Virus record (IMG/VR): IMGVR_UViG_3300028914_000059
Location: 96,001-160,000 of that record
Direction: 5' to 3' (one strand)
Source of the DNA: a virus
Lineage: Duplodnaviria > Caudoviricetes
DNA length: 64,000 bases
In this document: piece after piece, positions 1 to 64,000 of the stretch
Layout of the letters: each line of letters begins with the position of its first letter
Numbering within the stretch: the first letter of the stretch is position 1
Made by a program: the position numbers and the translations under genes
Notes under the pieces: generated by a model
Told to the model about the DNA's origin: nothing
The model's database searches: none
What the model saw: only the letters and a program-made list of their open reading frames with translations

Positions 1-460
1 CCAGGAAGAACTTGGAGGTATCGCCATCAGGGGCTGGGAATACATTTCTAAAGCCTACCAAATGATCTTCGGTAGTATCGACGTGTTCGAATACCTGAGC
101 CATCTTGCCATCCCATCTTATTCTGGCAAGTGGAACCATGTCAGGCTGACCCTTAAGAAGGCTTCCGTTAGGCTTTGTCACAGATAATGTTCCTTTTCGG
201 CAATTAAATGTGACGCCTGCTGGTCCGACTACTGCTTCTACATAGTAAATGCCTGGCTCTACTGGTATCTTGCATGCGTTTATAATCTCATGCTTAATAG
301 TGGCAGAACGTGAGTTTGGAAAACTCAGTCTGCCTGGAAGTACGTTTATCCATACTCTGTCGTGAATGCGCACTCCACAACCAGAAACAACACCCGGATC
401 TCCGATCCAGGTGCTGCCTGTTAATTTATCTCTTAATAATGTGGAGACTTTAAGTGCCAT
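1..460 (-). CDS. Partial virion/tail-associated protein (runs off left end)
   Basis: ATG at 460 three nt after the stop of 464..1957; open frame MALKVSTLLRDKLTGSTWIGDPGVVSGCGVRI... to base 1; absent from the ORF track because it is truncated. Confidence 0.7.
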   Translation of the reverse strand, partial: MALKVSTLLRDKLTGSTWIGDPGVVSGCGVRIHDRVWINVLPGRLSFPNSRSATIKHEIINACKIPVEPGIYYVEAVVGPAGVTFNCRKGTLSVTKPNGSLLKGQPDMVPLARIRWDGKMAQVFEHVDTTEDHLVGFRNVFPAPDGDTSKFFL

Positions 461-463
461 GCG

Positions 464-1957
464 TTATACTCTTCTGTATTTTACCCAGAAATCGGCAGGT
501 CCGTTGCCAGACACATTGCCTTCTGAGTCAGGAGCTGGAACATTTTCCTGCAGAGTGATTACATTGCCCTGAATAGTGTAGCCTTTCTGGTGTGGACTAT
601 CCTTCATCAAGACGATACCATCAAGAATCACAGTTTCTGTTCCTTCCTTAGGCATGTCGTTCATTACAAATACCTTGTTATAACCGTCGGCTCTTCCATT
701 AGTGGTCAAGTCTTCAACCACTTCAGCAAAGCTGTCAGTTATCCAGCGCTGCATTTCAATAACCTGATGCTCGTCAGTTATGGCATAACCTAAAAACAGC
801 TTATTTACCGGAACTGGAGACAATCTTTCATAGACGGCTTCGAACAATGGGCGACCGCTGTTAGTACCTACAGCATAAATATAAGCAACGGGGCTGTCCT
901 TAATCCACAGTCGACATGCGGCATCCTGATCTTCAAGGTCTTGTGCATCAATGCCTTCGTGATCTATAGAACGAAATGTAGTAGATGTTACAAACTCATA
1001 TACCTGATTGGCATGTGGACAGGCAACGTGCAATATCTCATTGTTTCTGTAATTACCTGCTATGTCGTAACCACTTATGTATATGTCACCCTCAACGTTA
1101 TCTACTGAAGGCTGAATATAGAAGCGTAGTGTGCTTGGGTAATCAGGATCCCTGTCCAGAGTCATGTTATCACAGGCATATCTGATATTACCGGTGAACA
1201 GTCCAGTGTCTGGATGTCTGTCTCTTTCGTTATAGAGATATTCACGAGCTCTCAAAGTTGTGATGGTGTAATCTTCTTCACTGGTATTAGCAACACCGGC
1301 AAGAAAACCAGTACCTGGGCTTACTGTTACATTGAGCATGCTGGAAGACAACTGCCATCCGCTGAAAACGAAGTTGCCCAGACAGATATAAAGAGCGTTA
1401 GCTACCTGATCCATTAACTCTGTGGTTGTCATAGTTCTGGTTCTATTGAAGATATCTGCACGTCCTATAGTAGTCATGCCTGGACTTACCAGGATTTCAG
1501 CCATTGGAATGTCACCTGGTTCCATGTCACTCAGTTTTGCCTGAGGTTCACCCTGAATATATGGAGTAGGTGTGCCCTTGATAACTACATAAGATGCCGG
1601 GTTAACAGCTGGAGTAGCTCTTGTCCATGTGCCGTTGGGATTATATCTGTGGCGCATGACAATAAGATCACGTCGTGGATAGTCAGCGTCAGGATCATCT
1701 ATCTGTAAGAACTTAAGTTCTGGCCAATAGGTTGGATCATCGCCAAGCTCAACGCCTACATCTTCGGTTTCTTCTATCTTGACACCTTCATCTGTTAGAG
1801 CATAGCCTGCGGTAAGACCAACATACATAGACTGTGGTGCAGTTGGAACTATCATGAGACCATGATATAGGCCTGGGGCTACAAGTTTGGCGATGTGATC
1901 ATTATATGTTCTGGTGCTCGGAGGAGCTTTATATACGAATGTCTGTTTCTGTGCCAT
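464..1957 (-). CDS. Putative baseplate/tail structural protein
   Basis: 497 aa, AAGGAG RBS; 'PRRDLIV...VIKGTP...IPMAEILV' and 'GWQLSSSMLNVTVSPG' segments resemble phage tail-fibre/baseplate attachment modules; structural-gene context. Confidence 0.6.
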   Translation of the reverse strand: MAQKQTFVYKAPPSTRTYNDHIAKLVAPGLYHGLMIVPTAPQSMYVGLTAGYALTDEGVKIEETEDVGVELGDDPTYWPELKFLQIDDPDADYPRRDLIVMRHRYNPNGTWTRATPAVNPASYVVIKGTPTPYIQGEPQAKLSDMEPGDIPMAEILVSPGMTTIGRADIFNRTRTMTTTELMDQVANALYICLGNFVFSGWQLSSSMLNVTVSPGTGFLAGVANTSEEDYTITTLRAREYLYNERDRHPDTGLFTGNIRYACDNMTLDRDPDYPSTLRFYIQPSVDNVEGDIYISGYDIAGNYRNNEILHVACPHANQVYEFVTSTTFRSIDHEGIDAQDLEDQDAACRLWIKDSPVAYIYAVGTNSGRPLFEAVYERLSPVPVNKLFLGYAITDEHQVIEMQRWITDSFAEVVEDLTTNGRADGYNKVFVMNDMPKEGTETVILDGIVLMKDSPHQKGYTIQGNVITLQENVPAPDSEGNVSGNGPADFWVKYRRV

Positions 1958-1974
1958 GGTGTTTCTCCTTTAGA

Positions 1975-2517
1975 TTAAAACTGGATTGTCCATCTGGCGA
2001 CAAAGAAAACGCCATTATCTTTATAGCGGGGGCGAACAGTCTTTCTACAGAAAAGTCTGCCTGAGGCTGTCTTCAAACCAAATTCTGTCAAATTGCCTAT
2101 GGACTCTGTCTCTGTAATTGTAGTCACAAAAGTAGTGGCCAGAGCATTTGGATGTGATATTGAAGATATCTCTTTCTGGAACAGGGGCTGATATAAATCT
2201 AAATCTGCTCCTGTAGGTGGTTCCGGATCTGAATCCGGGTCTGGTGTTCCAATATATCCACCTGTACCTGTACAGAAATATTTAATAGGATCAGATGTGA
2301 TTCCTGGGGGCAAGGTTCCTGACATAGTTTCGTTTAAAATTTTACGTCCTTCGTCAACAACCAGATTCTGGCCCTTTTCCCTGAATAGGATCTGGGTCTT
2401 TGCGGGATCTATTAAAATATCAGACCCCATTATAATCGGATATTCGCCCTTCATATAGATGAGCTGGAGCGTGCCTCTTACTGGAACACGATCCTTGAAA
2501 TTAAATGTTTCTGACAT
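1975..2517 (-). CDS. Tail-collar/fibre-attachment-like baseplate protein
   Basis: 'NLVVDEGRK...YFCTGTG...GNLTEFGL...LFCRKT...WTIQF' pattern typical of myophage tail-collar fibre N-terminal domains. Confidence 0.65.
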   Translation of the reverse strand: MSETFNFKDRVPVRGTLQLIYMKGEYPIIMGSDILIDPAKTQILFREKGQNLVVDEGRKILNETMSGTLPPGITSDPIKYFCTGTGGYIGTPDPDSDPEPPTGADLDLYQPLFQKEISSISHPNALATTFVTTITETESIGNLTEFGLKTASGRLFCRKTVRPRYKDNGVFFVARWTIQF

Positions 2518-2550
2518 TACTTTACTCCGGAGTTTAGATATCTACAATGT

Positions 2551-2579
2551 AATATAGCTTATGGCGGGCAATATGTCAA
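2551..2579 (-). promoter_or_regulatory. Sigma70/SigA-type promoter TTGACA-N17-TATATT
   Basis: Exact -35, 17-nt spacer, upstream of 1975..2517. Confidence 0.75.
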
Positions 2580-2653
2580 TGCTACTAAATTTCTAGTAAT
2601 TTTGTGGTTATAAATATAATGTAAAGAAAAATATCTATGAAAGGAGTAATGCT

Positions 2654-2764
2654 ATGGATAAAGCATTCAAAGGTATCGCACTGATCTGCTTAGCGATCAT
2701 AAGCTTCGTAAGTAGTGCTGCACTAGGATGTCTGCTTACCATTCTAGAAAAAGAACAAAAGTAA
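2654..2764 (+). CDS. Small membrane protein (36 aa)
   Basis: AAGGAG RBS, MDKAFKGIALICLAIISFVSSAALGCLLTILEKEQK, followed by hairpin and T-run. Confidence 0.55.
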   Translation: MDKAFKGIALICLAIISFVSSAALGCLLTILEKEQK

Positions 2765-2800
2765 GCTTAATCAGGCCTGCACATAAAAGTGTAGGTCTGG

Positions 2801-2829
2801 TTAATTTTTTACATAGTACTAGGTATAAG
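2801..2829 (+). promoter_or_regulatory. Phage-type promoter TTAATT-N17-TATAAG (GGTATAAG class; 19 copies in window)
   Basis: GGTATAAG at 2822, 15677, 23732, 23939, 31794, 32113, 32481, 32788, 33872, 35785, 36289, 36854, 38710, 43039, 49991, 55452, 55596, 59498, 59950, essentially all intergenic on + strand ahead of genes or RNAs. Confidence 0.75.
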
Positions 2830-2922
2830 AATAATGTGAATGAAGAACATAGATCTTAGATCATCAGGTGTTGCCTGGGGCTAAGACAAGAATGAGTCTT
2901 CATTATACAGGAAGGACTTATT

Positions 2923-3228
2923 ATGAATAAGTTCGCTAAAATATATCTGGTTTCCTGTTTCGTTTCCTGCCTCATCTGTTTCGTTGCCTATTTTGTAATC
3001 TGGCTGTTAGGCTGCTCGGGAAATAAGATATGTAGGGCCTTCTGGAATAATATTTCTAGTCAATACCATATGAGTTTCCTAATTCTTGCCCGTCCATGGA
3101 TGACGCAGAAGGGTTATGACGAGAAAATGAAGCAACAGCAAGATAGATTTGCTGCAAGCTTCACTGAATTTCTCAAGGCCGTCGGAATTGTAGAAGCAGC
3201 CAAAAAAGAAGGCTACAAAGAAGCGTAA
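2923..3228 (+). CDS. Hypothetical membrane protein
   Basis: 101 aa, N-terminal hydrophobic helix, GGAAGG RBS. Confidence 0.65.
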   Translation: MNKFAKIYLVSCFVSCLICFVAYFVIWLLGCSGNKICRAFWNNISSQYHMSFLILARPWMTQKGYDEKMKQQQDRFAASFTEFLKAVGIVEAAKKEGYKEA

Positions 3229-3270
3229 AAAATAAACTCTCAGATTTTCTAGTCTGAGAGTTTATTTTTT
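3227..3270. terminator. Bidirectional intrinsic terminator
   Basis: AAAAATAAACTCTCAGA/TCTGAGAGTTTATTTTT inverted repeat between convergent genes. Confidence 0.8.
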
Positions 3271-3284
3271 AACTGGTAATTATT

Positions 3285-3971
3285 TTATAAGGTCATACGC
3301 CATGCCCTACGGATTTCACTAGGAGCAAGTCTTAATGGATACATAATATCGCCACCCCGGCGAAAATTTTGACTTGGGGAGAAATCATAGTACAATTCTC
3401 TAGCTTTCGACAAGGCATCCCTCTTCAAGGTATCTAGATCAGAACCCTCCAAATACGAAAATGGTACACCAGGATCAGGTGTAAGACCGCCAAATACGCT
3501 ATCCAGAAGGTGTTTACGCTTGTAATTATCACCATTATCATTCAAACCTTCAAGGTAAGATGCTAACCTTTTGCTATTATTGCCTAAATTCATGAGGTCA
3601 ACATCTCCACGTTGTCTCATTCTACCTATCTGCCCCAGAACATCGGCTACCGCTCCCCTACTGGATAACTCATCACTTAATAATGCCGCTGAAGACCCCA
3701 GTCCAGCACCAACACCACCACCTATTAATCCGCCTTTAGCTCCACCTCTCAAGCCTCCGGTAAGTCCTGCTTTAAGTCTGTTACCAAAGGTTCCAGCAGA
3801 ATTTCTATAGTTCTTGACAGCTCCAATAGTGCCGCCTAAAAGAGAACCTAAGCCAGCACCGGCTATACCTCCAGAAGTAGCTCCTCCTAAAGCAGAAAAC
3901 AGCATTCCTTTAGCTATACCGGCTAGTTTTACATTAGCTGAATTTATAATATCCTGTTCTAGTTGATTCAT
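3285..3971 (-). CDS. Glycine-zipper protein, KxA-leader family
   Basis: Leader ...NVKLA|G, GxxxG repeats; close paralogue of 4006..4695 (both end WRMTL). Confidence 0.8.
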   Translation of the reverse strand: MNQLEQDIINSANVKLAGIAKGMLFSALGGATSGGIAGAGLGSLLGGTIGAVKNYRNSAGTFGNRLKAGLTGGLRGGAKGGLIGGGVGAGLGSSAALLSDELSSRGAVADVLGQIGRMRQRGDVDLMNLGNNSKRLASYLEGLNDNGDNYKRKHLLDSVFGGLTPDPGVPFSYLEGSDLDTLKRDALSKARELYYDFSPSQNFRRGGDIMYPLRLAPSEIRRAWRMTL

Positions 3972-4005
3972 TACACTATTCTCCCTGTATTCCTGATTAA
4001 TTATT

Positions 4006-4695
4006 TTATAAAGTCATGCGCCAACTATTAATAGAACTTTTAGGAAATAATAAGGGGTACAATGCACCCGCTGGGGCAAGAATGCTCCCTTCAAAAAATG
4101 AATCCGAAAAACTATCCGAAAAACCATCAGCGGCTATTAGTTCTCTAGCTTTTCTTAAAGCATCTCTTTTTAAAATAGGTAGGCTGGGCCCTTCACCCTT
4201 AGCGCTGTTAGCAAATACATCGTCTAACAGGTGTATGTTCTTATAATTATCCCCATTACTGTTTAATCCTTGGAAATAGAACAGTAAATCCTTTGTGGGT
4301 CCATATACGTTCTTGGTATTAGCATATCCTAGATGTTTCATATTGCCTAACTCACGTAAAGCGTCAACCGCGGTCATTCTAGCATCTAATTCCTCTGTGA
4401 ACGATGGAAGTATAGATCCTAACCCTGCACCGATACCACCACCTATCAATCCACCCTTAGCTCCACCTTTCAAACCTCCGGTAAGTCCTGCTTTGACCCT
4501 GTTGCCAAAGGTTCCAGCAGAATTTCTATAGTTCTTAACGGCTCCAATAGTACTACCTAAAAGAGAGCCTAAGCCAGCACCGACTATACCTCCAGAAGTA
4601 GCTCCCCCTAAAGCATTGCCAATTATATTTTTAGCTGTTCCGGCTTGCTTTACAAAACCTGATGCTAATTCTTTACTTCTCATTGCTATTTCCAT
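4006..4695 (-). CDS. Glycine-zipper protein, KxA-leader family
   Basis: RSKELASGFVKQA|G leader then two glycine zippers. Confidence 0.8.
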   Translation of the reverse strand: MEIAMRSKELASGFVKQAGTAKNIIGNALGGATSGGIVGAGLGSLLGSTIGAVKNYRNSAGTFGNRVKAGLTGGLKGGAKGGLIGGGIGAGLGSILPSFTEELDARMTAVDALRELGNMKHLGYANTKNVYGPTKDLLFYFQGLNSNGDNYKNIHLLDDVFANSAKGEGPSLPILKRDALRKARELIAADGFSDSFSDSFFEGSILAPAGALYPLLFPKSSINSWRMTL

Positions 4696-4712
4696 AAACC
4701 ACTAGTATCTCC

Positions 4713-5312
4713 TTATATAAATATCTTAACAAAGTCATTGGCATTACTAATAAAATCTGGTGCTGTACCTATAGCAGCTCTAAGCACTGGGCTACCCACA
4801 TTATAAATACCATTTCCAACGCCATCTAAGAAACTAAGACCTTTATATCCGACTTTATCAGCTATTGCTTGGGCAATTCTCAACTCTTTACCCTGTAACT
4901 TATCCAAGGGCAGCACAGAGTTAATCGCCTTAGTTACATGAGGGATCGGGCCATATGCTGCGCCAGCAACACCACCAATACCAGAACCAGCTAGAGCACC
5001 GTTGCCAAAATCCCGGGCCATAGCTTTCAGCCTATCTGCAGCTGTAACTTTAGGACCAAACAACTTATCATGCAATATAGATAAGCCTACTTTCAGCTTG
5101 GACTTTTCCCCTTTAGTTGCGGCCATAACATCAGGAATATAAGATCTGTTTATCAAACCCCTGGCAGTATTTATAGTGCCACCAAGCAAACCGCCCATAA
5201 GAGCACCTGTGGCACCACCACCAGCCATTTCACCTAGAAGGGCTTTGTAATTTATACCTGCACTTTTAACAAAAGTACAAGCCAATTGAGTGCTTTTATC
5301 TTTAATATTCAT
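4713..5312 (-). CDS. Glycine-zipper protein, KxA-leader family
   Basis: KSTQLACTFVKSA|G leader, GxxxG repeats. Confidence 0.8.
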   Translation of the reverse strand: MNIKDKSTQLACTFVKSAGINYKALLGEMAGGGATGALMGGLLGGTINTARGLINRSYIPDVMAATKGEKSKLKVGLSILHDKLFGPKVTAADRLKAMARDFGNGALAGSGIGGVAGAAYGPIPHVTKAINSVLPLDKLQGKELRIAQAIADKVGYKGLSFLDGVGNGIYNVGSPVLRAAIGTAPDFISNANDFVKIFI

Positions 5313-5342
5313 AATATTTTGCTACCCTCTATTACATGTAAA

Positions 5343-5975
5343 TTAAAACGGCTTAGTTCTTGGCCTTCCCAATAACCGAGCAAGAGTCCCGGCAGGAGTT
5401 AAAAGGCCGCTTGCAAAACTACTCTTCAGTACAGAATCAACTAATGAGCTATCCTCAGAATGCCTGAGCAAGCTGGCAACTTCACCTTTCTGAAGGCCAT
5501 CTAGGCCTAACGGTAATATCTTATCAGTGATAAAGTCTTGAGCTCCTTTAGGCATCGACCACCATTGAATATCAGAAATGGAGCTGTTGGGTCTTGCTAA
5601 GTGCTTTAAAATCTCGCTGGAATCCTCAAAAAGCCGTCGCCTTGCGCCATTTGCTAACGAACCAATACCGTAAGGTACTTGTGATGCACCTAACCCAGCA
5701 CCTACACCTGTACCTATAAGGCCGCCTTTTAGTCCACCCTTAGTGCCCCCACGTAATGCTGCCTTAAGCTTATTGCCTAAACCTGGATCAGCGGCTATGA
5801 CAGAGCTTACAGCTCCCTTGAGTCCGCCTATCCCAGAGCCTATGAGACCACCTAGTATTCCACCAGAAGTAGCACCACCTAAATATGTATTCAAAGGCTG
5901 ATTCCAATTTACTGCAGCCTGTTTGACAAAACCTGACGCTAATTCTTTACTTCTATTTTCAATATTCAAAGTCAT
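5343..5975 (-). CDS. Glycine-zipper protein, KxA-leader family
   Basis: NIENRSKELASGFVKQA|A leader, GxxxG repeats. Confidence 0.8.
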   Translation of the reverse strand: MTLNIENRSKELASGFVKQAAVNWNQPLNTYLGGATSGGILGGLIGSGIGGLKGAVSSVIAADPGLGNKLKAALRGGTKGGLKGGLIGTGVGAGLGASQVPYGIGSLANGARRRLFEDSSEILKHLARPNSSISDIQWWSMPKGAQDFITDKILPLGLDGLQKGEVASLLRHSEDSSLVDSVLKSSFASGLLTPAGTLARLLGRPRTKPF

Positions 5976-6000
5976 AATAACTCTCCTTAATTAGTATATA

Positions 6001-6600
6001 TTACCATAAACCGTTTGGAAATAAAGGATTCTTAGTTTGTAATGGAAGTGTTCCATATCTAATATGATTTAAGGGTGTGTTAAGACCTGCAGTAAAAGAT
6101 GGAATAATATCACCACGTAGCCTTCCTATAGAATCAGTATACTGTTTTCTAGCTTTTGCAACAGCTTCTGGGCCACCCATGATAGCTCCCATAGAAGACT
6201 CGTCCAGTAGAGATCTGGAAAGTTCCAACGCAGCTATATTAGAACTTTTACCACCTGGCGATTTGGCAAAAATTCTTTCAGCATTGATTGCATCCACTAA
6301 ATTAGATAACCCCCCTATACCAGCACCTATTTCGGCTCCGGTAAGACCGGTTCTCAAACTACCTTTAGCACCGCTGCTCAATCCAGCCTTTAATCTCTGA
6401 GCCAAACTACCTTCTGCCGATCTATACCCTTTAATAGCATCCTTAATACCGCCGATACCCATGCCAATACTGCCACCGATAGCTGCACCACTGGCTGCTC
6501 CCCCTAAGGAATTGGCCACGACACCTTTTATATCTGACAGTAATCCGGCGGACTTTACGAAACCAGTTGCTAACTGCTTACTTCTATTTTCAATATTCAT
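6001..6600 (-). CDS. Glycine-zipper protein, KxA-leader family
   Basis: NIENRSKQLATGFVKSA|G leader, GxxxG repeats. Confidence 0.8.
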   Translation of the reverse strand: MNIENRSKQLATGFVKSAGLLSDIKGVVANSLGGAASGAAIGGSIGMGIGGIKDAIKGYRSAEGSLAQRLKAGLSSGAKGSLRTGLTGAEIGAGIGGLSNLVDAINAERIFAKSPGGKSSNIAALELSRSLLDESSMGAIMGGPEAVAKARKQYTDSIGRLRGDIIPSFTAGLNTPLNHIRYGTLPLQTKNPLFPNGLW

Positions 6601-7460
6601 GGTTTAAAAATTCTCCCATCTAATTCCTTCAAATAGTGTCTCATATCTTTGATTGGAGACATTTTCATATTAGACATAAATTGATCCATCAGTTCTGGAG
6701 TTCTATAAGAACTAGCAAAAGTGCCCTTTAGCTTTCTCTTAAATAAGCGATCCCCAGCACGTAAGCCAAGACCAAACTTGATCCCGCTGGGTAATGTACC
6801 TGGAGGAGGCGGTACCAGACTTTCATACATATCACGAACAGCAGACATCATAGCTAAATTCTGTTGCTTAGTGTCTGCCTGCATAAAAGTATCATTCATA
6901 AGTGCTTTGTATCTAGCTTTAAGATCTGCTGCTAAACTATCAGAGATGCTACCTCCGTGAAATTTATCTTCAGCGGCGTTGGCCATAGCTCTCGCAAGGT
7001 TGACAAACTCCTGCGCTTTCTGACTGGCAACATCTGTTATTCCTTGTATTCTCATAGGCTCAGCCCTATATCTTAATGCAGCACTAACTACTGGACTCAA
7101 TGGAGAAGTTGCTGCTCCTATGCCAGCGCCTACACCTGCACCCTTTAATGCATCTATAGAACCACGCCTCAGTGCACCCACTACCTTATCTTCAAAACTG
7201 GCTGGGACTACCTGTTCAGGAATCCACAGATTCCTAGGCTTAATAGTAGTCTTAGCAGCTGCATCGCGCCAACCTTTAATAGCGCCACGAGTTCCATTAA
7301 TACCAGCGCCTATCAAGGCACCTATCCCGGCATTGCGGGGTAAGGCTGCTAATGAGTCTTTGGCCCAGTTAGTCTTAAGAGCGTTTAGTATCTCTAACTT
7401 TTTATCAGCTACAGCCTTATCTGTATATTCAATAAGAGCATCTTTAAATGGATTAGCCAT
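6597..7460 (-). CDS. Glycine-zipper protein (MxNPF start, no obvious KxA leader)
   Basis: AGIGALIGAGING and GAGVGAGIGAA zippers; in the same operon. Confidence 0.75.
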   Translation of the reverse strand: MANPFKDALIEYTDKAVADKKLEILNALKTNWAKDSLAALPRNAGIGALIGAGINGTRGAIKGWRDAAAKTTIKPRNLWIPEQVVPASFEDKVVGALRRGSIDALKGAGVGAGIGAATSPLSPVVSAALRYRAEPMRIQGITDVASQKAQEFVNLARAMANAAEDKFHGGSISDSLAADLKARYKALMNDTFMQADTKQQNLAMMSAVRDMYESLVPPPPGTLPSGIKFGLGLRAGDRLFKRKLKGTFASSYRTPELMDQFMSNMKMSPIKDMRHYLKELDGRIFKP

Positions 7461-7462
7461 AT

Positions 7463-8380
7463 TTAGTAACCACCTTTAAGCTTCTTAGATACATAATACC
7501 AAGGATTGGAATCTCCAGACTGTAAATCACCCCAGATATTATAGAGCGAGGGGTTATTTAACTTCAAAGAATCATGCCCGGATAAACTACTATTTATAAA
7601 ATTAACTCGTTCTTTAACTTTATCCCTAAGAGTAGTGTTAAAATTATCAATATCATCAAGAAATCTCTTGCCGCGCTCCTTACCAGCCCTATAAATATCT
7701 GGATCTGGCGGATTATCTATATGCAAACTGTTAGAAAATCTAAGTTCCGGAACAGTTAAGTGTCCATCTCCAATAACGCCTTTGGTGACAGCTGACAATA
7801 GCTTCTCTTTCCTTCGATTAACCAAATATTCTGGAATGTCTCTAAACATATGGCCATCATTTTTTATTCCTTTAAGTTTCTGCAAAAGATTACTATTATA
7901 ATTACCCAGAGCCCTGTCGGCATAGCTTAAACCTGCGCCGAGCCCACCTCCAACAGCACCGCCAATAAGACTATTTTTCCCATAAGTTCCAATGTTATCT
8001 TTAAAATACTGTTTAATATTATTTCTATTAATTTTTCCAGCGTGCATGTCTCCACGCAATTTTGCCATTGCTGGAAATAGAGCACCTATGCCAGCACCAA
8101 TGGCTGTAGCCTTAGCGCTTGGAGCTACACTTTTCATAGCATCAAACAACCTGGCTCTATTTTCCGGAGAAGCTAACATTTCTCCCATATACTGTAGCCC
8201 AGATGACACATTAAGTTTATCCCCGAGACCAGAGATTGTCTTGTTCTGTAAAAGATTAAACAAATTGGAATTAGCTATAGGACTAGCTACAGCATTACTA
8301 AGTCTTGTAAGACTAGACAAAACACCTGCTGTCTTAACAAATCCTATGGCTAATGTTTTACTTCTATTTTCAATATCCAC
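7463..8380 (-). CDS. Glycine-zipper protein, KxA-leader family
   Basis: Probable GTG start at 8380 (AAGGAG RBS) giving MDIENRSKTLAIGFVKTA|G; ORF track starts it at 8410. Confidence 0.75.
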   Translation of the reverse strand: MDIENRSKTLAIGFVKTAGVLSSLTRLSNAVASPIANSNLFNLLQNKTISGLGDKLNVSSGLQYMGEMLASPENRARLFDAMKSVAPSAKATAIGAGIGALFPAMAKLRGDMHAGKINRNNIKQYFKDNIGTYGKNSLIGGAVGGGLGAGLSYADRALGNYNSNLLQKLKGIKNDGHMFRDIPEYLVNRRKEKLLSAVTKGVIGDGHLTVPELRFSNSLHIDNPPDPDIYRAGKERGKRFLDDIDNFNTTLRDKVKERVNFINSSLSGHDSLKLNNPSLYNIWGDLQSGDSNPWYYVSKKLKGGY

Positions 8381-8393
8381 GTTATTCTCCTTG

Positions 8394-8606
8394 TTATAAC
8401 CCATTAACACTATCTGCCATACTCTTTAACAGTGGTAGCTTTATTCTATTATAAAAAGTATCCAGGTCATCATTATTATCATACGCGTTTCTTATCTCAG
8501 GGGCAATGTTCTGAATGAGTGAAGAACCACCCTGATTTACAACCTGTAGTAATTTTTTGTAGAAGGTCTGTGCCTTATTTCTTGCTAAATCTTCTATGCT
8601 AGCCAT
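8394..8606 (-). CDS. Hypothetical protein
   Basis: 70 aa, tightly packed between tail fibre and the glycine-zipper array. Confidence 0.6.
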   Translation of the reverse strand: MASIEDLARNKAQTFYKKLLQVVNQGGSSLIQNIAPEIRNAYDNNDDLDTFYNRIKLPLLKSMADSVNGL

Positions 8607-8610
8607 AATA

Positions 8611-11067
8611 TCACACCGTAGTCTTTATTATAATATCACCAAGTACAGCGGTTCCTCGTTTACCTGGTGTTGCAGATACTATAATAGTTTCATCAGCTGC
8701 CATCGGGACAGTCACTATATGGACTCCGCCGTTTAGATCTGCCGGGACATTTATACTCAGGTTAGTTCCTGATATCAGCATAGCGTTACCTATGCCACTA
8801 TTTATTATAGCATAACAGTCCTTCTGTGTGTTAATCTGAGCAACACTATCTTCTGGAGCAGCATTAACTTCATAGATACCATCAGTAGTTATGGCTTCCC
8901 ACTCAGGACTCATATAAACCTTACCGGCATCCCTGTCTGCTTCCCATTCGGACTGTCCACCTGTATACTCATTATAGACATAATAGCCGAAACGATTTCT
9001 GTTATAGTAACTTACATCATTCCTATACACCATAGAACTTTCAACTTTTTCCATTTCCGGGGCTGCTATCATACTGTATGTGGGATCGTTTCTAAGATAA
9101 TAAGTAACATTAGGATCTAATGGATCGGTAGATGGAATAACGGTGTATACCCCACTAGCTTCGGTATATAATGGTATCGTATATGTTGTATATACATTGC
9201 CAGCTGCAAGATCGGATTCCCAGGTTTCCTGATCTACATAAGTATAGGGTTCAACACTGGAGGTTACATACTGCACATTAGAATCATAGACTGTATCTTC
9301 CGGGACCACCTGTAAATATATGTTCTGTGCGTAGTATTCCAGTTCTCCCGAAGCTGCATCTGTTTCCCAAGTTTCCTGATCCACATATGTATATGATGTC
9401 CAGGAACTTTCTCCAGTCCTGGTATAGTATACCCTTGAGCCATCGTATTCATCTCCGGCACTGACTGTAGACGGGGATATGTAAGTCTGTGAATAGGTAT
9501 AGTCATTTCGTATAAAATAGGGCTTGGTGTCATCATAGGGAGCCCCGGATGATACCGGTTGGTAATTCAATACGGACGCACTTAAAACACTGTAGCCTGA
9601 ACCTAATCTTTTAGATGAACTGTTCTGCAGGTTCTGCATCTCCTGCGAGATAGAGGATATATTTCTAGAGTTAGTGTCTATGCCGCTGTATATAGAAGTC
9701 AAATCACTGTTGATACTGGAAACATCTGCAGCCACCCCTGCTATAGCATCTGTATTGGAAGATATATCGCCACTAAGACTTGTTTCTAATTGGGTAATAG
9801 AACTATTAATACCTGGTATTGTTGTATTGTCTAAAGTAGACAACCTGCTTAAAGCTAATGATGAATCTGTCTCTAGCTGAGTGACTCTTGTGTCAATAGC
9901 ACCTATGCTATTATTTATAGCAGTCTCTGCCAGACCACGATTAGTTACCTCATCAGCCAGGTCACTAGAAACCTGTGATATATTGCCAACAGCAGTATTT
10001 AAGTCATCAGCCACACCTGATGTAGCTTCCTGCAGGTCAGATATGTCAGACTGAGCCTGAGTCATATCTCCCTGTAAAGCATCAACATCTGTTCTCAAAT
10101 CAGCAATACCTGAATTGCCAGACCCTTCGCCGATACCTGCAGCATTCTCAAGAGCCAACACACGACCTTCTACAAACGATATAGAGTTCCTTGTAGACAA
10201 AATACCCTGTTCTGCTCCAGCTATACGCTGTTCGTGGCCAGCAAAATCGGGTTCCCCCTCTGGATCATTTGTTCGTCCATTCACAGTAAGTTCTAAAGCA
10301 TCGAGACGGTCCCCATTACCATCTATACGTAAACCTATAGCAGTATCAGCACTTTCCAGATCCTGAACGTCGAGTTGCAAATCACTGATCTGAGTTCCAT
10401 AACCACCCAATGTGCTATCCAGGCCAGAAAACTCATTAATGAAATCAGTGTGTCCGGCCACAGTCTGTTGCAACTGGCCTATATCAGTAGCTTGAGATAC
10501 CAGACTCTGTGTGTGACCTGCAACAACATCCTTGAGGCCAGTAGTTGTAGTATTCAAATCATGCTCAATGTCAGAAATCCTGGTCTCGATACCAGGCTGT
10601 GCATTTTCAAGAGTTGTTATCCTATTACCCTGACTAGTTATGTTGCCTTCCGCTATTCCAAGGTCAGTTTCAAGAGTAGTGGCCCTGCCTTCTACAGCGG
10701 TAGCTCTGCCTTCCAGGGACGACACTCGCATTCGTACAGAATTCAGATCTGACAGGCCTAACTCATATCTATCCCTGTCTCCATCCCGAAACTGCGACTG
10801 AAACATAACGGCACTTATTGTCAACTGGCCATTATCATCTTCATTTATTATAATATTATCTCCAGCATTGTATAGTGCTGTGGACACAGTCATCTGGCCT
10901 TCACTGTTAAATAGTATAGTATTCCCATCACATTTAGCTGTTATCTGATAAACTTCGTTATCTACATTGATACCATCGCCACCGATATATCTATAACCTG
11001 CAGGGTTGGTGCTGGCGTTCATAGAGGCGCTGGTTCTTTCTATTGACATGTTTGTTAATAAAGACAT
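8611..11067 (-). CDS. Coiled-coil tail fibre/spike protein
   Basis: 818 aa; long heptad region (RVSSLEGRATAVEGRATTLE...) and Tyr-rich C-terminal repeats (YTYVDQETWExD). Confidence 0.7.
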   Translation of the reverse strand: MSLLTNMSIERTSASMNASTNPAGYRYIGGDGINVDNEVYQITAKCDGNTILFNSEGQMTVSTALYNAGDNIIINEDDNGQLTISAVMFQSQFRDGDRDRYELGLSDLNSVRMRVSSLEGRATAVEGRATTLETDLGIAEGNITSQGNRITTLENAQPGIETRISDIEHDLNTTTTGLKDVVAGHTQSLVSQATDIGQLQQTVAGHTDFINEFSGLDSTLGGYGTQISDLQLDVQDLESADTAIGLRIDGNGDRLDALELTVNGRTNDPEGEPDFAGHEQRIAGAEQGILSTRNSISFVEGRVLALENAAGIGEGSGNSGIADLRTDVDALQGDMTQAQSDISDLQEATSGVADDLNTAVGNISQVSSDLADEVTNRGLAETAINNSIGAIDTRVTQLETDSSLALSRLSTLDNTTIPGINSSITQLETSLSGDISSNTDAIAGVAADVSSINSDLTSIYSGIDTNSRNISSISQEMQNLQNSSSKRLGSGYSVLSASVLNYQPVSSGAPYDDTKPYFIRNDYTYSQTYISPSTVSAGDEYDGSRVYYTRTGESSWTSYTYVDQETWETDAASGELEYYAQNIYLQVVPEDTVYDSNVQYVTSSVEPYTYVDQETWESDLAAGNVYTTYTIPLYTEASGVYTVIPSTDPLDPNVTYYLRNDPTYSMIAAPEMEKVESSMVYRNDVSYYNRNRFGYYVYNEYTGGQSEWEADRDAGKVYMSPEWEAITTDGIYEVNAAPEDSVAQINTQKDCYAIINSGIGNAMLISGTNLSINVPADLNGGVHIVTVPMAADETIIVSATPGKRGTAVLGDIIIKTTV

Positions 11068-14000
11068 TAGAAATGACCTACCCTTTCATTGCTTAAGTCA
11101 GTGGCACTGTCTACAATATAGAAAGTGTCATTGAATGAGGCTGCAACCATAGGAACAGAGCCTCTGTTGTCGTATACACCTATATTAACCTGGAACTGTT
11201 CACCAGGAAGTCTCCAGGTTTCTACATTACTAGTTAAAATATATTTACCAGGCTGAGTTGTATCTTTTTCTATATTTAAGGTTATTCTCAAGCCATTTTC
11301 AAATAAGGCATCAGAATACATATCCGAAACTGGATAATCTACCAGCTCACCCTCTTCATATAGAGTTGTTTCTATCTTAAACGTTTCACCACGTATAATA
11401 GTTTTTGCTCTGTCTAATTCCACGGTCCGCCTCCATTCCAGCTCCAGTGTATCTGCATAGGATGATTCATCCAGTGTCAGTGCACTATCATCCATCGTAA
11501 TATCTGACTCTTCATCATGTATAAATCCCTGTGGCACTATGTCGTCAAAGCCCATTTCACCATCGGAAGTAAAATAAAAAATAAACTGGAGATCGTCATC
11601 CATCTGTGGCGTTGTGTCTAACAAGCCATCATCACAAGTGTGGACATCACCTTCATCATCGTGATACCACAAGCCTGCACCATACTCAGGCAATATAATC
11701 CATTTGCCTGTGGCAGAGTCATACTCTTTGACCCCTAATGGATAATCTGCAAAATTCTCAGTCCATGTAAAATGAATGTCTGAGTCTACTGCAAATACAT
11801 CATCAGATATATTAAAAGCATACTGAAAAATATATTTAGTATATGCCGGCTTAACCGCATCCAGGAATGCCCTGAGCACTCCCATCTGGGCTTCATCGCC
11901 AGCCCACTTAGAGCTGTCTATTTTTACAGTAAATGTAAAATGCTGCAGGAAATACTTGTCCAAACATTCTTCAGAAGCGAATGAGTCCAAAGTGCCGGTA
12001 GTATCGTTAGGTATATTGCCATCCAGATACATGCCGCCGGCTAGTTCACATGTGTCACGGTTTTCATCCTCATTACCAGAGTATTCATCCCACCAGGCCG
12101 GATAGTTGATATAGTCATATACCTTTACAGCATTAGTCATCGGATCAAACTTGACTACATTCTGACCCCTGACTATCTCAACTGACTCATTACCTAAATA
12201 AGTATAATCAGTACCATTGATGTTAACTATGGTGCTAGCGTCTTCCAGCTTTTCAACAATGTCACCAACCTGAATAAAGTCAAATGCCTCATCCGGCAAT
12301 CTCACCAGAGTTTCATACTGCATTACTATAGAGTCTGCAGTGAGATCATGTATTCTATATTCAGTCTTGAGTTGTGCCCTGATGGCATCAGGTATATCAT
12401 CCACTGTTACTGTGGATCTGACAACTTCTACATCAGTGCTGCCATCTTCATGAGCTTCTACATCATTTATCACATCACCAGCCTGGAACTGAGATGCTAT
12501 ATCAACTGGCAGGATGCAGGTTGTGGCGTTGGCAAATGTCACTGACATCTTATAGTCACGATTGATTGGATCCGGCTTATGAACTTCCTTTATATATGAG
12601 CCGATCATTATCTTATCCATAAGTTCCTTAGCATGATTCCTGGCCTGGGGTGTGTCTTCCAGAGCTACAGGAATCACATAATCCTTATAGATAGATATGA
12701 ATGGATCGTGCACAGATGCTATAGTATAATCCTTGGCATACGCAGAAATACATGGGTCATCAGGAACCTGAGTTCCAACTTCCAGACCTTCTGTGGTCTC
12801 TGGTCTCAAGCCATTGATAACATGCGATATGGTTATAGTGTAGTTTTCATAGTCTACATCTATAACCGGAGCATTCAACGGTATGACATATGACTTCTGC
12901 AGGGCCATGTAAGGCCAGCTGGTTGGGACTACAGTGTAGTCACTGGCATAGGCTGGGACGCATGGGTCAACTGGTGCAGGATCACCGACATCTGGATGAT
13001 TTCCATCCTGAGGATAGAGTCCATCTATCTTATGGATAATGCTGAATACTCTGTCATCTTCATAATCTTCGCCAAATGATAGTCCTGAATGTTCCAGTTC
13101 TATCTCAACATCCGGTGTCTTGATATAGTATTCACCGTCTTCAGCTGTGACACCATCACCAAGACATAATTTGCCTTCCTGCCATGAAGTGAATGCAACA
13201 TCTTTATCGGCTGTGAAGCTTGCTGCTTCTACATTTGACATGGTTATTTTCGAAAAAATCTTGAAACTAACGCTGTCTTCAGATGCTAAATTTACGATTT
13301 CTGTACCCTTTGTCAATTTTGCGATCAATTCTGAGTCTGCTGGCACAGAAATGGTGGTTATATACTTCACTCGATGGTAGGCTGCATCAACAGCGGATAT
13401 GCGGGCACCCTGAATCAATGAATTGAAGCAGTCCTGAGACACCTCAAAGGAATGCCCACCAATAGCGGCTTTGTGCTTGTTTATAGTGATATCTGAAACG
13501 ATACCAGTAGTTTCAACAAATGGCAAATCAGTTAAAATGGTTATGCCCTTAGTCATACTATCTACAGATGCACCATTCCAGAATGAATACCACAAGCCCT
13601 GCACTTGTCGCAGATATGAATATGAGTCAGTGCCATAAATGCCAATAAGACAGCCGAAGTTGTCGTATATAGTGTGCAGGTCACGTATGGACTGATTAGT
13701 CCATAGGTTTTTATATGGCTGAGTCTTAAAACTTATAGTTCTAGCATCCTGGTCAACAACAAAATCGGTGCCAGGATAATATTTTACAGCATCTACACTG
13801 ATGCCTGCAGGGAAAAAGAACCTGTCCTCGTAGGATATTACGTCATCAGGGGCATATATCTTATCACCAGGCAATCTGTTCTCTCCAGACGGCAGTGTCA
13901 ATACATCGGAATCAGCGCCAACAGATGTGTAGTTAGGTAGAACAGTTACTTCTCTAGGCCCTTCGGCAAGCATGACTACGTCACGTATGCCGTCAGGCAG

Positions 14001-14267
14001 AGAATAAGTATATGGATATGAGGCTTCAGCGTCATAGGAAACAAGCGTACTGCTATCACATGTGACTTTTTCCCAGTCACTTATCCAATCATAAGGTATT
14101 GTCTCGATAGATTTTGATAATTCTACCTGATACATCTGATAATACAGATTTTCCACAACTTTGCAATAGCCTCTCCAAAGCTGTGAGACTGATTCTGTAT
14201 CATCAAAAGACTGCCAGAAATCAGATACTGCATCCCAGATATAATTTACATTAAGTTCGTTCTTCAT
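11067..14267 (-). CDS. Baseplate wedge-like protein
   Basis: 1066 aa, acidic; 'LRQVQGLWYSFWNGAS' and 'FLDAVKPAYT' motifs typical of baseplate wedge subunits; internal repeat DPCxxAYAxDYT. Confidence 0.65.
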   Translation of the reverse strand: MKNELNVNYIWDAVSDFWQSFDDTESVSQLWRGYCKVVENLYYQMYQVELSKSIETIPYDWISDWEKVTCDSSTLVSYDAEASYPYTYSLPDGIRDVVMLAEGPREVTVLPNYTSVGADSDVLTLPSGENRLPGDKIYAPDDVISYEDRFFFPAGISVDAVKYYPGTDFVVDQDARTISFKTQPYKNLWTNQSIRDLHTIYDNFGCLIGIYGTDSYSYLRQVQGLWYSFWNGASVDSMTKGITILTDLPFVETTGIVSDITINKHKAAIGGHSFEVSQDCFNSLIQGARISAVDAAYHRVKYITTISVPADSELIAKLTKGTEIVNLASEDSVSFKIFSKITMSNVEAASFTADKDVAFTSWQEGKLCLGDGVTAEDGEYYIKTPDVEIELEHSGLSFGEDYEDDRVFSIIHKIDGLYPQDGNHPDVGDPAPVDPCVPAYASDYTVVPTSWPYMALQKSYVIPLNAPVIDVDYENYTITISHVINGLRPETTEGLEVGTQVPDDPCISAYAKDYTIASVHDPFISIYKDYVIPVALEDTPQARNHAKELMDKIMIGSYIKEVHKPDPINRDYKMSVTFANATTCILPVDIASQFQAGDVINDVEAHEDGSTDVEVVRSTVTVDDIPDAIRAQLKTEYRIHDLTADSIVMQYETLVRLPDEAFDFIQVGDIVEKLEDASTIVNINGTDYTYLGNESVEIVRGQNVVKFDPMTNAVKVYDYINYPAWWDEYSGNEDENRDTCELAGGMYLDGNIPNDTTGTLDSFASEECLDKYFLQHFTFTVKIDSSKWAGDEAQMGVLRAFLDAVKPAYTKYIFQYAFNISDDVFAVDSDIHFTWTENFADYPLGVKEYDSATGKWIILPEYGAGLWYHDDEGDVHTCDDGLLDTTPQMDDDLQFIFYFTSDGEMGFDDIVPQGFIHDEESDITMDDSALTLDESSYADTLELEWRRTVELDRAKTIIRGETFKIETTLYEEGELVDYPVSDMYSDALFENGLRITLNIEKDTTQPGKYILTSNVETWRLPGEQFQVNIGVYDNRGSVPMVAASFNDTFYIVDSATDLSNERVGHF

Positions 14268-14273
14268 ATCAGA

Positions 14274-14302
14274 TATATACCTTTACTGATCACATATGTC
14301 AA
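14274..14302 (-). promoter_or_regulatory. Sigma70-type promoter TTGACA-N17-TATATA (probably gives leaderless mRNA)
   Basis: -10 ends 6 nt before the ATG at 14267; no SD present. Confidence 0.65.
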
Positions 14303-14822
14303 TGATTGACCTGACTGCCACAAGTGTGGTAACTTATATCTATTATGCCCCAAATCAACAAAAATATCAATACAAAACAATATAGCACAGGGCTATATAG
14401 CTCTGAGCATAAGTTTGATGATACTATGGCACGCCTGGCAGCTGTAATAACCTCATCAAAACGAGATTTTTGTGATATTATAAGGGGCAGAAGAGATATT
14501 TTTCCATCATATATCACCAAAAACCTCCATCAAACCTTGGATAAGTCAAAGAACAAGGACGAAATATTATATTGCTGGGAACTTTTCAAACATCCAGAAG
14601 AACTATTTGATGTGGGCACAAGCTTGAGCAGAGATGATGAAGTTCAAATAACAGTTAAAATCAACGATTTTTGCCAAAAAAAGACAAAAAATACAGATTT
14701 AGTGTCAAATTTTATTAAAAATGTGTCATTTTACGGCCAAAGCTTCATTTTTTATAACATTTTTGATAGAATTGGGATTCGACCCACCCTTTAAACCTAG
14801 CATCCAGAGCCGATCCTAGAAG

Positions 14823-14853
14823 TTATCCACAAGTTATCCACAAGTTATCCACA
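14823..14853 (+). repeat. Three tandem perfect DnaA boxes (TTATCCACA, 11-bp period)
   Basis: TTATCCACA at 14823, 14834, 14845. Confidence 0.85.
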
Positions 14854-14859
14854 ACCCTA

Positions 14860-15720
14860 AAACATTTATCAATTTTTTGATAATAGTAAAAATGTGCACT
14901 TTTCACACGTTTTAGCCTTTTCTAATAAAATTAGAATATTATAATTAAATTTATTTGTATCTAATTTGTGAATTATGTACGAAAAAATGCAGGTACGAAT
15001 ACAAAGGGTACAGAAAAATTTGTCCCGCATTATCAGACACTTCTATTCGTACCCTTGGCACTCTTTAGAACTTTAAGCCAAAAAATAAATCGCCAAAAAC
15101 GACAAAAATGTGAATGGAGTTTCAAAAAATGCTGTTTTTTAAGGTACCCTGCATGAATTTTCTATAAAAATTTCTCAAAAAGTGAGATTTTTAACAAAAA
15201 GTAGCCTCTGTAACAAGCATAAACAGCCAATTTTTAAGCAAAAATATGACAACCATGCACCTTAGCTAAAAAATGTGAATTTGCTTTTTGAGGGTCAATG
15301 TACGAACTTTTGAAAAAATGCCTAGCTCAGAATAATAAAAAGATAGACTTTCGAGTTATTCAAACTTTTTAAAAACAAAAAGTAGGGATTTTTTGATTTT
15401 TTACACCTATATAAGTATATTAGAGATTTTTTAATATATATTTATATAAATTTAATAAAAAAATAAAATAATATATGCCTATATAGTTGGTGAAAGTGCC
15501 AGAATCCCTACTTTTCCAAAATTTTTCCTTTATTTTTGATATTTTTCTTTACTCTTTTTATTATGTATAGTATACTGTAGCTGGTTGGTCCTTCTAAAAT
15601 GCCGTACCATAGGGGTACACCACCAAATTCACATTTATATGCCTACCCCAGTATTTTCTATACATTGCTACGCTAGGGTATAAGCAAAGTAGTTTATAGT
15701 GCGGGTTTCAGCCCCTCACA
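14860..15720. other. AT-rich non-coding putative replication origin
   Basis: Very AT-rich, at the coding-strand switch, bracketed by DnaA-box clusters, contains inverted repeat 15378-15390/15503-15515. Confidence 0.6.
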
Positions 15721-15739
15721 ATTTTTAAGGAGGTCAAAG

Positions 15740-16711
15740 ATGACTATCAAAAAACTGATAACAGATAAAAAGTTATCCACAAGTTATCCACAACCTGTGG
15801 ATAACTCTTACAATGAAAACCTGGAAGCCGTTCTGGATCTTATTTTTGGTCCAAAACAGGATATAGGTAAGGCTAAGGCTATATTTTTCTCAGAACTGGA
15901 CAGAGCGAATGTTCAGGGCGAAATTTATGATCTTGCCAACACCGTTTTTAATGCTGTCAGTACTTATCTAGGTAATCGTTCTTGTGAAAGCAAGGATTTA
16001 TCCGATAAGGATAAACAGCTTCTTAAAGATTTAGACAATGTCGGCAATGCTGTAAAGATTGAACCCGTTAAAGATGATGTTAAATCCCGATTGGTTCGTA
16101 TTCTTAGTAGTAATATAAAAGAGGGGAAGATTTTAGGAATGTTTCCAACAGGAGATTGCCTCTATATCTGTAAGCACTGGGATGAGGCCAAGACTATTCC
16201 TGGTTTTGTTAAATTTACAGAAGATGGATTGGAGCCAGTTGTTAAAGACGATGAATCTAATTTCTCTACAGCATATGCTATAGTAGTAGACGCGGAAGAT
16301 CTTCCGAAGCAGTTTGTAGAGGACATGGACCCTATAAAAGCTCTAGAACAGCTATTTACTAGTAGTAAAATAACTAAGACTGAAAATGATGAACTCATTA
16401 ATAATGTATTTGCTACAGATGGTAAACTTATAGATGTTGTTATAGACTGGCCAAGCGGGACAGTCTCCATCGACAACACCAACGAGATGTTCAGTTATAT
16501 AGACTTTGGCGGAATTGCTACATGTCTGAGTAATATAGCCTATGATAAAGAAAGTGATAAATGGCCTGCAGGATCTTTCAAATTCATGGGTTATCGTTAT
16601 GCTGACAGTAATACCATCAGATACCCTGTCTCTATCAGCGAACTTTGTGACTTTGGCAGCAAGAAGCCAATATCTCTTGTCTTCAAGTTTACAAAGGATC
16701 CTAGAGCATGA
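15740..16711 (+). CDS. Hypothetical protein (DnaA boxes in its 5' end)
   Basis: 323 aa, AAGGAGG RBS. Confidence 0.8.
   Translation: MTIKKLITDKKLSTSYPQPVDNSYNENLEAVLDLIFGPKQDIGKAKAIFFSELDRANVQGEIYDLANTVFNAVSTYLGNRSCESKDLSDKDKQLLKDLDNVGNAVKIEPVKDDVKSRLVRILSSNIKEGKILGMFPTGDCLYICKHWDEAKTIPGFVKFTEDGLEPVVKDDESNFSTAYAIVVDAEDLPKQFVEDMDPIKALEQLFTSSKITKTENDELINNVFATDGKLIDVVIDWPSGTVSIDNTNEMFSYIDFGGIATCLSNIAYDKESDKWPAGSFKFMGYRYADSNTIRYPVSISELCDFGSKKPISLVFKFTKDPRA
15773..15804. repeat. DnaA-box cluster (two direct, one inverted)
   Basis: TTATCCACA 15773 and 15784; TGTGGATAA 15796. Confidence 0.8.
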
Positions 16712-16968
16712 AAGACTATGCCGGAAATACTCTTAAGAAAGATTCTATAGTGCTGTTTCCGGTAGGTGCTCCGACTGAGCATGTGCTGGCCCCTCTATAT
16801 GAGGGGACAGTAGATGATATAGACGAGGACCTTGATATAGTAACAGTGCTGTATAAGAGCTCTAAGGGTAATATGCACTACTGTCGCAAGCCATGGCAGT
16901 GTGTCATTATAGGAGGTCCAGGCCATGCGGGTTCTCCCGGCAGACAACCAGACCAGGCCCATGAATGA
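16708..16968 (+). CDS. Hypothetical protein
   Basis: 86 aa, ATGA overlap with upstream gene. Confidence 0.7.
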   Translation: MKDYAGNTLKKDSIVLFPVGAPTEHVLAPLYEGTVDDIDEDLDIVTVLYKSSKGNMHYCRKPWQCVIIGGPGHAGSPGRQPDQAHE

Positions 16969-17221
16969 TGGGTTCAGCCTGGATAACTTGCAGGAAGATT
17001 TTGAAATGAGTTCAAGAGTCCTTGTGCAGAATGCTATGTATGAGGTCAACAGGATTCAGGACAAGATCTTATCTTTACGTAAAGAATTACATCGGGTCAC
17101 TGAAGATCTCAACAATCTATCCAGTGACCTGGATGTATTAACCAACATGTTAAGTAAAGCGGATGACAGCATGCTGACTGCTGGACATCTGCAGATGATA
17201 TCAAAAGGAGGAAAACAATGA
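16961..17221 (+). CDS. Hypothetical coiled-coil protein
   Basis: Probable start MNDGF overlapping previous stop; heptad pattern. Confidence 0.6.
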   Translation: MNDGFSLDNLQEDFEMSSRVLVQNAMYEVNRIQDKILSLRKELHRVTEDLNNLSSDLDVLTNMLSKADDSMLTAGHLQMISKGGKQ

Positions 17222-17574
17222 CATCGTTAGAGCGTGAACATTTCATCTCAGCTAATATGTTCCCAGTCAAAAGTCTTTCTGATTCTAAAAAATCAATTAT
17301 CAGAATGACTGACAATCTTACAGAATCGCCAGTATCTATATCTGCTGACAAGCAGGCCGCGGATTCCTGTTGTGGTGATCTTCTGGTAAAGCTTGACAGC
17401 ATGAAGGATTTGAAAACTTTTGCTAAGGCTGTGGCAGATGATATTGTTATAAAGGTAGACAAGGTCAATGGGGATATCCTAGGCCTTCTGGTTCTAAATA
17501 AAGATCTGGATCGTAAAAGTCTTGAGGTCCTTGATGAAGCATTCTATGAAAGCAGGAGATCTCATGATAGATAA
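17218..17574 (+). CDS. Hypothetical protein
   Basis: 118 aa, GGAGG RBS, ATGA overlap. Confidence 0.7.
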   Translation: MTSLEREHFISANMFPVKSLSDSKKSIIRMTDNLTESPVSISADKQAADSCCGDLLVKLDSMKDLKTFAKAVADDIVIKVDKVNGDILGLLVLNKDLDRKSLEVLDEAFYESRRSHDR

Positions 17575-18199
17575 TTTTGATAAGATTCAGAAATTTATAG
17601 AAGGCAGGAGCAGATCCTATAATACAGATCTGTTCTATCGTGTAGAAATAAAGCGTCATAAATATGATTATCCTGATGAGAATACTGAATGGCGCAATCG
17701 CACTATCACAACGTTCTGTGTTGCTAATGCTAAGGATCTGTTAAATTTGAAACCACGTATAGTTGAAATCTGTGATAGAATGTCTGCCAGAGCCGGCATT
17801 AAGGTGAACAGGACCAGCTATATGGATGCAGCAATAGGTGCCATGCGCAGAATATTGCAGTGTTTCCCGTTATCTTCTGAAGGTGCTAAGTCCGCATGGG
17901 ATTTCTGTGCTATGACTCTGAACAGCGAAGAAAAGGATGACAGATACTGGATTACCTATGTGCCGAGCTCTAGTGTAATGTGGTCTAAGGATGAAGATGA
18001 GCTGATCAGTAATTTCATTGACCATACGCAGATTCATTCTACATTGGATAAAATATTTGTTCTGAATGACAGTGAAGGAGTTCAGATACTTCATCCCCAG
18101 TTCAGAATGAATCAGGCAACTGAAACGATTCATGACCTTAAGGAAGAAGGCAAACTGGTAAAGAACAGCAGTGCTCTTCTATACTATAAGGGAGATTGA
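17564..18199 (+). CDS. Degenerate paralogue of AEP-like protein 37177..37809
   Basis: MIDNFDKI...FYRVEIKRHK...ICDRMSARAGI aligns with IDNIELI...YYIQIIARRK...HCEFEKARGYI; AGGAG RBS before 17564. Confidence 0.65.
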   Translation: MIDNFDKIQKFIEGRSRSYNTDLFYRVEIKRHKYDYPDENTEWRNRTITTFCVANAKDLLNLKPRIVEICDRMSARAGIKVNRTSYMDAAIGAMRRILQCFPLSSEGAKSAWDFCAMTLNSEEKDDRYWITYVPSSSVMWSKDEDELISNFIDHTQIHSTLDKIFVLNDSEGVQILHPQFRMNQATETIHDLKEEGKLVKNSSALLYYKGD

Positions 18200-18263
18200 C
18201 AGTAATGGCAGGGGCATGGTAACATGTCCCTGTTCAATTTTTTTACCATATGGAGGCAATAAT

Positions 18264-18821
18264 ATGTTGATTGGACTGTGTGGATATGCCAGATCCGGGA
18301 AAGATACTGTGGCATCCATGATGCCTGGGTTTCTTCATCATTCTTTTGCTGCAAAGCTTAAAGAGGAAGTGTCCACTATGTTGAATTCTGTTGGTATAGA
18401 AGCTAATTTTAATAACGAAGATACAAAAGTAGCCCTTAGGCCATTTCTTGTGTTCTGGGGCGCATTTAAACGTAAAGAAATACCGCTTTACTGGGTGAAC
18501 GGAATGCAGACTCACCTTACACCACATGAAGATCACGTCATTACTGATGTCAGATATCTCAATGAAGCTCAGTGGATAAAGGAACATGACGGTGAAGTCT
18601 GGTATATAGACAGACCTGGGATCGGTCCTGCCAATGACGAAGAAGCAAAGAGCTTTGCTGAAATCTTCAGGGAATGTGCTGTAGGCCATAATATATTTGA
18701 CAGAGTTATCCATAATAGAGCAGATCTGGAATATCTGAAGGGTGTTGTAAAGATGGAAACGGAACTTGCCAAAGGACATGAGCGCAGAAGACTGGACCCC
18801 GAATATCGTGTAGATTTTTAA
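18264..18821 (+). CDS. Deoxynucleoside monophosphate kinase
   Basis: P-loop IGLCGYARSGKDT, SFAAKLK, ITDVRYLNEA; GGAGG RBS. Confidence 0.9.
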   Translation: MLIGLCGYARSGKDTVASMMPGFLHHSFAAKLKEEVSTMLNSVGIEANFNNEDTKVALRPFLVFWGAFKRKEIPLYWVNGMQTHLTPHEDHVITDVRYLNEAQWIKEHDGEVWYIDRPGIGPANDEEAKSFAEIFRECAVGHNIFDRVIHNRADLEYLKGVVKMETELAKGHERRRLDPEYRVDF

Positions 18822-18829
18822 CGAACCCG

Positions 18830-18858
18830 TTGAATCATCATATAAATGATGGTATAAT
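18830..18858 (+). promoter_or_regulatory. Sigma70-type promoter of the tRNA/ncRNA operon
   Basis: TTGAAT-N17-TATAAT; spacer is itself an inverted repeat (CATCAT...ATGATG). Confidence 0.75.
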
Positions 18859-18865
18859 ATATTTG

Positions 18866-19117
18866 TAAACTTCCGGAACACGACATTAGCTGACGGGCTT
18901 GAAGCGATGTCAGGACCGAACCCATGATATCCTAGGTGACGATTATAATCATGGCAGTAGCTCCTGAAAGAACGGAAGAAACCGGTTGTTTAACGAGAGT
19001 GTCAATCTGCAAAGGCACTATAAACTGCACAGACTCAAGTGAGCCTATTATCGAGGCTTTGCAAAACGGGAGAGCAGAAGGAAGTTTAAATGCAGGTTTC
19101 ACCTTCACCAGAAACCT
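18866..19117 (+). ncRNA. Unidentified structured RNA (operon leader)
   Basis: Closing helix TAAACTTCC/GGAAGTTTA, several internal hairpins, no credible ORF. Confidence 0.5.
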
Positions 19118-19123
19118 CTTAAT

Positions 19124-19197
19124 GGCAGGGTAGCTCAGATGGCTAGAGCACACGGTTCATACCCGTGATGTCGTGAGTTCGATTCTCACCCCTGCCA
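19124..19197 (+). tRNA. tRNA-Met(CAT), elongator type
   Basis: GGCAGGG/CCCTGCC acceptor, CACGG-TT CAT AC-CCGTG, TTCGATT T-loop; no encoded CCA. Confidence 0.9.
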
Positions 19198-19202
19198 TAT
19201 GT

Positions 19203-19415
19203 GTCCTGGCAGCCTAATGGGCAGGCGGCCATAAGCAGTCCACTATTTTTATCCATCCATTTGAAGCTCCATCTATATTGATTAAAACTTTAGTGGATTA
19301 GCAGGAAGATGTCAGTTCGAATCTGACATGCTCCACATCGGGGCTATAGACTAACTGGCAAGTCGTCCTACTTGCGTGCTTATGGTGAAAGCTGGTTCGA
19401 TACCAGTCCAGGACT
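19203..19415 (+). ncRNA. Nested anticodon-less double tRNA-like RNA no. 1
   Basis: Outer acceptor GTCCTGG/CCAGGAC; 10-bp helix GCCATAAGCA/TGCTTATGGT; inner permuted T-arm, acceptor hairpin, D-arm. Confidence 0.75.
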
Positions 19416-19430
19416 TTCTTAATAATTTTC

Positions 19431-19515
19431 GGGTAGGTGCCGGAGTGGTTAATCGGAGCGGACTGTAAATCCGCTGGTCTAACGGTCTACGGTGGTTCGA
19501 ATCCACCCCTGCCCA
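19431..19515 (+). tRNA. tRNA-Tyr(GTA)
   Basis: GGGTAGG/CCTGCCC, GCGGA-CT GTA AA-TCCGC, long variable arm. Confidence 0.92.
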
Positions 19516-19581
19516 TTTGATGGAGGGAAAAGGATACTACAAAGGCTAAGTTTGGAGTATCCTGGAACCTACATCAACAAA

Positions 19582-19729
19582 GAACCAGTAGCTCAAGTGG
19601 ATAGAGTATCCATGGAATCAGGAAGCAACGTGAGTTCGAATCTCACTGTCGTTGGTAACAAAACGACATGGCCAAGCGGCGAGGCACCTGTCGATTGGGA
19701 GGTTCTGGGTTCGAACCCCAGCTGGTTCA
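19582..19729 (+). ncRNA. Nested anticodon-less double tRNA-like RNA no. 2
   Basis: Outer acceptor GAACCAG/CTGGTTC; inner acceptor hairpin TGTCGTT/AACGACA; two D arms and two T arms. Confidence 0.75.
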
Positions 19730-19879
19730 ATGGTTATTTCTGGATGTGTCAAAGTGATACCCCTGTGTTCGATAGGATGCATACATCGGCATGGGTAGTA
19801 TAGCAGAAGACACAGGTTGCTGCAGCAACTACGTAGAGCCATAGTGCTCTTTGGGTAAAACCCACCAGGATAATCACCT

Positions 19880-19963
19880 GGAGGAATGTCCGAGTGGTCG
19901 ATGGTGAGAGTTTGCTAAACTCTTGGATCAAAAGTCCCGCAGGTTCGAATCCTGCTTCCTCCG
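19880..19963 (+). tRNA. tRNA-Ser(GCT)
   Basis: GGAGGAA/TTCCTCC, G73, AGAGT-TT GCT AA-ACTCT, variable arm. Confidence 0.9.
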
Positions 19964-20079
19964 ATGATTATTGTTTGAGCAGTGTGCACTATGACAACAG
20001 CGGCGAAGTGTCAGGCTGAGACGTCAGCATTGTCCCAGTAGCCGGCATGAGTCATACATTGGCTGTTCATGCAATATGA

Positions 20080-20175
20080 GGACGACAGACCGAGTTGGAG
20101 AACGGGGAGGCTATTTAAGCCTCTGCTCATTTGGTAGATGAGCTATAGTGTGGTTCGAATCCACACTGTCGTCCT
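20080..20175 (+). tRNA. Atypical long-variable-arm tRNA, anticodon loop non-canonical
   Basis: GGACGACA/TGTCGTCC acceptor, GAGGC-TATTTAA-GCCTC, 8-bp variable arm, GTGTGG-TTCGAAT-CCACAC. Confidence 0.6.
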
Positions 20176-20462
20176 TGACGGGTACAGCGGTACAGCCTAG
20201 GCCCTACACTAATGGATAAGAGTGCGCACTCTTGAGTGTATTATGGCCGGACGTAGAGTGGTTATCCTTCCCAATGAAAACGTCCCCTTGAGATTTTCGA
20301 CGGTTTGCTGGATGTGCCGGCCAGCATCATTTCCAACGCGGAACCCTGATCAGATTGCGTAAGTACGAAATGCGTTCACACAGAAAGAACACCGTTGGCT
20401 GGGTGTATGAGGTAGCGGTTGGCGCTACGTCTCGTGCCCAGCCTTCCTGCCCTGCAGGGATT

Positions 20463-20518
20463 AGACCTCCACGCGGGAGCTTAAGCCTTGTAAGCACCGT
20501 ACCATGTGGAGGCCGCTA
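20463..20518 (+). repeat. Conserved RNA hairpin, copy 1
   Basis: AGACCTCCACGCGGGA-stem-AGCCTTG-stem-CCGTACCATGTGGAGGCCGCTA; second copy at 21934. Confidence 0.75.
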
Positions 20519-20519
20519 T

Positions 20520-20603
20520 GGGGCGGTAGTTGTAATGGTAGAACGTGCAGATAGATAATTCCGCGGTTGTCTGCAAGGTCGTGGTTCGATTCCACGTCGC
20601 CCA
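20520..20603 (+). ncRNA. tRNA-like RNA with extended anticodon arm
   Basis: D and T arms normal; 9-bp TGCAGATAG/TTGTCTGCA stem with 12-nt loop. Confidence 0.7.
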
Positions 20604-20625
20604 TTTTCTGAAAAGGAGAATTACT

Positions 20626-21255
20626 ATGCCTAAACTTTGTGCAAAAATTGGCGGAGAAACATATAAGTTTGGTTTTAACGGGGGGGTACTTCAAGAAAAA
20701 ACTTTAAACCAAACTGTAAATGATGAAGCCACTGCTTACTTTATAGAGGCTTATAAGGTAACTAGTCATAATCCATGGCAAGCCATGAGTTATACTATAG
20801 CAAAAGATTTAAAGTATAATTGTCCTTGTAAATGTTACTTTAATGACTCAATGCTTATATGGACAGCTGGATGGAACAGAGACTTCTTTATTAGTGATAA
20901 AAATGTAAGCAATACGGTGAGCGAATATAGAGTCTATATAAAAATACCGAAGTTTATTGAAAACTGGGGGAGGCCTGATGCTGACACCTCTTTTATGCTT
21001 AGTGAAATATACTCCAGATGTGACAGGAATATAATATGTTCAACAGATGGTGATCCCATGCATGAGTTAGATATAGGTGATGATCATATAGCTAGAAGCT
21101 TACTGACAGACTGGACTAATTATATATTTGATGGTGACAGGGATTATTACATAGCATTTGTGATAGAGTTAGATACTACTCACTCCAACATTCACCTGTT
21201 TGTACCATCTTTTAAAGCGACATTTTACAGATATACAGGAAACTATATAGCATAA
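20626..21255 (+). CDS. Hypothetical protein, tandem paralogue A
   Basis: AAGGAG RBS, MPKLCAKIGGETYK...; highly similar to 21281..21886. Confidence 0.8.
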   Translation: MPKLCAKIGGETYKFGFNGGVLQEKTLNQTVNDEATAYFIEAYKVTSHNPWQAMSYTIAKDLKYNCPCKCYFNDSMLIWTAGWNRDFFISDKNVSNTVSEYRVYIKIPKFIENWGRPDADTSFMLSEIYSRCDRNIICSTDGDPMHELDIGDDHIARSLLTDWTNYIFDGDRDYYIAFVIELDTTHSNIHLFVPSFKATFYRYTGNYIA

Positions 21256-21280
21256 TCTATATAAAGGTAGGAGAATTACT

Positions 21281-21886
21281 GTGCCTAAACTTTGTGCAAA
21301 AATTGGTGGAGAAACATATAAGCTTGATTTTAACAGTGGGGTACTTCAGGAAAAAACTTTAAACCCAACTGTAAATGATGAAGCCACTGCTTACTTTATA
21401 AGGGCTTGGGGGGCGACTACTGGTCGGACTGTAGCAGAAGATTTAAAGTATAATTGTCCTTGTAAATGTTACTTTAATGACTCAATGCTTATATGGACAG
21501 CTGGATGGAACCAAAACTTCTTTATTAGTAATAAAAAGGTAAGCGATACGGCGCTAAAATATGAAGTTTGGATAAAAATACCTAAGTTTATTGAAAACTG
21601 GGGGAAACCTGATGATAGCACCTCTTTCATGTTTAGTGGAATATATTCCAGATATAATAGGAATATAATATGTTCAACAGATGGTGACCCTTTGCATGAG
21701 CTAGACATGGGTGATGACCATATAGAGAGAAGCTTAATGATAGACTGGACTAATTTTTTTGATGGAGACCATGATTATTACATACTATTCAGAGTAGAGT
21801 TAGATGGCACTCACTCCAACATTTACCTGTTTGTGCCATCTTTTAAAGTGACCTTTTATAGATATACAGGAACCTATCTAGCATAA
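21281..21886 (+). CDS. Hypothetical protein, tandem paralogue B
   Basis: GTG start with the same GGAGAATTACT context; same 3' flank GCATAATCTATATAAAGGTAGGAG. Confidence 0.8.
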   Translation: MPKLCAKIGGETYKLDFNSGVLQEKTLNPTVNDEATAYFIRAWGATTGRTVAEDLKYNCPCKCYFNDSMLIWTAGWNQNFFISNKKVSDTALKYEVWIKIPKFIENWGKPDDSTSFMFSGIYSRYNRNIICSTDGDPLHELDMGDDHIERSLMIDWTNFFDGDHDYYILFRVELDGTHSNIYLFVPSFKVTFYRYTGTYLA

Positions 21887-21933
21887 TCTATATAAAGGTA
21901 GGAGTTCAGCCTTGGAAATAAAGACTGCCAATC

Positions 21934-21986
21934 AGACCTCCACGCGGGAATCCAGCCTTGGGATCCGTACCATGTGGAGGCCGCTA
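21934..21986 (+). repeat. Conserved RNA hairpin, copy 2
   Basis: Same as 20463..20518 with compensatory inner stem ATCC/GGAT. Confidence 0.75.
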
Positions 21987-22141
21987 AATTAAAAGTGCCA
22001 AACGGGAAAGGCACTCTAAACATGGACACATCAACCATGGACCCGGTACCGGGTCCCAATGAAGCACCGCCAGAAATGGCTACGGCACTGGTTACAAAGC
22101 CGTAGTACCTGCCTCTCGAGCGCATGAGACAGGAACAAACT

Positions 22142-22292
22142 GAAGTAGAGGTAGGCTGGTAGCCCAGCTGGTTAAGGCACCCGGAGGAAAGTTAGCGGGG
22201 GATTATATTCCGTCACGCATTAGCTTTCTGCAAGGGAGATCAGGGGTTCGAGTCCCTTCCAGGCGACAAGACCGAAAGGTCCCCTCTACTTC
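22142..22292 (+). ncRNA. tRNA-like domain with extended anticodon arm enclosed in an outer helix
   Basis: GAAGTAGAGG/CCTCTACTTC closing helix, D arm, T arm AGGGG-TTCGAGT-CCCTT, GACC-GAAA-GGTC tetraloop. Confidence 0.65.
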
Positions 22293-22298
22293 TCTTTA

Positions 22299-22371
22299 GC
22301 CCCAATCGTCTAATATAATAGGATAACCGGCTTCTAGCCGGAGATGCGGTGAGAGTCCGCAAGGGGCGCCA
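22299..22371 (+). tRNA. tRNA-Arg(TCT), divergent or pseudo
   Basis: CCGG-CT TCT AG-CCGG, ends CCA; acceptor has two A:A mismatches, T-loop TGAGAGT, D-loop lacks GG. Confidence 0.55.
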
Positions 22372-22372
22372 A

Positions 22373-22466
22373 GACGATTTATCCGAATTGGAAATAGGGG
22401 GAGGCTGTGAGCCTCCGGATATATGTTAATGTATATCCTGTGGTGGTTCGATTCCACCAGTCGTCA
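22373..22466 (+). tRNA. Atypical long-variable-arm tRNA with GTG anticodon
   Basis: GACGATT/AGTCGTC, A73, GGAGG-CT GTG AG-CCTCC, long variable arm, no G-1. Confidence 0.6.
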
Positions 22467-22470
22467 ATCT

Positions 22471-22541
22471 GGGTCGGTAACCAAGCGGTTAGGTGCTGCT
22501 CTGCAAAAGCAGCTAGATCAGTTCGACTCTGATCCGGCCCT
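22471..22541 (+). tRNA. tRNA-Cys(GCA)
   Basis: GGGTCGG/CCGGCCC, U73, CTGCT-CT GCA AA-AGCAG. Confidence 0.9.
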
Positions 22542-22598
22542 CTCATTTATTCATGAGATAAAATTTCTTTTCGTTGGCCAGCGCTGGCCAACATTTTT

Positions 22599-22760
22599 GA
22601 CTGCCTCGTCTAACGGATAAGACACAGGATGGGTTACGTAAAGGGTCATTTCTATCTCCTTAGTTTGATCTCAGAGTCTCATTCCTTCCTTTCATTAACG
22701 GTGTTTTTAGTCAAGTCAAGTTGCTCCGCCTGAATGCCGGTTCGAATCCGGCGGCAGTCT
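22599..22760 (+). ncRNA. tRNA scaffold with about 100-nt insert replacing the anticodon loop
   Basis: Perfect acceptor GACTGCC/GGCAGTC, D stem GTCT/AGAC, T arm GCCGG-TTCGAAT-CCGGC, CAGG/CCTG stem enclosing 22629-22728. Confidence 0.8.
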
Positions 22761-22895
22761 CTGGAGCCCGTATGAAATATGATGGGTTACCAATAAGGCA
22801 TGCTTCCGCCTGTAATGGGGCAGAGTATGTTTTAATTCGATGTCCTCCTTTTAAAAATTGTCATCGAGCATGCTGGGAAACTGGTATGCTCTTAC

Positions 22896-22979
22896 GCCCG
22901 GTTGGCGAAACTGGCAGACGCATATGATTCAGGTTCATATGTCCGCAAGGACGTGCGGGTTCGACCCCCGTGCCGGGTA
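22896..22979 (+). tRNA. tRNA-Leu(CAG)
   Basis: GCCCGGT/GCCGGGT, A73, TATGA-TT CAG GT-TCATA, variable arm GTCC-GCAA-GGAC. Confidence 0.9.
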
Positions 22980-23096
22980 CTGTTGTTTGTAGTAATCATT
23001 AAAAAACTCTATGCCTTGGTGCAGCTGTAATATTTTATTGCCGCTGCACTTTTTTTATCTGTACATTTACGCTATAATATTAAAGAGGAGAGCACT

Positions 23097-23375
23097 ATGA
23101 GCAGAAGTTATAAGAAGACATCATACAGTGGTGATACTAATGATAAGGCTTATAAGAAGGTTTCTAATAAAAGGATTCGCAGTTACCCGGAAATTCCGGA
23201 TGGCTCGTTCTTTAAGAAGATAATGTGCTCCTGGTTCATTAAAGACTACTGCTCATATATGACTGAGAAGGAGTTTATGGAGGATTGGTATGATCCTGAG
23301 TCGTACATGAGGAAGTTGTGGCCAACCTATGAAGAAGCCCACCAGAACTATATGAAATATTACAGGAGAAAATGA
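23097..23375 (+). CDS. Conserved-type basic hypothetical protein (MSRSYKK...)
   Basis: 92 aa, GAGGAG RBS. Confidence 0.75.
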   Translation: MSRSYKKTSYSGDTNDKAYKKVSNKRIRSYPEIPDGSFFKKIMCSWFIKDYCSYMTEKEFMEDWYDPESYMRKLWPTYEEAHQNYMKYYRRK

Positions 23376-23378
23376 CCG

Positions 23379-23732
23379 TTGAAAGACATTATAATTGATG
23401 ATGTTCCAAATGCTGTAACCGTGGCTATAAATACCCTGGCTGATTATTGCAGAAGTATTCAGGGTGATAAGTATAATCCGTTCAAATGTAGAAAATGTCC
23501 TCTGTACGGCAGGAACACAGATAAGAGAGCAACAGCAGTAAGTGGTGACTATGAGGATTGCTTCTTCAGCATGTATCATAACAGTGTTCGAAGATGGGAT
23601 AATATACTAAGAGGCAAGCATCCTGACAGTGGGCATTCAGCATTCGAAGTGATGACATCATCCATGTCTCCCGACGATAAGGTTCCTGAAGACAGAGGCA
23701 GCTTTCAGATTAAAGATAAACCCTTAGAATAG
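23379..23732 (+). CDS. Hypothetical Cys-containing protein
   Basis: 117 aa, CxxCP motif. Confidence 0.6.
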   Translation: MKDIIIDDVPNAVTVAINTLADYCRSIQGDKYNPFKCRKCPLYGRNTDKRATAVSGDYEDCFFSMYHNSVRRWDNILRGKHPDSGHSAFEVMTSSMSPDDKVPEDRGSFQIKDKPLE

Positions 23733-24002
23733 GTATAAGTAATCTGGAAGGAAGGTGACGTTAAATGGCAGAAGAAATAATTCTTTTGACAGTTAACGGG
23801 ATCCTGGAAGACTTGCTTGTCCAGGGTTCCATGGTTGTTTATGCCTTAGCGTTAAGCTATGGCGTAATCAACTATAATAAATAAAAAATCCGGCTCTAAA
23901 TGGGCCGGATTTTTTTACCTGTCAGTTCTGTAGAATTAGGTATAAGATCTATAGTTATTCCAGGACTAGTTTCCTGGAAATTTAAGACTAAGGAGATTTT
24001 AT

Positions 24003-24323
24003 ATGAATGAAAAAGAAGTGATGTCTAAAAAATTATTACCCGCCAGACCAGAGATGGAATTCATCTCCTACACTGGCAGATATCCGACTTTGTGTTCTGG
24101 AGCACTCACTATACGTGTTGGTGATGAATATTACCACCTTGATCATATTCTCAGATCCGGTGGCAGTATTCATGATCCTGTTACTGGTGACTATGATGCT
24201 GTAGAAGGTGACTGGTATATTGATGAAGATGACCTGCCGGAAGAACTCAGACCTTATGTAGATGACATTGTCAGATTGGTGAACGATAATGTTGAGCATG
24301 GCTGCTGTGGAGGTTGCATATGA
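24003..24323 (+). CDS. Hypothetical protein ending GCCGGCI
   Basis: 'SYTGRYPTLCSG...HGCCGGCI' phage-type family; GGAG RBS. Confidence 0.75.
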   Translation: MNEKEVMSKKLLPARPEMEFISYTGRYPTLCSGALTIRVGDEYYHLDHILRSGGSIHDPVTGDYDAVEGDWYIDEDDLPEELRPYVDDIVRLVNDNVEHGCCGGCI

Positions 24324-24589
24324 TAGAACCTGATTGGGAATATAATCATCTTTATGATAGAGGTATTCTCCATCTTGACAAAGATGAGCTGGAGCTGTTA
24401 GCCAATCAGATCATTCCAGTAGGTTTTGAGCATCATCATCCTCAGGAGCTTTGCCCGGTATTTTCAGCCATTGTAAAGATGGCTGTAGAAGCAGGTGTCA
24501 TGGATGAAGATGACGATCTGGTCAAGGAATTTCTGGATGATATGGAAAATTATGAAAATACAGAGCCACCGCAGGAGGATTTAAAATGA
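24320..24589 (+). CDS. Hypothetical acidic protein
   Basis: ATGA-coupled to neighbours. Confidence 0.65.
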   Translation: MIEPDWEYNHLYDRGILHLDKDELELLANQIIPVGFEHHHPQELCPVFSAIVKMAVEAGVMDEDDDLVKEFLDDMENYENTEPPQEDLK

Positions 24590-24816
24590 CCGAAAAGGAT
24601 ATAGAAGCATATCTGATTAATAATGAGAAGATAGGTGTCATATTTGGATTAATGCCAGCTCCAGTTAGAAAGTGGCTGAAAGATAAATATGATAATAAGG
24701 ATTTTTCAGAAAACATATTAGTCTACAGATATTCTGACTGGACTGTATGGAATGAAGATCCCTTCTCAGACGATGAAGCTGTTGCTATGATAAGGAGCAA
24801 ATTCAATGACAAATGA
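24586..24816 (+). CDS. Hypothetical protein, 'ExEI..L..N..G..F.FMP' family
   Basis: N-terminus shared with 25588, 26097, 27532. Confidence 0.7.
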   Translation: MTEKDIEAYLINNEKIGVIFGLMPAPVRKWLKDKYDNKDFSENILVYRYSDWTVWNEDPFSDDEAVAMIRSKFNDK

Positions 24817-24949
24817 GGCTTTTGAAGTGTTAAGAGAAATGTACTCTACTTGTGCAACTTACCCTGAGAAGTATTCTGGAGACTTCTACGAGTTTTACAA
24901 GGACTTCATAAATGAAACTTCCAGGAGAATCAAGGAGAAGTCAAAATGA
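24806..24949 (+). CDS. Small hypothetical protein (47 aa)
   Basis: AAGGAG RBS, fills gap, ATGA overlap with 24946. Confidence 0.55.
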   Translation: MTNEAFEVLREMYSTCATYPEKYSGDFYEFYKDFINETSRRIKEKSK

Positions 24950-25239
24950 AAGGTAAAGATCTGATAAAATGGATCAAGGACAACCATGCCGAAGACCTGG
25001 AACTCTACATGGGAATCGACTGGAAATATCATGAACTCAACCCCGCCATAGAAAGAGCCGGGTATGGAAAGCAAGATTATCCAAAGCTTTGTGTGTTATC
25101 GAATAAGGCTTTGGAAGATGGTTTTGGCGATGAAGCCAAGGCAAATCTATATGACGAAAGTAATATAGATGAATGTATACGGGAAGGAACCCTGGAAAAG
25201 GTTCTGGACGTATGGGTTAATCTTATGTCTGTTCAGTAG
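24946..25239 (+). CDS. Hypothetical protein
   Basis: 97 aa, AAGGAG RBS. Confidence 0.7.
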   Translation: MKGKDLIKWIKDNHAEDLELYMGIDWKYHELNPAIERAGYGKQDYPKLCVLSNKALEDGFGDEAKANLYDESNIDECIREGTLEKVLDVWVNLMSVQ

Positions 25240-25248
25240 GAGGACTAA

Positions 25249-25575
25249 ATGGCTGGATTAGATGCTGAAAAAGAAGAATTTGACCTGATGACTTTATTTG
25301 ATCACTGCGTGCTGTTTACTACCAATAGGATCGACAGGAAAACAGTCCCCAACAATATGTTCATGTATGAGACTAGGGACGGTTCTCAGGATGGCCATAT
25401 CCATGAATTAGCCTACAGGATAATCGCGGATTTCTTTGGAACCGTTATCAGTAAGGAGCCCTTATTACCTACGGATGATCTGGACTCCTACAGCTACGTG
25501 AGTTTCGATGCTTATGGTTTTGAGCCTTGTGGCTCAATAACTTTGCAGCAGTATGCAGATTCTAATTTGCATTAA
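25249..25575 (+). CDS. LPD28-like (large polyvalent protein domain) protein
   Basis: 'LFTTNRIDRKTVP..MFMYETRD...FFGTVIS' pattern, recognised from memory. Confidence 0.6.
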   Translation: MAGLDAEKEEFDLMTLFDHCVLFTTNRIDRKTVPNNMFMYETRDGSQDGHIHELAYRIIADFFGTVISKEPLLPTDDLDSYSYVSFDAYGFEPCGSITLQQYADSNLH

Positions 25576-25587
25576 GGAGGGAAACAA

Positions 25588-26094
25588 ATGAGTGAAAAGG
25601 AAATAGTACAGTGGCTTATGGATAACCAGACAAGAGGCGCAGCTTTTGCCTTTTGTCCTAAAGAGGTGCAGGACTGGATTCAGAATAACTATAAGAAGTA
25701 TCCCATTCTCAATCTCAGTTTGAACAAGGTACCTTTGGATGATTCGGTAACCGATTGGCAGATTCCTGCACTTCCATTACAGTTCAGACTTCCGGCCCAT
25801 AAGTCCTGGGTAGAGTTTGAGATAGATGGAGATGGCGTGTTTATCATAAATCCTGCAGAATTCGGTGGATATGGAGCTACAAAAGCATTCATGTGGTGGG
25901 AGTATCTGGAAGTACTTAAACACATGGAATACGGCCTTACCAATTTTGGTGGATGGCAGTATGAAGATAGTAAACGATGGTATCTTTCTCCAGCGGTTAA
26001 ATTACATAGTGATTTGTGGAACTCGTATGTAATTGAAGAAAGCGAAGACGCAACATCAGTTATACCGGTTAAGATACGATTCTGGAGGGAATAA
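25588..26094 (+). CDS. Hypothetical protein, 'ExEI..L..N..G..F.FMP' family
   Basis: GGWxY and PxKIRFW motifs shared with 26097. Confidence 0.75.
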   Translation: MSEKEIVQWLMDNQTRGAAFAFCPKEVQDWIQNNYKKYPILNLSLNKVPLDDSVTDWQIPALPLQFRLPAHKSWVEFEIDGDGVFIINPAEFGGYGATKAFMWWEYLEVLKHMEYGLTNFGGWQYEDSKRWYLSPAVKLHSDLWNSYVIEESEDATSVIPVKIRFWRE

Positions 26095-26096
26095 TT

Positions 26097-26666
26097 ATGA
26101 TGACGGAAGAAGAAATTGTCACCCAGCTGAAACGAAATTGGAACTGTGGAGTAGTATTGTCTTTCATGCCTCAGGAAATAAAAGACTGGGTGCGTGAGAA
26201 CGCCGAGCACTGTTACTACTTTATGGGTCCTGGTGATTGGCGTAGCATGGAACATAGTGAACAGGTAGATGAAGAGTATGTCCACGCACTTCCCCCAACA
26301 TTCACTATGTCTATGTTGCAGAACAGACGTAGGTGGGAGCAGGAAGCATCTAATGATCACTGGGTAGAATATATCATTGATGAAGACGGCTTCTTTACTC
26401 TGGGAGATGCTGATTCAACACGCTACCACTGGTCGCAGTGGGAACGGGCTCTGGTCAATAATCTGGATACATTCCTGAGCTGGGGCGGTTGGTATTATAT
26501 CGAAAGTGGTGATTACTGGTACATGCGTCCACAGCTGATAGATTATGATCCCAAGCATACAGACTCCCCAAGCACCACAGACTTGGGAACTGTAAATGAT
26601 GGTGATGAAGATTATTATCCTGATTTGCCAGGTGTTCCTACAAAAATCAGATTCTGGAAGCGGTAA
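26097..26666 (+). CDS. Hypothetical protein, same family
   Basis: WVEY.IDEDG.F, GGWYY, PTKIRFW. Confidence 0.75.
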   Translation: MMTEEEIVTQLKRNWNCGVVLSFMPQEIKDWVRENAEHCYYFMGPGDWRSMEHSEQVDEEYVHALPPTFTMSMLQNRRRWEQEASNDHWVEYIIDEDGFFTLGDADSTRYHWSQWERALVNNLDTFLSWGGWYYIESGDYWYMRPQLIDYDPKHTDSPSTTDLGTVNDGDEDYYPDLPGVPTKIRFWKR

Positions 26667-26692
26667 AAATGACTGAATAGGAGGAAGTTATA

Positions 26693-27100
26693 ATGAAGAT
26701 AGATGTAGAAATAAAAAATGCCACGATGGAAGAGGCTAAAAATATAAAATGTCTGGACATAAACTATATACGGTTCTATGATCCTAAAGAGCAGGGCATA
26801 GATGCCGAGGTGTGTATAGAACCTATCTCAGCCTCTGTGAGTAAAGTAAACGGGCACCCATTTTCGAGGAAGTATTCCGTAGAAGAATGGGGTATCATAC
26901 ATAAGGATGGGGAAATAGAAGAAATGTATGAGGAAAATGATGAATACCTCATGGATATCGCCAACAAGTATAAAAGAGTAGAGTTGGTTCTGGAAGATGA
27001 TGTATCATATAATCCTGACATAGAAATTGTAGTAGACACTTTATGGTTCAGCTGGCCGGTTACGGAATGGGAAAACCATAGAAAACGATATTCCTGGTGA
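26693..27100 (+). CDS. Hypothetical protein
   Basis: 135 aa, GGAGG RBS. Confidence 0.7.
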   Translation: MKIDVEIKNATMEEAKNIKCLDINYIRFYDPKEQGIDAEVCIEPISASVSKVNGHPFSRKYSVEEWGIIHKDGEIEEMYEENDEYLMDIANKYKRVELVLEDDVSYNPDIEIVVDTLWFSWPVTEWENHRKRYSW

Positions 27101-27111
27101 GGAGAAATAAA

Positions 27112-27291
27112 ATGAAACGTGGAGATGCTATGAAACTTCACAATGAAGACGAAGTTATAGTTAAAAAAACAGGACAGGTTCTTCGGGTCATAAAAGCTTG
27201 GGGGCTGAATCTGGATAAACACAGAAATCCCAGCGTAATAGCTTTACTCCTGGATGATGGAATCTGGTATACTCACAAGGAGGTAAAATGA
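27112..27291 (+). CDS. Hypothetical protein
   Basis: GAGGAG RBS before MKRGDAMKLHNEDEV. Confidence 0.65.
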   Translation: MKRGDAMKLHNEDEVIVKKTGQVLRVIKAWGLNLDKHRNPSVIALLLDDGIWYTHKEVK

Positions 27292-27539
27292 ACAAAACTT
27301 ATAGAATATTGTTTTATGGTCTGGAAGGGTCTCAGAAATGTCCTGTTGCTTACCGATTGAACAGGAGTATACCGCTTCGAGACGCTAAAAAGATGTTAGG
27401 GATCGAAAAGTGGACTGGGGACGGTATCCGCCTGACCTATGATGGTGGAGCCCTTCTCTCAATTGGTAAGCATGGACTAAGTAACCGTCTGGTATTTGCT
27501 TATCACAGCTATCAGATGAAAGGTAGAAAGTATGGCTGA
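27288..27539 (+). CDS. Hypothetical protein
   Basis: AAGGAGG RBS, ATGA overlap. Confidence 0.7.
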   Translation: MNKTYRILFYGLEGSQKCPVAYRLNRSIPLRDAKKMLGIEKWTGDGIRLTYDGGALLSIGKHGLSNRLVFAYHSYQMKGRKYG

Positions 27540-27780
27540 ACAGGAAATTATTAAATTACTTAAAGAGAATGTAGATAAGGGTGTGTGTCTGGGCTTCATG
27601 CCTGATGATGTAGTGCGCTGGTGCAATAAGAACAAGGAGAAATTATATTTCTTCTTTGATTATATGATGACAGACGATGGAAGTATGGAGCACGAATGGA
27701 TAGGGTATGCTGATGCTGCTTTCGTGATAGAGGATGACTTCGGTCATTTAAGCGAAAGAAATATTGTTGCTATATATTAA
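27532..27780 (+). CDS. Hypothetical protein, 'ExEI..L..N..G..F.FMP' family
   Basis: MAEQEIIKLLKENVDKGVCLGFMP. Confidence 0.7.
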   Translation: MAEQEIIKLLKENVDKGVCLGFMPDDVVRWCNKNKEKLYFFFDYMMTDDGSMEHEWIGYADAAFVIEDDFGHLSERNIVAIY

Positions 27781-27792
27781 GGAGGTAAAAAA

Positions 27793-28125
27793 ATGACAGA
27801 TGTAATGATAGAGCTACAGTTCGCTTTGGATAAGTTCGGTTATAAATGGGAAGATATCGAGTGGGCACATTTAAACAATAAAGCCAATGAGAGGGATGCT
27901 ATAATAAAGCCCAGTTATTCTAAAGATGATATGGATAAATTTAAAGAGGACATCATCAATATGGGTCAATATGACGATGGCTACGGTGGTCAGGAACTCT
28001 TCGGAGATGTCGTATTCAAAGACGGAACCTGGTTAAGTAGAGGGGAATACGATGGTTCCGAATGGTGGCATTATAACATCAAGCCCACATATGAAGCTTA
28101 TATAAAAGATTTGGGCAGGGATTAG
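27793..28125 (+). CDS. Conserved phage hypothetical protein
   Basis: 'YDDGYGGQEL.G.V.FKDGTWLSRGEYDGSEWW' motif common in phages. Confidence 0.8.
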   Translation: MTDVMIELQFALDKFGYKWEDIEWAHLNNKANERDAIIKPSYSKDDMDKFKEDIINMGQYDDGYGGQELFGDVVFKDGTWLSRGEYDGSEWWHYNIKPTYEAYIKDLGRD

Positions 28126-28257
28126 GAGGATAAATATGAGCAGAGATGAAGATAAAAGCCTGCAGTCAAATACAGACCCAGGCTTCACCCTGACTTTCCT
28201 CAGCGCCTTAGTTATAATGCTGGCAGTATCTCTCATAGTTATGTATCTGGTAGGTGC

Positions 28258-28530
28258 ATGATGTATAGATACCGCAGAAAAGGAAAAGACGGGCTGCCCC
28301 TATATACCTTCACCTGTGACAGATGTGACAAGTGGGTGTGGGATAGTCACGGGGGCAAGGCTGTCGGTACTAAGGACGAACTTATCCGCAGGGCCGTTCG
28401 GGATCTTGGCTGGCAGATTCTTGAAAATACAGAATCAAAAGCCAATCATGTATTCTGTAAGGAATGCATGGAAGAGCTCGAACGGCTCAGGCCTGGTATA
28501 TTTGACGGAGGAGGCGATTCTAATGTTTGA
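28258..28530 (+). CDS. Zinc-binding hypothetical protein
   Basis: CDRC...GW...FCKEC. Confidence 0.65.
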   Translation: MMYRYRRKGKDGLPLYTFTCDRCDKWVWDSHGGKAVGTKDELIRRAVRDLGWQILENTESKANHVFCKECMEELERLRPGIFDGGGDSNV

Positions 28531-29065
28531 AACTCCCTTGCTACCTATAGTAGATCCGGACAGTGAGAGGAACGGCTTTATAAGAACATGCGCTGACTTA
28601 GCCTATAGGCTGCAGGACCCAAGAACTGTAGCTACAGCGCATTCATTGGAACAGGCAAACAGACTACCCGATGGTATAATAGCTACTTTGTTCACACCAG
28701 CGACATGCCAGAATGCTACAAGCACTGGTGATACTGATCCAGGAAGGACTTCTCTGAGGATAATACCAAGATCTGTAGAAGTATCTACCCTGAAGATGCT
28801 GTATGTATATGGCATGATGGCTAAGCCTGTATGTGCATACTGCAAGAAGAAGTATGACGGGTGGAATGATAATAATGTTACCGGTGAAGAGCTTGCCAAG
28901 CATCTTAAGGAAGATGGGTGGACAGGCATATGTGAGTCCGGCTATTTCATTCCACGTGAACAGGGAATCCCGTCAGGTATCTTCCTGGCATGTCCTGAAT
29001 GTGCGAGGCAAAAACAGGAAAAATGCGTGGCTGGAGGGACACTTCTGGCCATATGGGAATTATAG
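28523..29065 (+). CDS. Zinc-binding hypothetical protein
   Basis: GGAGG RBS before MFETP; CAYC...GW...ACPEC. Confidence 0.65.
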   Translation: MFETPLLPIVDPDSERNGFIRTCADLAYRLQDPRTVATAHSLEQANRLPDGIIATLFTPATCQNATSTGDTDPGRTSLRIIPRSVEVSTLKMLYVYGMMAKPVCAYCKKKYDGWNDNNVTGEELAKHLKEDGWTGICESGYFIPREQGIPSGIFLACPECARQKQEKCVAGGTLLAIWEL

Positions 29066-29210
29066 GAGGTAATAAAATGAGTAAGGTTTTGGAACAACTT
29101 CAAAACTATATAGACTATCTGCAGGACGATGATGATCCTGCTGTAGCTAATGAACGCGCTAGCCTGGAACGCAAATGGGCTGACATTTATATGAAAGGAG
29201 CTAATAACTA

Positions 29211-30233
29211 ATGGGACGACCAAAAAAGGGAGCAACAACTAAGGAAGGAAAACAGCCACAGGCTCAACCCTCCAGAAATGAACTGATAACGAAACTAAGA
29301 GTTAAGTATTCCAGAGATCTTAATAAACTGGATAAAGTTAAGTCTGAGCAGCTTGAAGAAACTAGGTATGAAATAGAGAAAGCTTATAAAATTAATCGAG
29401 AAAGACTGGAAGATAAGTTCAACAAGAACCTTGCAGCTATTAATGAAAAGTATCCTGCGAAACATAGCTCACCCACAGGTAAAATCAGGGACGAAATGCC
29501 CAACATATACGAGATGATGTATCTGGGTTATAATAATAACCATCTTAGACATATGAATCCCTGGATAAAGGAAGTATGTGATGATGAGCATTATGGTGTG
29601 TCTGCTAAGTACATGGTTTCACTTCGAGAAGAATTTAAAACTGTGATAGAACCAATGTTCAAACAGTTTCATGAAACCGGTATAGGTCCTATTATATTTG
29701 GGAGACACATGTCTAACAGGCCTCATGCTAATGGTTGTGGTTATTCTGATGATATGATGGACCCATGTAAAGAACCCGTAGACTCAGATTACTACGTGGA
29801 GTTTACAATCCTGTCTCTCGAGGGTCTGGATAGACTTCTGAATATAATGGACACAGCTTATGTGTATCACAACACAGATCAGGCTAAACGTAAAGGTTAC
29901 ATGTGGTATGTTGTCTTCACATATCCTAATGAACGTAATCATATGGTTCTGAGATTGTACTGGAGACCTCAGTATGATCCAATGTATGTATTAGGCAGGT
30001 TTCTACAGATATTGCAGCGTAACAGGACGTTTTTCTCTGAGAGAGTCTGGCAGGAGTTTCTTAAGAGATACGAGGATGAAATTCAGTATATCGGTGGGCA
30101 TGGTTTCGAAGACTATACCTATTATAATGCCTTTTGTCGATACGAGGAAGATTTACATAAAAAATACTGGGTTACTTTATACAAGGAACCTAGAACAAAA
30201 CCACTTCAGATGGAGATAAAACCAGAATATTAA
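29211..30233 (+). CDS. Hypothetical protein
   Basis: 340 aa, AT-hook-like MGRPKK start, AAGGAG RBS. Confidence 0.8.
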   Translation: MGRPKKGATTKEGKQPQAQPSRNELITKLRVKYSRDLNKLDKVKSEQLEETRYEIEKAYKINRERLEDKFNKNLAAINEKYPAKHSSPTGKIRDEMPNIYEMMYLGYNNNHLRHMNPWIKEVCDDEHYGVSAKYMVSLREEFKTVIEPMFKQFHETGIGPIIFGRHMSNRPHANGCGYSDDMMDPCKEPVDSDYYVEFTILSLEGLDRLLNIMDTAYVYHNTDQAKRKGYMWYVVFTYPNERNHMVLRLYWRPQYDPMYVLGRFLQILQRNRTFFSERVWQEFLKRYEDEIQYIGGHGFEDYTYYNAFCRYEEDLHKKYWVTLYKEPRTKPLQMEIKPEY

Positions 30234-30235
30234 AA

Positions 30236-30271
30236 TAAAATAACCAGGCTGTGATGGCCTGGTTATTTTTT
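30236..30271. terminator. Bidirectional terminator (ATAACCAGG/CCTGGTTAT family)
   Basis: Inverted repeat with A/T tails; related hairpins near 39358 and 52739. Confidence 0.8.
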
Positions 30272-30276
30272 AGCTA

Positions 30277-31101
30277 TTATTTGTTCTTTTTATTTTTCTT
30301 AGTGTTTCCGCTGTCTGACTGACTTGCGCCGGATCCTCTGAGTGAGCCTAGACCTAAGCCACCAAGTCCACCAGCAAGAGCTCCTCCGGCACCAAGAGCA
30401 TACCCTTTATTTTCAAGACCGGATATAAGCTGTGATAAGTTATCATTAATGCCCGAAGTGCTTCCCTGAAGTTCTTGTACGATACTTGAAAGATCTTTAA
30501 TGCGCTTTTGTTTATTAGTATAATTTAACAATGCTTCATTTATGTTGTTAGCTTTTGCACCAGCGCCACCATTACCTGTAAGGTTTAATGTATATGCTAA
30601 GGTAGCGTCAGATGAGTCTTTAGATAAAGCATCACGAAGTTTACCTAATCCAGTATCTGTTTGAGCTAAACTGTTATTAATTCTATCCTGCATTACCGGA
30701 ACATTTTCAATAGACTGCTTGAAAGCCTTTGCCTGGTCTACTGCAGTATCAATTCCCTGTTTTGTCTTAGCACCAGCTGCTGACAGTCCTTCCTTGGCTT
30801 TAGCACCAGCTGCTGATAATCCTTCCTTGGCTTTAGCACCAGCTGCTGATAATCCTTCCTTGGCTTTAGCTATATACGGGGCCAATGCTTCAGAAGTTTG
30901 TGCTCCAAAGTTTCTTAAACTTTCCCCAGCTGCTGTACCAAAGTTTCTTAAGCCGTCACCCGCCTGTGCCCCCAAAGCCCTTAAAGTTTCCATAAGGTCT
31001 GCCTGCTTTTGCAGTTCTGCCTGTTTTTCCATTTCTGAATTTATCATGACAAGCTTAAGCTGAGCTGCTCTGGCTATATCATTAGCTAATTTATTAATCA
31101 T
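30277..31101 (-). CDS. KxA-leader protein with 11-aa repeats and C-terminal glycine zipper
   Basis: MINKLANDIARAAQ...EKQAELQKQA; three AKAKEGLSAAG repeats (33-bp repeats about 30767-30870). Confidence 0.8.
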   Translation of the reverse strand: MINKLANDIARAAQLKLVMINSEMEKQAELQKQADLMETLRALGAQAGDGLRNFGTAAGESLRNFGAQTSEALAPYIAKAKEGLSAAGAKAKEGLSAAGAKAKEGLSAAGAKTKQGIDTAVDQAKAFKQSIENVPVMQDRINNSLAQTDTGLGKLRDALSKDSSDATLAYTLNLTGNGGAGAKANNINEALLNYTNKQKRIKDLSSIVQELQGSTSGINDNLSQLISGLENKGYALGAGGALAGGLGGLGLGSLRGSGASQSDSGNTKKNKKNK

Positions 31102-31783
31102 TATTACATACCTCCGGAGGTTATATATAGTAATATAGGCTACAATTCTGCGTATGTCAATATAGAACTTAATTTCTATAATTCACCGGGTTATAACAGC
31201 CTGGTTATTTTTAGCTATGGTTAGTTAATTTAATTGTCATTGCCTATGAGATATCCAGTACCTAGACCGCCTAAAGCACCAGCACCGAGCCCAGCTGCGC
31301 CTAAAGCAGTGCCTCGATTCCTGAGGCCTTGAACTAAATCAGTCAGTGTATCCCCTGAGGCACCCAAAGTGTCCTTAAGTGTTTTCCCGGCTTTATCTAT
31401 ATTGTCCAACATTTCATATGTTTGGTTATTTATTAGTCCCGGAGCAGGATTAGCTGTAAGTAATCCTGACAGGGAGCTTAAAACACTACTAGTGTGAGCT
31501 TGATCTGCGAGATCAAGGATGTTGTCAATTTCGCTAGCCCCACCTTGCAGTGCGGTTCTTAATTTCTGTTCCAGAGCTTTAGTTTTAGCAATTCCCTTTA
31601 TAGAGTCTATTATCCCAGCTTGTTTTTCCATATCTGCAGAATATCCCAGACAGGCTAATTTATACTGAGCTGCTCTGGCTATATCATTAGCTAATTTATT
31701 AATCATTGTTACATACCCCCAGAGGTTATATATAGTAATATAGGCTACAATTCTGCGTATGTCAATATAGAACTTAATTTCTA
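31060..31783. repeat. About 120-bp direct repeat of promoter + RBS + leader-coding segment
   Basis: About 31060-31178 vs 31665-31783; each contains TTGACA-N17-TATATT on - strand (31132-31160, 31737-31765). Confidence 0.85.
31230..31706 (-). CDS. KxA-leader protein with C-terminal glycine zipper
   Basis: MINKLANDIARAAQ...MEKQA|G; ends GAGALGGLGTGYLIGNDN. Confidence 0.8.
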   Translation of the reverse strand: MINKLANDIARAAQYKLACLGYSADMEKQAGIIDSIKGIAKTKALEQKLRTALQGGASEIDNILDLADQAHTSSVLSSLSGLLTANPAPGLINNQTYEMLDNIDKAGKTLKDTLGASGDTLTDLVQGLRNRGTALGAAGLGAGALGGLGTGYLIGNDN

Positions 31784-31892
31784 CAACCCATCAGGTATAA
31801 GTATAATGTTCAAAGGAAACTTAGATTAAGCTTGCTGCTGGCTGTGCCGGGCAACTTAACGATGAAGCCCTTTAGAACAAATGGTGATTAAT

Positions 31893-32033
31893 ATGGTAAA
31901 AAATATCGTTAAAGTTATTATTGGATTTGCTGCTATGGTCATTTGCTACAAGAAGTATACAGACCTTACAGACTGGACTGTTGAAGCTTTTCTAGAACTG
32001 ATCAATAACAAAAAAGCAGACGATGCTGAATAA
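31893..32033 (+). CDS. Small membrane protein (46 aa)
   Basis: GGTGATTAAT-ATG context downstream of GGTATAAG promoter and leader motif. Confidence 0.6.
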   Translation: MVKNIVKVIIGFAAMVICYKKYTDLTDWTVEAFLELINNKKADDAE

Positions 32034-32139
32034 GAATTTTTGGGCCTAGCAGAGCCCAGGTACTTCAGGTGCCAAATCTGTTTTTTACCTGTTAATTTTA
32101 AATGCTTGTACAGGTATAAGTATGAGCGGAGGTGATATT

Positions 32140-32430
32140 ATGTCAGCATTGTTGTATGTCCAGCAGGTAATACTGCTTGTTTTGTTCTCTTTTTCATTCC
32201 TCCTTCTTATGGTTGAAATAGTACCAGAAAGAAGCTTGGAACTTGTCTCTGCTCTCGTAGATTTTATTATCTTCATTAGCAGCTGGGGAGAATATGATGG
32301 CTATAAGGACTTTAGAAACAAGAAAGTTGCTGAACGTCCAGAGCTAGAAGAAGAACTTCCCGAAAGCGTCATAGAATTCATTCTATTTTATGAAGATCAT
32401 GACGACGACAAGAAAGGAGATAAAAAATAG
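32140..32430 (+). CDS. Hypothetical membrane protein
   Basis: GGAGGTG RBS before MSALLYV; hydrophobic N-half. Confidence 0.65.
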   Translation: MSALLYVQQVILLVLFSFSFLLLMVEIVPERSLELVSALVDFIIFISSWGEYDGYKDFRNKKVAERPELEEELPESVIEFILFYEDHDDDKKGDKK

Positions 32431-32495
32431 AAAAGGAACCTTCAGGTTCTTTTTTACCTGTTAATTTTTAACTTTGTATAGGTATAAGTATATTA

Positions 32496-32761
32496 GTAAG
32501 GATGAATGTATCTATCTAGATACGGTATCCGGCCGAATGAGGGGAGTAGAAACATCCCGCAGTTATGATGAATAACTGCTGGAGACCCAAGTTATGGTCA
32601 TCTTGGTATTGCGTAAATAGGGGTTAATAATGGCCGGGCCCCGTTCCGCCTACTCGGATGTCCAAGATCCCACCCGCTACGGATCTCTCGAAAGAGGGAT
32701 TAAAATGGTGCGACCAAGACAGCCAAGGCTCTATCGAAAGATATCCGGAGGGCTGTTTTTT
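32496..32761 (+). ncRNA. Unidentified structured RNA with own promoter and terminator
   Basis: GGTATAAG at 32481, multiple helices and crossing pairings, ends ACAGCC/GGCTGT + T-run; no ORF. Confidence 0.6.
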
Positions 32762-32881
32762 ACCTATTAATTTTTTACATACACACGGGTATAAGTACAG
32801 TATCAAGAGATCAATGATCTGACATTTCTAGCGTGCTAGGGTGCAGACGTTAAATTAGGTCTCTGATACAAGGTGATTAAT

Positions 32882-33292
32882 ATGTCAGGACTCAGTAGAA
32901 CAGAACGTTTTCAACAGTTGTTTAATTTGTTAAATGAACTACAGTTGGTGCCTGGTTCAGAATTTTTTGCTTTCTTGAAGCGGGAAACTCATTCACCCGC
33001 AAGTAACGCCTGCTGGCTGAAGAAAGACAACTTCTGCTACCATATGGTAGTTGATAATCTTCTGGCTCATGAAGGATGGGAACCTGGATGCAGTGTTAGT
33101 TATGGCTATCTAGATCACGACAGAGGTACTTCTCACTTGGTCAATACTTCTGGTTCTTTGAAGTTTAATCCTAAAGATGCTGAAGAAGAAGAACTCGAAG
33201 GTTACGTTAATGCTGACGATGCAGAAGCCGCTAGAACACTTATGGGGCTGTTGCTAGATTATGAAGCAAAATTCAAAATCAGCAAGCTTTGA
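32882..33292 (+). CDS. Hypothetical protein
   Basis: AAGGTGATTAAT-ATG start context. Confidence 0.75.
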   Translation: MSGLSRTERFQQLFNLLNELQLVPGSEFFAFLKRETHSPASNACWLKKDNFCYHMVVDNLLAHEGWEPGCSVSYGYLDHDRGTSHLVNTSGSLKFNPKDAEEEELEGYVNADDAEAARTLMGLLLDYEAKFKISKL

Positions 33293-33301
33293 GTGGTAGT
33301 C

Positions 33302-33331
33302 AAAAAGAGCCTTTTCTCAAGGCTCTTTTTT
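33302..33331. terminator. Bidirectional terminator
   Basis: AAAAAGAGCCTT/AAGGCTCTTTTT. Confidence 0.8.
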
Positions 33332-33362
33332 ATCTTATATTTTTAATAATTATATAATGTTG

Positions 33363-33797
33363 TTAATCATCAATTTCAGAGTATGCTACTACCATTGGAA
33401 TTCTACGCATTTTGTCAGCAGTTCTTTTATTGTAGGCATCGTACTCTTTTTTATTTGGTGATAATCCACCCGCCATTAAACCTAAATTTGTAGTTAATAG
33501 TCCAGAAGCTACCCAATCTTTGGGGTTTATAAATCTACCGGTAGCATGTCCGAGCATGCCCATTCCAGCACCCCTGAGTATAGCTGGTAAGTATAATCTG
33601 TCTTCAGGATCGTTTGCTGCATGTTGGCCCAGGGCCCCCATTAACCCACCTGCAATTCCACCCACACTCAGAGCTGCTAATAGTTCTGGCAGTCTTGAGG
33701 GTGTTTCTATTCCAGCTATTTTTGTCGTTGTTGTGCTTAGAGCAGCTAGTTTAATCTGAGCAGCCCGTGCTATATCGTTTGCTAATTTATCTATCAT
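33363..33797 (-). CDS. KxA-leader glycine-zipper protein
   Basis: MIDKLANDIARAAQIKLA...TKIA|G; GxxxG helices. Confidence 0.75.
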   Translation of the reverse strand: MIDKLANDIARAAQIKLAALSTTTTKIAGIETPSRLPELLAALSVGGIAGGLMGALGQHAANDPEDRLYLPAILRGAGMGMLGHATGRFINPKDWVASGLLTTNLGLMAGGLSPNKKEYDAYNKRTADKMRRIPMVVAYSEIDD

Positions 33798-33967
33798 AGG
33801 ATACAATCCTTTCAGGTATATTTCATATTATATAATATCTCTTAATTTACTTAATATCAAGCCTCTGCACAGGTATAAGTACTCTGATAGAGGACAATAG
33901 ATCTATAATTTCTCGCTGTGCCTGAGTTATAGACGATAAATTAGTCCTTATCAAAAAGGTGATTAAT

Positions 33968-34441
33968 ATGAAGTATAACGTTAAGAAAGAATTAAACAAT
34001 TTCGTCAACTTTACTGGTCGCATGGCTACAGATCTTCCAGCATGTGTTCGTCGTGACTTTTTTAAGTCTCAGGGCGAAAACACCTTTACTGTAGATTTAA
34101 ATAGTGACGAACTTAAAAGACTTTCTTCTAGAATTGGTGTTCAGCTAATTCAGCTTGTAATTCATTTCAACCTCAAGGAAGAAATCGAGCTTATAGCTGA
34201 AGAAAAAGGAAGGGGCATGGGGCAGCCCAGGCTCGTCACTGTTGTAAGCAACAAGTTCGAACCAGGTTTAACCTGGGAAGATGAACATGAAGAAGCTATC
34301 CTTCCTGCTTTGATGGAAGTCAGACAGATATTAGCTGACAGAGTTATCTCTCTAACTAAGAGAGCTCTAAAGCTCTATCCGGAAGATGAAAAAGAGCAGG
34401 AATCCTCTGAAGGCGATGCCTTTTCAGTTTTCAAAAAGTAA
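33968..34441 (+). CDS. Hypothetical protein
   Basis: AAGGTGATTAAT-ATG start context. Confidence 0.75.
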   Translation: MKYNVKKELNNFVNFTGRMATDLPACVRRDFFKSQGENTFTVDLNSDELKRLSSRIGVQLIQLVIHFNLKEEIELIAEEKGRGMGQPRLVTVVSNKFEPGLTWEDEHEEAILPALMEVRQILADRVISLTKRALKLYPEDEKEQESSEGDAFSVFKK

Positions 34442-34515
34442 GTAACTCCTCCAGCTCTTCCCCTCATTCGGGGATGAGCTGGTTGCCGATTTAATTTTTA
34501 ACTAAGGAGTACAAA

Positions 34516-34842
34516 ATGACTACTGATAATAACACTCAGGCAGCTCAGCTGCTGGCTGCTGCAAAAGCCCAGGGAATAAAATTTGGCACTGTGGCAAAAG
34601 AACTGGGTGTCCATAGTTATATAATAACGAACTGGTTTACAAGCAGGTCTAGAATTCCAAATGACATGCTTGTCAAACTTAAATATTTCCTTGCTAAGTT
34701 TGGCATACTGTTTAAAGAGCCGGAAGACTGTCTAGAACAGCTTCAGGTAGACGAAGAGATGCTACTGTCTTTTTATCGTAAGCTGGATTTAAAACATAAA
34801 TCAATGATGTTAAGTCTAGCCGAAGATTTTAGTAAGCTTTAA
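34516..34842 (+). CDS. XRE/Cro-type HTH protein
   Basis: GIKFGTVAKELGVHSYIITNW...IP; C-terminal 'EEMLLSFYRKLD' typical of repressors. Confidence 0.75.
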   Translation: MTTDNNTQAAQLLAAAKAQGIKFGTVAKELGVHSYIITNWFTSRSRIPNDMLVKLKYFLAKFGILFKEPEDCLEQLQVDEEMLLSFYRKLDLKHKSMMLSLAEDFSKL

Positions 34843-35012
34843 TGCTTTTGATAACTACCGGGGTCTCCCCGGTATTTTTTTATCTGGCACTTAATTTCAT
34901 TTCCTTATTTGTTATAAGATATATGCAATGAAGATATAATACCTCTAAGACTTTTGCTACAGGGCTGTGCCCGGCGGAGTTACTAAAGAAGGTGTTGTAT
35001 CTGGAGATTAAT

Positions 35013-35486
35013 ATGACAAATTCTACTACTACTACTGAACTCAACCCCGTTACTACTTCTGAAAAAATACCTGGATTCTTTACACTTAAAAACGGCCAAA
35101 AAGTCGTTCAGACTTCTGGACATCCATGCGCTTTCAATGACGGCACTGTATTTAGACCTGACGAAATAGAATCTAAAGCTATTAAGGCCTATTTTTCTTT
35201 TCTGACCGTTGAACGCAGCTTCCAGGAAGTCCCCTCTCCTTTTCCAGGCATACGTTACACTCACAGTTCTCAAAAATTGTCAGAAGCAACTGTAAATAAA
35301 CTGCATGAACTTGTAAAGGCTAATCCCGATACTATGTTCTTAGTTCCGTTTATGGTTGAAAGTGCTTTGTGGGAAATGGGTATTCGTGACAAGTTCCCGA
35401 CTCTTGCTGGTGGCAATGCTACACCTGAAACTTCCAGGGAAACCCCAGATAAGAAGATTTGGAACTTGCAGAATATGGCTTACTAA
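35013..35486 (+). CDS. Hypothetical protein
   Basis: GGAGATTAAT-ATG start context. Confidence 0.75.
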   Translation: MTNSTTTTELNPVTTSEKIPGFFTLKNGQKVVQTSGHPCAFNDGTVFRPDEIESKAIKAYFSFLTVERSFQEVPSPFPGIRYTHSSQKLSEATVNKLHELVKANPDTMFLVPFMVESALWEMGIRDKFPTLAGGNATPETSRETPDKKIWNLQNMAY

Positions 35487-35869
35487 TTTCGTTTCCTATC
35501 GGTTGTGGGTCATCCGTCGAAACCCTCCCGCCTTTGGCGGTGGACTTAAATTTTAATAGGAGATAAATGATATGAAAGATATATTGGACCAGGTACTTTA
35601 CTTGGTCGATTCGGCTAACGACAAGCTTAGCCATGAGATGACCGACACGATCTTCTGTCTGGTTGAAGACAAGCTTTGTCAGGCTTCTAGACTAATACAG
35701 CAGCTAAGAAATGAAGCTGGTGAATAGTTAACTCCTCTGGTTCGCCCAGAGTTTTTTTACCTGTAAATTTTATAAATGTCTATAGGTATAAGTAGTATGT
35801 AAAGAGGCAGCTAACTGGCAATAAGTTGTACCGCCAATCAAAAGCTAGCCCCAATCAAAGGTGATTAGT

Positions 35870-36202
35870 ATGCTAATTTGCTTTATTAAGTGTGAAATAA
35901 TGGAACAGCAGGAAAAGTTAACTATTAGACTTAGAAGAAGAACCGCTAAGGTTCAGGAATTAGCTCAGCCATTACTGGCTGCTTTAGACCGGACGGTTGT
36001 TCTAATAAAAGGTGGTAGGTCTGTGCTAGACGAAGATCCGCGCAAGAACCTTCGTCCATGGCTGAGATATGGCCTCCAGTTGATTTCTAAAATTAAGCTA
36101 GTTGACAAGTTAACAAATACTACTCACAAGCTTTCCGCAGGGAAATTGCCGTATGAACTGTTCCAGCTCCCGGCAGCTCCTGTGAGAGCTCCACACTATT
36201 AA
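35870..36202 (+). CDS. Hypothetical basic protein
   Basis: AAGGTGATTAGT-ATG context. Confidence 0.6.
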   Translation: MLICFIKCEIMEQQEKLTIRLRRRTAKVQELAQPLLAALDRTVVLIKGGRSVLDEDPRKNLRPWLRYGLQLISKIKLVDKLTNTTHKLSAGKLPYELFQLPAAPVRAPHY

Positions 36203-36302
36203 TATCCTCTAGCCGCCCACGCTACACTACTTAGCTATGCTAAGTTATTTTAAGGTGTATGCCTGGGCTAAATTTTTACCTCACAGTAGGTATAAGATAT
36301 CC

Positions 36303-36650
36303 GATGGTTGAAACATACTATATATGCGCCAGCTCAAAGCCACAGGTTGAGTTGGGGCGAGAATTAGCTTGTGGCGCTACTGTAGAAGCAGGTTACCGAA
36401 AGCTACAGATAGCAACCTAGGGTAACTGCCGGCACAAAATCCAGAAACGGCATAAAAATGGCATAGTGTATAGGGTTCACGCTCCCATGTGTAACCCTAT
36501 TGCTATGGTAGAGGTGAAATCAACGAAGTTTCGCTGACCAGTTGGGTTGATTGAGTGATGCGCGACAGACTGAGTGAATTCTCAAAAGGCGGAATTCAGT
36601 TTTTTCAGATCTAGGCTAGCTCCGCTCGGGCTGGTGGTGAAACTTCCTCT
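36303..36650 (+). ncRNA. Unidentified multi-pseudoknot structured RNA
   Basis: Downstream of GGTATAAG 36289; two H-type pseudoknots and long hairpins; precedes tRNA. Confidence 0.6.
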
Positions 36651-36663
36651 TGATTTTTATTTG

Positions 36664-36736
36664 AGCGGGATGGAGCAGTTGGTAGCTCGGGAGTCTCATA
36701 AGCTCCAGGTCGCAGGTTCGAATCCTGCTCCCGCCA
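36664..36736 (+). tRNA. tRNA-Met(CAT), initiator-like
   Basis: A1:C72 mismatch, GGAGCAGTTGGTAGCTCG D arm as in tRNA-fMet, CT CAT AA loop; anticodon stem GGAGT/GCTCC. Confidence 0.85.
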
Positions 36737-36893
36737 ATGTTCATACAACGTGCTGGGTTATTAAACTCCTTTCCCAGCACGTATTTTCTCCTTTTTTGAA
36801 ATGTCGGGACGGCTGATCACCTAATCCTGGCGTTTCTTTTTTACCTATTAATAGGTATAAGTCTCTTATCTTATCTAAGGAGGAATAGTCACC

Positions 36894-37184
36894 TTGAAAC
36901 TTAAAGACATTTCTAAACTTTTTAAGAAGTACGTAGACCAGCTTGACTTTGCTATTGAAGTAGGGGAAAGCGGCACCAAGGAAGTAGATGATGATATTGC
37001 AGCTCCACAATTAAAGGTTCTGAATCTCTGGGTCAGAACCAGGGATCGTGCTCTGAATCGAAAGAACAAGTCCCAGGCGAGATTTATAGGGGGCTTGATG
37101 CGGGACAGCTTTGAGCTGTTAACTGAAAAGAAAAGTCGCTTACTCCAGATTGCGATGGAAAGGGGGCTGATTAAAAATGAGTAA
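36894..37184 (+). CDS. Hypothetical protein
   Basis: TTG start with AAGGAGG RBS. Confidence 0.65.
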   Translation: MKLKDISKLFKKYVDQLDFAIEVGESGTKEVDDDIAAPQLKVLNLWVRTRDRALNRKNKSQARFIGGLMRDSFELLTEKKSRLLQIAMERGLIKNE

Positions 37185-37809
37185 ATCCATAGACAATATA
37201 GAGCTGATTCGTAGTCATCTTTCCTTTTCTTCAGACAATGACCTGATTTACTATATCCAGATCATAGCCAGGAGAAAAGATAATCCCGGAATGAAGGGGG
37301 ACAACAGGAGCCTGAAGTTTTATACTGTTGACAGCTTTGAGGCCTACGATAAAGTGGCTGAAAGCGTAAGGCGGCACTGTGAGTTTGAAAAGGCAAGGGG
37401 ATATATACACCTAACCCCAAGAAGTAAAAAGAACATAGCTGTCAGGACCCTTCAAGATATCGCTAATAATATAGCGATAGGGCAGTTTGATGCCGTTAAG
37501 AATTCCTACTCATCCTGCCTGGGAAGATACCCTGCCCCTAGGGCGCAACGTAAATGGGTAGTAGACCTGGACTGCCCTTCAGACGAATACCTTACTAGTA
37601 TTCTCAAAATACTGTTTGAAGTGGAGCCAGTAGATCTACAGAGACTATTAATCCGAGTGCCTACTAAAAATGGAATTCATTTGATAACAATTCCATTTAA
37701 CAGACAGAGGTTCATACAGCTATGTAGGGAATCCAACACTAATATCCCGGATATACACGACAATAACCCGACTGTCTTGTATATACCAGAAAGCATAATG
37801 GGAGAGTAG
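37177..37809 (+). CDS. Putative AEP (primase-polymerase)-fold protein
   Basis: KWVVDLD (hhhDhD motif I) followed by TKNGIHLI (motif II His). Confidence 0.55.
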   Translation: MSKSIDNIELIRSHLSFSSDNDLIYYIQIIARRKDNPGMKGDNRSLKFYTVDSFEAYDKVAESVRRHCEFEKARGYIHLTPRSKKNIAVRTLQDIANNIAIGQFDAVKNSYSSCLGRYPAPRAQRKWVVDLDCPSDEYLTSILKILFEVEPVDLQRLLIRVPTKNGIHLITIPFNRQRFIQLCRESNTNIPDIHDNNPTVLYIPESIMGE

Positions 37810-37811
37810 CT

Positions 37812-38582
37812 ATGCCACAAAAATTCGTCATAGTTCCAGATGTCCATGGCGAGGACTTCTGGGAAGAAGCCATTGATTTAGTCGCCACTAAACATTACAA
37901 GGCTATTTTTCTGGGAGATTATTTTGACAGCTATAATAAGCTTCCACGCGAGAAGGAGCTGAAGAACTTTCAGGAAATCCTGGATTTCAAGGAAGCTGAC
38001 CCTGACAAAGTAGCCCTGCTTCTGGGGAACCATGATCTGGCCTATATGCTTCTGAAAGGGTGCTCTCGTCAGGCTACCGATTCAGATTTTATATCTATTA
38101 ACAATATCCTTTGGGATAACATCGAGAAGCTGGCTTTGACCTGTAAAATCAAAGTTAATCATGTTGATGGTAGTTCTCAGAAGGTTCTATGTTCTCACGC
38201 CGGGATTACAGACGCCTGGTTAAACTGGATAATCCACACCCTCAACTGGGAGATGGATGAGGAGGACCTGTTCCATGCCATAACGTCAGGTATGCTGGAC
38301 CTGATGCTTTTAAGGTCCAGAAGTTCTGACAGAAACAGGGGGCGGCTTGCTACTGTTTTATGGCAGGTTTCTTCTCTCAGAGGCGGGGACAGTGTCGGTT
38401 CACTTATATGGGCAGACAGACATGAGTGGCCTAAGTATGCTCCTGGCAGGGCCGGATGTAAATCCGCTGCTAAGCGAGGGGTTTATCAATTCGTGGGGCA
38501 TAGCAGGTGCGGAGTCTGTAAGTTCACAGACGATGTATTCTGCTTCGATGCTCCGGTGAACAAGATACAACTTGTAGATTAA
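37812..38582 (+). CDS. Calcineurin-like metallophosphoesterase
   Basis: DVHG, GDYFD, GNHD, HAG, GHS motifs. Confidence 0.9.
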   Translation: MPQKFVIVPDVHGEDFWEEAIDLVATKHYKAIFLGDYFDSYNKLPREKELKNFQEILDFKEADPDKVALLLGNHDLAYMLLKGCSRQATDSDFISINNILWDNIEKLALTCKIKVNHVDGSSQKVLCSHAGITDAWLNWIIHTLNWEMDEEDLFHAITSGMLDLMLLRSRSSDRNRGRLATVLWQVSSLRGGDSVGSLIWADRHEWPKYAPGRAGCKSAAKRGVYQFVGHSRCGVCKFTDDVFCFDAPVNKIQLVD

Positions 38583-38652
38583 AAATAATACAGCTATCAG
38601 ATGACAAATCTGGTAGCTGTATTTTCTTTAATTAAGGAGGCAAACAAATACT
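38581..38652 (-). ncRNA. Putative anti-Shine-Dalgarno small RNA
   Basis: TTGACG-N18-TATATA promoter (38659-38688), GTATTTGTTTGCCTCCTTAAT, then terminator hairpin AATACAGCTA/TAGCTGTATT. Confidence 0.45.
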
Positions 38653-38760
38653 ATTATTTATATAGCATTTTTGGGGATAGATCGTCAAGTAAATTATCGA
38701 GGGGTAATAGGTATAAGTATAGTAGACTAAGGAAAATTAAATGAAAGGAGGACCTATACA

Positions 38761-39297
38761 ATGTATAACGGTCCAGTTAGTTACAACGAATCAGTGTCTC
38801 CAGCACAGGTAGCAGGTACCGGTGCTGCTCTCGGCTTTGGAATATTCACTTCCAAGCTAGCAATAGATGGAGTTAAATCCCTAGTAAGCAACGCTTGTCA
38901 GGCCTCTCCAGTTGTTATCGAACCTTCTGCTATGGATCAGGTCGTAGAGACCTGTTCGAAAGCAGTGCCAGTAGTTACTGTTATGGTGGCAGGCGTAACT
39001 CTGACCGCCGCTGCAGGTAAGGCTATAAAAGCAGGCTGGGAATGCACCAAGTCTGCAGGCATCTGGGCCTGCGATTTGGCAACTGGGTGCTTCAAGAAAG
39101 CCACTGGTTGGTTTACTAAGAAGCCTTCTACCCCAGCTCCAGCAGCAGCTCCCGTAGCATCTACCCCAGCTCCAGCAGCATCTACCCCAGCTCCAGCAGC
39201 AGCTCCCGTAGCATCTACCCCAGCTCCAGCAGCAGCTCCCGTAGCATCTACCCTAGCTCCAGCAGCATCTACCCCAGCTCCAGTTCAAAAAAACTGA
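38761..39297 (+). CDS. Membrane-associated protein with Pro/Ala-rich tandem repeats
   Basis: STPAPAA(APVA) repeats at about 39127-39283. Confidence 0.75.
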   Translation: MYNGPVSYNESVSPAQVAGTGAALGFGIFTSKLAIDGVKSLVSNACQASPVVIEPSAMDQVVETCSKAVPVVTVMVAGVTLTAAAGKAIKAGWECTKSAGIWACDLATGCFKKATGWFTKKPSTPAPAAAPVASTPAPAASTPAPAAAPVASTPAPAAAPVASTLAPAASTPAPVQKN

Positions 39298-39403
39298 AAA
39301 AAGCAGCCTATCGTGGCCGTAAAAAACACGGTTTCTGATAAGGTTGCTTTTTAAGAAATAACCCAGGATCTCTACAATCCTGGGTTATTTTTTTATTTAT
39401 ATA

Positions 39404-40300
39404 TTAATAAGAGACTAGATTACCTAGGTTTCGTATACCCTGTTCGGAGTATTCTCTAGCCTGGTTTACTGAATCATTAATATAACGTAGTGGTAAGGAA
39501 GTGTGCTGTTCCAGATTATTCGACAAACTTCCTACAGTACTTAACCAGTTGCCCATTTCATTTTGTATATTGTTCAGATTGTTGTAGTGGCCTTTAGCAT
39601 CACTATAAGCTTGACTACCCATCTGGTTTATCTGTCTAAAAGCGTCCTCGGCATTGGCCTTCGTTTTTTCTTTTATTCTAGCATTCTGTCCTACACCAAA
39701 TAACTTGCCAAAGAAGTTTTGATTTTTATTTGCATCAGCATAACCTTGCTGATTGGTGGCCATCCTTTGCTTTTGAACATCCATTTGGCCTTTTACTTTT
39801 TGGTATTGTTGATCAGCCTGAGTTCTAACATCTCGCATCCTATTTATAATATTCATCGCCTGCTGGTCTTTTTTATGCACCCCAACTGTTTGTTTAGCTA
39901 TTTGACCCATATACGGAGCAGTAGCACCGATAGCTCCTGCCCCGGCACCGCCAACAGCACCTACTCCAGCACCTATTGCGCCTCCCATGGCGCCCTGGCC
40001 AGCCATATTCTTAGCATACTGACCAAAAGAGGCATTTCTCCACCCACCAGCCTGCTGCGCAGTCTGCCGTGCTCCTCGGATCATTCCGGCTGCAGCACCA
40101 ATTCCTGCACCTACACCGGTTCCCATTTTACCACCTTTAAGAGCCCAATCTTTTGTCTTTTGAACCATCTCAGGTGTAAATGGATTGCGTTGTCTAACGT
40201 AATTAAATGCTGATGCCCAACTGGCGGGTGCAGCAGCACCTTGTTTAACCATACTTATCACTATGGCATCAGCCATTTTATCTATTAATTGATCATCCAT
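39404..40300 (-). CDS. Glycine-zipper protein (leader ...MVKQG|A)
   Basis: IDKMADAI leader, two long GxxxG zippers, Q/N-rich coiled coil. Confidence 0.8.
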   Translation of the reverse strand: MDDQLIDKMADAIVISMVKQGAAAPASWASAFNYVRQRNPFTPEMVQKTKDWALKGGKMGTGVGAGIGAAAGMIRGARQTAQQAGGWRNASFGQYAKNMAGQGAMGGAIGAGVGAVGGAGAGAIGATAPYMGQIAKQTVGVHKKDQQAMNIINRMRDVRTQADQQYQKVKGQMDVQKQRMATNQQGYADANKNQNFFGKLFGVGQNARIKEKTKANAEDAFRQINQMGSQAYSDAKGHYNNLNNIQNEMGNWLSTVGSLSNNLEQHTSLPLRYINDSVNQAREYSEQGIRNLGNLVSY

Positions 40301-40314
40301 TTGTCTAATCCTGA

Positions 40315-40644
40315 TTATTTGATGTGATTTGTCCAGTTCTTAAGCACATTTAATATAGCTAAAGGAGTACTGATAACCCCAGGTGCAAGCATAGCAACAC
40401 TGCCAGCAATATTAGCCAGTGCTTTTGGAAGAGGTTTTTGTATAGCTTTTCCAGCAAAAGAACCCATGCCGTCTTTAAGTACGCTGTCCCTGACACCTTT
40501 AAACATAGCTGGAACGGACTGGGCAGAGACATTCATAGCGTCATTTAGCATCCCTGGTGGTAAATTTGGAATGTTGCTCCCACCAATATAAATACTTTGT
40601 TTTTTCATTGCTATTCTCTCAATATAAAAATGGCGTGACTTCAC
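40315..40644 (-). CDS. Hypothetical protein (start uncertain)
   Basis: In operon with glycine-zipper genes. Confidence 0.55.
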   Translation of the reverse strand: MKSRHFYIERIAMKKQSIYIGGSNIPNLPPGMLNDAMNVSAQSVPAMFKGVRDSVLKDGMGSFAGKAIQKPLPKALANIAGSVAMLAPGVISTPLAILNVLKNWTNHIK

Positions 40645-40665
40645 TGAGTCACGCCTGGCTTAATC

Positions 40666-41253
40666 TTAATTATCTCTGTTAAGTAGGGCATTCAGGCCAA
40701 GACCACCAGCCAGACCCATACCAGCACCACCCAAGCCAGCATAGAATCTTGGATCATTATATATCTGCTGACCTAAAGCTTTAGCCTTAGCTGCACCAGC
40801 ATCTATATAGGAGCCAAGATTGTTAATTCCGGCTTCTGCATATGGCTGAGCAGCAGCAGCAACTTGATCTATACCTGCTTTTCCTTTACCAAGTACTTTT
40901 TTTATGACATCTGCAGCACCGGCTTGTTTAATAAGTTTCAAAAGCTTCTTTTGAGCAGCCTTTTTAACGAGGTCCTGTTTAGCGGCTGCCTGTTTAGCTG
41001 CTGCTTGCTTAGCTGCAGCATTCTTATTGGCTTCGGCTTGTTTAATGATATTTAAGAGCTTTTGTTGAGCAGCTTGTTTAATTAAAGCTTGATTAGATTC
41101 CATTTCTACCTGCTGAGCTTTTGCAAGTTCTGCTTGTTTTTCCTGCTGTTCCTGTATTTCAGCAGCAGCAGCTAGTTGAGCCTGATATTCCTGAAGTTGA
41201 GCTAGTTTAATTATTATTCTATCAGCGACAGCATCGGCTAATTTAGTAAACAT
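40666..41253 (-). CDS. KQA-repeat protein with C-terminal glycine zipper
   Basis: Six KQA copies; ends GLAGGLGLNALLNRDN; promoter TTGACG-N17-TATATT at 41296-41324. Confidence 0.8.
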   Translation of the reverse strand: MFTKLADAVADRIIIKLAQLQEYQAQLAAAAEIQEQQEKQAELAKAQQVEMESNQALIKQAAQQKLLNIIKQAEANKNAAAKQAAAKQAAAKQDLVKKAAQKKLLKLIKQAGAADVIKKVLGKGKAGIDQVAAAAQPYAEAGINNLGSYIDAGAAKAKALGQQIYNDPRFYAGLGGAGMGLAGGLGLNALLNRDN

Positions 41254-41327
41254 AGTTGGAGATCTCCTTAATATTAAAAATTCCAGACGCTATATAATAT
41301 ACTACATTGTAATTATAGCGTCAATGC

Positions 41328-42104
41328 TTAATTATCGTTATTAAGCCTGTTATATAAGCCATAGCCACCCAAGCCTAAACCTGTAGCGGCTCCAGCACCT
41401 ATTAAAGCGTTTTTATGCTGTGATACAAATGGGTTTATGGTGTTTATTCTATAGTTATTAATCCCCTGTCCAAGCTGATTTAATTTGTCTTTAGCCATAT
41501 TATATGCCTGAGAACCCAGCTGGCCTAGACCTTCACCTGCACCAAGAACCAGGTCACGCCCGAATTGTCTCCCGTTTATACTGTTAGAGATGTTTTGAAG
41601 CTGTGCATTTATGGCATCTGCTGAAGTCTGTAAATTACCGCCAAGACCTTTAATCTGCTGCACAATATTTTTAGCTGGTGCTTCAGCTAACTCCACTGCT
41701 TTCTGATGCGCCAGGTTGGCAGCTCTTCTTTTTAAATAATATTTAAGACCTTTATATCCACCATATAGACCTGCAGCAGCAGCAGCTCCGCCGCCAATCT
41801 TACCACCATGGGCTTTAAGAAATGGGTTGATAGTATTATTCCAGGCATTCTGGCCCATTTCTCCAATACCAGCCCCCACCCCTTTAGCTAGACTCTTACC
41901 AAAGTCTCCTGCGAAGCCTAAGGCGTCCTTAGTTAAATTTTTTGCTAGATTCTGTCCCTGTGCAGTTATATTCTCCGGGCTAAGAAAATTCACTAGTTTA
42001 GCCAGATACCCTTGCAGTTCTGGTATAGCATCAGCTGCAGCTTTGCTTCCATGTTTTATATCGAATAAAACACCACCACATTTTTCTCTGAATGGATTGC
42101 TCAT
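41328..42104 (-). CDS. Two-module glycine-zipper protein
   Basis: Start MSNPF (GGGAGG RBS); duplicated 'TINPF...G...GLYG/GYGL' modules; ends NNDN. Confidence 0.75.
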   Translation of the reverse strand: MSNPFREKCGGVLFDIKHGSKAAADAIPELQGYLAKLVNFLSPENITAQGQNLAKNLTKDALGFAGDFGKSLAKGVGAGIGEMGQNAWNNTINPFLKAHGGKIGGGAAAAAGLYGGYKGLKYYLKRRAANLAHQKAVELAEAPAKNIVQQIKGLGGNLQTSADAINAQLQNISNSINGRQFGRDLVLGAGEGLGQLGSQAYNMAKDKLNQLGQGINNYRINTINPFVSQHKNALIGAGAATGLGLGGYGLYNRLNNDN

Positions 42105-42105
42105 A

Positions 42106-42963
42106 TTAGTATCCCTCCCGGCTTTTTCTATAATTATCATACGCAAGAGCGCCAATTCCGGCACTACCTAATCCTATAGTACCAACAGTGAGGGCTTTTT
42201 CCCAGTCACTCATTTTACCAACCAGACTGGTTGCTTTATCGGCCAGAGTAGCTTTCATTTCAGCGGGGCTTATCCAAGAGGGATCTATAGATTTACGTAT
42301 GGATTCATAAGCTTTCGTTCCGTAGTTTTTGACTCCGCGCATAACTTCTCCTGGATTCAGGCCAGCGGCAACAGCTGCAGGCACTAAGCTTAAAGCAATA
42401 GCTTTTGCACCTAGACCTCTAGCAAATGATCTACCTTCATTAAAACCAGGGGATCCTGCAGTCTTAGTCCAGCTGCCATATTTTGGGTAGTACTGATAGT
42501 TATAGCTGTACTGACTGTTATCGTTTTGTTTATATTTATTATATAAACCCATACCTAAAGCACCGGCACCCAAGCCGCCGAGAGACAGGAGAGCACCCTG
42601 TTGCATAGGATTGAGATTGCCAAATAAAGTTTTAACCGGAGCAGCTGCTGGCTTACTTAAAGCCTGATGCAGCAGGATACCCCCAGTTATAGCTGCAGCG
42701 GGGCCGCCATACTTTGTAGCATCTTTAAACCCTTGAATCATGCCGGCTCCACCGCCTGGCTTACCCAAGGTATTTATAGCTTTAGCCCCAGCTTGAAATG
42801 GTGCAGTAATTGCTTTTTTTAATAGTCCAGGGCCATATCCCAAAGCAGTTAATAAGGCTCCCATGCCTAACATTCCTGCTCCTGCCGTCCCGGCAACTAC
42901 TTTCCCATACCCTGCGGTTTTCATAAATTCTCCGCTTTCAAATGGGTTATTATAGTAAGACAT
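42106..42963 (-). CDS. KxA-leader glycine-zipper polyprotein-like protein
   Basis: FMKTA|G at N-terminus and internal WTKTA|G after an NDN-ending zipper; promoter TGGACA-N17-TATATT at 43007-43035. Confidence 0.8.
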   Translation of the reverse strand: MSYYNNPFESGEFMKTAGYGKVVAGTAGAGMLGMGALLTALGYGPGLLKKAITAPFQAGAKAINTLGKPGGGAGMIQGFKDATKYGGPAAAITGGILLHQALSKPAAAPVKTLFGNLNPMQQGALLSLGGLGAGALGMGLYNKYKQNDNSQYSYNYQYYPKYGSWTKTAGSPGFNEGRSFARGLGAKAIALSLVPAAVAAGLNPGEVMRGVKNYGTKAYESIRKSIDPSWISPAEMKATLADKATSLVGKMSDWEKALTVGTIGLGSAGIGALAYDNYRKSREGY

Positions 42964-43100
42964 AATTGCAATTATCCTTAATTATAAAATTGGAATTCCT
43001 GTATGTAATATAACATTTTAGGTGCTTGATGTCCATAGGGTATAAGTTCCTTGATAACTCGAGCACTATTGCTCATTAAATTCCAAGGAGGTAAAATATT

Positions 43101-44012
43101 ATGGATTTAGGTCCAGCAGAAGTCCAGTCTGTTCCCGGTAAACTTGTCCGGGACTTGAATTTTACAGAATATGATGTATATGATTCTGTGGAGCTTGTCG
43201 GCACTATAGTGGCTGTTGACAAGTCGTTTGACGGGATATCCAGGTCAGCGTGCCAGGAGGTAGCCACAAGGAAGTACTACCCTGTAGTATTGGAAACTAT
43301 TACTACTAGTCAGCGGGCTAACTGGCCTGACCAGGAAGGTGTCGTAGTAATGATTCCGGAGAACCTGTTCGACGATGAAAAGCTTATTAATCCAAAAGCC
43401 ACTGTACATGTCTGTGGCTATCTGGTTCCTAGTTCTTTGTTCTGTTTAAGCTGCAGATCAGTTATAGGAATAAACAGGGCTGTACATCATAACTTTGAAG
43501 GGATGAGAACCATAGATTATACGGTAGTTGTAGTAGCAACCAGAGTAGATATTGTCAGTGAGGAATCTATTGCACCAGACGAGTGTGATTCCATGGTGGT
43601 CCTGAAAGGCTATATAGGTATGCATGAAGATTCCTACTATGCTCCCACTGAAGAAAATAAACGGGAGAAGAGTTTCTTCGGCCGCCCGAATTTTCCATTG
43701 ACCTTTAAGTTTATGTCTTGCACAGGTATTCCAGACATAGATTACAGGTTTAAGAAATCGGCCGAACATACTGAATATAATCCTAAGATCTGGTCAGCAA
43801 CGGTGTTAACATCAGCGGTTGGTAATCTGGGATATGCTATTAAGACATTGCCGGTTGGCACAGAAGTAGTGATTGGTGGCAGGCTGATGCCAACCTTTAA
43901 TAGGACGAGTTTTAACCCGTCATACTTTCCGGCCGTAAGAAATGAGCCACGTATAGAAGGCGCACTGGGTATTCTAGTATATAGTATAGATATAATAGGA
44001 GATGTTAAATGA
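43101..44012 (+). CDS. Possible tandem OB-fold (SSB-like) protein
   Basis: Two repeats of 'V.L.G.I ... V.V/I.G.L' beta-strand pattern. Confidence 0.45.
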   Translation: MDLGPAEVQSVPGKLVRDLNFTEYDVYDSVELVGTIVAVDKSFDGISRSACQEVATRKYYPVVLETITTSQRANWPDQEGVVVMIPENLFDDEKLINPKATVHVCGYLVPSSLFCLSCRSVIGINRAVHHNFEGMRTIDYTVVVVATRVDIVSEESIAPDECDSMVVLKGYIGMHEDSYYAPTEENKREKSFFGRPNFPLTFKFMSCTGIPDIDYRFKKSAEHTEYNPKIWSATVLTSAVGNLGYAIKTLPVGTEVVIGGRLMPTFNRTSFNPSYFPAVRNEPRIEGALGILVYSIDIIGDVK

Positions 44013-44566
44013 TTAAAACACGCCAGGATTTATTAAATTTTCTCAAAGAAAACAACAAACTGGTTCCAGTAACTATGGTTATCTTCATTGAAGATATGCT
44101 TCAAAGTGCTAAGGAATTTACGAAAATCCTTCTGTCTAAGATGGATATGCCCGAGGATCTTCACGATGAAACCAAAAAGAGCATTCTTATAGAAGCTCTT
44201 CGTGGCCATTATCAGAGTCTTCTGGTAAACCTGGCTGTCGTGCTTGAGTTGCCTGAAGACGATCTGGATATGGAAGTAAATCCGGAAGTAGGATTTACTG
44301 AAGAAGGTATCAGTCTTAACCAGGGCTTGCCCGATTGGGTATTTCTCTTCATCAGCGGTTATGTATCTTTCCAGGAATGTGAAAACAGTAACAAAGTAGC
44401 TGGTATAGTCAGCGAAGAAAAGGGACGGATAATCACCGAAAGGATAGAGGCTATCCAGAAACGTCAAAGGGAACTGATTGAAACCCTCATAGAAAAATTA
44501 GACAACAAGCAGAAGCTTCTTAAGGAAGTTTTCACAGGCCTGGGTGGAGGCACAACCATAAACTGA
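44009..44566 (+). CDS. Hypothetical protein (paralogous to 44566..45105)
   Basis: MIKT/MIRT starts and shared 'LR...L...L...LPxW' spacing. Confidence 0.7.
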   Translation: MIKTRQDLLNFLKENNKLVPVTMVIFIEDMLQSAKEFTKILLSKMDMPEDLHDETKKSILIEALRGHYQSLLVNLAVVLELPEDDLDMEVNPEVGFTEEGISLNQGLPDWVFLFISGYVSFQECENSNKVAGIVSEEKGRIITERIEAIQKRQRELIETLIEKLDNKQKLLKEVFTGLGGGTTIN

Positions 44567-45105
44567 TGATAAGAACCGAGAAACAACTGTTCAATGAATT
44601 AAAGGGCAAATGGCTCAGCAAATATCATCTTGACCAGATAAATTCTCTGATGCTCAGCTTTAACAGTCAGTATGACAAGTACCGGCATAAGATATTTCAG
44701 TGTGCTGATGATAGAGAGCGTGAAGCTATCCGCAGGGAATTTGACGGGCTACGTCAGGCTCTTATCGGTTACACACTTCGTGTATTCAGAATAGAGCCTG
44801 ACAGGATAGACCAGGGTGAAGTAAAGATAGAGCTTGAAACAGATGGGAATTACTATCTGACGTATAGATTACCACAATGGTATCGAGCGCTTAACTTTGC
44901 TGTCTGTAACCTTGTTGAGCCAGATGGTACTACTCTTTCCTCTATGGAAGACCAGTTTCAGGATATGATGCTGGATACTATAAAGGAAATAACGGACACT
45001 GCCGGTGGGGACGACATGACCCCCCGTAGTGTCAGGGAACTGCGTGGTGCGTTGTATCTTAGAAAAGGTATGACGAAACTCGTAGCTAAAAAAGTTAATA
45101 AATGA
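44566..45105 (+). CDS. Hypothetical protein
   Basis: 179 aa, TGATG coupling. Confidence 0.7.
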   Translation: MIRTEKQLFNELKGKWLSKYHLDQINSLMLSFNSQYDKYRHKIFQCADDREREAIRREFDGLRQALIGYTLRVFRIEPDRIDQGEVKIELETDGNYYLTYRLPQWYRALNFAVCNLVEPDGTTLSSMEDQFQDMMLDTIKEITDTAGGDDMTPRSVRELRGALYLRKGMTKLVAKKVNK

Positions 45106-45181
45106 AATATGCGGGATATTATTGTAACATAATATCCCGCTAATTTTAATCCTTAAGATTTCAAGAAGGAGGACTATAAGA

Positions 45182-45763
45182 ATGTCAGAAAATAAATGTG
45201 ATCCTGTTGGGATGTCTAAGTGTTCATCTTCACATGCATCTGCTTGGGGTAGATATTTAGACATGTTAAAGGATGACTTTTTGCTGAGTTTCACAGTGTT
45301 GTCTACACAAGTAGACAACAAGAATAATGACTACTGGTTCACGGAACTTCCAGAGGGTGTACAGGCAAAGTTGGTTCCGGCTTTAAATAATGTATTACTT
45401 GGTTTGTATGACTACTCGGTTGTGCACTCCACTCCTGAGCAATTACCCACTGCCATTGGAAACTTATTGTATTTAGCTCAGCTGGATCCTGAATTTATAA
45501 GTATATCAGGGCTAACTGCAGCTATAAAAAAATTTATTAAAAAGGTAGTGGCTCCATATTTGTTTGGAGACAAAAAAATTAATATTGCGCGGTGTAAAGA
45601 GTGTGGGCAGCTATTTGCACAAAAAAGGGTTAATCAGGTATTTTGCTGTACCAAGTGCAATAATAACTATAAAGGTAAAGTTTACAGAGAAAAGCATTTG
45701 AGAGTTAAAAGAAAGGAGCATGAACATGACCAAAAGAGCTCTGCCATTATCACCAATAACTAA
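45182..45763 (+). CDS. C-terminal CGNR-like zinc-finger protein
   Basis: CKECGQLF...FCCTKC + basic tail. Confidence 0.7.
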   Translation: MSENKCDPVGMSKCSSSHASAWGRYLDMLKDDFLLSFTVLSTQVDNKNNDYWFTELPEGVQAKLVPALNNVLLGLYDYSVVHSTPEQLPTAIGNLLYLAQLDPEFISISGLTAAIKKFIKKVVAPYLFGDKKINIARCKECGQLFAQKRVNQVFCCTKCNNNYKGKVYREKHLRVKRKEHEHDQKSSAIITNN

Positions 45764-46259
45764 ACTTATGCATAAATATTTGGACACAAGCACATTGAGC
45801 TTGATGGCTCTTTCTGCTGTGCGATGTAATGCTACGAGTGAGTTGTCCGTATTAACTTTGAAAGATATAGCGACAGATATAGGCTTACATGTAAAAAATT
45901 CTGATATATCTCAAATCGCCAAGTATGTGTCTATGCTGTTGGCCAGGCTGGCCAGCTATCAGTGTGACCCATCATCAACTAATAGCTCTGTACTGCTTCT
46001 AGCTATGAATGCCTTTACTGGGGAGGGTATGAATAGACATGACTGTAGTGATAAGAATAAATTTATCAGAGGCTTCCTTATCTATATCTACCCTTATGTT
46101 TTAGGAGAAAAAGAGTTATTTGTAGGCAAGTGTTTACACTGTGGGAAAATGTTTTATAAAGGTAGCAAAAATAAAACTTTCTGCAGCGATTCCTGCGCAA
46201 GTGTACTTAGAGGTAGAAAATACAGGGAGAGAAAAAGAGCATTAGAGGCTACTGTATAA
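45720..46259 (+). CDS. C-terminal CGNR-like zinc-finger protein
   Basis: CLHCGKMF...FCSDSC + basic tail; paralogue of previous. Confidence 0.7.
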   Translation: MNMTKRALPLSPITKLMHKYLDTSTLSLMALSAVRCNATSELSVLTLKDIATDIGLHVKNSDISQIAKYVSMLLARLASYQCDPSSTNSSVLLLAMNAFTGEGMNRHDCSDKNKFIRGFLIYIYPYVLGEKELFVGKCLHCGKMFYKGSKNKTFCSDSCASVLRGRKYRERKRALEATV

Positions 46260-46370
46260 AACAGGTTGAAATTCAGGCCAGACGCTTACCGCACTGGCCT
46301 GATAAATTTGATAAAGCTGGGAATTTGTGATATTATACTCCCGGCTTTATTTTACATAGAAAGGTGCAAT

Positions 46371-49319
46371 ATGAACGATAATTACTTAAAAGAACTGGGT
46401 GACCAGATTGCGATTGCCCACTGGGGCCAAACTGGTGAAAATACATATGAAGAGATATGCGACCGGGTTGTTAATTATTTATGTGATGATCCTTCTGATG
46501 AAGGTAGACGATATAATCACAGAATGAAAGAACTTCTGAAGAATAAGAAGTTCATCCCTAATTCTCCCTGCTGGATCAACGCAGGAACAGACATGAAAAA
46601 TCTGTTCGCCTGTTACGTCATAGACCTGCAGGATAATATGAGTAGTATCATGGACACAGCCAAACGAATGGCCATGATAATGAAAGAGGGTGGTGGAGTT
46701 GGAGTATCTCTAGCCCCGATCAGGGCAGAAGGTTCCAGAGTCGGACCGGAAGGAAGCAAAAGAACCGCCAGTGGTCCTGTGAGCTTCCTCAAAGTATTTG
46801 ACGCTGTTACTGGTGCTGTTAAGGCAGCAGGTGTCCGCAGAGGTGCTGCGCTTGCCAATCTGAAGACCGGCCATCCCGATATCATTAAGTTTATAAGATG
46901 TAAGGAAGATCAGAATCAGATAAATAACTTCAATCTTTCTGTGGCCGTTACCGATGAGTTTATGGATGATGTCATAAATGGCTCTGACAAGGTCTGGGCT
47001 GAGGAAGAGGGCGTAAAATACGCTGCTTCCGATATCTATGACATGATTGTTGAACATATGTGGAGAAACGGGGAACCTGGTGTCCAGTTTATAGATACTG
47101 TCAATAATGTTGATGGTAAATATACAGGCAGGCCGGAGTTCCGGGAATTTAACACTGGTATAGAAGTATCTAATCCTTGTGTTACTGGTGATACTCTGGT
47201 TCAGACTCCGGATGGTCTGTTTCCCATAAAGGGGTTGGTAGGCAGGGAAATAGAAGTGTGGAATGGTAACAAGTGGAGTAGAGTTACGCCTTTTTCTACA
47301 GGTAAAAATAAAATAATGGAAGTAGAGGTATCTGCAGAAGTTATTTCTAGAGCGCCTGGTTTTCCTTTTGAAAATAATAGGATTGAAAAAGGCAAAATAA
47401 GATGCACACTCTATCATAAATTCATTATGGAAAACGGACAGAGGGCTGAAGCCAGACTTTTGCGATTAGGAGATAAATTAATGTCTCCAAATATGGAACG
47501 CTGTGCAAACATGGATGATTGCGGTCCTTGTGAAAACTATACCATAACCGGACTGAGACTGTTGGATTCGGAAGAAGAAACTTTCTGCCTCAATGAGCCG
47601 GAAAATCATGCGTTCACTATAAGTACCAAGGACAGATATACCTTTGGAATACCTGTATTGATCGGAAATTGTGGAGAAAGCTTCTTAAAACCTAACGAAG
47701 CATGTAATCTAGGCTCTATCAACCTCTATCACTTTGTTCACCCTTTCTGGAAAGGCGAGGATAAGAAGGCTGATATGGCTCTTCGTCAGGAACTGAAACA
47801 GACAGTCGAAGATGCTGTAGACTTCCTGAATTTGATGATAGATAAGTCAGAAACCCCGTTCGACGAAGTCAATGCTGCTGTAAGAGCCTCCAGGAAGACT
47901 GGCCTGGGTGTTATGGGCCTGGCTGATTATCTGTCTGCTAAAGGTTTGACCTACGGAAGCCCTGAAGCCATTCATGAAGCTGCAGATGTATTTGCATTCA
48001 TAACCAAAACTGCTGAAGAATATTCTTTGCGTAAAGGTTACAAGAACGCCTGTCTGACCATCCAGGCTCCTACTGGAACTACTGGTCTGGTTGGTGAAGT
48101 CAGCACCGGTATTGAACCTCATTTCCTCAGATGCTGGAACAGACATTCTCTTAAGATGGGTGATCTGCTTATGTATCCGAAGTCTTTGAGGGACTATATC
48201 AATGCCAGATACGACAGCACCAAGACCGATTCTCCGGAAATGCTTGTATGGATATCACTTAGTCAGGCTATGGAAAATAACGACCTGGAAAGATTCTCTG
48301 ATATAATAGAATGTAAACAAACCACTGTTACAGAAGCCGCAAAAATTATATCAGATGAAATAAAAAGGTACTGGCCTACTGCTCATGAAGTGACTCCGAA
48401 GCAGCATCTGGCTATGCTGGCAGCTATTCAGAGACATGTTCATAATTCAGTATCTAAAACCATCAACCTTTCTCATGACGCTACCGTTGATGATGTAAGA
48501 GAGCTTATCACTACTGCATGGCGCTCCGGCTGTAAAGGATTTACATGTTATAGAGATGGAAGCAGAGATAGTCAACCTCTTAAAGCTGTAGACAGCAAGG
48601 AAGAAGATATTGAAGAAATAGCTGATTCAGACAGAGAAATTCTTGCAAAAGTTCATAGCAATGAGTGGATGGTGATTAAGCATGAGAGATTTGAGAAGCT
48701 GGTAGAAAAGATGAAATCCTTTGAAAGGATATTAGATGAGGCAGCTCTTGCTAAGGACATTAATGTCCCTTGCAAACGACCAAGACCTAATGTTACTTTC
48801 GGGGAAACTGTTAAAACCAAGATAGGTTGTGGAGCCATGTATATTACTGTTAACTCAGACGAGCACGGTATATGTGAAGTCTTTACCAGTCTTGGAAGAA
48901 ACGGTGGCTGTCCATCTCAGTCAGAAGCAACTAGCAGGCTTATCTCTCTTGCCCTCAGATCAGGTGTAAGTGTTGAAGATGTCATTGACCAGCTCAAAGG
49001 TATTAGATGTATGAATACTATGAGACAGGGGGGTATTAAGCAGGCTGATGGTTCCGTAGTTCTAAGCTGCCCGGATGCCATAGGTAAGACTATGGAAAGG
49101 GTGTATAAGGACAAGAGCGGGGAAGGACTCTTCATCTCCAAGATGAGGGATGCTACACCAGAGGAAAACGCATCAATGGATAAATTCATTGAGAGCATAT
49201 CAGTACCTACTGCTGTGAACATCTTTGATGCGCTGGAGTGTCCTGAATGTGGTGAAAAGTTAACTCGTGATGGTGGGTGCATAATCTGTCGTCACTGCGG
49301 ATATAGTAAGTGTGGGTGA
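46371..49319 (+). CDS. nrdJ: Class II (B12-dependent) ribonucleotide reductase with intein, TSCPD domain and Zn ribbon
   Basis: PNSP, ACYV, GGGVG, RRGA, NPC/GE, CNLGSINL, APTGT, VSKTIN, YRDGSR, SCPDAIG, CxxC..CxxC; start MNDNY. Confidence 0.92.
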   Translation: MNDNYLKELGDQIAIAHWGQTGENTYEEICDRVVNYLCDDPSDEGRRYNHRMKELLKNKKFIPNSPCWINAGTDMKNLFACYVIDLQDNMSSIMDTAKRMAMIMKEGGGVGVSLAPIRAEGSRVGPEGSKRTASGPVSFLKVFDAVTGAVKAAGVRRGAALANLKTGHPDIIKFIRCKEDQNQINNFNLSVAVTDEFMDDVINGSDKVWAEEEGVKYAASDIYDMIVEHMWRNGEPGVQFIDTVNNVDGKYTGRPEFREFNTGIEVSNPCVTGDTLVQTPDGLFPIKGLVGREIEVWNGNKWSRVTPFSTGKNKIMEVEVSAEVISRAPGFPFENNRIEKGKIRCTLYHKFIMENGQRAEARLLRLGDKLMSPNMERCANMDDCGPCENYTITGLRLLDSEEETFCLNEPENHAFTISTKDRYTFGIPVLIGNCGESFLKPNEACNLGSINLYHFVHPFWKGEDKKADMALRQELKQTVEDAVDFLNLMIDKSETPFDEVNAAVRASRKTGLGVMGLADYLSAKGLTYGSPEAIHEAADVFAFITKTAEEYSLRKGYKNACLTIQAPTGTTGLVGEVSTGIEPHFLRCWNRHSLKMGDLLMYPKSLRDYINARYDSTKTDSPEMLVWISLSQAMENNDLERFSDIIECKQTTVTEAAKIISDEIKRYWPTAHEVTPKQHLAMLAAIQRHVHNSVSKTINLSHDATVDDVRELITTAWRSGCKGFTCYRDGSRDSQPLKAVDSKEEDIEEIADSDREILAKVHSNEWMVIKHERFEKLVEKMKSFERILDEAALAKDINVPCKRPRPNVTFGETVKTKIGCGAMYITVNSDEHGICEVFTSLGRNGGCPSQSEATSRLISLALRSGVSVEDVIDQLKGIRCMNTMRQGGIKQADGSVVLSCPDAIGKTMERVYKDKSGEGLFISKMRDATPEENASMDKFIESISVPTAVNIFDALECPECGEKLTRDGGCIICRHCGYSKCG
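47178..47669 (+). mobile_element. Mini-intein (164 aa, no homing endonuclease)
   Basis: NP|CVTGDTLV...CTLYHKF...LIGN|CGE; splicing restores NPCGE. Confidence 0.9.
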
Positions 49320-49323
49320 TAAT

Positions 49324-49566
49324 ATGCAAGGATATGTCTATATAGATCATACTGGTGCGGATAAAGTATATGGCTTTCATTTCACTAAGACTGAAATGAA
49401 AGAGCTATATGAAGAAGCTAAGAAGGTAGTAAAGGGTGAACCAGGCGGCCTGGAAAAACTCTTGGCTAACTATCTTGTCTTCATGTTTGATTATGATTTT
49501 CATAAGGAGGAAAATAAGGATGTTAACAAATTATGTAGGGACATACACGATCAATATTATGAATGA
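49324..49566 (+). CDS. Hypothetical protein
   Basis: GGTGA RBS before MQGYVY. Confidence 0.6.
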   Translation: MQGYVYIDHTGADKVYGFHFTKTEMKELYEEAKKVVKGEPGGLEKLLANYLVFMFDYDFHKEENKDVNKLCRDIHDQYYE

Positions 49567-49737
49567 ATTGGCACAAACATACATGAGAAATAAACTCATC
49601 ATAGATATGCAATCTAACTTTAACTGGACGGTATTCATACTAGTAATTGCCTTTGTGGTATATTGGTTTTTCAAGTCTTGTATAGAGGCTTCGAAAAATG
49701 ACAATGACAAATACAGATATTAAAGGAGAAGTTCAAA

Positions 49738-49977
49738 ATGTTTATTACGGTAACTAGTTTTTATTCTGGCGAGTATGTAATTGTTAATTCGGATTATATA
49801 ATAAGAGTTGATTCCGATATACTTGAGGATGGCGGCTCAAAAGTGAACGTCGGTAAAATACTTCTAGCAGATCCAAGAAAAATGTTGCCTTCTAAAGATT
49901 TAGACCCAAATGTTATATATACGGTCGAACAGTTTTCAGAACTGGAAAGAGCACTGCGTTCTGTACCTGCTGCTTAA
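49738..49977 (+). CDS. Hypothetical protein
   Basis: AAGGAG RBS, 79 aa. Confidence 0.65.
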   Translation: MFITVTSFYSGEYVIVNSDYIIRVDSDILEDGGSKVNVGKILLADPRKMLPSKDLDPNVIYTVEQFSELERALRSVPAA

Positions 49978-50068
49978 TAAGTGGAATACAGGTATAAGTT
50001 AAAGTGTTAACTCGGGCCGGGACTTATTGTTCCCGGCCTTATTTTTTATCAAATTAAGGAGATAATAT

Positions 50069-52276
50069 ATGTTGAAGTCATTATTGACAGAATCTGTACC
50101 TATGGGACAGGAGTGGAATGACTTTTTTAAGCGTTCCATAAATCAGGATTGTAGTGATGATATAGAAAACGAAACAACAGCGGATGTTCTGGAATGGGAA
50201 GACATGGTGAAATTACTCGGTAAGCATAAAGCTGTAAGTATTAATTCATTTGACAAGAGTAATTTTGGTAAAGACCTGGGAAATATAATAGAAGACACCC
50301 TGGACTCACTGAATGAATTTACTGATAGAAATGTTGAGAACATTTCAAAAGCTGGCCCAGAAGTTAAAACTGCTGAATTCCTATTTGGTCCGGCATATAG
50401 TCAATTTATTCAAGGCAAGGCATCAGAGGGTTTTAAACTGCTTAGCTTATGCGACAACTGGGAAGATGCTCAGATTTGGATAAACAAGTTATCTGAAGCA
50501 TTGAAACCAATTATACTGAACGCCCCGGATATAATGGCTAGATTAGTTTCTACTTTTGTCTCTACTAAAATAGGTTTAGCAGAAGCACAGGCAATATTTA
50601 TATATAGACAGCTTGTAATGCTGTTAACTTCAAATGATTTCTGGGATGCTATACTGCACAAAAATACTACCGTAACAGTCGAGACTGCAGTTAAGCTTTT
50701 AACGGTATACTGCATGGATGCTACATTATGGATGAGCTCGCCGTTTGGCACTTCGCGTGAAAAGTGTGGTAAAATTGCTTCTATGCCGCAGGAAGGTCTA
50801 AGTAATCTTAGAGATGTGAGATTTGTGTTTGCTGGTCTTACTAAGTGCTGTAGTAACGTTGAACAGTTACTAAGGGAAAAAAATGTAGTTATTCCGGATA
50901 TAAATGATCTTAAATATGCCCCAAAAAACCAGGTGGCCAGAGCGGGTAAATATTTAGTAAAATTAGCTGGTGGAGAATATACAGGTAATTTAGCGGCATT
51001 GGACTCTGAAGACACGTTAGTAGATATTACGAAATTTGATTCTAGTACCACTGATCTGGCTGTTTTTGCCCTATCTGATGACTATTTAAAGCTGGAAGAA
51101 TTAACAGATAAGATGATTCATGGTCGAGTGCCCCCTGCTACTATAGATCTGGGTTTACTGGCAACAGCTGCTGATGTATTTCTGGATGCGGGTAACGGTA
51201 AGGGTTTGGGAGCAGATATAATGCGTGAATTTATGCCCACCAGAACTGTGGTGACTATACTGGAATATACAATGGTGTGGTTGGCACACGTAGTAAGATT
51301 TAATACTTTGTGGAAATCTTTCGGCTTTAGGATAGTTAAACAGTATCTTAAAGATAATGTTCCTGAGTTTGAACAGTATAGTAAAAATCCGGTAATGCTT
51401 CTAAAGAAAGCAGTAGGACAATGGCAGGTAGAAGAAAAACGACAGCAGGAAGAAAAAGAGCGTGAAATTGCTGAAAGAGCTGCTCGAATGAAAGAGGCTG
51501 CTGAAAAGCTGGAAAGAGAACGATTGGAGGCGATAGAAAAAATGGAATCAGAAAGAAAGGGCAAACTCAAGGCTGAGGGTTTTCAGCTGGCATCTGATTC
51601 AGGCAGATACGAGAAATGGTTTAAGGACAATACCTGCAGGATATTCTTCAAGACCACGTCCCCTGAAGAAAAGAAAAGTGTCCTGATTGGTCTGGAAGAA
51701 CTCGGTATTTCTGCCAGCAAGGTCAGGAACATCAAGAACCCTGCGGGTATTATCCGAACCCTCACTATTGGAGAGGATGAAATATACTCTGATTCTCTTA
51801 TAGAGAAGGCTTTGCATAAAGCTGCCCGTTTCAAGCCCGAGGGCCCCGTGTTCAACATCGAGGTAGTCAGCACTGCTTTTGATCTTGTCTTCGACAAGAC
51901 ATTCTTTGAGTTGGAATGGTTGGACAAAGCAATAGTACGTGCTATGGATGATAAGGTACCCATTCAGGATGCCAGATACTGCACTAAGGTGATGCGTGAC
52001 CGAGGTATCATAGGACAGATCAAGGGTAAGAAGAACGGACCCAAGATATTTGCTCTGACCCCGGAAGGTTATTCATTATATCAGATTCAGAAGGATTACC
52101 CGAACCTGCCTATACTGGCTGTCCCATGGGAAAAATACATAGGGGAAGAAGTAGCAGAAAGGTTAGGAACACTTCCGTACTTTGATATAACTACTCGTCC
52201 TGTAAAGGACATTGACAAGATGATAGCAGGCAAGACTCCCAGATTTCTGGATAAGTACTATGTAACCGCTATCTAA
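50069..52276 (+). CDS. Large hypothetical protein with central coiled coil
   Basis: 735 aa, AAGGAG RBS, own GGTATAAG promoter. Confidence 0.85.
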   Translation: MLKSLLTESVPMGQEWNDFFKRSINQDCSDDIENETTADVLEWEDMVKLLGKHKAVSINSFDKSNFGKDLGNIIEDTLDSLNEFTDRNVENISKAGPEVKTAEFLFGPAYSQFIQGKASEGFKLLSLCDNWEDAQIWINKLSEALKPIILNAPDIMARLVSTFVSTKIGLAEAQAIFIYRQLVMLLTSNDFWDAILHKNTTVTVETAVKLLTVYCMDATLWMSSPFGTSREKCGKIASMPQEGLSNLRDVRFVFAGLTKCCSNVEQLLREKNVVIPDINDLKYAPKNQVARAGKYLVKLAGGEYTGNLAALDSEDTLVDITKFDSSTTDLAVFALSDDYLKLEELTDKMIHGRVPPATIDLGLLATAADVFLDAGNGKGLGADIMREFMPTRTVVTILEYTMVWLAHVVRFNTLWKSFGFRIVKQYLKDNVPEFEQYSKNPVMLLKKAVGQWQVEEKRQQEEKEREIAERAARMKEAAEKLERERLEAIEKMESERKGKLKAEGFQLASDSGRYEKWFKDNTCRIFFKTTSPEEKKSVLIGLEELGISASKVRNIKNPAGIIRTLTIGEDEIYSDSLIEKALHKAARFKPEGPVFNIEVVSTAFDLVFDKTFFELEWLDKAIVRAMDDKVPIQDARYCTKVMRDRGIIGQIKGKKNGPKIFALTPEGYSLYQIQKDYPNLPILAVPWEKYIGEEVAERLGTLPYFDITTRPVKDIDKMIAGKTPRFLDKYYVTAI

Positions 52277-52286
52277 GGAGGAAACT

Positions 52287-52733
52287 ATGCGACCAGTAGA
52301 GTATTTTTACGATAATAAAATAAGCTGCAAGACCTGTGGCTTATGTGTACCTAATAATGCCCCAGGCTATAAAAGAGCCTGTGCTGCTCTGAAATATGCT
52401 CCGATTCCTGATACTGAAAAGATCAGACTAACCAGATGTCCCGCCCTGCTTGCACCAGACGCCACATACTACTGTGACGACTGCGACGAAGACATCCTTA
52501 TGGAACGGGAACTGGCTATGGAAAAGATATCAGAAGCTTTCAAGGAAGCTAATAAAGGTAACGACGGAAAGGACAAAGAGCATCCCATCATAACCAGAAC
52601 AGAAATAGCTGAAAGACTGCATATTACTGTCCCGGAAATACCGCACCGCAAAGGTATGAGAGTATACTTGCACGGGCAGCGGGGCATAACACTATGCCCA
52701 GAATGCTATTTGAAGCGCTACGGTAAGAAGTAG
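52287..52733 (+). CDS. Cys-rich zinc-binding hypothetical protein
   Basis: Multiple CxxC. Confidence 0.75.
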   Translation: MRPVEYFYDNKISCKTCGLCVPNNAPGYKRACAALKYAPIPDTEKIRLTRCPALLAPDATYYCDDCDEDILMERELAMEKISEAFKEANKGNDGKDKEHPIITRTEIAERLHITVPEIPHRKGMRVYLHGQRGITLCPECYLKRYGKK

Positions 52734-52775
52734 GACAAATAACCGGCTCCTGATGGGCCGGTTATTTTTTACCTG

Positions 52776-53015
52776 TTAACTTATCCAGGCTGGGATTGTG
52801 TCGTTAATAGCTGCTACAGTCTTTGCTGTATTGAAGAGGAGTTGATTTCTCTTGGTAATAAGGCCTGCTATTATATTTTCTACAGTAGTTATTTCAGCAG
52901 AAGTGGCTGTCATATTGCCGTGCCTGCTGGCTCTTTCTCTATACTGAGTATCCAGCGCTTTCTGCATTTCAGCTATAGCTCTGTCCAGAAGCATTATCTT
53001 TTCATATTCATTCAT
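52776..53015 (-). CDS. Hypothetical protein
   Basis: AAGGTGG RBS before MNEYEK; ends at bidirectional terminator. Confidence 0.55.
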   Translation of the reverse strand: MNEYEKIMLLDRAIAEMQKALDTQYRERASRHGNMTATSAEITTVENIIAGLITKRNQLLFNTAKTVAAINDTIPAWIS

Positions 53016-53197
53016 ATTATTTACCACCTTTTAAAACGAAGTATATCTTACTATAACATATTTTGGTCTCTTTTTCCAGTACTGGTGCCAGCTTCCGTCA
53101 GCTTGACTTTTAGGGCATTTTCTCTTATATGTATTATAGAGTGAAGATAATTTTAATAGAGTAAAACAAATTCTCAAGAGTGAAGTGAGACATCCAT

Positions 53198-53653
53198 ATG
53201 ATAGGACAGACTTACTATCCTCCTGCAGGTTATGTTCCTGTAGGATATCCTGCTGTACAGAATAATCCTCCACAGCCCCAGCAGGTTCAGGCCCCGCCTG
53301 TATCAGCTAAAACTATAACGGAATCTAATGTGATATGGGCTAAAGGAGAAGAGGGCGCCAAGGCTATAAATGCCATCCCGTCTATCCCGGTTATTATTCT
53401 GGACAGCGAGACAGACGGTGTTATGTATATAAAGACATGTGACTCTGCATGGAAACCCAGTCTCCGCATTTTCGACTACAAGGAAAGACTGCCTAAAGCA
53501 GTGGTCTCTCCCAGTAATTCGGACTATGTTTCCAAGAAAGAGTTCGAAGCATTTAGAGATGAAGTGAAGAAGTATCTGGAGGAAAAGAAAAATGAATCAA
53601 CTATTTCAACAACTGGCAGCACCGACATCCCCTATGGCATCAGGGAACGCTAA
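53198..53653 (+). CDS. Conserved Firmicutes-phage cassette protein 1
   Basis: 'IWAKGEEGAKA...ILDSE...YIKT.D...YVSKKEF' family; TTGACT-N17-TATATG promoter about 53103-53131. Confidence 0.75.
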   Translation: MIGQTYYPPAGYVPVGYPAVQNNPPQPQQVQAPPVSAKTITESNVIWAKGEEGAKAINAIPSIPVIILDSETDGVMYIKTCDSAWKPSLRIFDYKERLPKAVVSPSNSDYVSKKEFEAFRDEVKKYLEEKKNESTISTTGSTDIPYGIRER

Positions 53654-53828
53654 TGGTTTACCCCCAATGTTCGGAATGTTACAGAAGTTTATGGATTTTA
53701 AGAACAGTTTCAAGGGAAATGCAAAAGAACAGGTGCAGGAGCTGCTCAAATCGGGGAAGATGTCACAGGAACAATTCCAACAGCTCAGCAAAATGGCTGA
53801 GGGATTCCAGGGAATGTTCAACAAGTAA
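53592..53828 (+). CDS. Cassette protein 2
   Basis: 'FMDFKNSFKGNAKEQVQELLKSGKMSQEQFQQL'. Confidence 0.75.
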   Translation: MNQLFQQLAAPTSPMASGNANGLPPMFGMLQKFMDFKNSFKGNAKEQVQELLKSGKMSQEQFQQLSKMAEGFQGMFNK

Positions 53829-53918
53829 TTCCAAGTAATATAGAAGTATAGCCACTTCAGGCGGGATATGCCCACCAGTGGTTTCCTATACTAATTTTAT
53901 GAGTGAGAGGTAAAAATT

Positions 53919-54644
53919 ATGGCAGTAGTAAGTGATGGCACAACTACAATGATGGGCGGGAACGAATGGTTCTGGATCGTCGTTCTCTTCTTGTTCGGAT
54001 TCGGCAACGGTGGATTCGGTGGCTGGGGCGGAAATAACGCTGCTAACCTGAATGGAATGTTAACACGAGCCGAAATGAGTGATGGTTTCAATACAAACCA
54101 GATACTTAACAATCAGAATGTAACTGAGCGAATGTTAGCAGACAATGCCTATAATATCAGAAATGATATAGGCAATCACTTTTCACAGTCTGAACAGAAT
54201 GCAGCACTGCGTGCAGCATCTCAAGTTGATAGGCTTTACGGTTTATCCAGTAATATAGCTGAAGGTTTCGCAGGAACTAATGCTAATATATCCGCTGGAT
54301 TTGCAGGTGTAAACGCTAGTATAGCAGCTAACAGAAACAATCTGGATCTTGCAGCCTGTGGTATCAACAGAAATATTGATGCTCTCCGCTATGAAACAGC
54401 TAAACAGACCTGTGATATAGTAAATGCTATCAAGGAAGATGGTGAAGCTACAAGAGCTATGTTCACAGCTAATACTATCCAGGATCTTAGAGATAAGCTT
54501 CAGGATACCCGCGCTGCTCTTAGCAACACTATCCAGACTCAGCAGATTCTTGGGCAGGTTCTCCCAACTCCTCGCCCAGCCTACAGTGTTATGAGTCCTT
54601 ATCAGACTTATAATCCAACCGGCTGCGGATGCCCTAACGCATAA
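53919..54644 (+). CDS. Cassette protein 3 (Gly/Trp-rich membrane segment + coiled coil)
   Basis: 'WFWIVVLFLFGFGNGGFGGWGG', 'QTCDIVNAI...TRA...IQDLRDKL', 'PRPAY...PY...GCGC'. Confidence 0.8.
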   Translation: MAVVSDGTTTMMGGNEWFWIVVLFLFGFGNGGFGGWGGNNAANLNGMLTRAEMSDGFNTNQILNNQNVTERMLADNAYNIRNDIGNHFSQSEQNAALRAASQVDRLYGLSSNIAEGFAGTNANISAGFAGVNASIAANRNNLDLAACGINRNIDALRYETAKQTCDIVNAIKEDGEATRAMFTANTIQDLRDKLQDTRAALSNTIQTQQILGQVLPTPRPAYSVMSPYQTYNPTGCGCPNA

Positions 54645-54688
54645 GGATAAGGGGCTGGGGAGCAATCTCCGGCCCCGGGAGGTCTACT

Positions 54689-55123
54689 ATGATTAAAGCT
54701 ATTAATGTAGGTCAGCAGACATTGACTCCTGAGTCTCCGGTACTTTTCGGATCAAATGTCCTGCAATACTCTAATGATGTGGGTCATGCAGCTTCTTCAG
54801 GAGCTTTCTCCCTGAGACGCTGCGGACTTTACGATGTAAGTTTCAATGGAACAATTTCAAACCCAGGCGAAGCTGGTACTGCAGTAACTTTACAGCTCTC
54901 TCTGGAACTGGACGGGGAAAATATCCCAGGGAGTGAGGTTACTTTAGATGTTGATGACGTGAGTGAGCGTCCAGTTTCATTCTCTACTATAGTGAGAGCT
55001 TATCGGGACTGCAGTCCATGCTACTGGGCCGATAACGGACCTGTAGAACTGAGAGTGGTAAATTCCGGGACAGCACCATTGACACTGTCCAACGCCACTA
55101 TCTCTGTTGCCAGGAGGGTATGA
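54689..55123 (+). CDS. Cassette protein 4 (BclA-CTD/C1q-like beta sandwich)
   Basis: 'GLYDVSFNGTI...LELDGE.IPGS' pattern. Confidence 0.65.
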   Translation: MIKAINVGQQTLTPESPVLFGSNVLQYSNDVGHAASSGAFSLRRCGLYDVSFNGTISNPGEAGTAVTLQLSLELDGENIPGSEVTLDVDDVSERPVSFSTIVRAYRDCSPCYWADNGPVELRVVNSGTAPLTLSNATISVARRV

Positions 55124-55124
55124 T

Positions 55125-55442
55125 ATGAACAGTGAACAATTAGAAAAACTGAAACATATGCGATGCAAACTTATGGGTATGCTGTGTGATCTTGATGACA
55201 CCCTTGAGGAAGAATCCAAGACCGGTAGCGTATCTATGGTTACAATAAAGGCTGTCAGTAAGATTCTTGCTTCTATACATTATATAGAAGAAATGCAGGA
55301 AATACATGACACACGTGAGGAAGATGCCGAAATAGCTGTAAGCGTGGCTGCTGTAAAGGCAGCCGGTATAGCTGATGTTGAAGCACCTATGGAAGACAAG
55401 AAGGACACATCTCACGTAAAGCGTATTGTTGTAAATAAGTAA
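55125..55442 (+). CDS. Cassette protein 5
   Basis: GGAGG RBS before MNSEQL. Confidence 0.65.
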   Translation: MNSEQLEKLKHMRCKLMGMLCDLDDTLEEESKTGSVSMVTIKAVSKILASIHYIEEMQEIHDTREEDAEIAVSVAAVKAAGIADVEAPMEDKKDTSHVKRIVVNK

Positions 55443-55463
55443 CAAGTATTCGGTATAAGTTAT

Positions 55464-55560
55464 ATGTGCAGGAAAGATTAACCATCTTTTCTGCACATTC
55501 TGTTTTACTCTTTTAGGGAGAAAAGATTATGAATTTCTCATAAGCTTTCTCCCTTTTTTT
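55464..55560 (+). ncRNA. Putative small RNA (hairpin - single strand - terminator)
   Basis: GGTATAAG 55452; 15-bp hairpin; U/C-rich linker; terminator + T-run; no ORF. Confidence 0.55.
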
Positions 55561-55702
55561 AACTTCGAATTTTAAGATATTTTTTAGCTGGTAATGGTAT
55601 AAGATTTGTATTATTATATAGCCTGGCCTCAGGATTTTCCGGACATTTAAGGAGGCTGTCCACACTAACCGGAGACCAGGTAATCCAACTAAGGAGATTA
55701 TA

Positions 55703-55975
55703 ATGTTTGTGAAAACCGAGGAGCCACCAAAAAAGTGCTCCAGATGTGATAAGTATGAAGCATTGTTTCACGATGATACATACTATGGATTCAAATGCAA
55801 CTCCCTGACTTCAGGGCGTGGCACTTTAGACAAAAATCTTGGTAGATTGAAAGAATGCCCGATGATTGCCGGTAGGGCCTACAGCAAGGATGGCCCCAGA
55901 CCTAAGAAGGAAGATTTGGAATGGCATAAGCTCAGACCTACCAGAAGTCCATACAAGCCGAGGAGGCCGAGATGA
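55703..55975 (+). CDS. Cys-rich hypothetical protein
   Basis: P..CxxC...C...CP family, also 57044..57319. Confidence 0.7.
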   Translation: MFVKTEEPPKKCSRCDKYEALFHDDTYYGFKCNSLTSGRGTLDKNLGRLKECPMIAGRAYSKDGPRPKKEDLEWHKLRPTRSPYKPRRPR

Positions 55976-56571
55976 AAAAGAAACTTGTTAAAATCTATGT
56001 AGTCATAGATGTGCAGAATGACTATATAGCTGAAAGCACAGCTGCGGAACATGCTTATAAATCTATATTGCGCAGGCTTAACAGAATTGAAGAAAAGCGA
56101 AAAGCTGATACCTATGTAGTGCTGGTTAATACTGCAGCTTTTCCGGAAGAGCCTGAAGACGAAGATGCAGAAGTTATAATGCCTAAGTGTGCATATGGCA
56201 CAGAAGGCCAGGATATCCCGAAAGCCCTCGACAGAGTTATCAGGAACTTCAATTCCAATCAGAGGTTATTGAATATAATAACCAAGATGACTCATGGAAG
56301 TCCTATGGTAGCAGCCACAGTAAAGGATCTCTGCACTGACAAGGATGCTTCTGTGGAAATAGAACTCATGGGTCTGAACGCAGAGACTTCTCTGGTTGCC
56401 AATGCAATAATGTTAGGTGCAGCTTTCCCATGGGTGCCCATATACGTAGAAAATCACAGAATATGTGGCAAGGATCCGGAACATCTGGAAGCAGCAATTA
56501 AAGTTATGGAAAGCTGTGGTGTTCAGTGGCGTGATGAAGTGGAGAGTGAAGAATGTCCAAACGAGGAATAA
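55972..56571 (+). CDS. Isochorismatase/nicotinamidase-fold protein, catalytic residues altered
   Basis: VVIDVQNDY, C.YGTEG, K, GLNAETSLVANA. Confidence 0.75.
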   Translation: MKKKLVKIYVVIDVQNDYIAESTAAEHAYKSILRRLNRIEEKRKADTYVVLVNTAAFPEEPEDEDAEVIMPKCAYGTEGQDIPKALDRVIRNFNSNQRLLNIITKMTHGSPMVAATVKDLCTDKDASVEIELMGLNAETSLVANAIMLGAAFPWVPIYVENHRICGKDPEHLEAAIKVMESCGVQWRDEVESEECPNEE

Positions 56572-57047
56572 TCACAGATATTGATGCCTTCAGCAGGAAG
56601 CTGAGACATATTATCAGCATTCACAAGGAAAAGACCGGTAAGTCTGCATTTCAGATGTCTAAGGACATCTATATGGATCCGGCCTACTTTAACAGGCTCA
56701 AGAACGGTAAAGTCAGGCCGGGCAGCGAAATAATCAAGAGACTGGCTACTTACTTCGGAGTTTCCGAAGATGTATTTCTGGAAAAGGAGAATGAATCCAT
56801 GGGTAGAAATGTTGTGTTGAGCGAAGCTGACCTGAAAACTCTGGTTCAGAACTTCAGAGAAGCTCTAAGAAAGAAGCAGGACAAGTTCACTTCCCCATAC
56901 TCCAAAGATCCGGATCATCCTCTGGAATTCGTAACAGGTTACTGCTATTATCTGCTTAAGTATCTTGAAAGTCAGTATGGTATCAAGCTGCTTACAGCAG
57001 AAGATGACGATATGTACAAGAAAAGGATTGGAGCTGATAAACAGTGA
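56553..57047 (+). CDS. XRE-family HTH protein
   Basis: SAFQMSKDI...YFNRLKNGKVRP...LATYFGVS. Confidence 0.8.
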   Translation: MSKRGIITDIDAFSRKLRHIISIHKEKTGKSAFQMSKDIYMDPAYFNRLKNGKVRPGSEIIKRLATYFGVSEDVFLEKENESMGRNVVLSEADLKTLVQNFREALRKKQDKFTSPYSKDPDHPLEFVTGYCYYLLKYLESQYGIKLLTAEDDDMYKKRIGADKQ

Positions 57048-57319
57048 CTAGAGTCAAACAGATATATGTTCATCCTTTTCCGGCCAACTGTAAGTGCTGT
57101 CCCTTTTATGAAGATGAAGCCTACTTCTTTGGCCTTCTGAAAACAGGAAGATACTTCTGTCACGCACAGGATCATGAGTTTGCTTTCAGATATACTCCAA
57201 ATGCGGATTACGATTGGCAGATAGGTCATCCTGAATATGATGATTCAAGGTTGCCCAGTTGTCCATTGAAAAAGTGGGACTGGAAATTATTAAAAGAAAG
57301 GGAGGTAGAACAACAATGA
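57044..57319 (+). CDS. Cys-rich hypothetical protein
   Basis: PANCKCCPF...C...RLPSCPL. Confidence 0.7.
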   Translation: MTRVKQIYVHPFPANCKCCPFYEDEAYFFGLLKTGRYFCHAQDHEFAFRYTPNADYDWQIGHPEYDDSRLPSCPLKKWDWKLLKEREVEQQ

Positions 57320-57528
57320 AACGCTGGGTAACAGTATTGTGTTATAATAAAAACGGTCAACCAGCATTCGAGCGCACAAATGTGTTTGCAGCAGATGACT
57401 ATGACGATGCTTGTCACAAAGGCGAAGCACTGCTGGATGAAAACTATCCATTGGCAGTCAGAGACGGTTATAATAACTGGACTCTGGATGTAGATGCTTT
57501 GATGACAGAAGCAGCCAGAATAGGTTGA
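57316..57528 (+). CDS. Hypothetical protein
   Basis: GGAGG RBS, ATGA overlap. Confidence 0.6.
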   Translation: MKRWVTVLCYNKNGQPAFERTNVFAADDYDDACHKGEALLDENYPLAVRDGYNNWTLDVDALMTEAARIG

Positions 57529-57581
57529 TAGGTGGTGGGGAGAGTTATTTTCTCCCCATTATTTTTAATTGGAGATATAAT

Positions 57582-58193
57582 ATGGAAAAAGAGAATTCTG
57601 TAACTAAGGTGTTAAAACCTAGTGGCTGGTGTATAACACCTGTGCATGATAATGACTACATTGATTGCTTACGGGTTACTGTAACAGATGTTATGGGACT
57701 TAAGTATTTTAAGAAAGCCTGCGAAGCAACTTCCGGTAAACCTATTCCTGAAGACAGAGTACTTCCCCTGCTCAGGAAAATGTATAAAGCTGAGCATTCT
57801 CCTATAAGGGAACGGAAGTTCTGGGTAGAGGTAAAGAACTGCCCAACTTTTGTAGCTAACCACTTCAGAACACATAATGTGGGCGTGGAACATTTCCACC
57901 TGAGTCACAGGAGTGATAGAACAGGAGTTAAAGATCAGGAAAGCAACAGACTTACTCCCACGTCCTTCAGTTTCATGTGTAATGCTCAGAGCCTTATCAA
58001 TATGGCCAGAAAAAGGTTGTGCCATAAAGCCAGCCCGGAAACCAGAGATGTAATGTGGCTGATAAAGCAATGCCTGCTGGATGGAGTAGATTTCCCTCTT
58101 GGAGAATTGCTGGTACCGGAGTGTGACTATCGTAAAGGATGTAATGAATTGAAATCCTGTGGTAGATATGATAATAATGGAGGCAGAAATTAA
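57582..58193 (+). CDS. thyX: Flavin-dependent thymidylate synthase
   Basis: AEHSPIRE, FVANHFRTH, SHRSDR, NAQSLIN..RKRLC.KAS.ETR, LVPEC.Y..GC.E...CG. Confidence 0.85.
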   Translation: MEKENSVTKVLKPSGWCITPVHDNDYIDCLRVTVTDVMGLKYFKKACEATSGKPIPEDRVLPLLRKMYKAEHSPIRERKFWVEVKNCPTFVANHFRTHNVGVEHFHLSHRSDRTGVKDQESNRLTPTSFSFMCNAQSLINMARKRLCHKASPETRDVMWLIKQCLLDGVDFPLGELLVPECDYRKGCNELKSCGRYDNNGGRN

Positions 58194-58572
58194 TGGAAAC
58201 CGTGCTTAGTAATTTCGTGAATATGTTGAACAATAACATGCAATCTTATATAACATATCTGTATGTGCATGAACTTTGTGAGACTTTCGTAATACTGATG
58301 TTTGTAGGGCCGTTAATGTATTTTGCATGCAAACTGCTGAACAAAGCAATTAATGAGTTTAAATAAGGAGTTTATTATGGATAGCTATGAAAAACTGGAA
58401 GGCAGAATTAAGGATGTTATTCGCAGTATAGATGTTATGCTGGGTGATAACATCAACTACGTAGGAGAAGGTGGCAATCCAGGCTATCCTACACCTTATG
58501 AAGCAGGTGCCATATGTGCCTGCAGAAATATTCAACGAATGCTTAAACAGGTATTAGAAGGAGACACAACAA

Positions 58573-58842
58573 ATGCAGGCAAAGATAGTCAAAAGACCGA
58601 TATCAGGTCCTAGTCAGATAAGCACGGACGGATTCATCTGTCCGTATTGTCATTCTATCGAGGGAGAATATCCTGAAGATTTCGGACACGGACGTAAGTT
58701 TACAGAACTCGACACCGTCGGAACAGCTACACATAAGTGTTCCTGCTGCGGCGGTTCTTATCAGGTCATCATGGCCAGAACTATGACTATACATACATAT
58801 GGCGTGGAGGAAGGCGATGGGAAGACTGAAAATATACGCTAA
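58573..58842 (+). CDS. Zinc-ribbon hypothetical protein
   Basis: CPYC...CSCC. Confidence 0.65.
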   Translation: MQAKIVKRPISGPSQISTDGFICPYCHSIEGEYPEDFGHGRKFTELDTVGTATHKCSCCGGSYQVIMARTMTIHTYGVEEGDGKTENIR

Positions 58843-59479
58843 TCGTGTTCGGTGCAAAAAGTGTGGCGAAGTTATAGAAAGCAGATCAGTACATGACTTT
58901 AAACAGTGTCGCTGTGGAGCTATCTATACAGATGGCGGACTCGATTATATCCGCAGAGGCGGTGACCCTGACCAGATGGAAGACTACAGTCTGACTACCG
59001 AAGGTAAGAAATTAGGTGCTTACCCATCAGAGTACTGGTATGATTTTAAACCTGTGCATACATGGGAGTACAAGGTGAAACTACAGCCTGGAAAAAATGA
59101 CTGTCACCCATTTACTGATGAGGGCGAAAACCCTTATCTGATGGTAAAGATAGAGTCTTACGACAGGGACGCAATGCCTCGGGCTGTGGAATTGAAGTCC
59201 ATAATATTAGATAACATCAGATGCGAAGATGGGAAATATCATGAGACTAAAAAAGAGAACTGGAAAATGGAAAAACAGTTCAAGAATGATATCAGAGTAT
59301 ATCCCACATGTCATTACCCAGCCAGAATAAGAGTCTGGGGAGCTGATGACGAATCATACACAGCAACAAAACCCTGTCCTGATGAATGTCTGGTTATGCT
59401 ATATAATATGAGAGACATAGTAGCAGAAGGCGGGAATCTCTGGGATTATCTCATAGACAATATGGTACACACTAACTAA
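58817..59479 (+). CDS. Protein with N-terminal Cys/His zinc domain
   Basis: NRVRCKKCGEVIESRSVHDFKQCRCGAIYTDGGLDYIRRGG, a common phage domain. Confidence 0.75.
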   Translation: MGRLKIYANRVRCKKCGEVIESRSVHDFKQCRCGAIYTDGGLDYIRRGGDPDQMEDYSLTTEGKKLGAYPSEYWYDFKPVHTWEYKVKLQPGKNDCHPFTDEGENPYLMVKIESYDRDAMPRAVELKSIILDNIRCEDGKYHETKKENWKMEKQFKNDIRVYPTCHYPARIRVWGADDESYTATKPCPDECLVMLYNMRDIVAEGGNLWDYLIDNMVHTN

Positions 59480-59551
59480 AGTTAAGGCCCTCCTTTCGGT
59501 ATAAGTTATCTGTAGGCAAACAGATACACTTTATTTAAAGGAGGGGCTATT

Positions 59552-59794
59552 ATGAGACGCAGCCCAGAAGTGTATCCATTCAAGCTCAGCGATATGGGAA
59601 TGCCCTTGGAGGGCAAGCCCAAAGAAATTGTTGAGCTATTTATTAGCTTTGCCAACAAAATAGGTAAAGCTATAGAGAGGGAGTTGACAGAATCAGCTCC
59701 TTCTAAGAAAGAGTTCTTTCAGAATTGGGAAAGAGCCCGTAAATGGTATAGAGAAGCCAGGCGAGCTAAAAAGTTTTTGAAAGAACATTACTGA
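59552..59794 (+). CDS. Hypothetical protein
   Basis: AAGGAGG RBS, GGTATAAG promoter 59498. Confidence 0.7.
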   Translation: MRRSPEVYPFKLSDMGMPLEGKPKEIVELFISFANKIGKAIERELTESAPSKKEFFQNWERARKWYREARRAKKFLKEHY

Positions 59795-59804
59795 TGCATG
59801 CCTG

Positions 59805-59936
59805 GGGAGCAGCTCCTTTAGAGTGACCTCTACAAGCGGTCGGAACTCTGGACAAGGAACTGCTCCCTTGTCATATTTAATCACCTTCATTAGAGGGGGC
59901 CAATAGAGATATCTCTATCGGTCTCCTCTCTTTTTA
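59805..59936 (+). ncRNA. Putative 3'-UTR small RNA with anti-initiation-region linker
   Basis: Long hairpin GGGAGCAG/CTGCTCCC, linker TTGTCATATTTAATCACCTTCATT, terminator AGAGGGGGCC/GGTCTCCTCT + T-run. Confidence 0.6.
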
Positions 59937-59996
59937 TTTCATATTTTTAGGTATAAGTGAATTGTTCCGGAACTTAAATATATAAAGGAGGCAAAA

Positions 59997-60188
59997 ATGG
60001 AAGGAACAATAATAAACAAGGCCTTGGCCAAGAGATTTGAAAATAGTACTCTGGGGGATATTCTATTCAGTAACGCGAAGTCTGTAAAAAAACATATCAG
60101 CTCAGAATATAGACCTAAGGCACCCAGATGGTTTCAACGCCATCAAAGTAAACGAATAGCTGAAGGCTTTAAAGTTCCCAACGAATAA
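59997..60188 (+). CDS. Hypothetical protein
   Basis: AAGGAGG RBS, promoter 59950. Confidence 0.65.
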   Translation: MEGTIINKALAKRFENSTLGDILFSNAKSVKKHISSEYRPKAPRWFQRHQSKRIAEGFKVPNE

Positions 60189-60244
60189 GGACGTCAGGGC
60201 GGGAGTTTATTTCCTGCCCTTATTTTTTACATAAGGAGTGACAT

Positions 60245-60790
60245 ATGTCAGCAATAGTTAGTACTAATCCATGTGCGACAGAGCGATGCCCACGTTGTGG
60301 TGCAGGTCCCGAGAATATTTTTATTACCTCGGTAGAATTGGAAGAGACCGACCCACTGGTCTCATATTTTAAACATTTTGTAGATTTACATGGCTGCAAG
60401 AAATGTAAATTTACATGGGCAGAAAATGAAGCTTGTTATACGACAAGTCAGGTAGCCCAGTTTCTTATGAACAGCTTTGTATCTCAGGTTAAGGAAGAGC
60501 TTAGTAATCGAGTTCAGACGCAGGTGTGGTTTGATGAAGTTACGAAATTGCTAAAGAAAGAAAAAGTATTACCGGCCACATATGCTTTTGATAAAGCTAA
60601 AGGCTATGCTGAAAATTACCTGGATCTGCTTATAAAAGTCAATGACTTTATAACCAGTTCCAGTAGAGAAGAGTTGCTCGACCTGTATCAGGCATGGGCA
60701 ATATATATGGAAGAACCACCAGAAGTGGTACCGGATGTTGATTCATTATCGGATCCATCTACTACTGACAAGGTTCTAATCGACGATTAA
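60245..60790 (+). CDS. Zinc-ribbon hypothetical protein
   Basis: CPRCG...CKKC..TW. Confidence 0.75.
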   Translation: MSAIVSTNPCATERCPRCGAGPENIFITSVELEETDPLVSYFKHFVDLHGCKKCKFTWAENEACYTTSQVAQFLMNSFVSQVKEELSNRVQTQVWFDEVTKLLKKEKVLPATYAFDKAKGYAENYLDLLIKVNDFITSSSREELLDLYQAWAIYMEEPPEVVPDVDSLSDPSTTDKVLIDD

Positions 60791-60802
60791 GGAGGAAAAC
60801 TG

Positions 60803-63800
60803 ATGGATTCAAATGAATTCATGGATAGGTGGAATAACAGACCTAATATAGAGTCAGACTCAGTAATTAGTCTGGCAAAATTTATGTCAGAAATGGATAA
60901 CAAGACAGAAGAAGTAGTTACGGCGATAGATCCTAAGGTAACAACACTTCAGTCATCAAAGGCTGTAGCTGATTTTGTCCTGGACGTTAAGGCTTCAGAC
61001 AGTTGGATAGAACCTATAGGGATAGCTTTATCCAAAGGTCGTGACAAGTTCATAGAAACCTGGAGAGCTTACGTATCAGCCTGTTCTGATATAACAGAAG
61101 AAATATCTGATATATTACCGGACAGTGCTGCTGATAATCTTAACGCTACTATAGCTGCCCTGATGGAAAAACATGGTCAGGCTAAAAAAGATACACCGGT
61201 TACTGATAATCTGTGTACTCTGTTCATTAAGAACTGCTGGGCTGGCTGTTCCCCTGAAATATGTAAAGCCGTAGATAAGATATATCTTAGCACTGGTAAT
61301 ATGACCAAGACAGCTTTCAAAGCATTGAACCGGGCAGTATATGATGCATTTCTGGCAGCCTCAAATATGCCATCTGAAAGCATAGTCAAGAGAATAGACT
61401 TTGGCAATGCAAACTGTAGGAGGGGCATCATAAACCAGACTCCGGTAGATATTCCAGGAGTAGGTTCTGTGAAGACTGTTGCAGCTTACAGACATACAAT
61501 AAGTAATCTCGGAATGGATGAGGTTCAAAAAAATATCCATAATGCTACTGTCCATGACGGTTATCTTGTGTGGCTGGAAGACAGCAGATGCAAAGCACAC
61601 ACTTTACTGCATCTAGGGAAAGCCCCGGACAGTGGCATAATAGTTCATACGACTTCTGACTATTATCACGCCTCGACAGCTTCCAGCAGTATTACAAAAC
61701 CTCAGAAAAGCAAAAAAGAGCTTGAGGAACGTATGAAGGAAGTACGAGCTGAGATAACCGGCCAGGTCGCAGGAGTAAACTGGGATAAGATGTCCACTAT
61801 ACTGAATGTTCTGGAAGAAATGGTGGATGATACTCTCACCAGCATAATTCGTGAGGTTATCAGACCTGACCATGCAATAGAAGATCTAGTCAGTATATTC
61901 TTCCATCTATATGCTGATGGGACTATTCTTCGTGCTGGCTATATGCCAACTAACAAGAGAAAAATACCGGATCTGGAAAAGAACCCATTCTGTGAACTGT
62001 TCCAGAGAGGTCTCTGCATTCCAATAAACTCCAACGGTCAGCAGATAGACAGAAACAGTATAGTAAAATCTATTATAGGTCTGTTGATAACTCCTGTTGA
62101 TAAACTCAGAGTTGGTGCCGGTGACGTTATAGGACTGAAGCATATCGAAGATGTGGCTGAGCTTGTGAAGGTTCCAGTCAATACTGTAAGAGCTGCAGCT
62201 TTCCTGTTCGGTGTGACATATTATGATTCACTGGTGTGTTCCAGAGATACCGACACAGAAGGTGGCTCATGGGGTGCAGACAGTAAATATAAATATTCAC
62301 AGGCAGTAAAATTCAATGTCGGGCTTACCAATGTAATAAAAAGTAGTGGCTTCATGGATTTGATAGCTGAAGGTATAGAAAAATCCTTTAACCTGCTGAT
62401 AGCTGCATTGAATCAGGTAATATTCCTTCCGGAAAAGTTACCAAGATCTCATGGTATAGCTCTCAGAAGAACCCTGATGTCATTTCCTGAACTGTTGATG
62501 TTTAATGTTCCTGAACTGCTCAAGACTACTCTTCATAGTGTAATATCTCCAGCAATGGGTATATTGAAGGATATAGGATTAAAGGCAGCAGCTGAAATTG
62601 CAGCTTCTGATATGGCGGCTACTTCAAGAAAGTACAGAATCTTGTTCGGACTCAGTAATGAGCTTGTTCATCTAGTAATCCGTCAGAACAGAAGGGATGC
62701 CGGCTGGGAAGAATCTATGAATGCAGCGATTCCATATGCAAGTATGGCAGCACAATTCAAGCACGGTACTTCATTTCCTATAAACTTCAAGATATATGAA
62801 GATGAACCAAGTAAAAACCTGTCTTTGTTACGAGGGACAAGATACCCGGATCAGGAGCAGGAAACAACTGATTCAGTCATAGATCAGATGGCTCGCCATG
62901 ACACACCACCTAAGCTGGAATTTACCAATGCATCCAACACAGCTTTGAATATGTTCGGTATGGTGTCCAAGATTGCGTCTAACCTCAAAGCATTCTATAC
63001 TAAGGTTGAAAGCGAAATAGTCAAGAATGTTGAGGATGAACAGCAGAAAAAGGCCTTCCACGAAAGGATATGGAGTATGTATCCTGCAATGGAAACAAAA
63101 CCGGTACTTATCATAAACGATACTATTGGGAATCTGATGTTCAGTACTCACTATGGTGGTATTATCCAGAAGGCTGATAGGCTTGTTCTTGAAAAAGAAT
63201 ACTGCAGAGCAAGAGCTGCTTTGGAAAGTGCATACTATATAGTAGCAAACAGCAGACCTCTGGTTCCAGCGGAATTACCTGACAAGGACAAGCTCTGGGA
63301 AGACTTTATTGATGATAGATGTGTTGTAACGGATGCTATGCGTAATGCCATCAACAGTAACAAGAAGATGGTAAAGCCAAGTCTGGAATCAGGCTTTGGA
63401 TGCAAAACATTCATTGCACGCAGAAGAAATCATCAGACATTCAACCAGGCAGCTAATCGTTTCTGCACGGAACTGGCAAGGGCTTACGGACATCTTCCCC
63501 GATTAGGCTTCCCGTTCCAGGTTGTAAATGATCCGATTGTTGAACTGGATAAAATATATAGTCGGATGACGGATTCATATTCTGCTGTAATGACTATAGC
63601 CGGACCTGATGCTACCAGCCTAGGCAGACTTCCGGAAATATGGGCTCAGGAAGAAGGGGGTCCTCGTGTTGCTATGATTCCTGATCTTGAAATAGTAGAT
63701 ATGACATATAGCAACGAAATACTAGAAGGCAGAATAAATGCTGAATCACACATAGAATCTCCCAGAACACAGAACAGGGACACTATACTTGTAGGTCTGA

Positions 63801-64000
63801 GTCAGACTGAAATAGTAGAAGATACTACTCTGTTGTGGAAAATATCAGCTGCCGGCAACTCTGCTTCTCACGGGTATCCTGCGCGTTCATTCTGGTCTAT
63901 GGAGAAGATAGCCCGAACACCGGATGCCTATGATGGTTATGCAGTTTCAGGATATGTAGCCTCTCAGGCAGAAAATACGTATCTGAACGGGAATTGTGAA
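60803..64000 (+). CDS. Very large hypothetical protein (partial, >1,060 aa)
   Basis: AAGGAGG RBS, MDSNEFMDRW..., frame read open to the window end; not in ORF track. Confidence 0.8.
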   Translation, partial: MDSNEFMDRWNNRPNIESDSVISLAKFMSEMDNKTEEVVTAIDPKVTTLQSSKAVADFVLDVKASDSWIEPIGIALSKGRDKFIETWRAYVSACSDITEEISDILPDSAADNLNATIAALMEKHGQAKKDTPVTDNLCTLFIKNCWAGCSPEICKAVDKIYLSTGNMTKTAFKALNRAVYDAFLAASNMPSESIVKRIDFGNANCRRGIINQTPVDIPGVGSVKTVAAYRHTISNLGMDEVQKNIHNATVHDGYLVWLEDSRCKAHTLLHLGKAPDSGIIVHTTSDYYHASTASSSITKPQKSKKELEERMKEVRAEITGQVAGVNWDKMSTILNVLEEMVDDTLTSIIREVIRPDHAIEDLVSIFFHLYADGTILRAGYMPTNKRKIPDLEKNPFCELFQRGLCIPINSNGQQIDRNSIVKSIIGLLITPVDKLRVGAGDVIGLKHIEDVAELVKVPVNTVRAAAFLFGVTYYDSLVCSRDTDTEGGSWGADSKYKYSQAVKFNVGLTNVIKSSGFMDLIAEGIEKSFNLLIAALNQVIFLPEKLPRSHGIALRRTLMSFPELLMFNVPELLKTTLHSVISPAMGILKDIGLKAAAEIAASDMAATSRKYRILFGLSNELVHLVIRQNRRDAGWEESMNAAIPYASMAAQFKHGTSFPINFKIYEDEPSKNLSLLRGTRYPDQEQETTDSVIDQMARHDTPPKLEFTNASNTALNMFGMVSKIASNLKAFYTKVESEIVKNVEDEQQKKAFHERIWSMYPAMETKPVLIINDTIGNLMFSTHYGGIIQKADRLVLEKEYCRARAALESAYYIVANSRPLVPAELPDKDKLWEDFIDDRCVVTDAMRNAINSNKKMVKPSLESGFGCKTFIARRRNHQTFNQAANRFCTELARAYGHLPRLGFPFQVVNDPIVELDKIYSRMTDSYSAVMTIAGPDATSLGRLPEIWAQEEGGPRVAMIPDLEIVDMTYSNEILEGRINAESHIESPRTQNRDTILVGLSQTEIVEDTTLLWKISAAGNSASHGYPARSFWSMEKIARTPDAYDGYAVSGYVASQAENTYLNGNCE

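Follow-up and report, generated by a model that had tools for sequence, protein, structure and literature searches.

The window analyzed here is a 64,000-nt stretch of phage DNA, and eight of its segments had been put forward in a preliminary description as guides that silence translation by antisense pairing. The segments sit within a + strand region of the 180-kb phage genome. Each reads exactly as quoted in that description, and the gene map places all eight outside credible genes, as had been claimed. An SD and an ATG were both present in the reverse complement of only five segments; the reverse complements of 22843, 36758, and 38631 contained an SD alone. The segments had also been described as unpaired, and the folds agreed for 22843 (mean P(unpaired) 0.90), 59868 (0.81), and 36758 (0.73), but only in part for the rest (0.58, 0.55, 0.50, and 0.45). 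The features at the locus are listed in Table 1.

Table 1. Features associated with the eight segments (window coordinates)
Feature	Position	Strand	Remarks
E1 tRNA-like element	19204-19414	+	211 nt; outer acceptor GUCCUGG/CCAGGAC, two T arms
E3 tRNA-shaped RNA	22599-22761	+	Acceptor, D, and T arms; about 100 nt replacing the anticodon arm
E3a	22638-22662	+	Antisense at 22/26 positions (13 contiguous) to a 2063-aa gene start
E3b, pyrimidine-rich tract CUCAUUCCUUCCUUUCAUU	22678-22696	+	Within the E3 insert; conserved in L001
Structured spacer, E3 to tRNA-Leu	22762-22895	+	Three hairpins; conserved
Candidate S8 target, GGTGATTAATATG	31883-31895	+	Start region of gene 31893
Candidate S8 target, AAGGTGATTAATATG	32870-32884	+	Start region of gene 32882
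Candidate S8 target, AAGGTGATTAATATG	33956-33970	+	Start region of gene 33968
Candidate S8 target, AAGGTGATTAGTATG	35858-35872	+	Start region of gene 35870
Intrinsic terminator after tRNA-Met	36740-36798	+	Stem GUGCUGGG/CCCAGCAC plus T-tract
Orphan sense-strand SD AUUAAGGAGGCAAACAAAU	38631-38650	+	Downstream of a terminator; without a start codon
S7 RNA unit	55452-55561	+	About 100 nt; own promoter and terminator
S7 promoter motif GGTATAAG	55452-55459	+	6 nt upstream of the S7 hairpin
S7 hairpin 1	55466-55496	+	
S7 seed	55496-55523	+	Antisense (23/26) to the leader of a 274-aa gene
S7 linker	55497-55514	+	Between hairpin 1 and terminator
S7 terminator	55515-55554	+	Plus T-run
S8 RNA unit	59796-59935	+	In the 3' region of gene 59552-59794
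S8 hairpin 1	59804-59867	+	Base lengthened by AUG 59796-98/CAU 59872-74
S8 linker UUGUCAUAUUUAAUCACCUUCAUU	59868-59891 (also given as 59868-59892)	+	Unpaired, between hairpin 1 and terminator
S8 terminator hairpin	59893-59929	+	Followed by T-run

S7, S8, and E3 are predicted structured RNAs on the + strand

In the case of S8, an RNAalifold consensus of six lineages contained 44 pairs, compensatory changes were seen at 14 of these, and the hairpins hold G-U pairs that are valid on the + strand only. The CAU of S8 was paired in the folds. The first 21 nt of the linker (59868-59888) were near-invariant in the window and in lineages L028 to L033, the one exception being a 1-nt deletion in L031. 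L031 has a different hairpin 1 interior, and three lineages have a replacement terminator. S8 would be a hairpin-linker-terminator RNA with an exposed linker.

S7 is predicted to be built in the same order. Its promoter motif occurs in about 30 intergenic copies, all of which are on the + strand, and its terminator 5' arm differs among relatives by purine transitions with pairing kept, a comparison that covers close relatives only.

E3 lies in a tRNA array. Its acceptor (GACUGCC/GGCAGUC), D, and T arms are perfect, and on the + strand it shows the UUCGAAU of a canonical T-loop as well as a GG in the D-loop. E3 gave no match to the Rfam tRNA family at E<=10, and ARAGORN called it only with a 91-nt "intron." When E3 was compared with its counterpart in L018, identity was 100% in the scaffold and 93.5% in the insert core, whereas it was 77% in the neighboring gene and 50% in the next spacer. 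In addition, the insert core recurs in L001 (z=8.2), there inside an unrelated tRNA frame. RNase P and RNase Z would excise E3 from the array like a tRNA, and the insert would then show an anti-SD hexaloop within 25 nt that are antisense to the 2063-aa gene start. Specifically, the UCUCCU of E3a is in the hexaloop, which is the sole open part of 22643-22663; E3a as a whole was partly paired in the folds.

Judged from these alignments, E3 and S8 were shown to be under selection. The sequence, structure, conservation, and strand of these elements are shown, as is the start-like character of their reverse complements; that they are transcribed and processed, and that they pair in trans and repress, is inferred.

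Three of the exposed segments resemble gene start regions

To rank the segments, 262 SD+ATG look-alikes from the whole genome were scored for likeness to real start regions; S7 ranked first, E3a third, and S8 about thirteenth. In shuffles with the SD and ATG held fixed, the p values were <=0.0025 for S7, 0.02 for E3a, and 0.035 for S8. By these sequence scores, the reverse complements of the S7, S8, and E3a seeds resemble start sites as closely as real ones do. When real TIRs were compared with one another, 37% scored >=13 and 16% scored >=15. The S7 score alone, 17, topped all nonparalogous real TIR pairs. The E3a and S8 scores fell within the real TIR-TIR range and thus established that these segments are start-like, not that a given gene is their target; target specificity of E3a and S8 is correspondingly weak.

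The candidate target of S7 is a 31-nt leader (SD and spacer) of a 274-aa gene outside the window (genome 3756-4580), which is flanked by genes for a PD-(D/E)XK nuclease and an RNA ligase. None of 400 shuffles with fixed SD and ATG reached the Smith-Waterman (SW) score of S7, and blastn-short gave E=0.005. S7 would be aimed at this leader.

The S8 linker, whose reverse complement is a consensus-grade SD+AUG, had its best partners in the TIRs of genes 32882, 33968, 35013, 35870, and 31893. The earlier claim of matches to initiation regions inside the window was borne out here, at the gene starts at 31883, 32872, 33958, and 35860, which share GGTGATTA[AG]TATG. Pairing with the best candidates needs a 1-nt bulge. 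The candidate targets of S8 would be the starts of paralogous early genes at 31.9 to 35.9 kb. A 19-mer of S8 was also present in 25 unrelated contigs and, where the flanks were read, corresponded to a gene start in reverse complement.

For E3a, the candidate target is the 2063-aa gene, a tail-fiber-like gene with InlB-B repeats on the minus strand outside the window (genome 87886-94077). The L001 insert showed no match to the giant-gene starts of L025, L026, and L027.

These results indicated that three of the eight segments (59868-59891, 55496-55514, and 22638-22662) look like candidate small RNAs able to block phage start sites, and to this extent the description of the segments as antisense translational silencers stood. 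It did not extend to the other five, in which complementarity to start regions was not above that of shuffles (p=0.42 to 0.77). The three exposed seeds, each in a separate + strand small RNA, probably pair across the region from Shine-Dalgarno to AUG of particular phage mRNAs, and such pairing would block 30S binding. Three separate RNAs that mask start regions is the best reading of the data, and we adopt it tentatively, at a little short of an even chance.

The remaining five segments are ordinary

The matches of 19246, 22678, 22843, 36758, and 38631 to start regions were no better than those of shuffles, and these segments are a fast-changing loop, pyrimidine tracts without a specific partner, a terminator, and an orphan sense SD. 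The loop (19246-19288) belongs to E1, which is 96% conserved with changes clustered in the loop; no TIR match was found for it (p=0.42). E3b had no specific target (shuffle test p=0.77), a second site looked for in the giant-gene mRNA was not found, and in the minimum-free-energy fold E3b pairs with AGGAUGGG. The 22843-22861 segment, a perfect anti-SD in the spacer before tRNA-Leu, had no specific TIR match (p=0.47). The CUCCUUU motifs flagged at 36758-36798 belong to the terminator, as its loop and its T-tract, and the start-region match there was at the shuffle level (p=0.48).

The 38631-38650 segment had been read as a minus-strand guide. Its SD lies on the + strand, so that reading needs an unsupported minus-strand transcript. 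The segment is instead an 18/19 direct copy of the gene 25588 start region (direct orientation, p=0.045).

The proposal that all eight segments form a single system fails, and there is no evidence for a family of seven or eight members, because the generic motif was not enriched and the E1 loop was not significantly similar to the E3 insert. Antisense SD-pentamer+ATG combinations numbered 5 in the intergenic DNA of the region, compared to 2.5 ± 1.75 in dinucleotide shuffles (p=0.15).

Alternative explanations

The strongest competitor, which we consider somewhat unlikely, is that the mirror-image starts are chance matches or were left behind as scars by inverted start-site cassettes and that the RNAs are conserved for other reasons, with S7 and S8 as 3'-end, terminator, or processing elements and E3 and E1 as tRNA-like stable RNAs of the T5 RNA1 type with a nonpairing job. 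The lack of motif enrichment and the ordinary E3a and S8 scores are consistent with this, as are the 1695 exact inverted repeats of at least 12 nt in the genome. Start cassettes are also copied, as seen at 38631 and in a 15-nt start region common to two unrelated genes, and T5 RNA1 is built alike without a known function. A scar, however, would not be expected to behave like the S8 linker, near-invariant despite turnover of both flanking hairpins, or like the E3 insert core, kept in L001 though the tRNA frame was exchanged. The S7 match, above every shuffle and all nonparalogous TIR pairs, also argues for masking of start regions over by-products.

A generic display of anti-SD sequence is less probable still, and we regard it as unlikely. 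Exposed CUCCUU, CCUCCUUUU, and AUCACCUU tracts would mimic the 3' end of 16S rRNA and act broadly, as a sponge for SD-containing host mRNAs or a decoy for a factor that recognizes anti-SD sequence. The segment at 22843-22861 fits this reading: it is a perfect CCUCCUUUU, largely unpaired, in a spacer (22762-22895) with 90 to 96% identity in relatives, and it lacks a specific partner. The S8 linker contains AUCACCU, a sequence also present in the 16S tail, and in reverse complement the linker reads as a consensus-type start region that many genomes use; both motifs conserved between E3 and L001 are anti-SD-like. Enrichment of anti-SD pentamers was nevertheless weak, with 35 in co-directional intergenic DNA against 23 ± 5.3 expected (p=0.02) and 18 outside the tRNA arrays against 12.8 expected (p=0.11), and conservation reaches far past the anti-SD, into the spacer and anti-AUG positions.

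That the segments are the genuine RBS and ATG of tiny minus-strand genes is largely refuted and very improbable, even though their reverse complements match real start sites in start-likeness and the gene callers used for public assemblies give a 37-aa minus-strand ORF at 19246 in every relative. This ORF runs antisense to a canonical tRNA-Met. In L009, L016, and L018, a 1-nt deletion shifts the frame of the ORF antisense to E3, and the E3 (32 aa) and L001 (18 aa) peptides are unrelated. The ORFs antisense to S8 span 7, 8, and 14 codons, and the E-to-R substitution in them reflects a change in the stem that is compensated. Every intergenic promoter motif is on the + strand, the only strand on which the S8 G-U pairs are valid. 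The antisense ORFs are not conserved.

Least probable of all is that E3 (and E1) represent tRNA genes that contain introns or are decaying, with inserts that are spliced out or meaningless: the intron option of ARAGORN did return tRNA-Ser(GCU) with a 91-nt intron at 22599-22761 and tRNA-Asp with a 74-nt intron at 19582-19729, but the proposed anticodon stem has 4 pairs only, the intron position (32) is noncanonical, the L001 homologue is a continuous 17-bp stem without an anticodon loop, the insert core is conserved above the neighboring protein gene, which fits debris poorly, and no bacterial splicing route is known for inserts this short.

Comparison with known RNAs

The preliminary description held that there was no described equivalent, which was too strong. 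Antisense RNAs that mask an RBS are standard, and tRNA-like stable RNAs are annotated in T5 tRNA clusters. RNA1 of T5 (AY543070, 30501-30644) is annotated as "tRNA-like stable RNA with unknown functions." Like E3 and the L001 element, it lies in a phage tRNA cluster and has acceptor, D, and T arms and a folded insert that replaces the anticodon arm; the likeness is one of build, and RNA1 resembles a class-II (long variable arm) frame, which E3 does not. Because T5 RNA1 has no known function, it offers no precedent for an antisense role of E3. The other stable RNAs of the T5 tRNA cluster are also among the closest known relatives in kind, and the stable RNAs of T4 are of the same kind as T5 RNA1.

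E3 was also compared with C4 of phages P1/P7 (and the CI RNA of P4), a phage antisense RNA cut by RNase P from a precursor. The loops of C4 mask a ribosome binding site by pairing with an mRNA. C4 lacks a full tRNA body and acts in lysogenic immunity on a neighboring operon, whereas E3 has a late structural gene, 25 kb distant, as its candidate target. Phage C4 RNA is listed as an RNase P substrate with a citation of Hartmann et al. 1995 (PMC11143913). An Rfam scan of the region returned tRNAs only, with no C4 or other family and no small RNA homology.

S7 and S8 share the textbook build of a trans-acting small RNA, namely, a 5' hairpin, a seed that is conserved and single stranded, and an intrinsic terminator, with seeds complementary to the SD-AUG region. 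Known small RNAs that occlude the SD or AUG include the prophage RNA DicF and the Firmicute RNAs RsaE/RoxS, which have C/U-rich seeds. S7 and S8 differ from these in that they are coded by a large, virulent-looking phage and are seemingly aimed at its own genes. In the engineered "tRNA scaffold," a recombinant cargo RNA replaces the anticodon arm and the tRNA body serves processing and stability; this is a laboratory construct, and E3 shares a resemblance with it only.

Genome Setting and a Putative Promoter Motif

The window was taken from a single 180,070-bp contig (its bases 96001 to 160000), and genome coordinates given here refer to that contig. The genome was arranged as long minus-strand structural blocks and blocks of small genes on the plus strand, and it contained strong Shine-Dalgarno (SD) sites such as AAGGAGG. 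Two tRNA arrays were located at 19.1 to 20.2 kb and 22.2 to 23.0 kb of the window, and a lone tRNA-Met was located at 36664. A JGI copy of the same phage was 99.995% identical, and ENA and Logan assemblies contained relatives with about 80 to 97% protein identity.

The motif GGTATAAG was present in about 30 intergenic copies, all of which were on the plus strand and preceded plus-strand genes, and TTTTTTACCT was often found about 20 nt 5' of it. The minus-strand structural genes had no GGTATAAG. Judging from the sequence, GGTATAAG is probably an early or middle promoter consensus of the phage.

Start-Region Complementarity of the Eight Segments

A preliminary description had grouped eight segments of the window as non-coding antisense translational silencers, each displaying an unpaired guide against a ribosome binding site and start codon on a tRNA or hairpin scaffold. 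All eight quoted sequences matched the window exactly, and all eight segments were located outside credible genes. The unpaired state and the guide content varied: the predicted probability of being unpaired ranged from 0.90 down to 0.45 across the segments, three of the eight had no anti-start codon, and segment 38631-38650 had its SD on the plus strand. As a class, the segments did not exceed chance, because antisense SD pentamers with an ATG were found 5 times in the intergenic DNA of the region and 2.5 ± 1.75 times in dinucleotide shuffles (p = 0.15). For anti-SD pentamers in co-directional spacers, the counts were 35 observed versus 23 ± 5.3 expected (p = 0.02), and outside the tRNA arrays they were 18 versus 12.8 (p = 0.11).

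The reverse complement of each segment was scored by local alignment against all 186 translation start regions (TIRs) of the genome, and shuffles with the SD and ATG held fixed served as the null. The complementarity to start regions that had been proposed for every segment was above that of the shuffles for S7, E3a, and S8, was not above it for four other segments, and was replaced by a direct copy of a start in the remaining one (see the table). When the 262 SD+ATG look-alikes in the genome were ranked by their similarity to real TIRs, S7 was first, E3a was third, and S8 was about 13th.

A stricter null was provided by comparing real TIRs with real TIRs, which yielded scores of at least 13 in 37%, at least 15 in 16%, and at least 17 in 3% of cases; scores of 20 or more were produced by paralogues only. 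The S7 score of 17 was higher than that of every non-paralogous TIR pair, and the scores of E3a (15) and S8 (13) were inside the range of real TIR-TIR similarity. Under this null, E3a and S8 were thus as start-like as genuine starts, and no single target was tied to either of them. The genome also contained 1695 inverted exact repeats of at least 12 nt, so bare 12- to 13-mers mean little.

Segments scored against the 186 TIRs, and copies of the putative promoter motif
Feature	Window position	Strand	TIR match p	Remark
E1 loop	19246-19288		0.42	
E3a	22643		0.02	in E3
E3b	22678-22696		0.77	in E3
Spacer segment	22843-22861		0.47	
Terminator	36758-36798		0.48	3' of tRNA-Met
Orphan SD	38631-38650	sense strand	0.045	direct 18/19 copy of gene 25588 start
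S7 seed	55496-55523		≤0.0025	
S8 linker	from 59868		0.035	
GGTATAAG copies	18851, 23732, 23939, 31794-36854, 38710, 43039, 49991, 55452, 55596, 59498, 59950, plus others elsewhere in the genome	+		motif

S7, a Putative Promoter-to-Terminator Unit

Sequence motifs delimited S7 (55452-55561) as a predicted unit of about 100 nt running from a putative promoter to a terminator: its GGTATAAG copy was 6 nt 5' of a hairpin, a terminator with a T-run occupied 55515 to 55561, and no credible ORF was found in the unit. Positions 55498 to 55523 were antisense, with 23 of 26 positions matching, to the entire 31-nt leader of a gene for a 274-aa protein (genome 3756-4580), the candidate target, which was flanked by genes for a PD-(D/E)XK nuclease and an RNA ligase. 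Conservation of S7 was of little information because the relatives were nearly identical over the whole spacer, and no relative of gene 55972 was found in a search of metagenomic contigs.

The nuclease, the 274-aa protein, and the ligase (phrog_968, E = 5e-55) were encoded in a plus-strand module at genome 2696-5809 (L024), and, given the large set of tRNAs and tRNA-like elements in the phage, the RNA ligase is a hint of tRNA repair. Separately, the loop of the S7 terminator (55515-55554) contained a conserved micro-ORF preceded by an SD of its own (GGGAG-N8-AUG AAU UUC UCA UAA), and the 5' arm of the terminator stem showed purine transitions among relatives.

S8, a Conserved Linker between Varying Hairpins

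S8 (59796-59935) is a predicted hairpin-linker-terminator RNA. When six lineages were aligned, the linker was near-invariant over its first 21 nt, UUGUCAUAUUUAAUCACCUUC, with one 1-nt deletion (in L031). The flanks varied. Hairpin 1 showed the paired changes GGGGAGCAG/CUGCUCCC to GGGAGGCAG/CUGCCUCC and had its interior swapped out in L031, and the sequence of the terminator hairpin differed in three lineages. Of the 44 pairs predicted by RNAalifold, 14 showed compensatory changes, and several G-U pairs in the hairpins were valid on the plus strand only. S8 therefore combined a conserved single-stranded seed with varying flanks. The minus-strand ORFs were 14, 8, and 7 codons long, and a Glu-to-Arg change in them was exactly the compensated stem change, so selection acts on the RNA structure and not on a peptide.

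A 19-mer of the linker was present in 25 contigs, all of them unrelated, and the scan for it yielded no homologous RNAs. In the flanks that were read, the 19-mer was the reverse complement of a gene start; its mirror image is thus strongly start-like. In the phage itself, GGTGATTA[AG]TATG was found at four real starts only (31883, 32872, 33958, and 35860) and in one inverted copy, in S8. Five of the ten best duplex partners of the seed came from the 31883-35860 gene cluster, and these candidate target starts are not independent because they are paralogous.

A terminator was present in S8 but an exact promoter motif was not, and S8 may thus derive from a 3' UTR. An attenuator model was rejected, since the linker was conserved and the terminator sequence was not, and pairing in cis of S8 (or S7) with the start regions of adjoining genes was rejected because the duplexes were weak.

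E3, a Predicted tRNA-Shaped RNA with an Insert

E3 (22599-22761) was located between tRNA-Cys (22471) and tRNA-Leu (22896), on the same strand as the tRNA cluster. Its acceptor was fully paired (7/7), GG was present in the D arm, and the 5-bp T stem was closed by a UUCGAAU loop; an insert of about 100 nt took the position of the anticodon arm. The ends of the predicted RNA are implied by the tRNA shape. Neither E3 nor E1 (19204-19414), another tRNA-like element, was a canonical tRNA with a full cloverleaf and a 7-nt anticodon loop: RF00005 had no match over either element at E ≤ 10, and ARAGORN called them only with its intron option or not even then.

Compared with L018, a relative phage, both scaffold halves of E3 were 100% identical, the insert core was 93.5% identical, and the rest of the insert was 78% identical. 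The corresponding values were 96% for the following spacer, 97.6% for tRNA-Leu, 50% for the spacer past tRNA-Leu, and 77% for the next gene. E3a (22638-22662), the core of which was 93 to 98% conserved, was antisense at 22 of 26 positions (13 contiguous) to the start region of a gene whose 2063-aa product has a tail-like C-terminus and nine InlB-B-repeat domains. The minimum-free-energy fold placed the anti-SD UCUCCU in a hexaloop. In L009, L016, and L018, the loss of 1 nt put a frameshift into a 32-codon ORF antisense to E3.

At the same genomic position, the relative L001 had another tRNA frame: the acceptor was GUCCAUA, the D and T arms differed from those of E3, and a stem of 17 bp was present. 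The L001 insert core was that of E3, AUCUCCUUnGnUUGAU...GUCUCAUUCCUU (z = 8.2). The L001 insert did not match the giant-gene starts in L025, L026, or L027, so these comparisons showed no covariation of guide and target. The pattern ATCTCCTT..GTCTCATTCCTT had a sole match, in an unrelated coding region. A second site, for E3b, on the giant-gene mRNA was rejected, and no partner of E3b was found.

E1 and the Remaining Spacer Segment

E1, 211 nt long, was located between tRNA-Met and tRNA-Tyr; its acceptor strands were crossed, and it had two T arms. It was 96% conserved, and the changes were concentrated in its loop at 19246-19288. The E1 loop and the E3 insert were rejected as one family (similarity p = 0.25 to 0.57). 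Segment 22843-22861 held CCUCCUUUU, predicted to be unpaired; the surrounding spacer, 5' of tRNA-Leu, was conserved and had three hairpins. The segment could be a generic anti-SD, and no specific partner was found among the 186 TIRs.

E1 was one of two "double-headed" tRNA-like elements, the other being 19582-19729. In each, the first 5' acceptor strand paired with the last 3' strand, the inner acceptor pair was closed by a short loop, and two D arms and two T arms were present. Element 19582-19729 was 93% conserved in L001 and L018, and Rfam gave only partial tRNA matches of 18 to 19 bits.

Relation to Known Phage RNAs and Possible Roles

Masking of the SD and AUG by antisense RNA is a standard mechanism of small RNAs, and large phages often carry anticodon-less tRNA look-alikes in their tRNA clusters. 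To our knowledge, few phage-encoded trans-acting RNAs are known from phages with strong SD sites (AAGGAGG), and the T4 and T5 tRNA-like stable RNAs still have no known role. The T5 record annotates RNA1, within the T5 tRNA cluster, as a "tRNA-like stable RNA with unknown functions." Compared by annotation and fold, T5 RNA1 and E3 had the same plan of acceptor, D, and T arms with an insert for the anticodon arm, and E3 and E1 shared with RNA1 a location in a tRNA cluster on the same strand. Phage C4 RNA is described as an antisense RNA processed by RNase P (PMC11143913). For the P1/P7 C4-type antisense RNA, cmscan found no such family in the whole window at the gathering threshold or in 18900-23150 at E ≤ 10.

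The observation behind the proposed silencer family was real and its members were heterogeneous: three separate plus-strand RNAs were plausible, and five segments were ordinary. With five of eight sites ordinary, the eight-part system was not worth carrying further as written. From their sequences, it is a serious if tentative possibility that S7, S8, and E3 act separately as start-site maskers, one of them in a tRNA frame. Independent of the E3 case, this uncultured phage yields two well-defined small-RNA candidates, S7 and S8.

A broader proposal, which we consider unlikely, is that the tRNA body is a natural antisense carrier of phages. RNase P and RNase Z would excise E3 from the tRNA array, the excised RNA would mask the start site of the giant tail-fibre-like gene, and the cargo would shift between tRNA frames, as the L001 element may illustrate; S7 and S8 would be the other members of a small network of start-site-blocking RNAs encoded by the phage. 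If true, this would offer the first hint at a function of the T4 and T5 stable RNAs. The conserved mirror image of a specific gene's start, together with the same cargo in another frame, makes tRNA-framed antisense control testable.

Additional Features of the tRNA Arrays and Genome

ARAGORN called a 93-nt tRNA-Lys(UUU) at 20082-20174 and a 94-nt tRNA-His(GUG) at 22373-22466, both with long extra arms that are unusual for these isoacceptors. The Lys call had no Rfam tRNA match, and the two calls may be non-decoding tRNA look-alikes too. A tRNA-like stretch at 22300-22372, GCCCC...ACCGG CUUCUAG CCGGA...GGGGCGCCA, was called by no tool; its anticodon-like loop contained UCU, its T-loop was an odd UGAGAGU, and a CCA-like end was encoded.

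The tRNA array was interrupted by tandem paralogous genes (20626-21255 and 21281-21886) encoding proteins of 209 and 201 aa that were 74% identical. Both were absent from the L009 lineage, and one was present in L001. A search of viral contigs found no relatives of the 209-aa protein or of the E1 and E3 frames. In L001, an IS605 OrfB/TnpB-type gene (11959-13227) adjoined tRNA-Leu directly past the tRNA array.

Two giant minus-strand genes were located at genome 44347-50535 (2062 aa) and 87886-94077 (2063 aa, with the nine InlB-B-repeat domains), and a 15-nt start region was common to the former and the small gene at 58377 of the window. The final 50 bases of the contig (180021-180070) were repeated at genome 482-532; an assembly overlap or a terminal repeat may explain this.

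What the first reader, a model, noticed from the sequence alone, without database searches (positions are those of the whole stretch)
19203..19415. tRNA inside a tRNA (no. 1): permuted Ala-like tRNA and a guide loop replace the anticodon
Seen: read linearly these look like two broken tRNAs, but the halves pair crosswise. The outer body is GTCCTGG(19203)/CCAGGAC(19408) with D arm GCCT/AGGC, T arm GCTGG-TTCGATA-CCAGT and a 10-bp 'anticodon' helix GCCATAAGCA(19228)/TGCTTATGGT(19377). Inside is a hairpin TCCACTA/TAGTGGA with a 45-nt loop complementary to an RBS+ATG. Then comes a circularly permuted tRNA: T arm GTCAG-TTCGAAT-CTGAC, acceptor ATGCTCC-A / loop / GGGGCTA with G3:U70 and A73, D arm GACT/AGTC, closed by AGCAGGA/TCCTACT. 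Established: G3:U70 is the AlaRS determinant, and T-arm / closed acceptor / D-arm order is the topology of YrlA-class bacterial Y RNAs. Inference: a two-elbow, anticodon-less RNA acting as decoy for tRNA-targeting defence, EF-Tu/ribosome/Ro-binding scaffold, or protected antisense carrier. Caveat: inner pairs 6:67 and 7:66 are mismatched.
Basis: partly seen in the sequence, partly recalled or inferred. Interest (0 to 1): 0.9.

Follow-up and report, generated by a model that had tools for sequence, protein, structure and literature searches.

The report
Two-headed tRNA-like RNA in phage
A 213-base gene in a rumen phage's tRNA cluster encodes a conserved RNA built from two tRNA bodies joined through their anticodon stems, which probably acts as a non-decoding tRNA look-alike; I found this design in no RNA library or paper I searched.

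Summary
Window 19203-19415 folds as an outer tRNA shell whose anticodon arm is a 10-bp helix. That helix leads to a hairpin with a 45-nt loop and to a circularly permuted tRNA body.

- **Not an artefact:** 96-98% identical copies occur in contigs from 19 other samples.
- **Conservation:** its tRNA-like parts are about as conserved as the neighbouring tRNA-Met. The big loop and the CAUC linker vary about five-fold more.
- **Covariation:** element no. 1 is too conserved to show double compensatory changes. A sibling in the same window (19582-19729) has the same crossed topology, and 15 of its 39 pairs carry double changes. Relatives hold a third family.
the RNA is not anticodon-less in sequence. 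The inner body is a complete permuted tRNA-Ala(UGC), opened between positions 38 and 39. The outer body keeps GCA in anticodon register. Both triplets are buried in the junction, so normal decoding is unlikely.
- **The "guide loop":** it has no target in the phage genome.
- **Family membership:** it is not a YrlA Y RNA, a tmRNA or an archaeal-type permuted tRNA.

Best reading: a stable, non-decoding two-elbow tRNA mimic or decoy; that function is inferred, not shown. Earlier reports in this scan describe the same architecture in other large phages.

The parts
18830..18858 (+). Promoter-like site (TTGAAT, 17-nt spacer, TG-TATAAT) between the dNMP kinase gene and the tRNA cluster. Likely start of the cluster transcript.
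   Evidence: A consensus match only (10 of 12 positions).
19203..19209 (+). Outer acceptor stem, 5' strand (GUCCUGG). It starts 5 nt after tRNA-Met, in an ordinary tRNA slot.
   Evidence: Pair probability 0.67-1.0. Invariant in 7 variants.
19212..19226 (+). Outer D arm (GCCU / AAUGGGC / AGGC).
   Evidence: Invariant. Pair probability only 0.29.
19228..19237 (+). 5' strand of the 10-bp helix: 5 bp of outer anticodon stem plus 5 bp that use the outer anticodon-loop bases.
   Evidence: probability 0.5-1.0. The A>G change at 19237 keeps the pair as G.U.
19233..19239 (+). Outer anticodon-loop remnant AAGCAGU, with GCA at positions 34-36 but A33 in place of U33. It is paired in cis with UGCUU (19377-81).
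   Evidence: Read directly. The un-interrupted outer sequence is not called a tRNA by ARAGORN.
19239..19297 (+). 7-bp hairpin (UCCACUA/UAGUGGA) closing a 45-nt A/U-rich loop (19246-19290) with an invariant CUCCAUC core.
   Evidence: stem probability about 0.9. 9 of 45 loop positions vary among 7 genomes. No target in the phage genome.
19300..19306 (+). Inner closing stem, 5'-proximal strand (AGCAGGA). Bases 19302-06 correspond to positions 39-43 of the permuted tRNA-Ala.
   Evidence: 6 of 7 pairs with 19366-72. The A>G change at 19303 keeps the pair. Pair probability is low, 0.06-0.18.
19311..19327 (+). Inner T arm (GUCAG / UUCGAAU / CUGAC).
   Evidence: Probability 0.81. One U:A to U.G change in L036.
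19328..19335 (+). Inner acceptor 3' strand (AUGCUCC) plus discriminator A73.
   Evidence: Invariant. Five pairs at probability 0.97.
19336..19339 (+). Linker CAUC joining the inner 3' and 5' acceptor strands. The variants seen are CAUC, UAUC, CACC and CACU.
   Evidence: 2 of its 4 positions vary among the 7 genomes, and a third in L025.
19340..19346 (+). Inner acceptor 5' strand GGGGCUA: G1:C72, G2:C71, G3.U70, G4:C69, C5:G68, with 6:67 and 7:66 mismatched.
19349..19364 (+). Inner D arm (GACU / AACUGGCA / AGUC).
   Evidence: The stem is invariant and two loop positions vary. Pair probability 0.17.
19366..19377 (+). Inner anticodon-stem 5' strand UCCUA followed by the 7-nt anticodon-loop sequence CUUGCGU (U33, UGC, G37).
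   Evidence: Joining 19340-77 to 19302-35 gives a 72-nt cloverleaf that ARAGORN calls tRNA-Ala(tgc). ARAGORN is permissive, as one search shows.
19377..19386 (+). 3' strand of the 10-bp helix (UGCUUAUGGU).
19391..19415 (+). Outer T arm (GCUGG / UUCGAUA / CCAGU), outer acceptor 3' strand CCAGGAC and discriminator U. No CCA is encoded.
   Evidence: Invariant.
19582..19729 (+). Sibling two-headed RNA (no. 2) with the same crossed topology and unrelated sequence. It supplies the covariation evidence for the architecture.
   Evidence: 15 of 39 pairs carry changes on both sides, 98.7% of cells are paired, and 0 of 500 shuffles reach this.

Best explanation
The gene makes one stable RNA of about 213 nt. 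It is transcribed with the phage tRNA cluster and cut out of the precursor like its tRNA neighbours, by RNase P at G19203 with 3' trimming and CCA addition after U19415.

The RNA folds into two tRNA "top halves", each with an acceptor stem, T arm and D arm:
- The outer one has ordinary free ends.
- The inner one is a circularly permuted tRNA-Ala(UGC) whose acceptor is closed by a 4-nt linker.
- The two are joined tail to tail through their anticodon stems at a three-way junction.
- That junction also carries a hairpin with a 45-nt loop.

Both anticodon triplets are locked in the junction. GCA is paired in cis, and UGC sits between helices. The RNA therefore cannot present an anticodon stem-loop to the ribosome.

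It most likely works as a tRNA mimic. It would offer two elbow-plus-acceptor surfaces, one carrying the full alanine identity set, to proteins that recognise tRNA shape. I think the likeliest such proteins are host tRNA-targeting defence nucleases or toxins, for which it would be a bait that cannot be cleaved and cannot decode.

Shown: the fold, its conservation, and the recurrence of the design. Inferred: the processing, the binding partners and the decoy role.
For: **Fold**
- The minimum-free-energy structure and pair probabilities support the crosswise helices.

**Reality of the sequence**
- Copies 96-98% identical occur in contigs from 19 other samples, made with different assemblers.

**Purifying selection among 7 genomes**
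- The adjacent kinase gene varies at 56% of third codon positions, and the upstream leader at 23% of positions.
- tRNA-Met varies at 2.6%.
- In no. 1, paired positions vary at 4 of 112 and D/T loops and junctions at 2 of 52.
- The big loop varies at 9 of 45 and the linker at 2 of 4. Fisher p = 1.5e-4.
- All three substitutions that fall in standard pairs keep the pair, as A:U to G.U or U:A to U.G.

**Recurrence of the architecture**
- No. 2 (19582-19729) has 15 of 39 pairs with compensatory double changes. These include 3 in the outer acceptor and 6 of 7 in the inner closed acceptor.
- A third family lies at L013:7268-7429.

**tRNA ancestry of the inner body**
- Un-permuted, it is a 72-nt tRNA-Ala(tgc) cloverleaf with G3.U70 and A73.

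**Context**
- It occupies a tRNA slot 5 nt after tRNA-Met, on the tRNA strand.
- The cluster differs between near-identical phages, which is the pattern expected of an arms-race locus.
- A closed 7-bp acceptor of this topology is cut by RNase P and gains CCA in M. smegmatis YrlA (PMC4201824).
Against:
- No. 1 itself has no double compensatory change, because it is too conserved.
- The inner closing stem and both D arms are weak thermodynamically and compete with a 6-bp alternative hairpin.
- No binding partner is known and the host is unidentified.
- A decoy is a stoichiometric inhibitor, which is an inefficient way to block an enzyme.
- The big loop varies less than synonymous sites (20% against 56%) and has an invariant CUCCAUC core, so it may have a role that a pure body-mimic model ignores.
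- The inner acceptor has only 5 contiguous pairs. In PMC4201824 only the 7-bp YrlA acceptor was cleaved by RNase P.
Confidence: 0.45

Rival explanations
1. A chargeable two-piece RNA. RNase P and 3' processing open the CAUC linker and CCA is added at A19335. AlaRS then alanylates the inner head, and the outer head may also be charged. The function would depend on the attached amino acid: sequestering AlaRS or EF-Tu, baiting toxins that modify aminoacyl-tRNA or CCA ends, or donating alanine to a non-ribosomal transferase.
For: - The full alanine identity set (G1:C72, G2:C71, G3.U70, G4:C69, A73) is invariant.
- The linker is the most variable part, and in the sibling families it ranges from 8 nt to a 20-22-nt hairpin. 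That resembles a discarded spacer.
- M. smegmatis YrlA is cleaved and gains CCA at the equivalent site (PMC4201824).
- AlaRS charging of minihelices and tmRNA is established knowledge.
Against: - There are only 5 contiguous acceptor pairs; 6:67 and 7:66 are mismatched in all variants.
- YrlA RNAs with short acceptors were not cleaved.
- The sibling elements carry no consistent identity set. The triplet in no. 2 drifts between GUC, GGC and GAC.
- The phage encodes no CCA-adding enzyme, although the host enzyme would do.
Confidence: 0.17
2. A natural tRNA scaffold. The two tRNA bodies serve only to stabilise and process the RNA. The active part is the 45-nt loop, whose CUCCAU-containing sequence pairs with the Shine-Dalgarno and AUG region of a host mRNA.
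For: - The complement of the loop reads GGAG, a 7-nt spacer, then AUG.
- The CUCCAUC core is invariant, and the loop varies less than synonymous sites.
- Other tRNA-like genes in the cluster carry 13-, ~50- and ~91-nt inserts at the same place.
Against: - The best complement anywhere in the phage genome is 11 nt, below the shuffled median of 12.
- The loop holds 9 of the RNA's 17 variable positions, including an indel between the anti-AUG and anti-SD parts.
- The sibling two-headed RNAs have no such loop yet keep the two bodies.
- The other inserts share no common motif.
- The host transcriptome could not be searched.
Confidence: 0.12
3. A true permuted tRNA gene. The RNA is cut after U19377 and before C19302, and the ends are sealed by the phage RNA ligase into a circle. 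RNase P and 3' processing then remove CAUC and release a functional tRNA-Ala(UGC). This would be a bacterial-virus version of the red-alga and archaeal permuted tRNA pathway.
For: - Segments 19340-77 and 19302-35 make exactly a 72-nt tRNA-Ala(UGC) cloverleaf with U33 and G37, and the anticodon matches the acceptor identity.
- The phage has no other tRNA-Ala.
- It encodes an RNA ligase (PHROG 968; Pfam RNA_ligase plus PHA02142 OB-fold).
Against: - There is no bulge-helix-bulge motif; both putative cut sites lie inside helices.
- No splicing endonuclease is known in bacteria.
- The phage has no RtcB.
- The ligase gene sits in the replication module next to the primase-helicase.
- What remains of the outer RNA would not be a tRNA.
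- The sibling elements cannot be un-permuted into a unique tRNA.
- Acceptor pairs 6:67 and 7:66 are mismatched.
Confidence: 0.06
4. An evolutionary relic: a recombinant of two neighbouring tRNA genes (a Cys-like one and tRNA-Ala) that exchanged 3' halves. It is transcribed but has no function of its own.
For: - Both bodies are opened at the same position, 38/39, as a half-swap would give.
- The outer body has non-tRNA features (C8, A33) and is not called a tRNA when closed.
- tRNA clusters in these phages are recombination hot spots.
Against: - The tRNA-like parts are as conserved as a working tRNA, while flanks and spacers vary 6- to 20-fold more.
- The crossed topology is maintained by compensatory changes in the sibling family.
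- Three unrelated sequences share the design.
- No. 1 is present in every contig that carries this cassette.
Confidence: 0.07
5. A YrlA-type Y RNA that recruits the host Ro60 (Rsr) and its exonuclease partner.
For: - The inner module has the T-arm / closed acceptor / D-arm order of the YrlA tRNA-like domain.
- YrlA searches discarded anything overlapping tandem tRNA genes, so such elements would have been missed.
Against: - There is no Rfam YrlA match even at E <= 10.
- The phage has no TROVE gene.
- No GNCGAA motif occurs in the RNA.
- The Ro-binding stem is replaced by a second tRNA body.
Confidence: 0.04

Closest known systems
YrlA, the tRNA-like Y RNA of bacteria and mycobacteriophages (Rfam RF02553; Chen et al. 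2014, PMC4201824)
   Same: - The tRNA-like domain is in the permuted order T arm, closed acceptor stem-loop, D arm.
- It is a non-decoding RNA.
- One member is cut by RNase P and receives CCA.
- Members are also found in phages.
   Different: - YrlA has one tRNA-like domain on a Ro60-binding stem with a GNCGAA motif, and lies within 4 kb of a Ro60 gene.
- Here the stem leads to a second complete tRNA top half.
- There is no motif, no Ro60 gene and no model match.
Circularly permuted tRNA genes of Cyanidioschyzon merolae and some archaea (reviewed in PMC3978253)
   Same: - The 3' half is encoded upstream of the 5' half, joined by a short linker.
- The inner body is a complete tRNA when un-permuted.
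   Different: - Those genes stand alone and are flanked by a bulge-helix-bulge motif.
- They are matured by the splicing endonuclease and a ligase through a circular intermediate.
- Here the permuted body is embedded in another tRNA, has no such motif and lies in a bacterial virus.
Two-piece (permuted) tmRNA of alpha-proteobacteria, cyanobacteria and some phages
   Same: - A permuted gene order with a G3.U70 alanine acceptor and T arm.
- A real phage example turned up in my pattern search (L007/L009).
   Different: - ARAGORN and Rfam make no tmRNA call.
- The phage has no SmpB.
- There are no pseudoknots.
- The only open frame in the loop ends in LVD rather than a degradation tag.
- The sibling RNAs have no coding loop.
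T4 species 1 and species 2 RNAs (rnaC, rnaD)
   Same: - They are stable non-tRNA RNAs encoded inside a phage tRNA cluster, near the dNMP kinase gene.
- rnaC has a tRNA-like T arm and paired ends.
- I know of no assigned function for them; the T4 record calls them only small, stable RNAs.
   Different: They have a single T arm, no second tRNA body, no permuted module and no sequence similarity. The R1 model hits only the T4 tRNAs.
Engineered circularly permuted "nicked tRNA" mimic (PMC10159003) and engineered tRNA scaffolds for recombinant RNA (the latter from my own knowledge)
   Same: - A closed acceptor with an open anticodon end imitates a tRNA cut by an anticodon nuclease.
- A tRNA body used as a carrier for an inserted RNA in the anticodon position.
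   Different: Those are laboratory constructs. Here the design is natural, conserved, and carries a whole second tRNA body.

Membership tests
YrlA / bacterial Y RNA (RF02553) | Match to the Rfam/Infernal YrlA model | tested here: not met
   cmscan of 18800-23200 against all 4227 Rfam families at E <= 10 lists no YrlA hit.
YrlA / bacterial Y RNA (RF02553) | Encoded within about 4 kb of a Ro60 (TROVE) gene on the same strand | tested here: not met
   PF05731 has no match in the 180-kb phage record at E <= 1, and the control genomes do respond. The host genome is unknown.
YrlA / bacterial Y RNA (RF02553) | GNCGAAN0-1G motif near the 5' end (Rsr recognition) | tested here: not met
   The only CGAA in 19203-19415 lies in the T loop, preceded by GUU.
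YrlA / bacterial Y RNA (RF02553) | tRNA-like domain ordered T arm, closed acceptor, D arm | tested here: met
   19311-27, 19328-46 and 19349-64.
Canonical tRNA (RF00005) | Contiguous cloverleaf with a 7-nt anticodon loop, recognised by tRNA models | tested here: not met
   - ARAGORN makes no call for 19203-19415, with or without introns allowed.
- Rfam gives no tRNA hit for it at E <= 10.
- The linear halves are not called either.
Permuted tRNA genes (red alga / archaea type) | 3' half upstream of 5' half, giving a complete tRNA when un-permuted | tested here: met
   19340-77 joined to 19302-35 is called tRNA-Ala(tgc), 72 nt. Caveat: ARAGORN accepts many junctions.
Permuted tRNA genes (red alga / archaea type) | Bulge-helix-bulge motif at the processing sites | tested here: not met
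   The required cut sites, 19301/02 and 19377/78, lie inside the inner stem and the 10-bp helix. There are no two 3-nt bulges separated by 4 bp.
Permuted tRNA genes (red alga / archaea type) | Splicing endonuclease plus RtcB-type ligase available | tested here: inconclusive
   The phage has no RtcB but does encode a different RNA ligase. The host is unknown. The class II tRNA-Tyr in the cluster points to a bacterial host.
tmRNA (RF00023), including permuted forms | Recognised by tmRNA models | tested here: not met
   ARAGORN run with tmRNA detection finds none. RF00023 has no match at E <= 10 in the whole phage.
tmRNA (RF00023), including permuted forms | Alanine acceptor with G3.U70 and a T arm | tested here: met
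tmRNA (RF00023), including permuted forms | Tag reading frame with a proteolysis-type C-terminus; SmpB partner | tested here: not met
   The frame from GCU 19266 to UAG 19299 ends in LVD (read). The phage has no SmpB, though the host would have one.
tRNA gene with a group I intron | Intron of 200 nt or more with a group I core in the anticodon loop | tested here: not met
   The insert is 142 nt and is made of a hairpin plus a tRNA body. No intron family matches at E <= 10.

The most novel reading that the evidence does not exclude
The inner body is a working permuted tRNA-Ala(UGC) gene. The transcript would be cut at the 38/39 junctions and circularised by the phage's own RNA ligase. RNase P and 3' processing would then open it into a normal tRNA-Ala. 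That would be the first split or permuted tRNA maturation pathway in the bacterial world, with the outer tRNA body acting as the processing handle.
Probability: 0.06. Interest if true: 0.95.

Novelty: new variant of a known kind. Interest (0 to 1): 0.7.

Why it matters
Phage tRNA clusters are usually read as lists of tRNAs plus pseudogenes. In this cluster of thirteen tRNA-shaped genes:
- two are conserved two-bodied RNAs that cannot decode;
- three more carry inserts in place of the anticodon loop.

If these are decoys or chargeable mimics, they would add RNA-based tools to the phage-host conflict over tRNA, alongside the known tRNA-cleaving and tRNA-modifying defences.

They also show that the permuted tRNA-like topology of Y RNAs exists outside the Ro60 system. 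Published YrlA searches discarded hits that overlapped tandem tRNA genes, which may explain why this design has gone unreported.

The exact fit of the inner body to tRNA-Ala(UGC) gives clear experiments: RNase P cleavage, CCA addition, AlaRS charging and a search for circular-junction reads.

Tried and rejected
**Similarity and homologue searches**
- Megablast of the cluster against 50,697 phage records found no match.
- A pattern for a permuted Ala acceptor in IMG/VR gave 5 hits. None is alike: tandem tRNA-Ala genes, att-type fragments and a real permuted tmRNA.
- A pattern for the no. 2/no. 3 family in IMG/VR found nothing.
- An exact 34-mer of no. 1 in 185,579 species genomes found nothing, so no host clue.
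- Relatives sought through the 1066-aa neighbouring protein: none.
- Kinase relatives at 35-46% identity have no tRNA cluster next to them.

**Expression**

**Covariance model**
- Model R1, built from the no. 2 family, finds no. 3 but not no. 1.
- It finds no two-headed RNA in T4, XacN1, Salmonella phage Arash, Vibrio phage D69, phiKZ, RSL2, 201phi2-1 or phiPsa267.
- The two long hits, in XacN1 and Arash, are ordinary adjacent tRNAs.
- I therefore could not reproduce the earlier notes that cultured phages carry the design.

**Phage gene content**
- No TROVE, RtcB, CCA-adding enzyme, Rnl1, SmpB or tmRNA in the phage.

**Other tests**
- Un-permuting the inner bodies of no. 2 and no. 3 at every possible junction was uninformative. 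ARAGORN accepts hundreds of junctions with many different anticodons.
- I rejected an intron-containing tRNA reading for the outer body of no. 1. No split of the flanking bases gives a 7-nt loop with U33.
- The 37-aa antisense ORF called over tRNA-Met and the 5' part of no. 1 in all related contigs looks spurious. The three changes in the part of it that I examined (19247, 19252, 19253) alter the protein.
- The orphan 209-aa protein inside the cluster has homologues only in this clade and gave no functional lead.
Full report
**Setting**

The window is bases 96001-160000 of a 180,070-bp IMG/VR phage record, estimated 93% complete.
- Its large terminase is only about 30% identical to that of any cultured phage. 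The nearest are Salmonella phage Arash and Vibrio phages D69, D181 and D148.
- The names of the samples holding close relatives look like cattle-rumen metagenome studies. That reading is my inference from the names.
- The tRNA-Tyr in the cluster has a long variable arm, which is a bacterial trait.

All 15 canonical T arms of the genome lie on the + strand, and 14 of them fall between 19173 and 22955. This cluster starts about 300 nt downstream of a dNMP kinase gene, with a promoter-like site at 18830-58 in between.
- ARAGORN and Rfam call only ordinary-looking tRNAs there: Met, Tyr, Ser, Cys, Leu, plus two odd long-armed ones.
- The remaining T arms belong to five unusual elements. Two are two-headed RNAs: no. 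1, the subject here, and no. 2 at 19582-19729.
- The other three are tRNA bodies with 13-, ~50- and ~91-nt inserts in place of the anticodon loop.

**The observation**

- RNAfold gives -73.1 kcal/mol, z = -3.5, with none of 200 shuffles as stable.
- The ensemble strongly supports the crosswise features. Pair probabilities are 0.67-1.0 for the outer acceptor and 0.54-1.0 for the 10-bp helix.
- They are about 0.9 for the hairpin, 0.97 for the five inner acceptor pairs, and 0.8-1.0 for both T arms.
- The inner closing stem and both D arms are weak (0.06-0.29). They compete with an alternative 6-bp hairpin.
- Enforcing the full tRNA-like fold costs 3.5 kcal/mol. D arms are often under-predicted because they depend on tertiary contacts, so I rate these helices as plausible by homology but not shown.
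- Neither linear half folds as a tRNA or is called one.

**Not an artefact, and under selection**

I used the kinase protein cluster to fetch contigs from 19 other samples, built with several assemblers. All carry no. 1 at 96-98% identity, directly after tRNA-Met.

Variability among seven genomes:

| Region | Variable positions |
|---|---|
| Kinase gene, third codon positions | 56% |
| Leader upstream of the cluster | 23% |
| tRNA-Met | 2.6% |
| No. 1, paired positions | 4 of 112 |
| No. 1, D/T loops and junctions | 2 of 52 |
| No. 1, 45-nt loop | 9 of 45 |
| No. 1, CAUC linker | 2 of 4 |

- The contrast between loop plus linker and the rest of no. 1 gives Fisher p = 1.5e-4.
- The three substitutions that fall in standard pairs all keep the pair. 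A fourth lies at the 7:66 mismatch.
There is too little divergence.
- No intermediate relatives exist in the protein collection. Kinase identity drops from 82% to 46%.

**The architecture recurs**

No. 2 has the same crossed topology with unrelated sequence.
- In six variants, 98.7% of cells pair and 15 of 39 pairs carry double changes.
- These include 3 pairs in the outer acceptor and 6 of 7 in the inner closed acceptor.
- None of 500 shuffles, and no slid register, comes close.
- Caveat: most of the double changes come from one divergent copy, the L036 paralogue.

In several sibling phages no. 2 is replaced by a third family (L013:7268-7429). Its inner acceptor is closed by a 20-22-nt hairpin that differs completely between two variants. 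A covariance model built from no. 2 finds this family at 89 bits but does not find no. 1.

One phage with the same kinase protein carries eight ordinary tRNAs at this position instead (L023). The cluster therefore behaves as an exchangeable cassette.

Numbering the inner body as a tRNA gives the following:
- 19340-77 is exactly positions 1-38. That covers the acceptor, U8 A9, the D arm, the anticodon-stem strand UCCUA and the loop CUUGCGU, with U33, UGC and G37.
- 19302-35 is exactly positions 39-73.
- Joined, they form a 72-nt cloverleaf that ARAGORN calls tRNA-Ala(tgc).
- UGC is an alanine anticodon, matching the G3.U70 and A73 identity of the acceptor. The acceptor 5' strand is that of ordinary tRNA-Ala genes (compare L008).
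- By my estimate the register, U33, purine 37 and an Ala anticodon would coincide by chance about once in a hundred. ARAGORN alone is too permissive to prove the point.

The outer body likewise has seven bases, AAGCAGU, after its anticodon-stem strand.
- GCA sits at positions 34-36 and the discriminator is U. Both are cysteine-like marks.
- However, it has A33 and C8 and is not called a tRNA when closed, so this part is weak.

Both bodies are thus opened at position 38/39, as if two tRNA genes had exchanged 3' halves.
- In the fold, GCA is paired in cis with UGC 19377-79. This supplies the extra 5 bp of the 10-bp helix.
- The inner UGC lies between helices at the three-way junction.
- The anticodon sequences are therefore present but not presented as a stem-loop.

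**The "guide loop"**

- The best complementary stretch anywhere in the phage genome is 11 nt, and shuffled loops give a median of 12.
- The loop holds more than half of the RNA's variable positions, including an indel between the two motifs.
- It keeps an invariant CUCCAUC core and varies less than synonymous sites, so some role cannot be excluded. The host transcriptome could not be examined.
- Gene callers place a 37-aa antisense ORF across tRNA-Met and this loop. I consider it spurious.

**Comparison with known families**

- *YrlA.* It shares the permuted tRNA-like topology. One YrlA with a 7-bp acceptor is cut by RNase P and gains CCA (PMC4201824). The defining features fail here: no Rfam match at E <= 10, no Ro60 gene in the phage, and no GNCGAA motif.
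- *tmRNA.* It shares the alanine acceptor and permutation only.
- *Archaeal and algal permuted tRNAs.* These need a bulge-helix-bulge motif, which is absent.
- *T4 rnaC and rnaD.* These are a precedent for non-tRNA stable RNAs in a phage tRNA cluster, but they have a single T arm.
- *Literature.* Six full-text searches found no description of a tRNA nested in a tRNA in phages.
- *Earlier reports in this scan.* They describe the same architecture in other large phages. I treat those as leads. My own search of eight cultured phages with model R1 found none.

**Mechanism**

I commit to a stable, non-decoding, two-elbow tRNA mimic (0.45). It would be excised like a tRNA and display two elbow-plus-acceptor surfaces. 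It most likely acts as a bait for tRNA-recognising proteins that can be neither cleaved nor used in decoding.

The variable cassette context fits an arms-race role.
- Whether the CAUC linker is opened and the inner head alanylated is open (0.17 as a separate reading).
- The phage encodes an RNA ligase at genome 4652-5809. With the exact tRNA-Ala fit, this keeps a true permuted-gene pathway alive at low odds (0.06).
- The scaffolded-antisense, relic and Y RNA readings get 0.12, 0.07 and 0.04.

All functional statements are inferences. Only the fold, its conservation and its recurrence are shown.

Noticed in passing
window 19582-19729: Second two-headed tRNA-like RNA (no. 2) with strong covariation. 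With introns allowed, ARAGORN reads it as tRNA-Asp(GUC) with a 74-nt intron. The middle base of that triplet changes to G or A in close relatives, giving GGC or GAC.
   Followed up: yes
L013:7268-7429; L036:4105-4268; L038:7276-7436: Third two-headed family. It replaces no. 2 in sibling phages. Its inner acceptor is closed by a 20-22-nt hairpin whose sequence is completely different between variants.
   Followed up: partly
window 20520-20604, 22142-22270, 22599-22761: Three tRNA bodies with intact acceptor and T arms, carrying 13-, ~50- and ~91-nt inserts in place of the 7-nt anticodon loop. Relatives carry other versions with 20- to 85-nt inserts.
   Followed up: partly
window 20082-20174 and 22373-22466: Two paralogous tRNAs with long variable arms. 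One has a His anticodon (GUG) and the other a 9-nt loop containing UUU. Both folds are very stable (z = -3.7 and -4.7).
   Followed up: partly
window about 20455-20520 and 21925-21990: Two copies of a roughly 60-nt element with a long-range CCUCCAC...GUGGAGG pairing. They flank a pair of paralogous orphan genes (20626-21255, 21281-21886) whose homologues occur only in this phage clade.
   Followed up: partly
L028:4652-5809 (genome 4652-5809): Phage RNA ligase (PHROG 968; Pfam PHA02142 OB-fold plus RNA_ligase). It lies next to an AEP-primase/MCM-helicase fusion and a PD-(D/E)XK nuclease.
   Followed up: partly
L023:6861-12558: A sibling phage with the same kinase protein has a conventional eight-tRNA cluster. 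Downstream of it, in place of the unnamed short ORFs called at that position in the sibling loci, lie a HAD-family hydrolase gene and three genes that look like polyamine synthesis (decarboxylase, spermidine synthase-like, saccharopine dehydrogenase-like).
   Followed up: no
L007:6984-7012 and L009:9149-9177: A circularly permuted, two-piece tmRNA gene in two IMG/VR phage contigs. Its tag ends in ...YELAA.
   Followed up: no
window 18859-19122: A roughly 265-nt non-coding leader between the promoter-like site and the first tRNA. It is 23% variable among relatives, and its content was not examined.
   Followed up: no
window 19143-19256 (- strand): A 37-aa ORF antisense to tRNA-Met and the 5' part of no. 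1. Gene finders call it in every related contig, but it is probably spurious.
   Followed up: partly

What the first reader, a model, noticed from the sequence alone, without database searches (positions are those of the whole stretch)
19582..19729. tRNA inside a tRNA (no. 2): independent sequence, same topology
Seen: outer acceptor GAACCAG(19582)/CTGGTTC(19722)+A is perfect. Inner acceptor TGTCGTT(19647)/AACGACA(19662) is perfect and closed by GGTAACAA. There are two D arms (GCTC/GAGT; GCC/GGC) and two T arms (GTGAG-TTCGAAT-CTCAC; CTGGG-TTCGAAC-CCCAG). The two anticodon stems are fused into one interrupted helix (TCC/GGA, AATC/GATT, AGG/CCT), leaving no anticodon loop. A second unrelated instance argues the architecture is selected, not decay. 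Inference: cleavage of the linker would give a domain-swapped tRNA heterodimer with two acceptor ends.
Basis: partly seen in the sequence, partly recalled or inferred. Interest (0 to 1): 0.88.

Follow-up and report, generated by a model that had tools for sequence, protein, structure and literature searches.

The report
Two-bodied tRNA look-alike in rumen phage
A rumen phage's tRNA gene cluster encodes a 148-base RNA built as one tRNA body with a second, back-to-front tRNA body in place of its codon-reading loop. Related phages keep this fold through compensating mutations, so it is a real, selected tRNA mimic; I found the design in no RNA library or paper, and its job is unknown.

Summary
Window 19582-19729 (+) has two perfect 7-bp acceptor helices that cross over, two D arms and two T arms.

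I recovered six close variants, one divergent homolog and a paralogous 162-164-nt family ("E3") from related rumen-phage contigs.
- Across 10 distinct sequences, 98% of pair cells are standard pairs.
- 23 of 39 pairs changed on both sides, against 3-5 pairs in slid controls.
- All eight helices covary, including both swapped acceptors.

The hinge register needs correcting. It is two 4-bp stems (19609-12/19696-99 and 19619-22/19687-90) around a 6x5 internal loop.

ARAGORN can read the element as tRNA-Asp(GTC) with a 74-nt intron. That reading is not conserved:
- the middle "anticodon" base is U, G or A in variants;
- E3 has no 7-nt loop;
- the phage has no RtcB or splicing endonuclease.

Best reading: a non-decoding, two-elbow tRNA mimic cut from the tRNA operon by tRNA-processing enzymes. 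There is a precedent in M. smegmatis YrlA.

No Rfam family matches and no paper I found describes it. This scan has noted the same architecture before in other phage genomes; I did not test those notes. Function is unknown, and a role in conflict over host tRNA is inferred.

The parts
18830..18858 (+). sigma-70-like promoter (TTGAAT, 17 nt, TATAAT with TG) upstream of the tRNA/ncRNA array. This is context, not part of the RNA.
   Evidence: 10 of 12 consensus matches. The array runs to terminator-like hairpins at 22573-92 and about 23010-45 (read from the sequence).
19582..19588 (+). outer acceptor, 5' strand; pairs with 19722-28
   Evidence: 6 of 7 pairs changed on both sides across homologs. 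The upstream flank is unrelated between strains right up to base 1.
19589..19608 (+). U8 A9, outer D arm (stem 19591-94/19604-07, 9-nt loop with GG), then A26
19609..19612 (+). outer anticodon-stem 5' strand; pairs with 19696-99
   Evidence: 100% paired; 3 of 4 pairs changed on both sides.
19613..19618 (+). hinge strand 1 (6 nt, purine-rich, internal loop)
   Evidence: length 6-8 nt; the sequence varies
19619..19622 (+). inner anticodon-stem strand; pairs with 19687-90
   Evidence: 3 of 4 pairs changed on both sides (CAGG/CCTG, CAGC/GCTG, AGGG/CCCT)
19623..19629 (+). variable-region equivalent of the inner body
19630..19646 (+). inner T arm (5 bp, loop TTCGAAT)
19647..19653 (+). inner acceptor 3' strand, contiguous with the T stem
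   Evidence: 6 of 7 pairs changed on both sides
19654..19661 (+). 8-nt linker that closes the inner acceptor. Its first base sits at the discriminator position. Candidate RNase P / 3'-trimming target.
   Evidence: cleavage not tested
19662..19668 (+). inner acceptor 5' strand
19669..19686 (+). U8 G9, inner D arm (3-bp stem 19671-73/19683-85, class-II-like loop with GG), then A26
19687..19690 (+). inner anticodon-stem 5' strand. It contains the C32 U33 G34 of ARAGORN's reading.
19691..19695 (+). hinge strand 2 (5 nt). Its first base is the 'anticodon' middle base.
   Evidence: that base is U, G or A in homologs
19696..19699 (+). outer anticodon-stem 3' strand
19700..19704 (+). outer 5-nt variable loop
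19705..19721 (+). outer T arm (5 bp, loop TTCGAAC)
   Evidence: 3 of 5 pairs changed on both sides
19722..19729 (+). outer acceptor 3' strand plus discriminator A. No CCA is encoded.
   Evidence: downstream flanks differ between strains immediately after A19729
19203..19415 (+). sibling nested element E1: an outer tRNA frame, a 10-bp helix, an extra 59-nt hairpin, and an inner permuted Ala-like body
   Evidence: conserved in eight arrays

Best explanation
The element is one RNA gene in a phage tRNA operon. Its product is a non-decoding 'two-elbow' tRNA mimic.

Shown:
- The sequence folds as a complete outer tRNA frame (acceptor, D arm, 4-bp anticodon stem, 5-nt variable loop, T arm).
- The anticodon loop of that frame is replaced by a circularly permuted second tRNA body, in this order: 4-bp stem, T arm, closed 7-bp acceptor, U8, D arm.
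- The two bodies are joined tail to tail by two short stems around an asymmetric internal loop.
- Selection has kept every helix.

Inferred:
- The host's RNase P cuts at 19581/19582.
- 3' trimming and the CCA-adding enzyme finish the outer end after A19729. The conserved block begins and ends exactly there, and no CCA is encoded.
- The RNA folds into two L-shaped cores, because U8, the GG of each D loop and both T loops are kept.
- It is not spliced and does not read codons.

Most likely role, by inference only: it occupies or diverts host proteins that grip tRNA by the elbow and acceptor end. Candidates are tRNA-targeting defence nucleases or tRNA-processing and tRNA-modifying enzymes. This fits its place in a fast-shuffling accessory array.
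For: Structure
- 10 distinct homologs: 98.2% of 390 pair cells are standard pairs; 23 of 39 pairs changed on both sides; 0 of 500 shuffles reach this. Slid controls give 32-47% paired and 3-5 such pairs.
- RNAalifold on an independent MAFFT alignment recovers the outer acceptor, both T arms, the outer D arm and the inner acceptor hairpin. For the inner D arm it predicts only a shorter hairpin in a different register.
- Among six close variants there are 20 variable columns. 11 lie in stems, and all keep pairing except C1.C72.

Discrete module
- There are at least four unrelated upstream flanks and three downstream flanks. They begin exactly at base 1 and after base 148.
- Other strains skip or insert neighbouring modules at these borders.

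Non-decoding
- The Rfam tRNA model does not match even at E<=1.
- Position 19691 is U, G or A in homologs.
- A 31:39 mismatch is kept.
- The E3 paralogs have 4 nt where a 7-nt loop would be.
- No RtcB and no tRNA-intron endonuclease in the 180-kb phage.

Operon context
- A promoter-like site at 18830-58 and terminator-like sites downstream.
- Ordinary tRNAs lie on both sides.

Stability
- The nested fold evaluates at -43.4 kcal/mol, against -33.4 for the halves folded separately.
Against: - No RNA data show the transcript, its ends or its size. The one RNA run laid had no contig over the element; this is uninformative.
- The function is inference only. No partner protein gene travels with the element, and the neighbours have no Pfam family.
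- The top of the outer acceptor is unusually variable (GAA, GAG, CAG, CGA, GGA against a constant 3' strand in the six close variants; C1.C72 in two variants). That is odd if a specific enzyme reads it.
- ARAGORN does find a well-formed tRNA-Asp once 74 nt are removed.
- All homologs come from one lineage of rumen phages. The covariation between E2 and E3 rests on a model-fitted alignment.
Confidence: 0.6

Rival explanations
1. Two-piece maturation. RNase P also cuts at 19661/19662, and 3' trimming plus CCA addition finish the end near 19654. The mature form would then be a base-paired heterodimer of two tRNA-sized RNAs (about 76 and 71 nt) with two free CCA ends, possibly chargeable. This changes how the RNA matures, not what it is.
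For: - The inner acceptor is a perfect 7-bp helix stacked directly on a 5-bp T stem, which is the 12-bp unit that RNase P measures.
- M. smegmatis YrlA has a closed 7-bp acceptor-like stem. It is cut by M1 RNA at the predicted site and is CCA-tailed in vivo. YrlAs with shorter stems are not cut (PMC4201824).
- The linker is a plain 8-nt loop in all E2 variants.
Against: - In the E3 paralogs the linker is 21-27 nt and forms its own covarying hairpin that abuts the inner 5' strand with no spacer. Established knowledge: structure next to the cleavage site hinders bacterial RNase P.
- No RNA-end data exist.
- The inner discriminator and the linker are not CCA-like.
Confidence: 0.3
2. An intron-containing tRNA-Asp(GUC) gene. 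The 74 nt at 19614-19687 are removed between nucleotides 31 and 32, and the exons are ligated into a decoding tRNA.
For:
- The phage encodes an RNA-ligase-family protein (PF09414 plus the PHA02142 OB domain).
- Variants read GUC, GGC or GAC, all real anticodons. The GGC variant also has G3.U70.
Against: - The middle anticodon base changes with no matching change of body or discriminator.
- The 31:39 mismatch is conserved.
- C32-U33-G34 are locked in a covarying helix.
- The homologous E3 family has no 7-nt loop.
- By inspection the strands at the putative splice sites do not form a bulge-helix-bulge.
- No splicing endonuclease or RtcB, and no group I match. 74 nt is far below group I size (established knowledge).
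- The ligase gene sits in the DNA-replication module.
- A73 and A38 are not bacterial Asp identity elements (established knowledge).
Confidence: 0.07
3. A YrlA-type Y RNA that works with a Ro60/Rsr protein. The inner permuted body would be the YrlA tRNA-like module.
For: - The inner body has the same permuted topology as YrlA.
- Hinge strand 2 reads GNCGAW, and in L048 it reads GACGAAG, which resembles the YrlA GNCGAAN0-1G motif.
Against: - No match to RF02553 at E<=1.
- The motif lies on the strand 3' of the module, whereas in YrlA it is near the 5' end. It is not kept in E3.
- No TROVE gene in the phage.
- The helix leads into a second full tRNA body, not into a Ro60-binding stem.
Confidence: 0.05
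4. Non-functional debris: two decaying tandem tRNA genes, or a recombination scar at the DNA level.
For: The arrays are mosaic, and recombination breakpoints lie at module borders.
Against: - Compensatory changes in every helix.
- A perfect 7+7 crossover that no single inversion or deletion of two tandem tRNA genes produces (reasoned from the strand order).
- Three paralogous families keep the same topology.
Confidence: 0.03

Closest known systems
YrlA, the tRNA-like bacterial and mycobacteriophage Y RNA (Rfam RF02553; Chen et al. 2014, PMC4201824)
   Same: - A circularly permuted tRNA-like module: T arm, acceptor-like stem closed by a loop, and D arm, mounted on a helix at the anticodon position.
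- The 7-bp version in M. smegmatis is an RNase P and CCA-adding substrate.
- It also occurs in phages.
   Different: - The YrlA helix carries a Ro60-binding motif near the RNA's 5' end, and the gene lies beside rsr.
- Here the helix leads into a second, complete tRNA frame with its own free acceptor end.
- No Rfam match and no TROVE gene in the phage.
Phage T4 RNA C and RNA D (species 1 and 2 stable RNAs, rnaC/rnaD, NC_000866 70908-71171)
   Same: - Stable, tRNA-cluster-encoded phage RNAs of 119-139 nt.
- RNA C has a tRNA-type T arm and acceptor-like end.
- Function unknown for decades.
   Different: - RNA C has one T arm and no second tRNA body.
- The model of this element scores only 10.5 bits (E 2.2) on it.
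Permuted tRNA genes of the red alga Cyanidioschyzon merolae, and two-piece (permuted) tmRNA genes
   Same: The 3' half, ending in the acceptor 3' strand, is encoded upstream of the 5' half and joined to it by a short intervening segment.
   Different: - Those precursors mature into a working tRNA or tmRNA.
- Here only 17 nt would be available for the inner body's anticodon arm, so no anticodon loop can form.
- No tag reading frame, and no tmRNA call.
- The comparison with these two families rests on my own knowledge.
Intron-containing tRNA genes (archaeal/eukaryal bulge-helix-bulge introns; bacterial group I introns)
   Same: An insert sits at the anticodon loop, and an insert-to-anticodon helix sequesters bases 32-34.
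   Different: - No bulge-helix-bulge and no group I core.
- No endonuclease or RtcB.
- The insert is itself a tRNA body, and the anticodon is not conserved.

Membership tests
canonical tRNA (Rfam RF00005) | contiguous cloverleaf with a 5-bp anticodon stem and a 7-nt loop | tested here: not met
   No RF00005 match over 19582-19729 at gathering score or at E<=1. Plain ARAGORN does not call it.
canonical tRNA (Rfam RF00005) | anticodon conserved among orthologs | tested here: not met
   Position 19691 is U in 5 variants, G in L040 and A in L048.
spliced tRNA gene (bulge-helix-bulge or group I intron) | splice-site structure: 3-nt bulge, 4-bp helix, 3-nt bulge; or a group I catalytic core | tested here: not met
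   By inspection of 19609-22 and 19687-99, the unpaired stretches are 6 and 5 nt and face each other. No intron family in Rfam matches at E<=1.
spliced tRNA gene (bulge-helix-bulge or group I intron) | splicing endonuclease and RtcB-type ligase available | tested here: not met
   PF01974 and PF01139 are absent from the 180-kb phage. The host genome is unknown, so the host side is not testable.
YrlA / Y RNA (RF02553) | permuted tRNA-like module with a closed acceptor-like stem | tested here: met
   Inner body 19619-19690.
YrlA / Y RNA (RF02553) | match to the family covariance model | tested here: not met
   No hit at E<=1 in the window's array, nor at E<=0.1 in a relative's array.
YrlA / Y RNA (RF02553) | GNCGAAN0-1G motif near the 5' end, and a linked Ro60/rsr gene | tested here: not met
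   The similar string lies 3' of the module and is not kept in E3. No TROVE domain in the phage.
tmRNA (one- or two-piece) | Ala-type acceptor (G3.U70) plus a tag reading frame | tested here: not met
   ARAGORN's tmRNA search is negative. The inner acceptor has C3:G70 and the outer has A3:U70 in the window.
T4 RNA C / RNA D | sequence or structure homology to rnaC/rnaD | tested here: not met
   Model R1 scores 10.5 bits, E 2.2, on rnaC. Only the genomic context is shared.
nested 'two-elbow' phage tRNA mimics (noted by this scan; not in the literature searched) | outer tRNA frame plus a permuted inner tRNA body in the anticodon position, kept by covariation | tested here: met
   Whether this element is homologous to the elements in other phage lineages was not tested.

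The most novel reading that the evidence does not exclude
These RNAs are opened by RNase P into bivalent, doubly CCA-tailed tRNA heterodimers, or stay as bivalent single chains. Synthetases would charge them by reading the bases exposed in the hinge. The hinge shows U35-C36 in the window, G35-C36 together with G3.U70 in L040, and A35-C36 with A73 in L048. The charged RNAs cannot enter decoding, and would act as phage-made inhibitors or sinks for host tRNA-directed immunity or for aminoacyl-tRNA-dependent enzymes. That would be a new class of RNA counter-defence.
Probability: 0.12. Interest if true: 0.9.

Novelty: new variant of a known kind. Interest (0 to 1): 0.74.

Why it matters
Phage tRNA clusters have held unexplained stable RNAs since T4's RNA C and D. 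tRNA is now known to be a major target of bacterial immunity (PARIS, PrrC, Schlafen-type and Cas12a3 nucleases).

A conserved RNA that presents two tRNA elbows and up to two acceptor ends, but no anticodon, is a ready-made probe for whatever host machinery recognises tRNA shape.

The fold is defined here to the base pair, with natural compensatory variants. It can therefore be synthesised and tested directly for processing, charging, binding partners and protection against tRNA-cleaving defences.

The work also shows that gene finders will either miss such genes or mislabel them as intron-containing tRNAs.

Tried and rejected
Searches for more homologs that found nothing
- Exact-pattern scans for E2 blocks and for the adjacent tRNA-Ser found nothing in IMG/VR, JGI metagenomes or GTDB genomes. 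Records very near the window are masked there.
- The search for related loci with flanking proteins gave either no relatives or relatives without tRNAs.
- BLAST of the array against cultured phages hit only ordinary tRNA-Tyr and tRNA-Met genes.
- TerL relatives at about 70% identity are short contigs. The large distant relatives carry no tRNA-like hit to model R1.

The ORF trick
- Searching the spurious ORF that overlaps the element found one contig, L025. A second contig had no DNA on file.
- The productive route was the cluster of the 92-aa protein just downstream of the array.

Cultured phages
- My nested-fold detector found nothing in the fetched regions of S-RSM4, FLC1-1B, Kodama, BcepSauron and T4.
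- So I did not verify the scan's earlier claim that cultured phages carry such RNAs.
- An accession recalled from memory for Psa21 turned out to be another phage.

Sequencing runs
- Read laying did not print the letter differences inside the element.
- The single RNA run had no contig over the element. Neither result says anything about expression.

Structure and motif checks
- MAFFT could not align E1 with E2.
- The minimum-free-energy fold mispairs the two T arms, a known artefact of palindromic TTCGAA loops.
- I looked for kink-turn, loop-E and self-complementary UCGA readings of the hinge by eye. None is kept across the variants.

Full report
**What is there**

The window is bases 96001-160000 of a 180-kb IMG/VR virus record. 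Sequencing runs that hold it are bovine, sheep and goat gut metagenomes.

The element lies in a 4-kb array of tRNA and tRNA-like genes, all on the + strand.
- The array follows a promoter-like site at 18830-58 (TTGAAT, 17 nt, TG-TATAAT).
- It is followed by terminator-like hairpins.
- The promoter type and strong GGAG-type ribosome-binding sites point to a bacterial host, probably one that uses Shine-Dalgarno sequences. That is an inference.
- ARAGORN calls seven ordinary-looking tRNAs in the array.
- Fourteen T arms are present there, so seven belong to something else.

**The observation**

- The first 5' acceptor strand (19582-88) pairs 7/7 with the last 3' strand (19722-28).
- The strand right after the first T arm (19647-53) pairs 7/7 with 19662-68 across an 8-nt loop.
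- Each half, read alone, has non-pairing acceptor strands.
- The inner part has everything a tRNA core needs, in circularly permuted order: stem strand, 7-nt variable region, T arm, closed acceptor, U8-G9, a 3-bp class-II-like D arm with GG, A26, stem strand.
- The outer part is a normal frame with U8-A9, a 4-bp D stem, a 5-nt variable loop and a T arm.

Evaluated with ViennaRNA, the nested fold is about 10 kcal/mol better than the two halves folding on their own.

**Comparative evidence**

Direct pattern scans failed. Two indirect routes worked.
- The spurious ORF across the element found one ENA contig, L025.
- The 92-aa protein just downstream of the array belongs to a 19-member cluster. 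Its contigs carry the arrays of sister phages.

A covariance model of the element (R1) then found three groups:
- six distinct close variants of 148 nt;
- one divergent homolog of 151 nt (L048:4115-4265);
- a paralogous family of 162-164 nt that I call E3 (L031:4319-4480, L041:829-992, L048:3484-3647).

On these 10 distinct sequences:
- 98.2% of pair cells are standard pairs;
- 23 of 39 pairs changed on both sides;
- no shuffle of 500 reached this;
- sliding the partners by 1-3 columns drops pairing to 32-47%, with 3-5 such pairs.

Every helix is supported. Counts of pairs changed on both sides:

| helix | pairs changed on both sides |
|---|---|
| outer acceptor | 6 of 7 |
| inner acceptor | 6 of 7 |
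| outer anticodon stem | 3 of 4 |
| inner stem | 3 of 4 |
| outer T arm | 3 of 5 |
| inner T arm | 1 of 5 |
| outer D arm | 1 of 4 |
| inner D arm | invariant |

That alignment was fitted to the model. As a check, RNAalifold on a plain MAFFT alignment independently returns the outer acceptor, both T arms, the outer D arm and the inner acceptor hairpin. For the inner D arm it returns a shorter hairpin in a different register.

Within the six close variants alone:
- one inner-acceptor pair goes A:U to G:C;
- one outer-stem pair goes C:G, U.G, U:A;
- the only non-pair is C1.C72 in two variants, whose upstream flank is a different module.

**Correction of the hinge**

TCC/GGA breaks in 5 of 6 variants, and AATC/GATT breaks in 2 of 6.

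The supported picture is two 4-bp stems, 19609-12/19696-99 and 19619-22/19687-90. They are separated by an internal loop of 6 nt on one strand and 5 nt on the other. In the relatives the loop is 8x5 or 7x4.

**Module borders**

Upstream flanks are of at least four unrelated kinds and downstream flanks of at least three. The similarity starts at base 1 and stops after the discriminator.

Contigs of other strains join neighbouring modules differently.
- In one strain the tRNA-Ser follows the element directly.
- In another strain, 73 extra bases sit just upstream.

The element is therefore a cassette with tRNA-type ends and no encoded CCA. That is what one expects of an RNA released by RNase P and 3' trimming. 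The processing itself is inferred.

**Is it a tRNA with an intron?**

With introns allowed, ARAGORN reads tRNA-Asp(GTC) with a 74-nt intron between nucleotides 31 and 32, and the spliced form is a tidy cloverleaf. I take this as a relic of the outer frame's origin, not as its present function.
- The middle anticodon base is U, G or A in otherwise near-identical bodies.
- The 31:39 mismatch is kept.
- Bases 32-34 are locked in a helix whose neighbouring pair covaries.
- The homologous E3 family has only four bases where the loop would be.
- The two stretches between the central stems total 39 nt. Two complete anticodon arms with variable loops would need at least 42.
- There is no bulge-helix-bulge and no group I signature.
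- There is no RtcB and no splicing endonuclease in the phage.
- An RNA-ligase-family gene exists, but it sits among replication genes.

One coincidence stays unexplained. The variant with GGC also has G3.U70, the alanine mark. The variant with GAC has A35, C36 and A73, the valine marks. The identity rules are from my own knowledge of E. coli.

**One chain or two?**

The inner acceptor plus T stem is the 12-bp stack that RNase P measures. M. smegmatis YrlA, which has just such a closed 7-bp stem, is cut by RNase P RNA and CCA-tailed in vivo (PMC4201824).

Against it as a rule, the E3 linker is a covarying hairpin set directly against the inner 5' strand. I put the two-piece form at about 0.3.

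**What it is closest to**

The inner body has the topology of the YrlA tRNA-like module, but membership fails.
- No RF02553 match.
- The Ro60 motif is on the wrong side and is not conserved.
- No TROVE gene.

T4 RNA C and D share only the context. Permuted tRNA and two-piece tmRNA genes share the gene order, but not a working anticodon or tag.

No paper found in seven searches describes a tRNA body nested in another.

This scan's own notebook holds many notes of the same architecture in jumbo and other phages, with YrlA named as closest known. I used them as leads and did not test them. My detector found none in the five cultured-phage regions I fetched.

**Function**

Nothing here shows the function.
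- The array is an accessory, strain-variable region. It is packed with altered tRNA shapes: class-II-like bodies with Lys and His anticodons, tRNA frames with 13-, 91- and roughly 50-nt inserts, and three nested families.
- Host immunity that cleaves or modifies tRNA is widespread.

My working model, at roughly one in three, is that the RNA competes for a host factor that binds tRNA by its elbow and acceptor.

**Verdict**

The feature is real and the structure is solved at the secondary level. It is non-decoding with high probability. The design is undescribed in the sources searched, and the function is open.

Noticed in passing
window 19203-19415: Sibling nested element E1.
- Outer acceptor pairs 7/7.
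- A 10-bp helix, and an extra 59-nt hairpin with an AU-rich loop at the hinge.
- The inner permuted body looks like tRNA-Ala: G3.U70, A73, and a loop reading CTTGCGT.
- It is nearly invariant in eight arrays. The few changes lie mostly in the hairpin loop and the linker.
   Followed up: partly
L031:4319-4480, L041:829-992, L048:3484-3647: A third nested family (E3, 162-164 nt) in sister phages; it is absent from the window's genome. It has the same topology as the element studied. Its inner acceptor is capped by a covarying hairpin, and it has only 4 nt on hinge strand 2.
   Followed up: partly
window 20082-20174 and 22373-22466: Two paralogous class-II-like tRNAs with long variable arms. They share acceptor and anticodon-stem sequences but carry Lys (TTT) and His (GTG) anticodons. 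The first has an 8-bp acceptor. They are candidate mis-charging tRNAs or nuclease-resistant substitutes.
   Followed up: no
window 20520-20604, 22142-22292, 22599-22761: tRNA frames with intact acceptor, D and T arms but with 13-nt, about 50-nt and 91-nt inserts at the anticodon loop. ARAGORN reads two of them as Asn(GTT) and Ser(GCT) with introns.
   Followed up: no
window 19431-19515, 19582-19729, 20520-20604, 22373-22466: All four GUN anticodons (Tyr, Asp, Asn, His; the queuosine family and the colicin E5 target set) appear in the array. Three of the four sit on abnormal bodies. Cultured phages FLC1-1B and S-RSM4 also cluster Asp, Asn and Tyr tRNAs.
   Followed up: no
window 20460-21933: A 1.47-kb cassette carries a tRNA-like gene and two paralogous ORFs (209 and 201 aa, no Pfam family).
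- It is bracketed by direct repeats of about 55 nt (20462-20519 and 21933-21987).
- Some relatives lack it.
- A sheep-gut metatranscriptome contig at depth 40 joins 20459 to 21934. It covers the roughly 600-nt non-coding stretch 20192-20459 plus 21934-22269.
- That stretch matches no Rfam family, including ROOL and GOLLD.
   Followed up: partly
L025:294-379: A stand-alone permuted tRNA-like module just downstream of that strain's copy of the element. It has a T arm at 315 and a closed 7/7 acceptor hairpin with a 6-nt loop, followed by a D-arm-like stretch.
   Followed up: no
genome 4652-5809 (L006:4652-5809): An RNA-ligase-family protein (PF09414 with the PHA02142 OB domain). It sits between a PD-(D/E)XK nuclease and an AEP primase-MCM helicase, so it is more likely a replication or repair ligase than a tRNA ligase.
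   Followed up: partly
L040:4203-4350 and L048:4115-4265: In two variants, changes in the hinge match changes in the acceptor.
- L040: hinge base 35 is G, with G3.U70 and A73 (alanine-like).
- L048: A35-C36 with A73 (valine-like). L048 also has mismatches at 3:70 in both acceptors.
   Followed up: no
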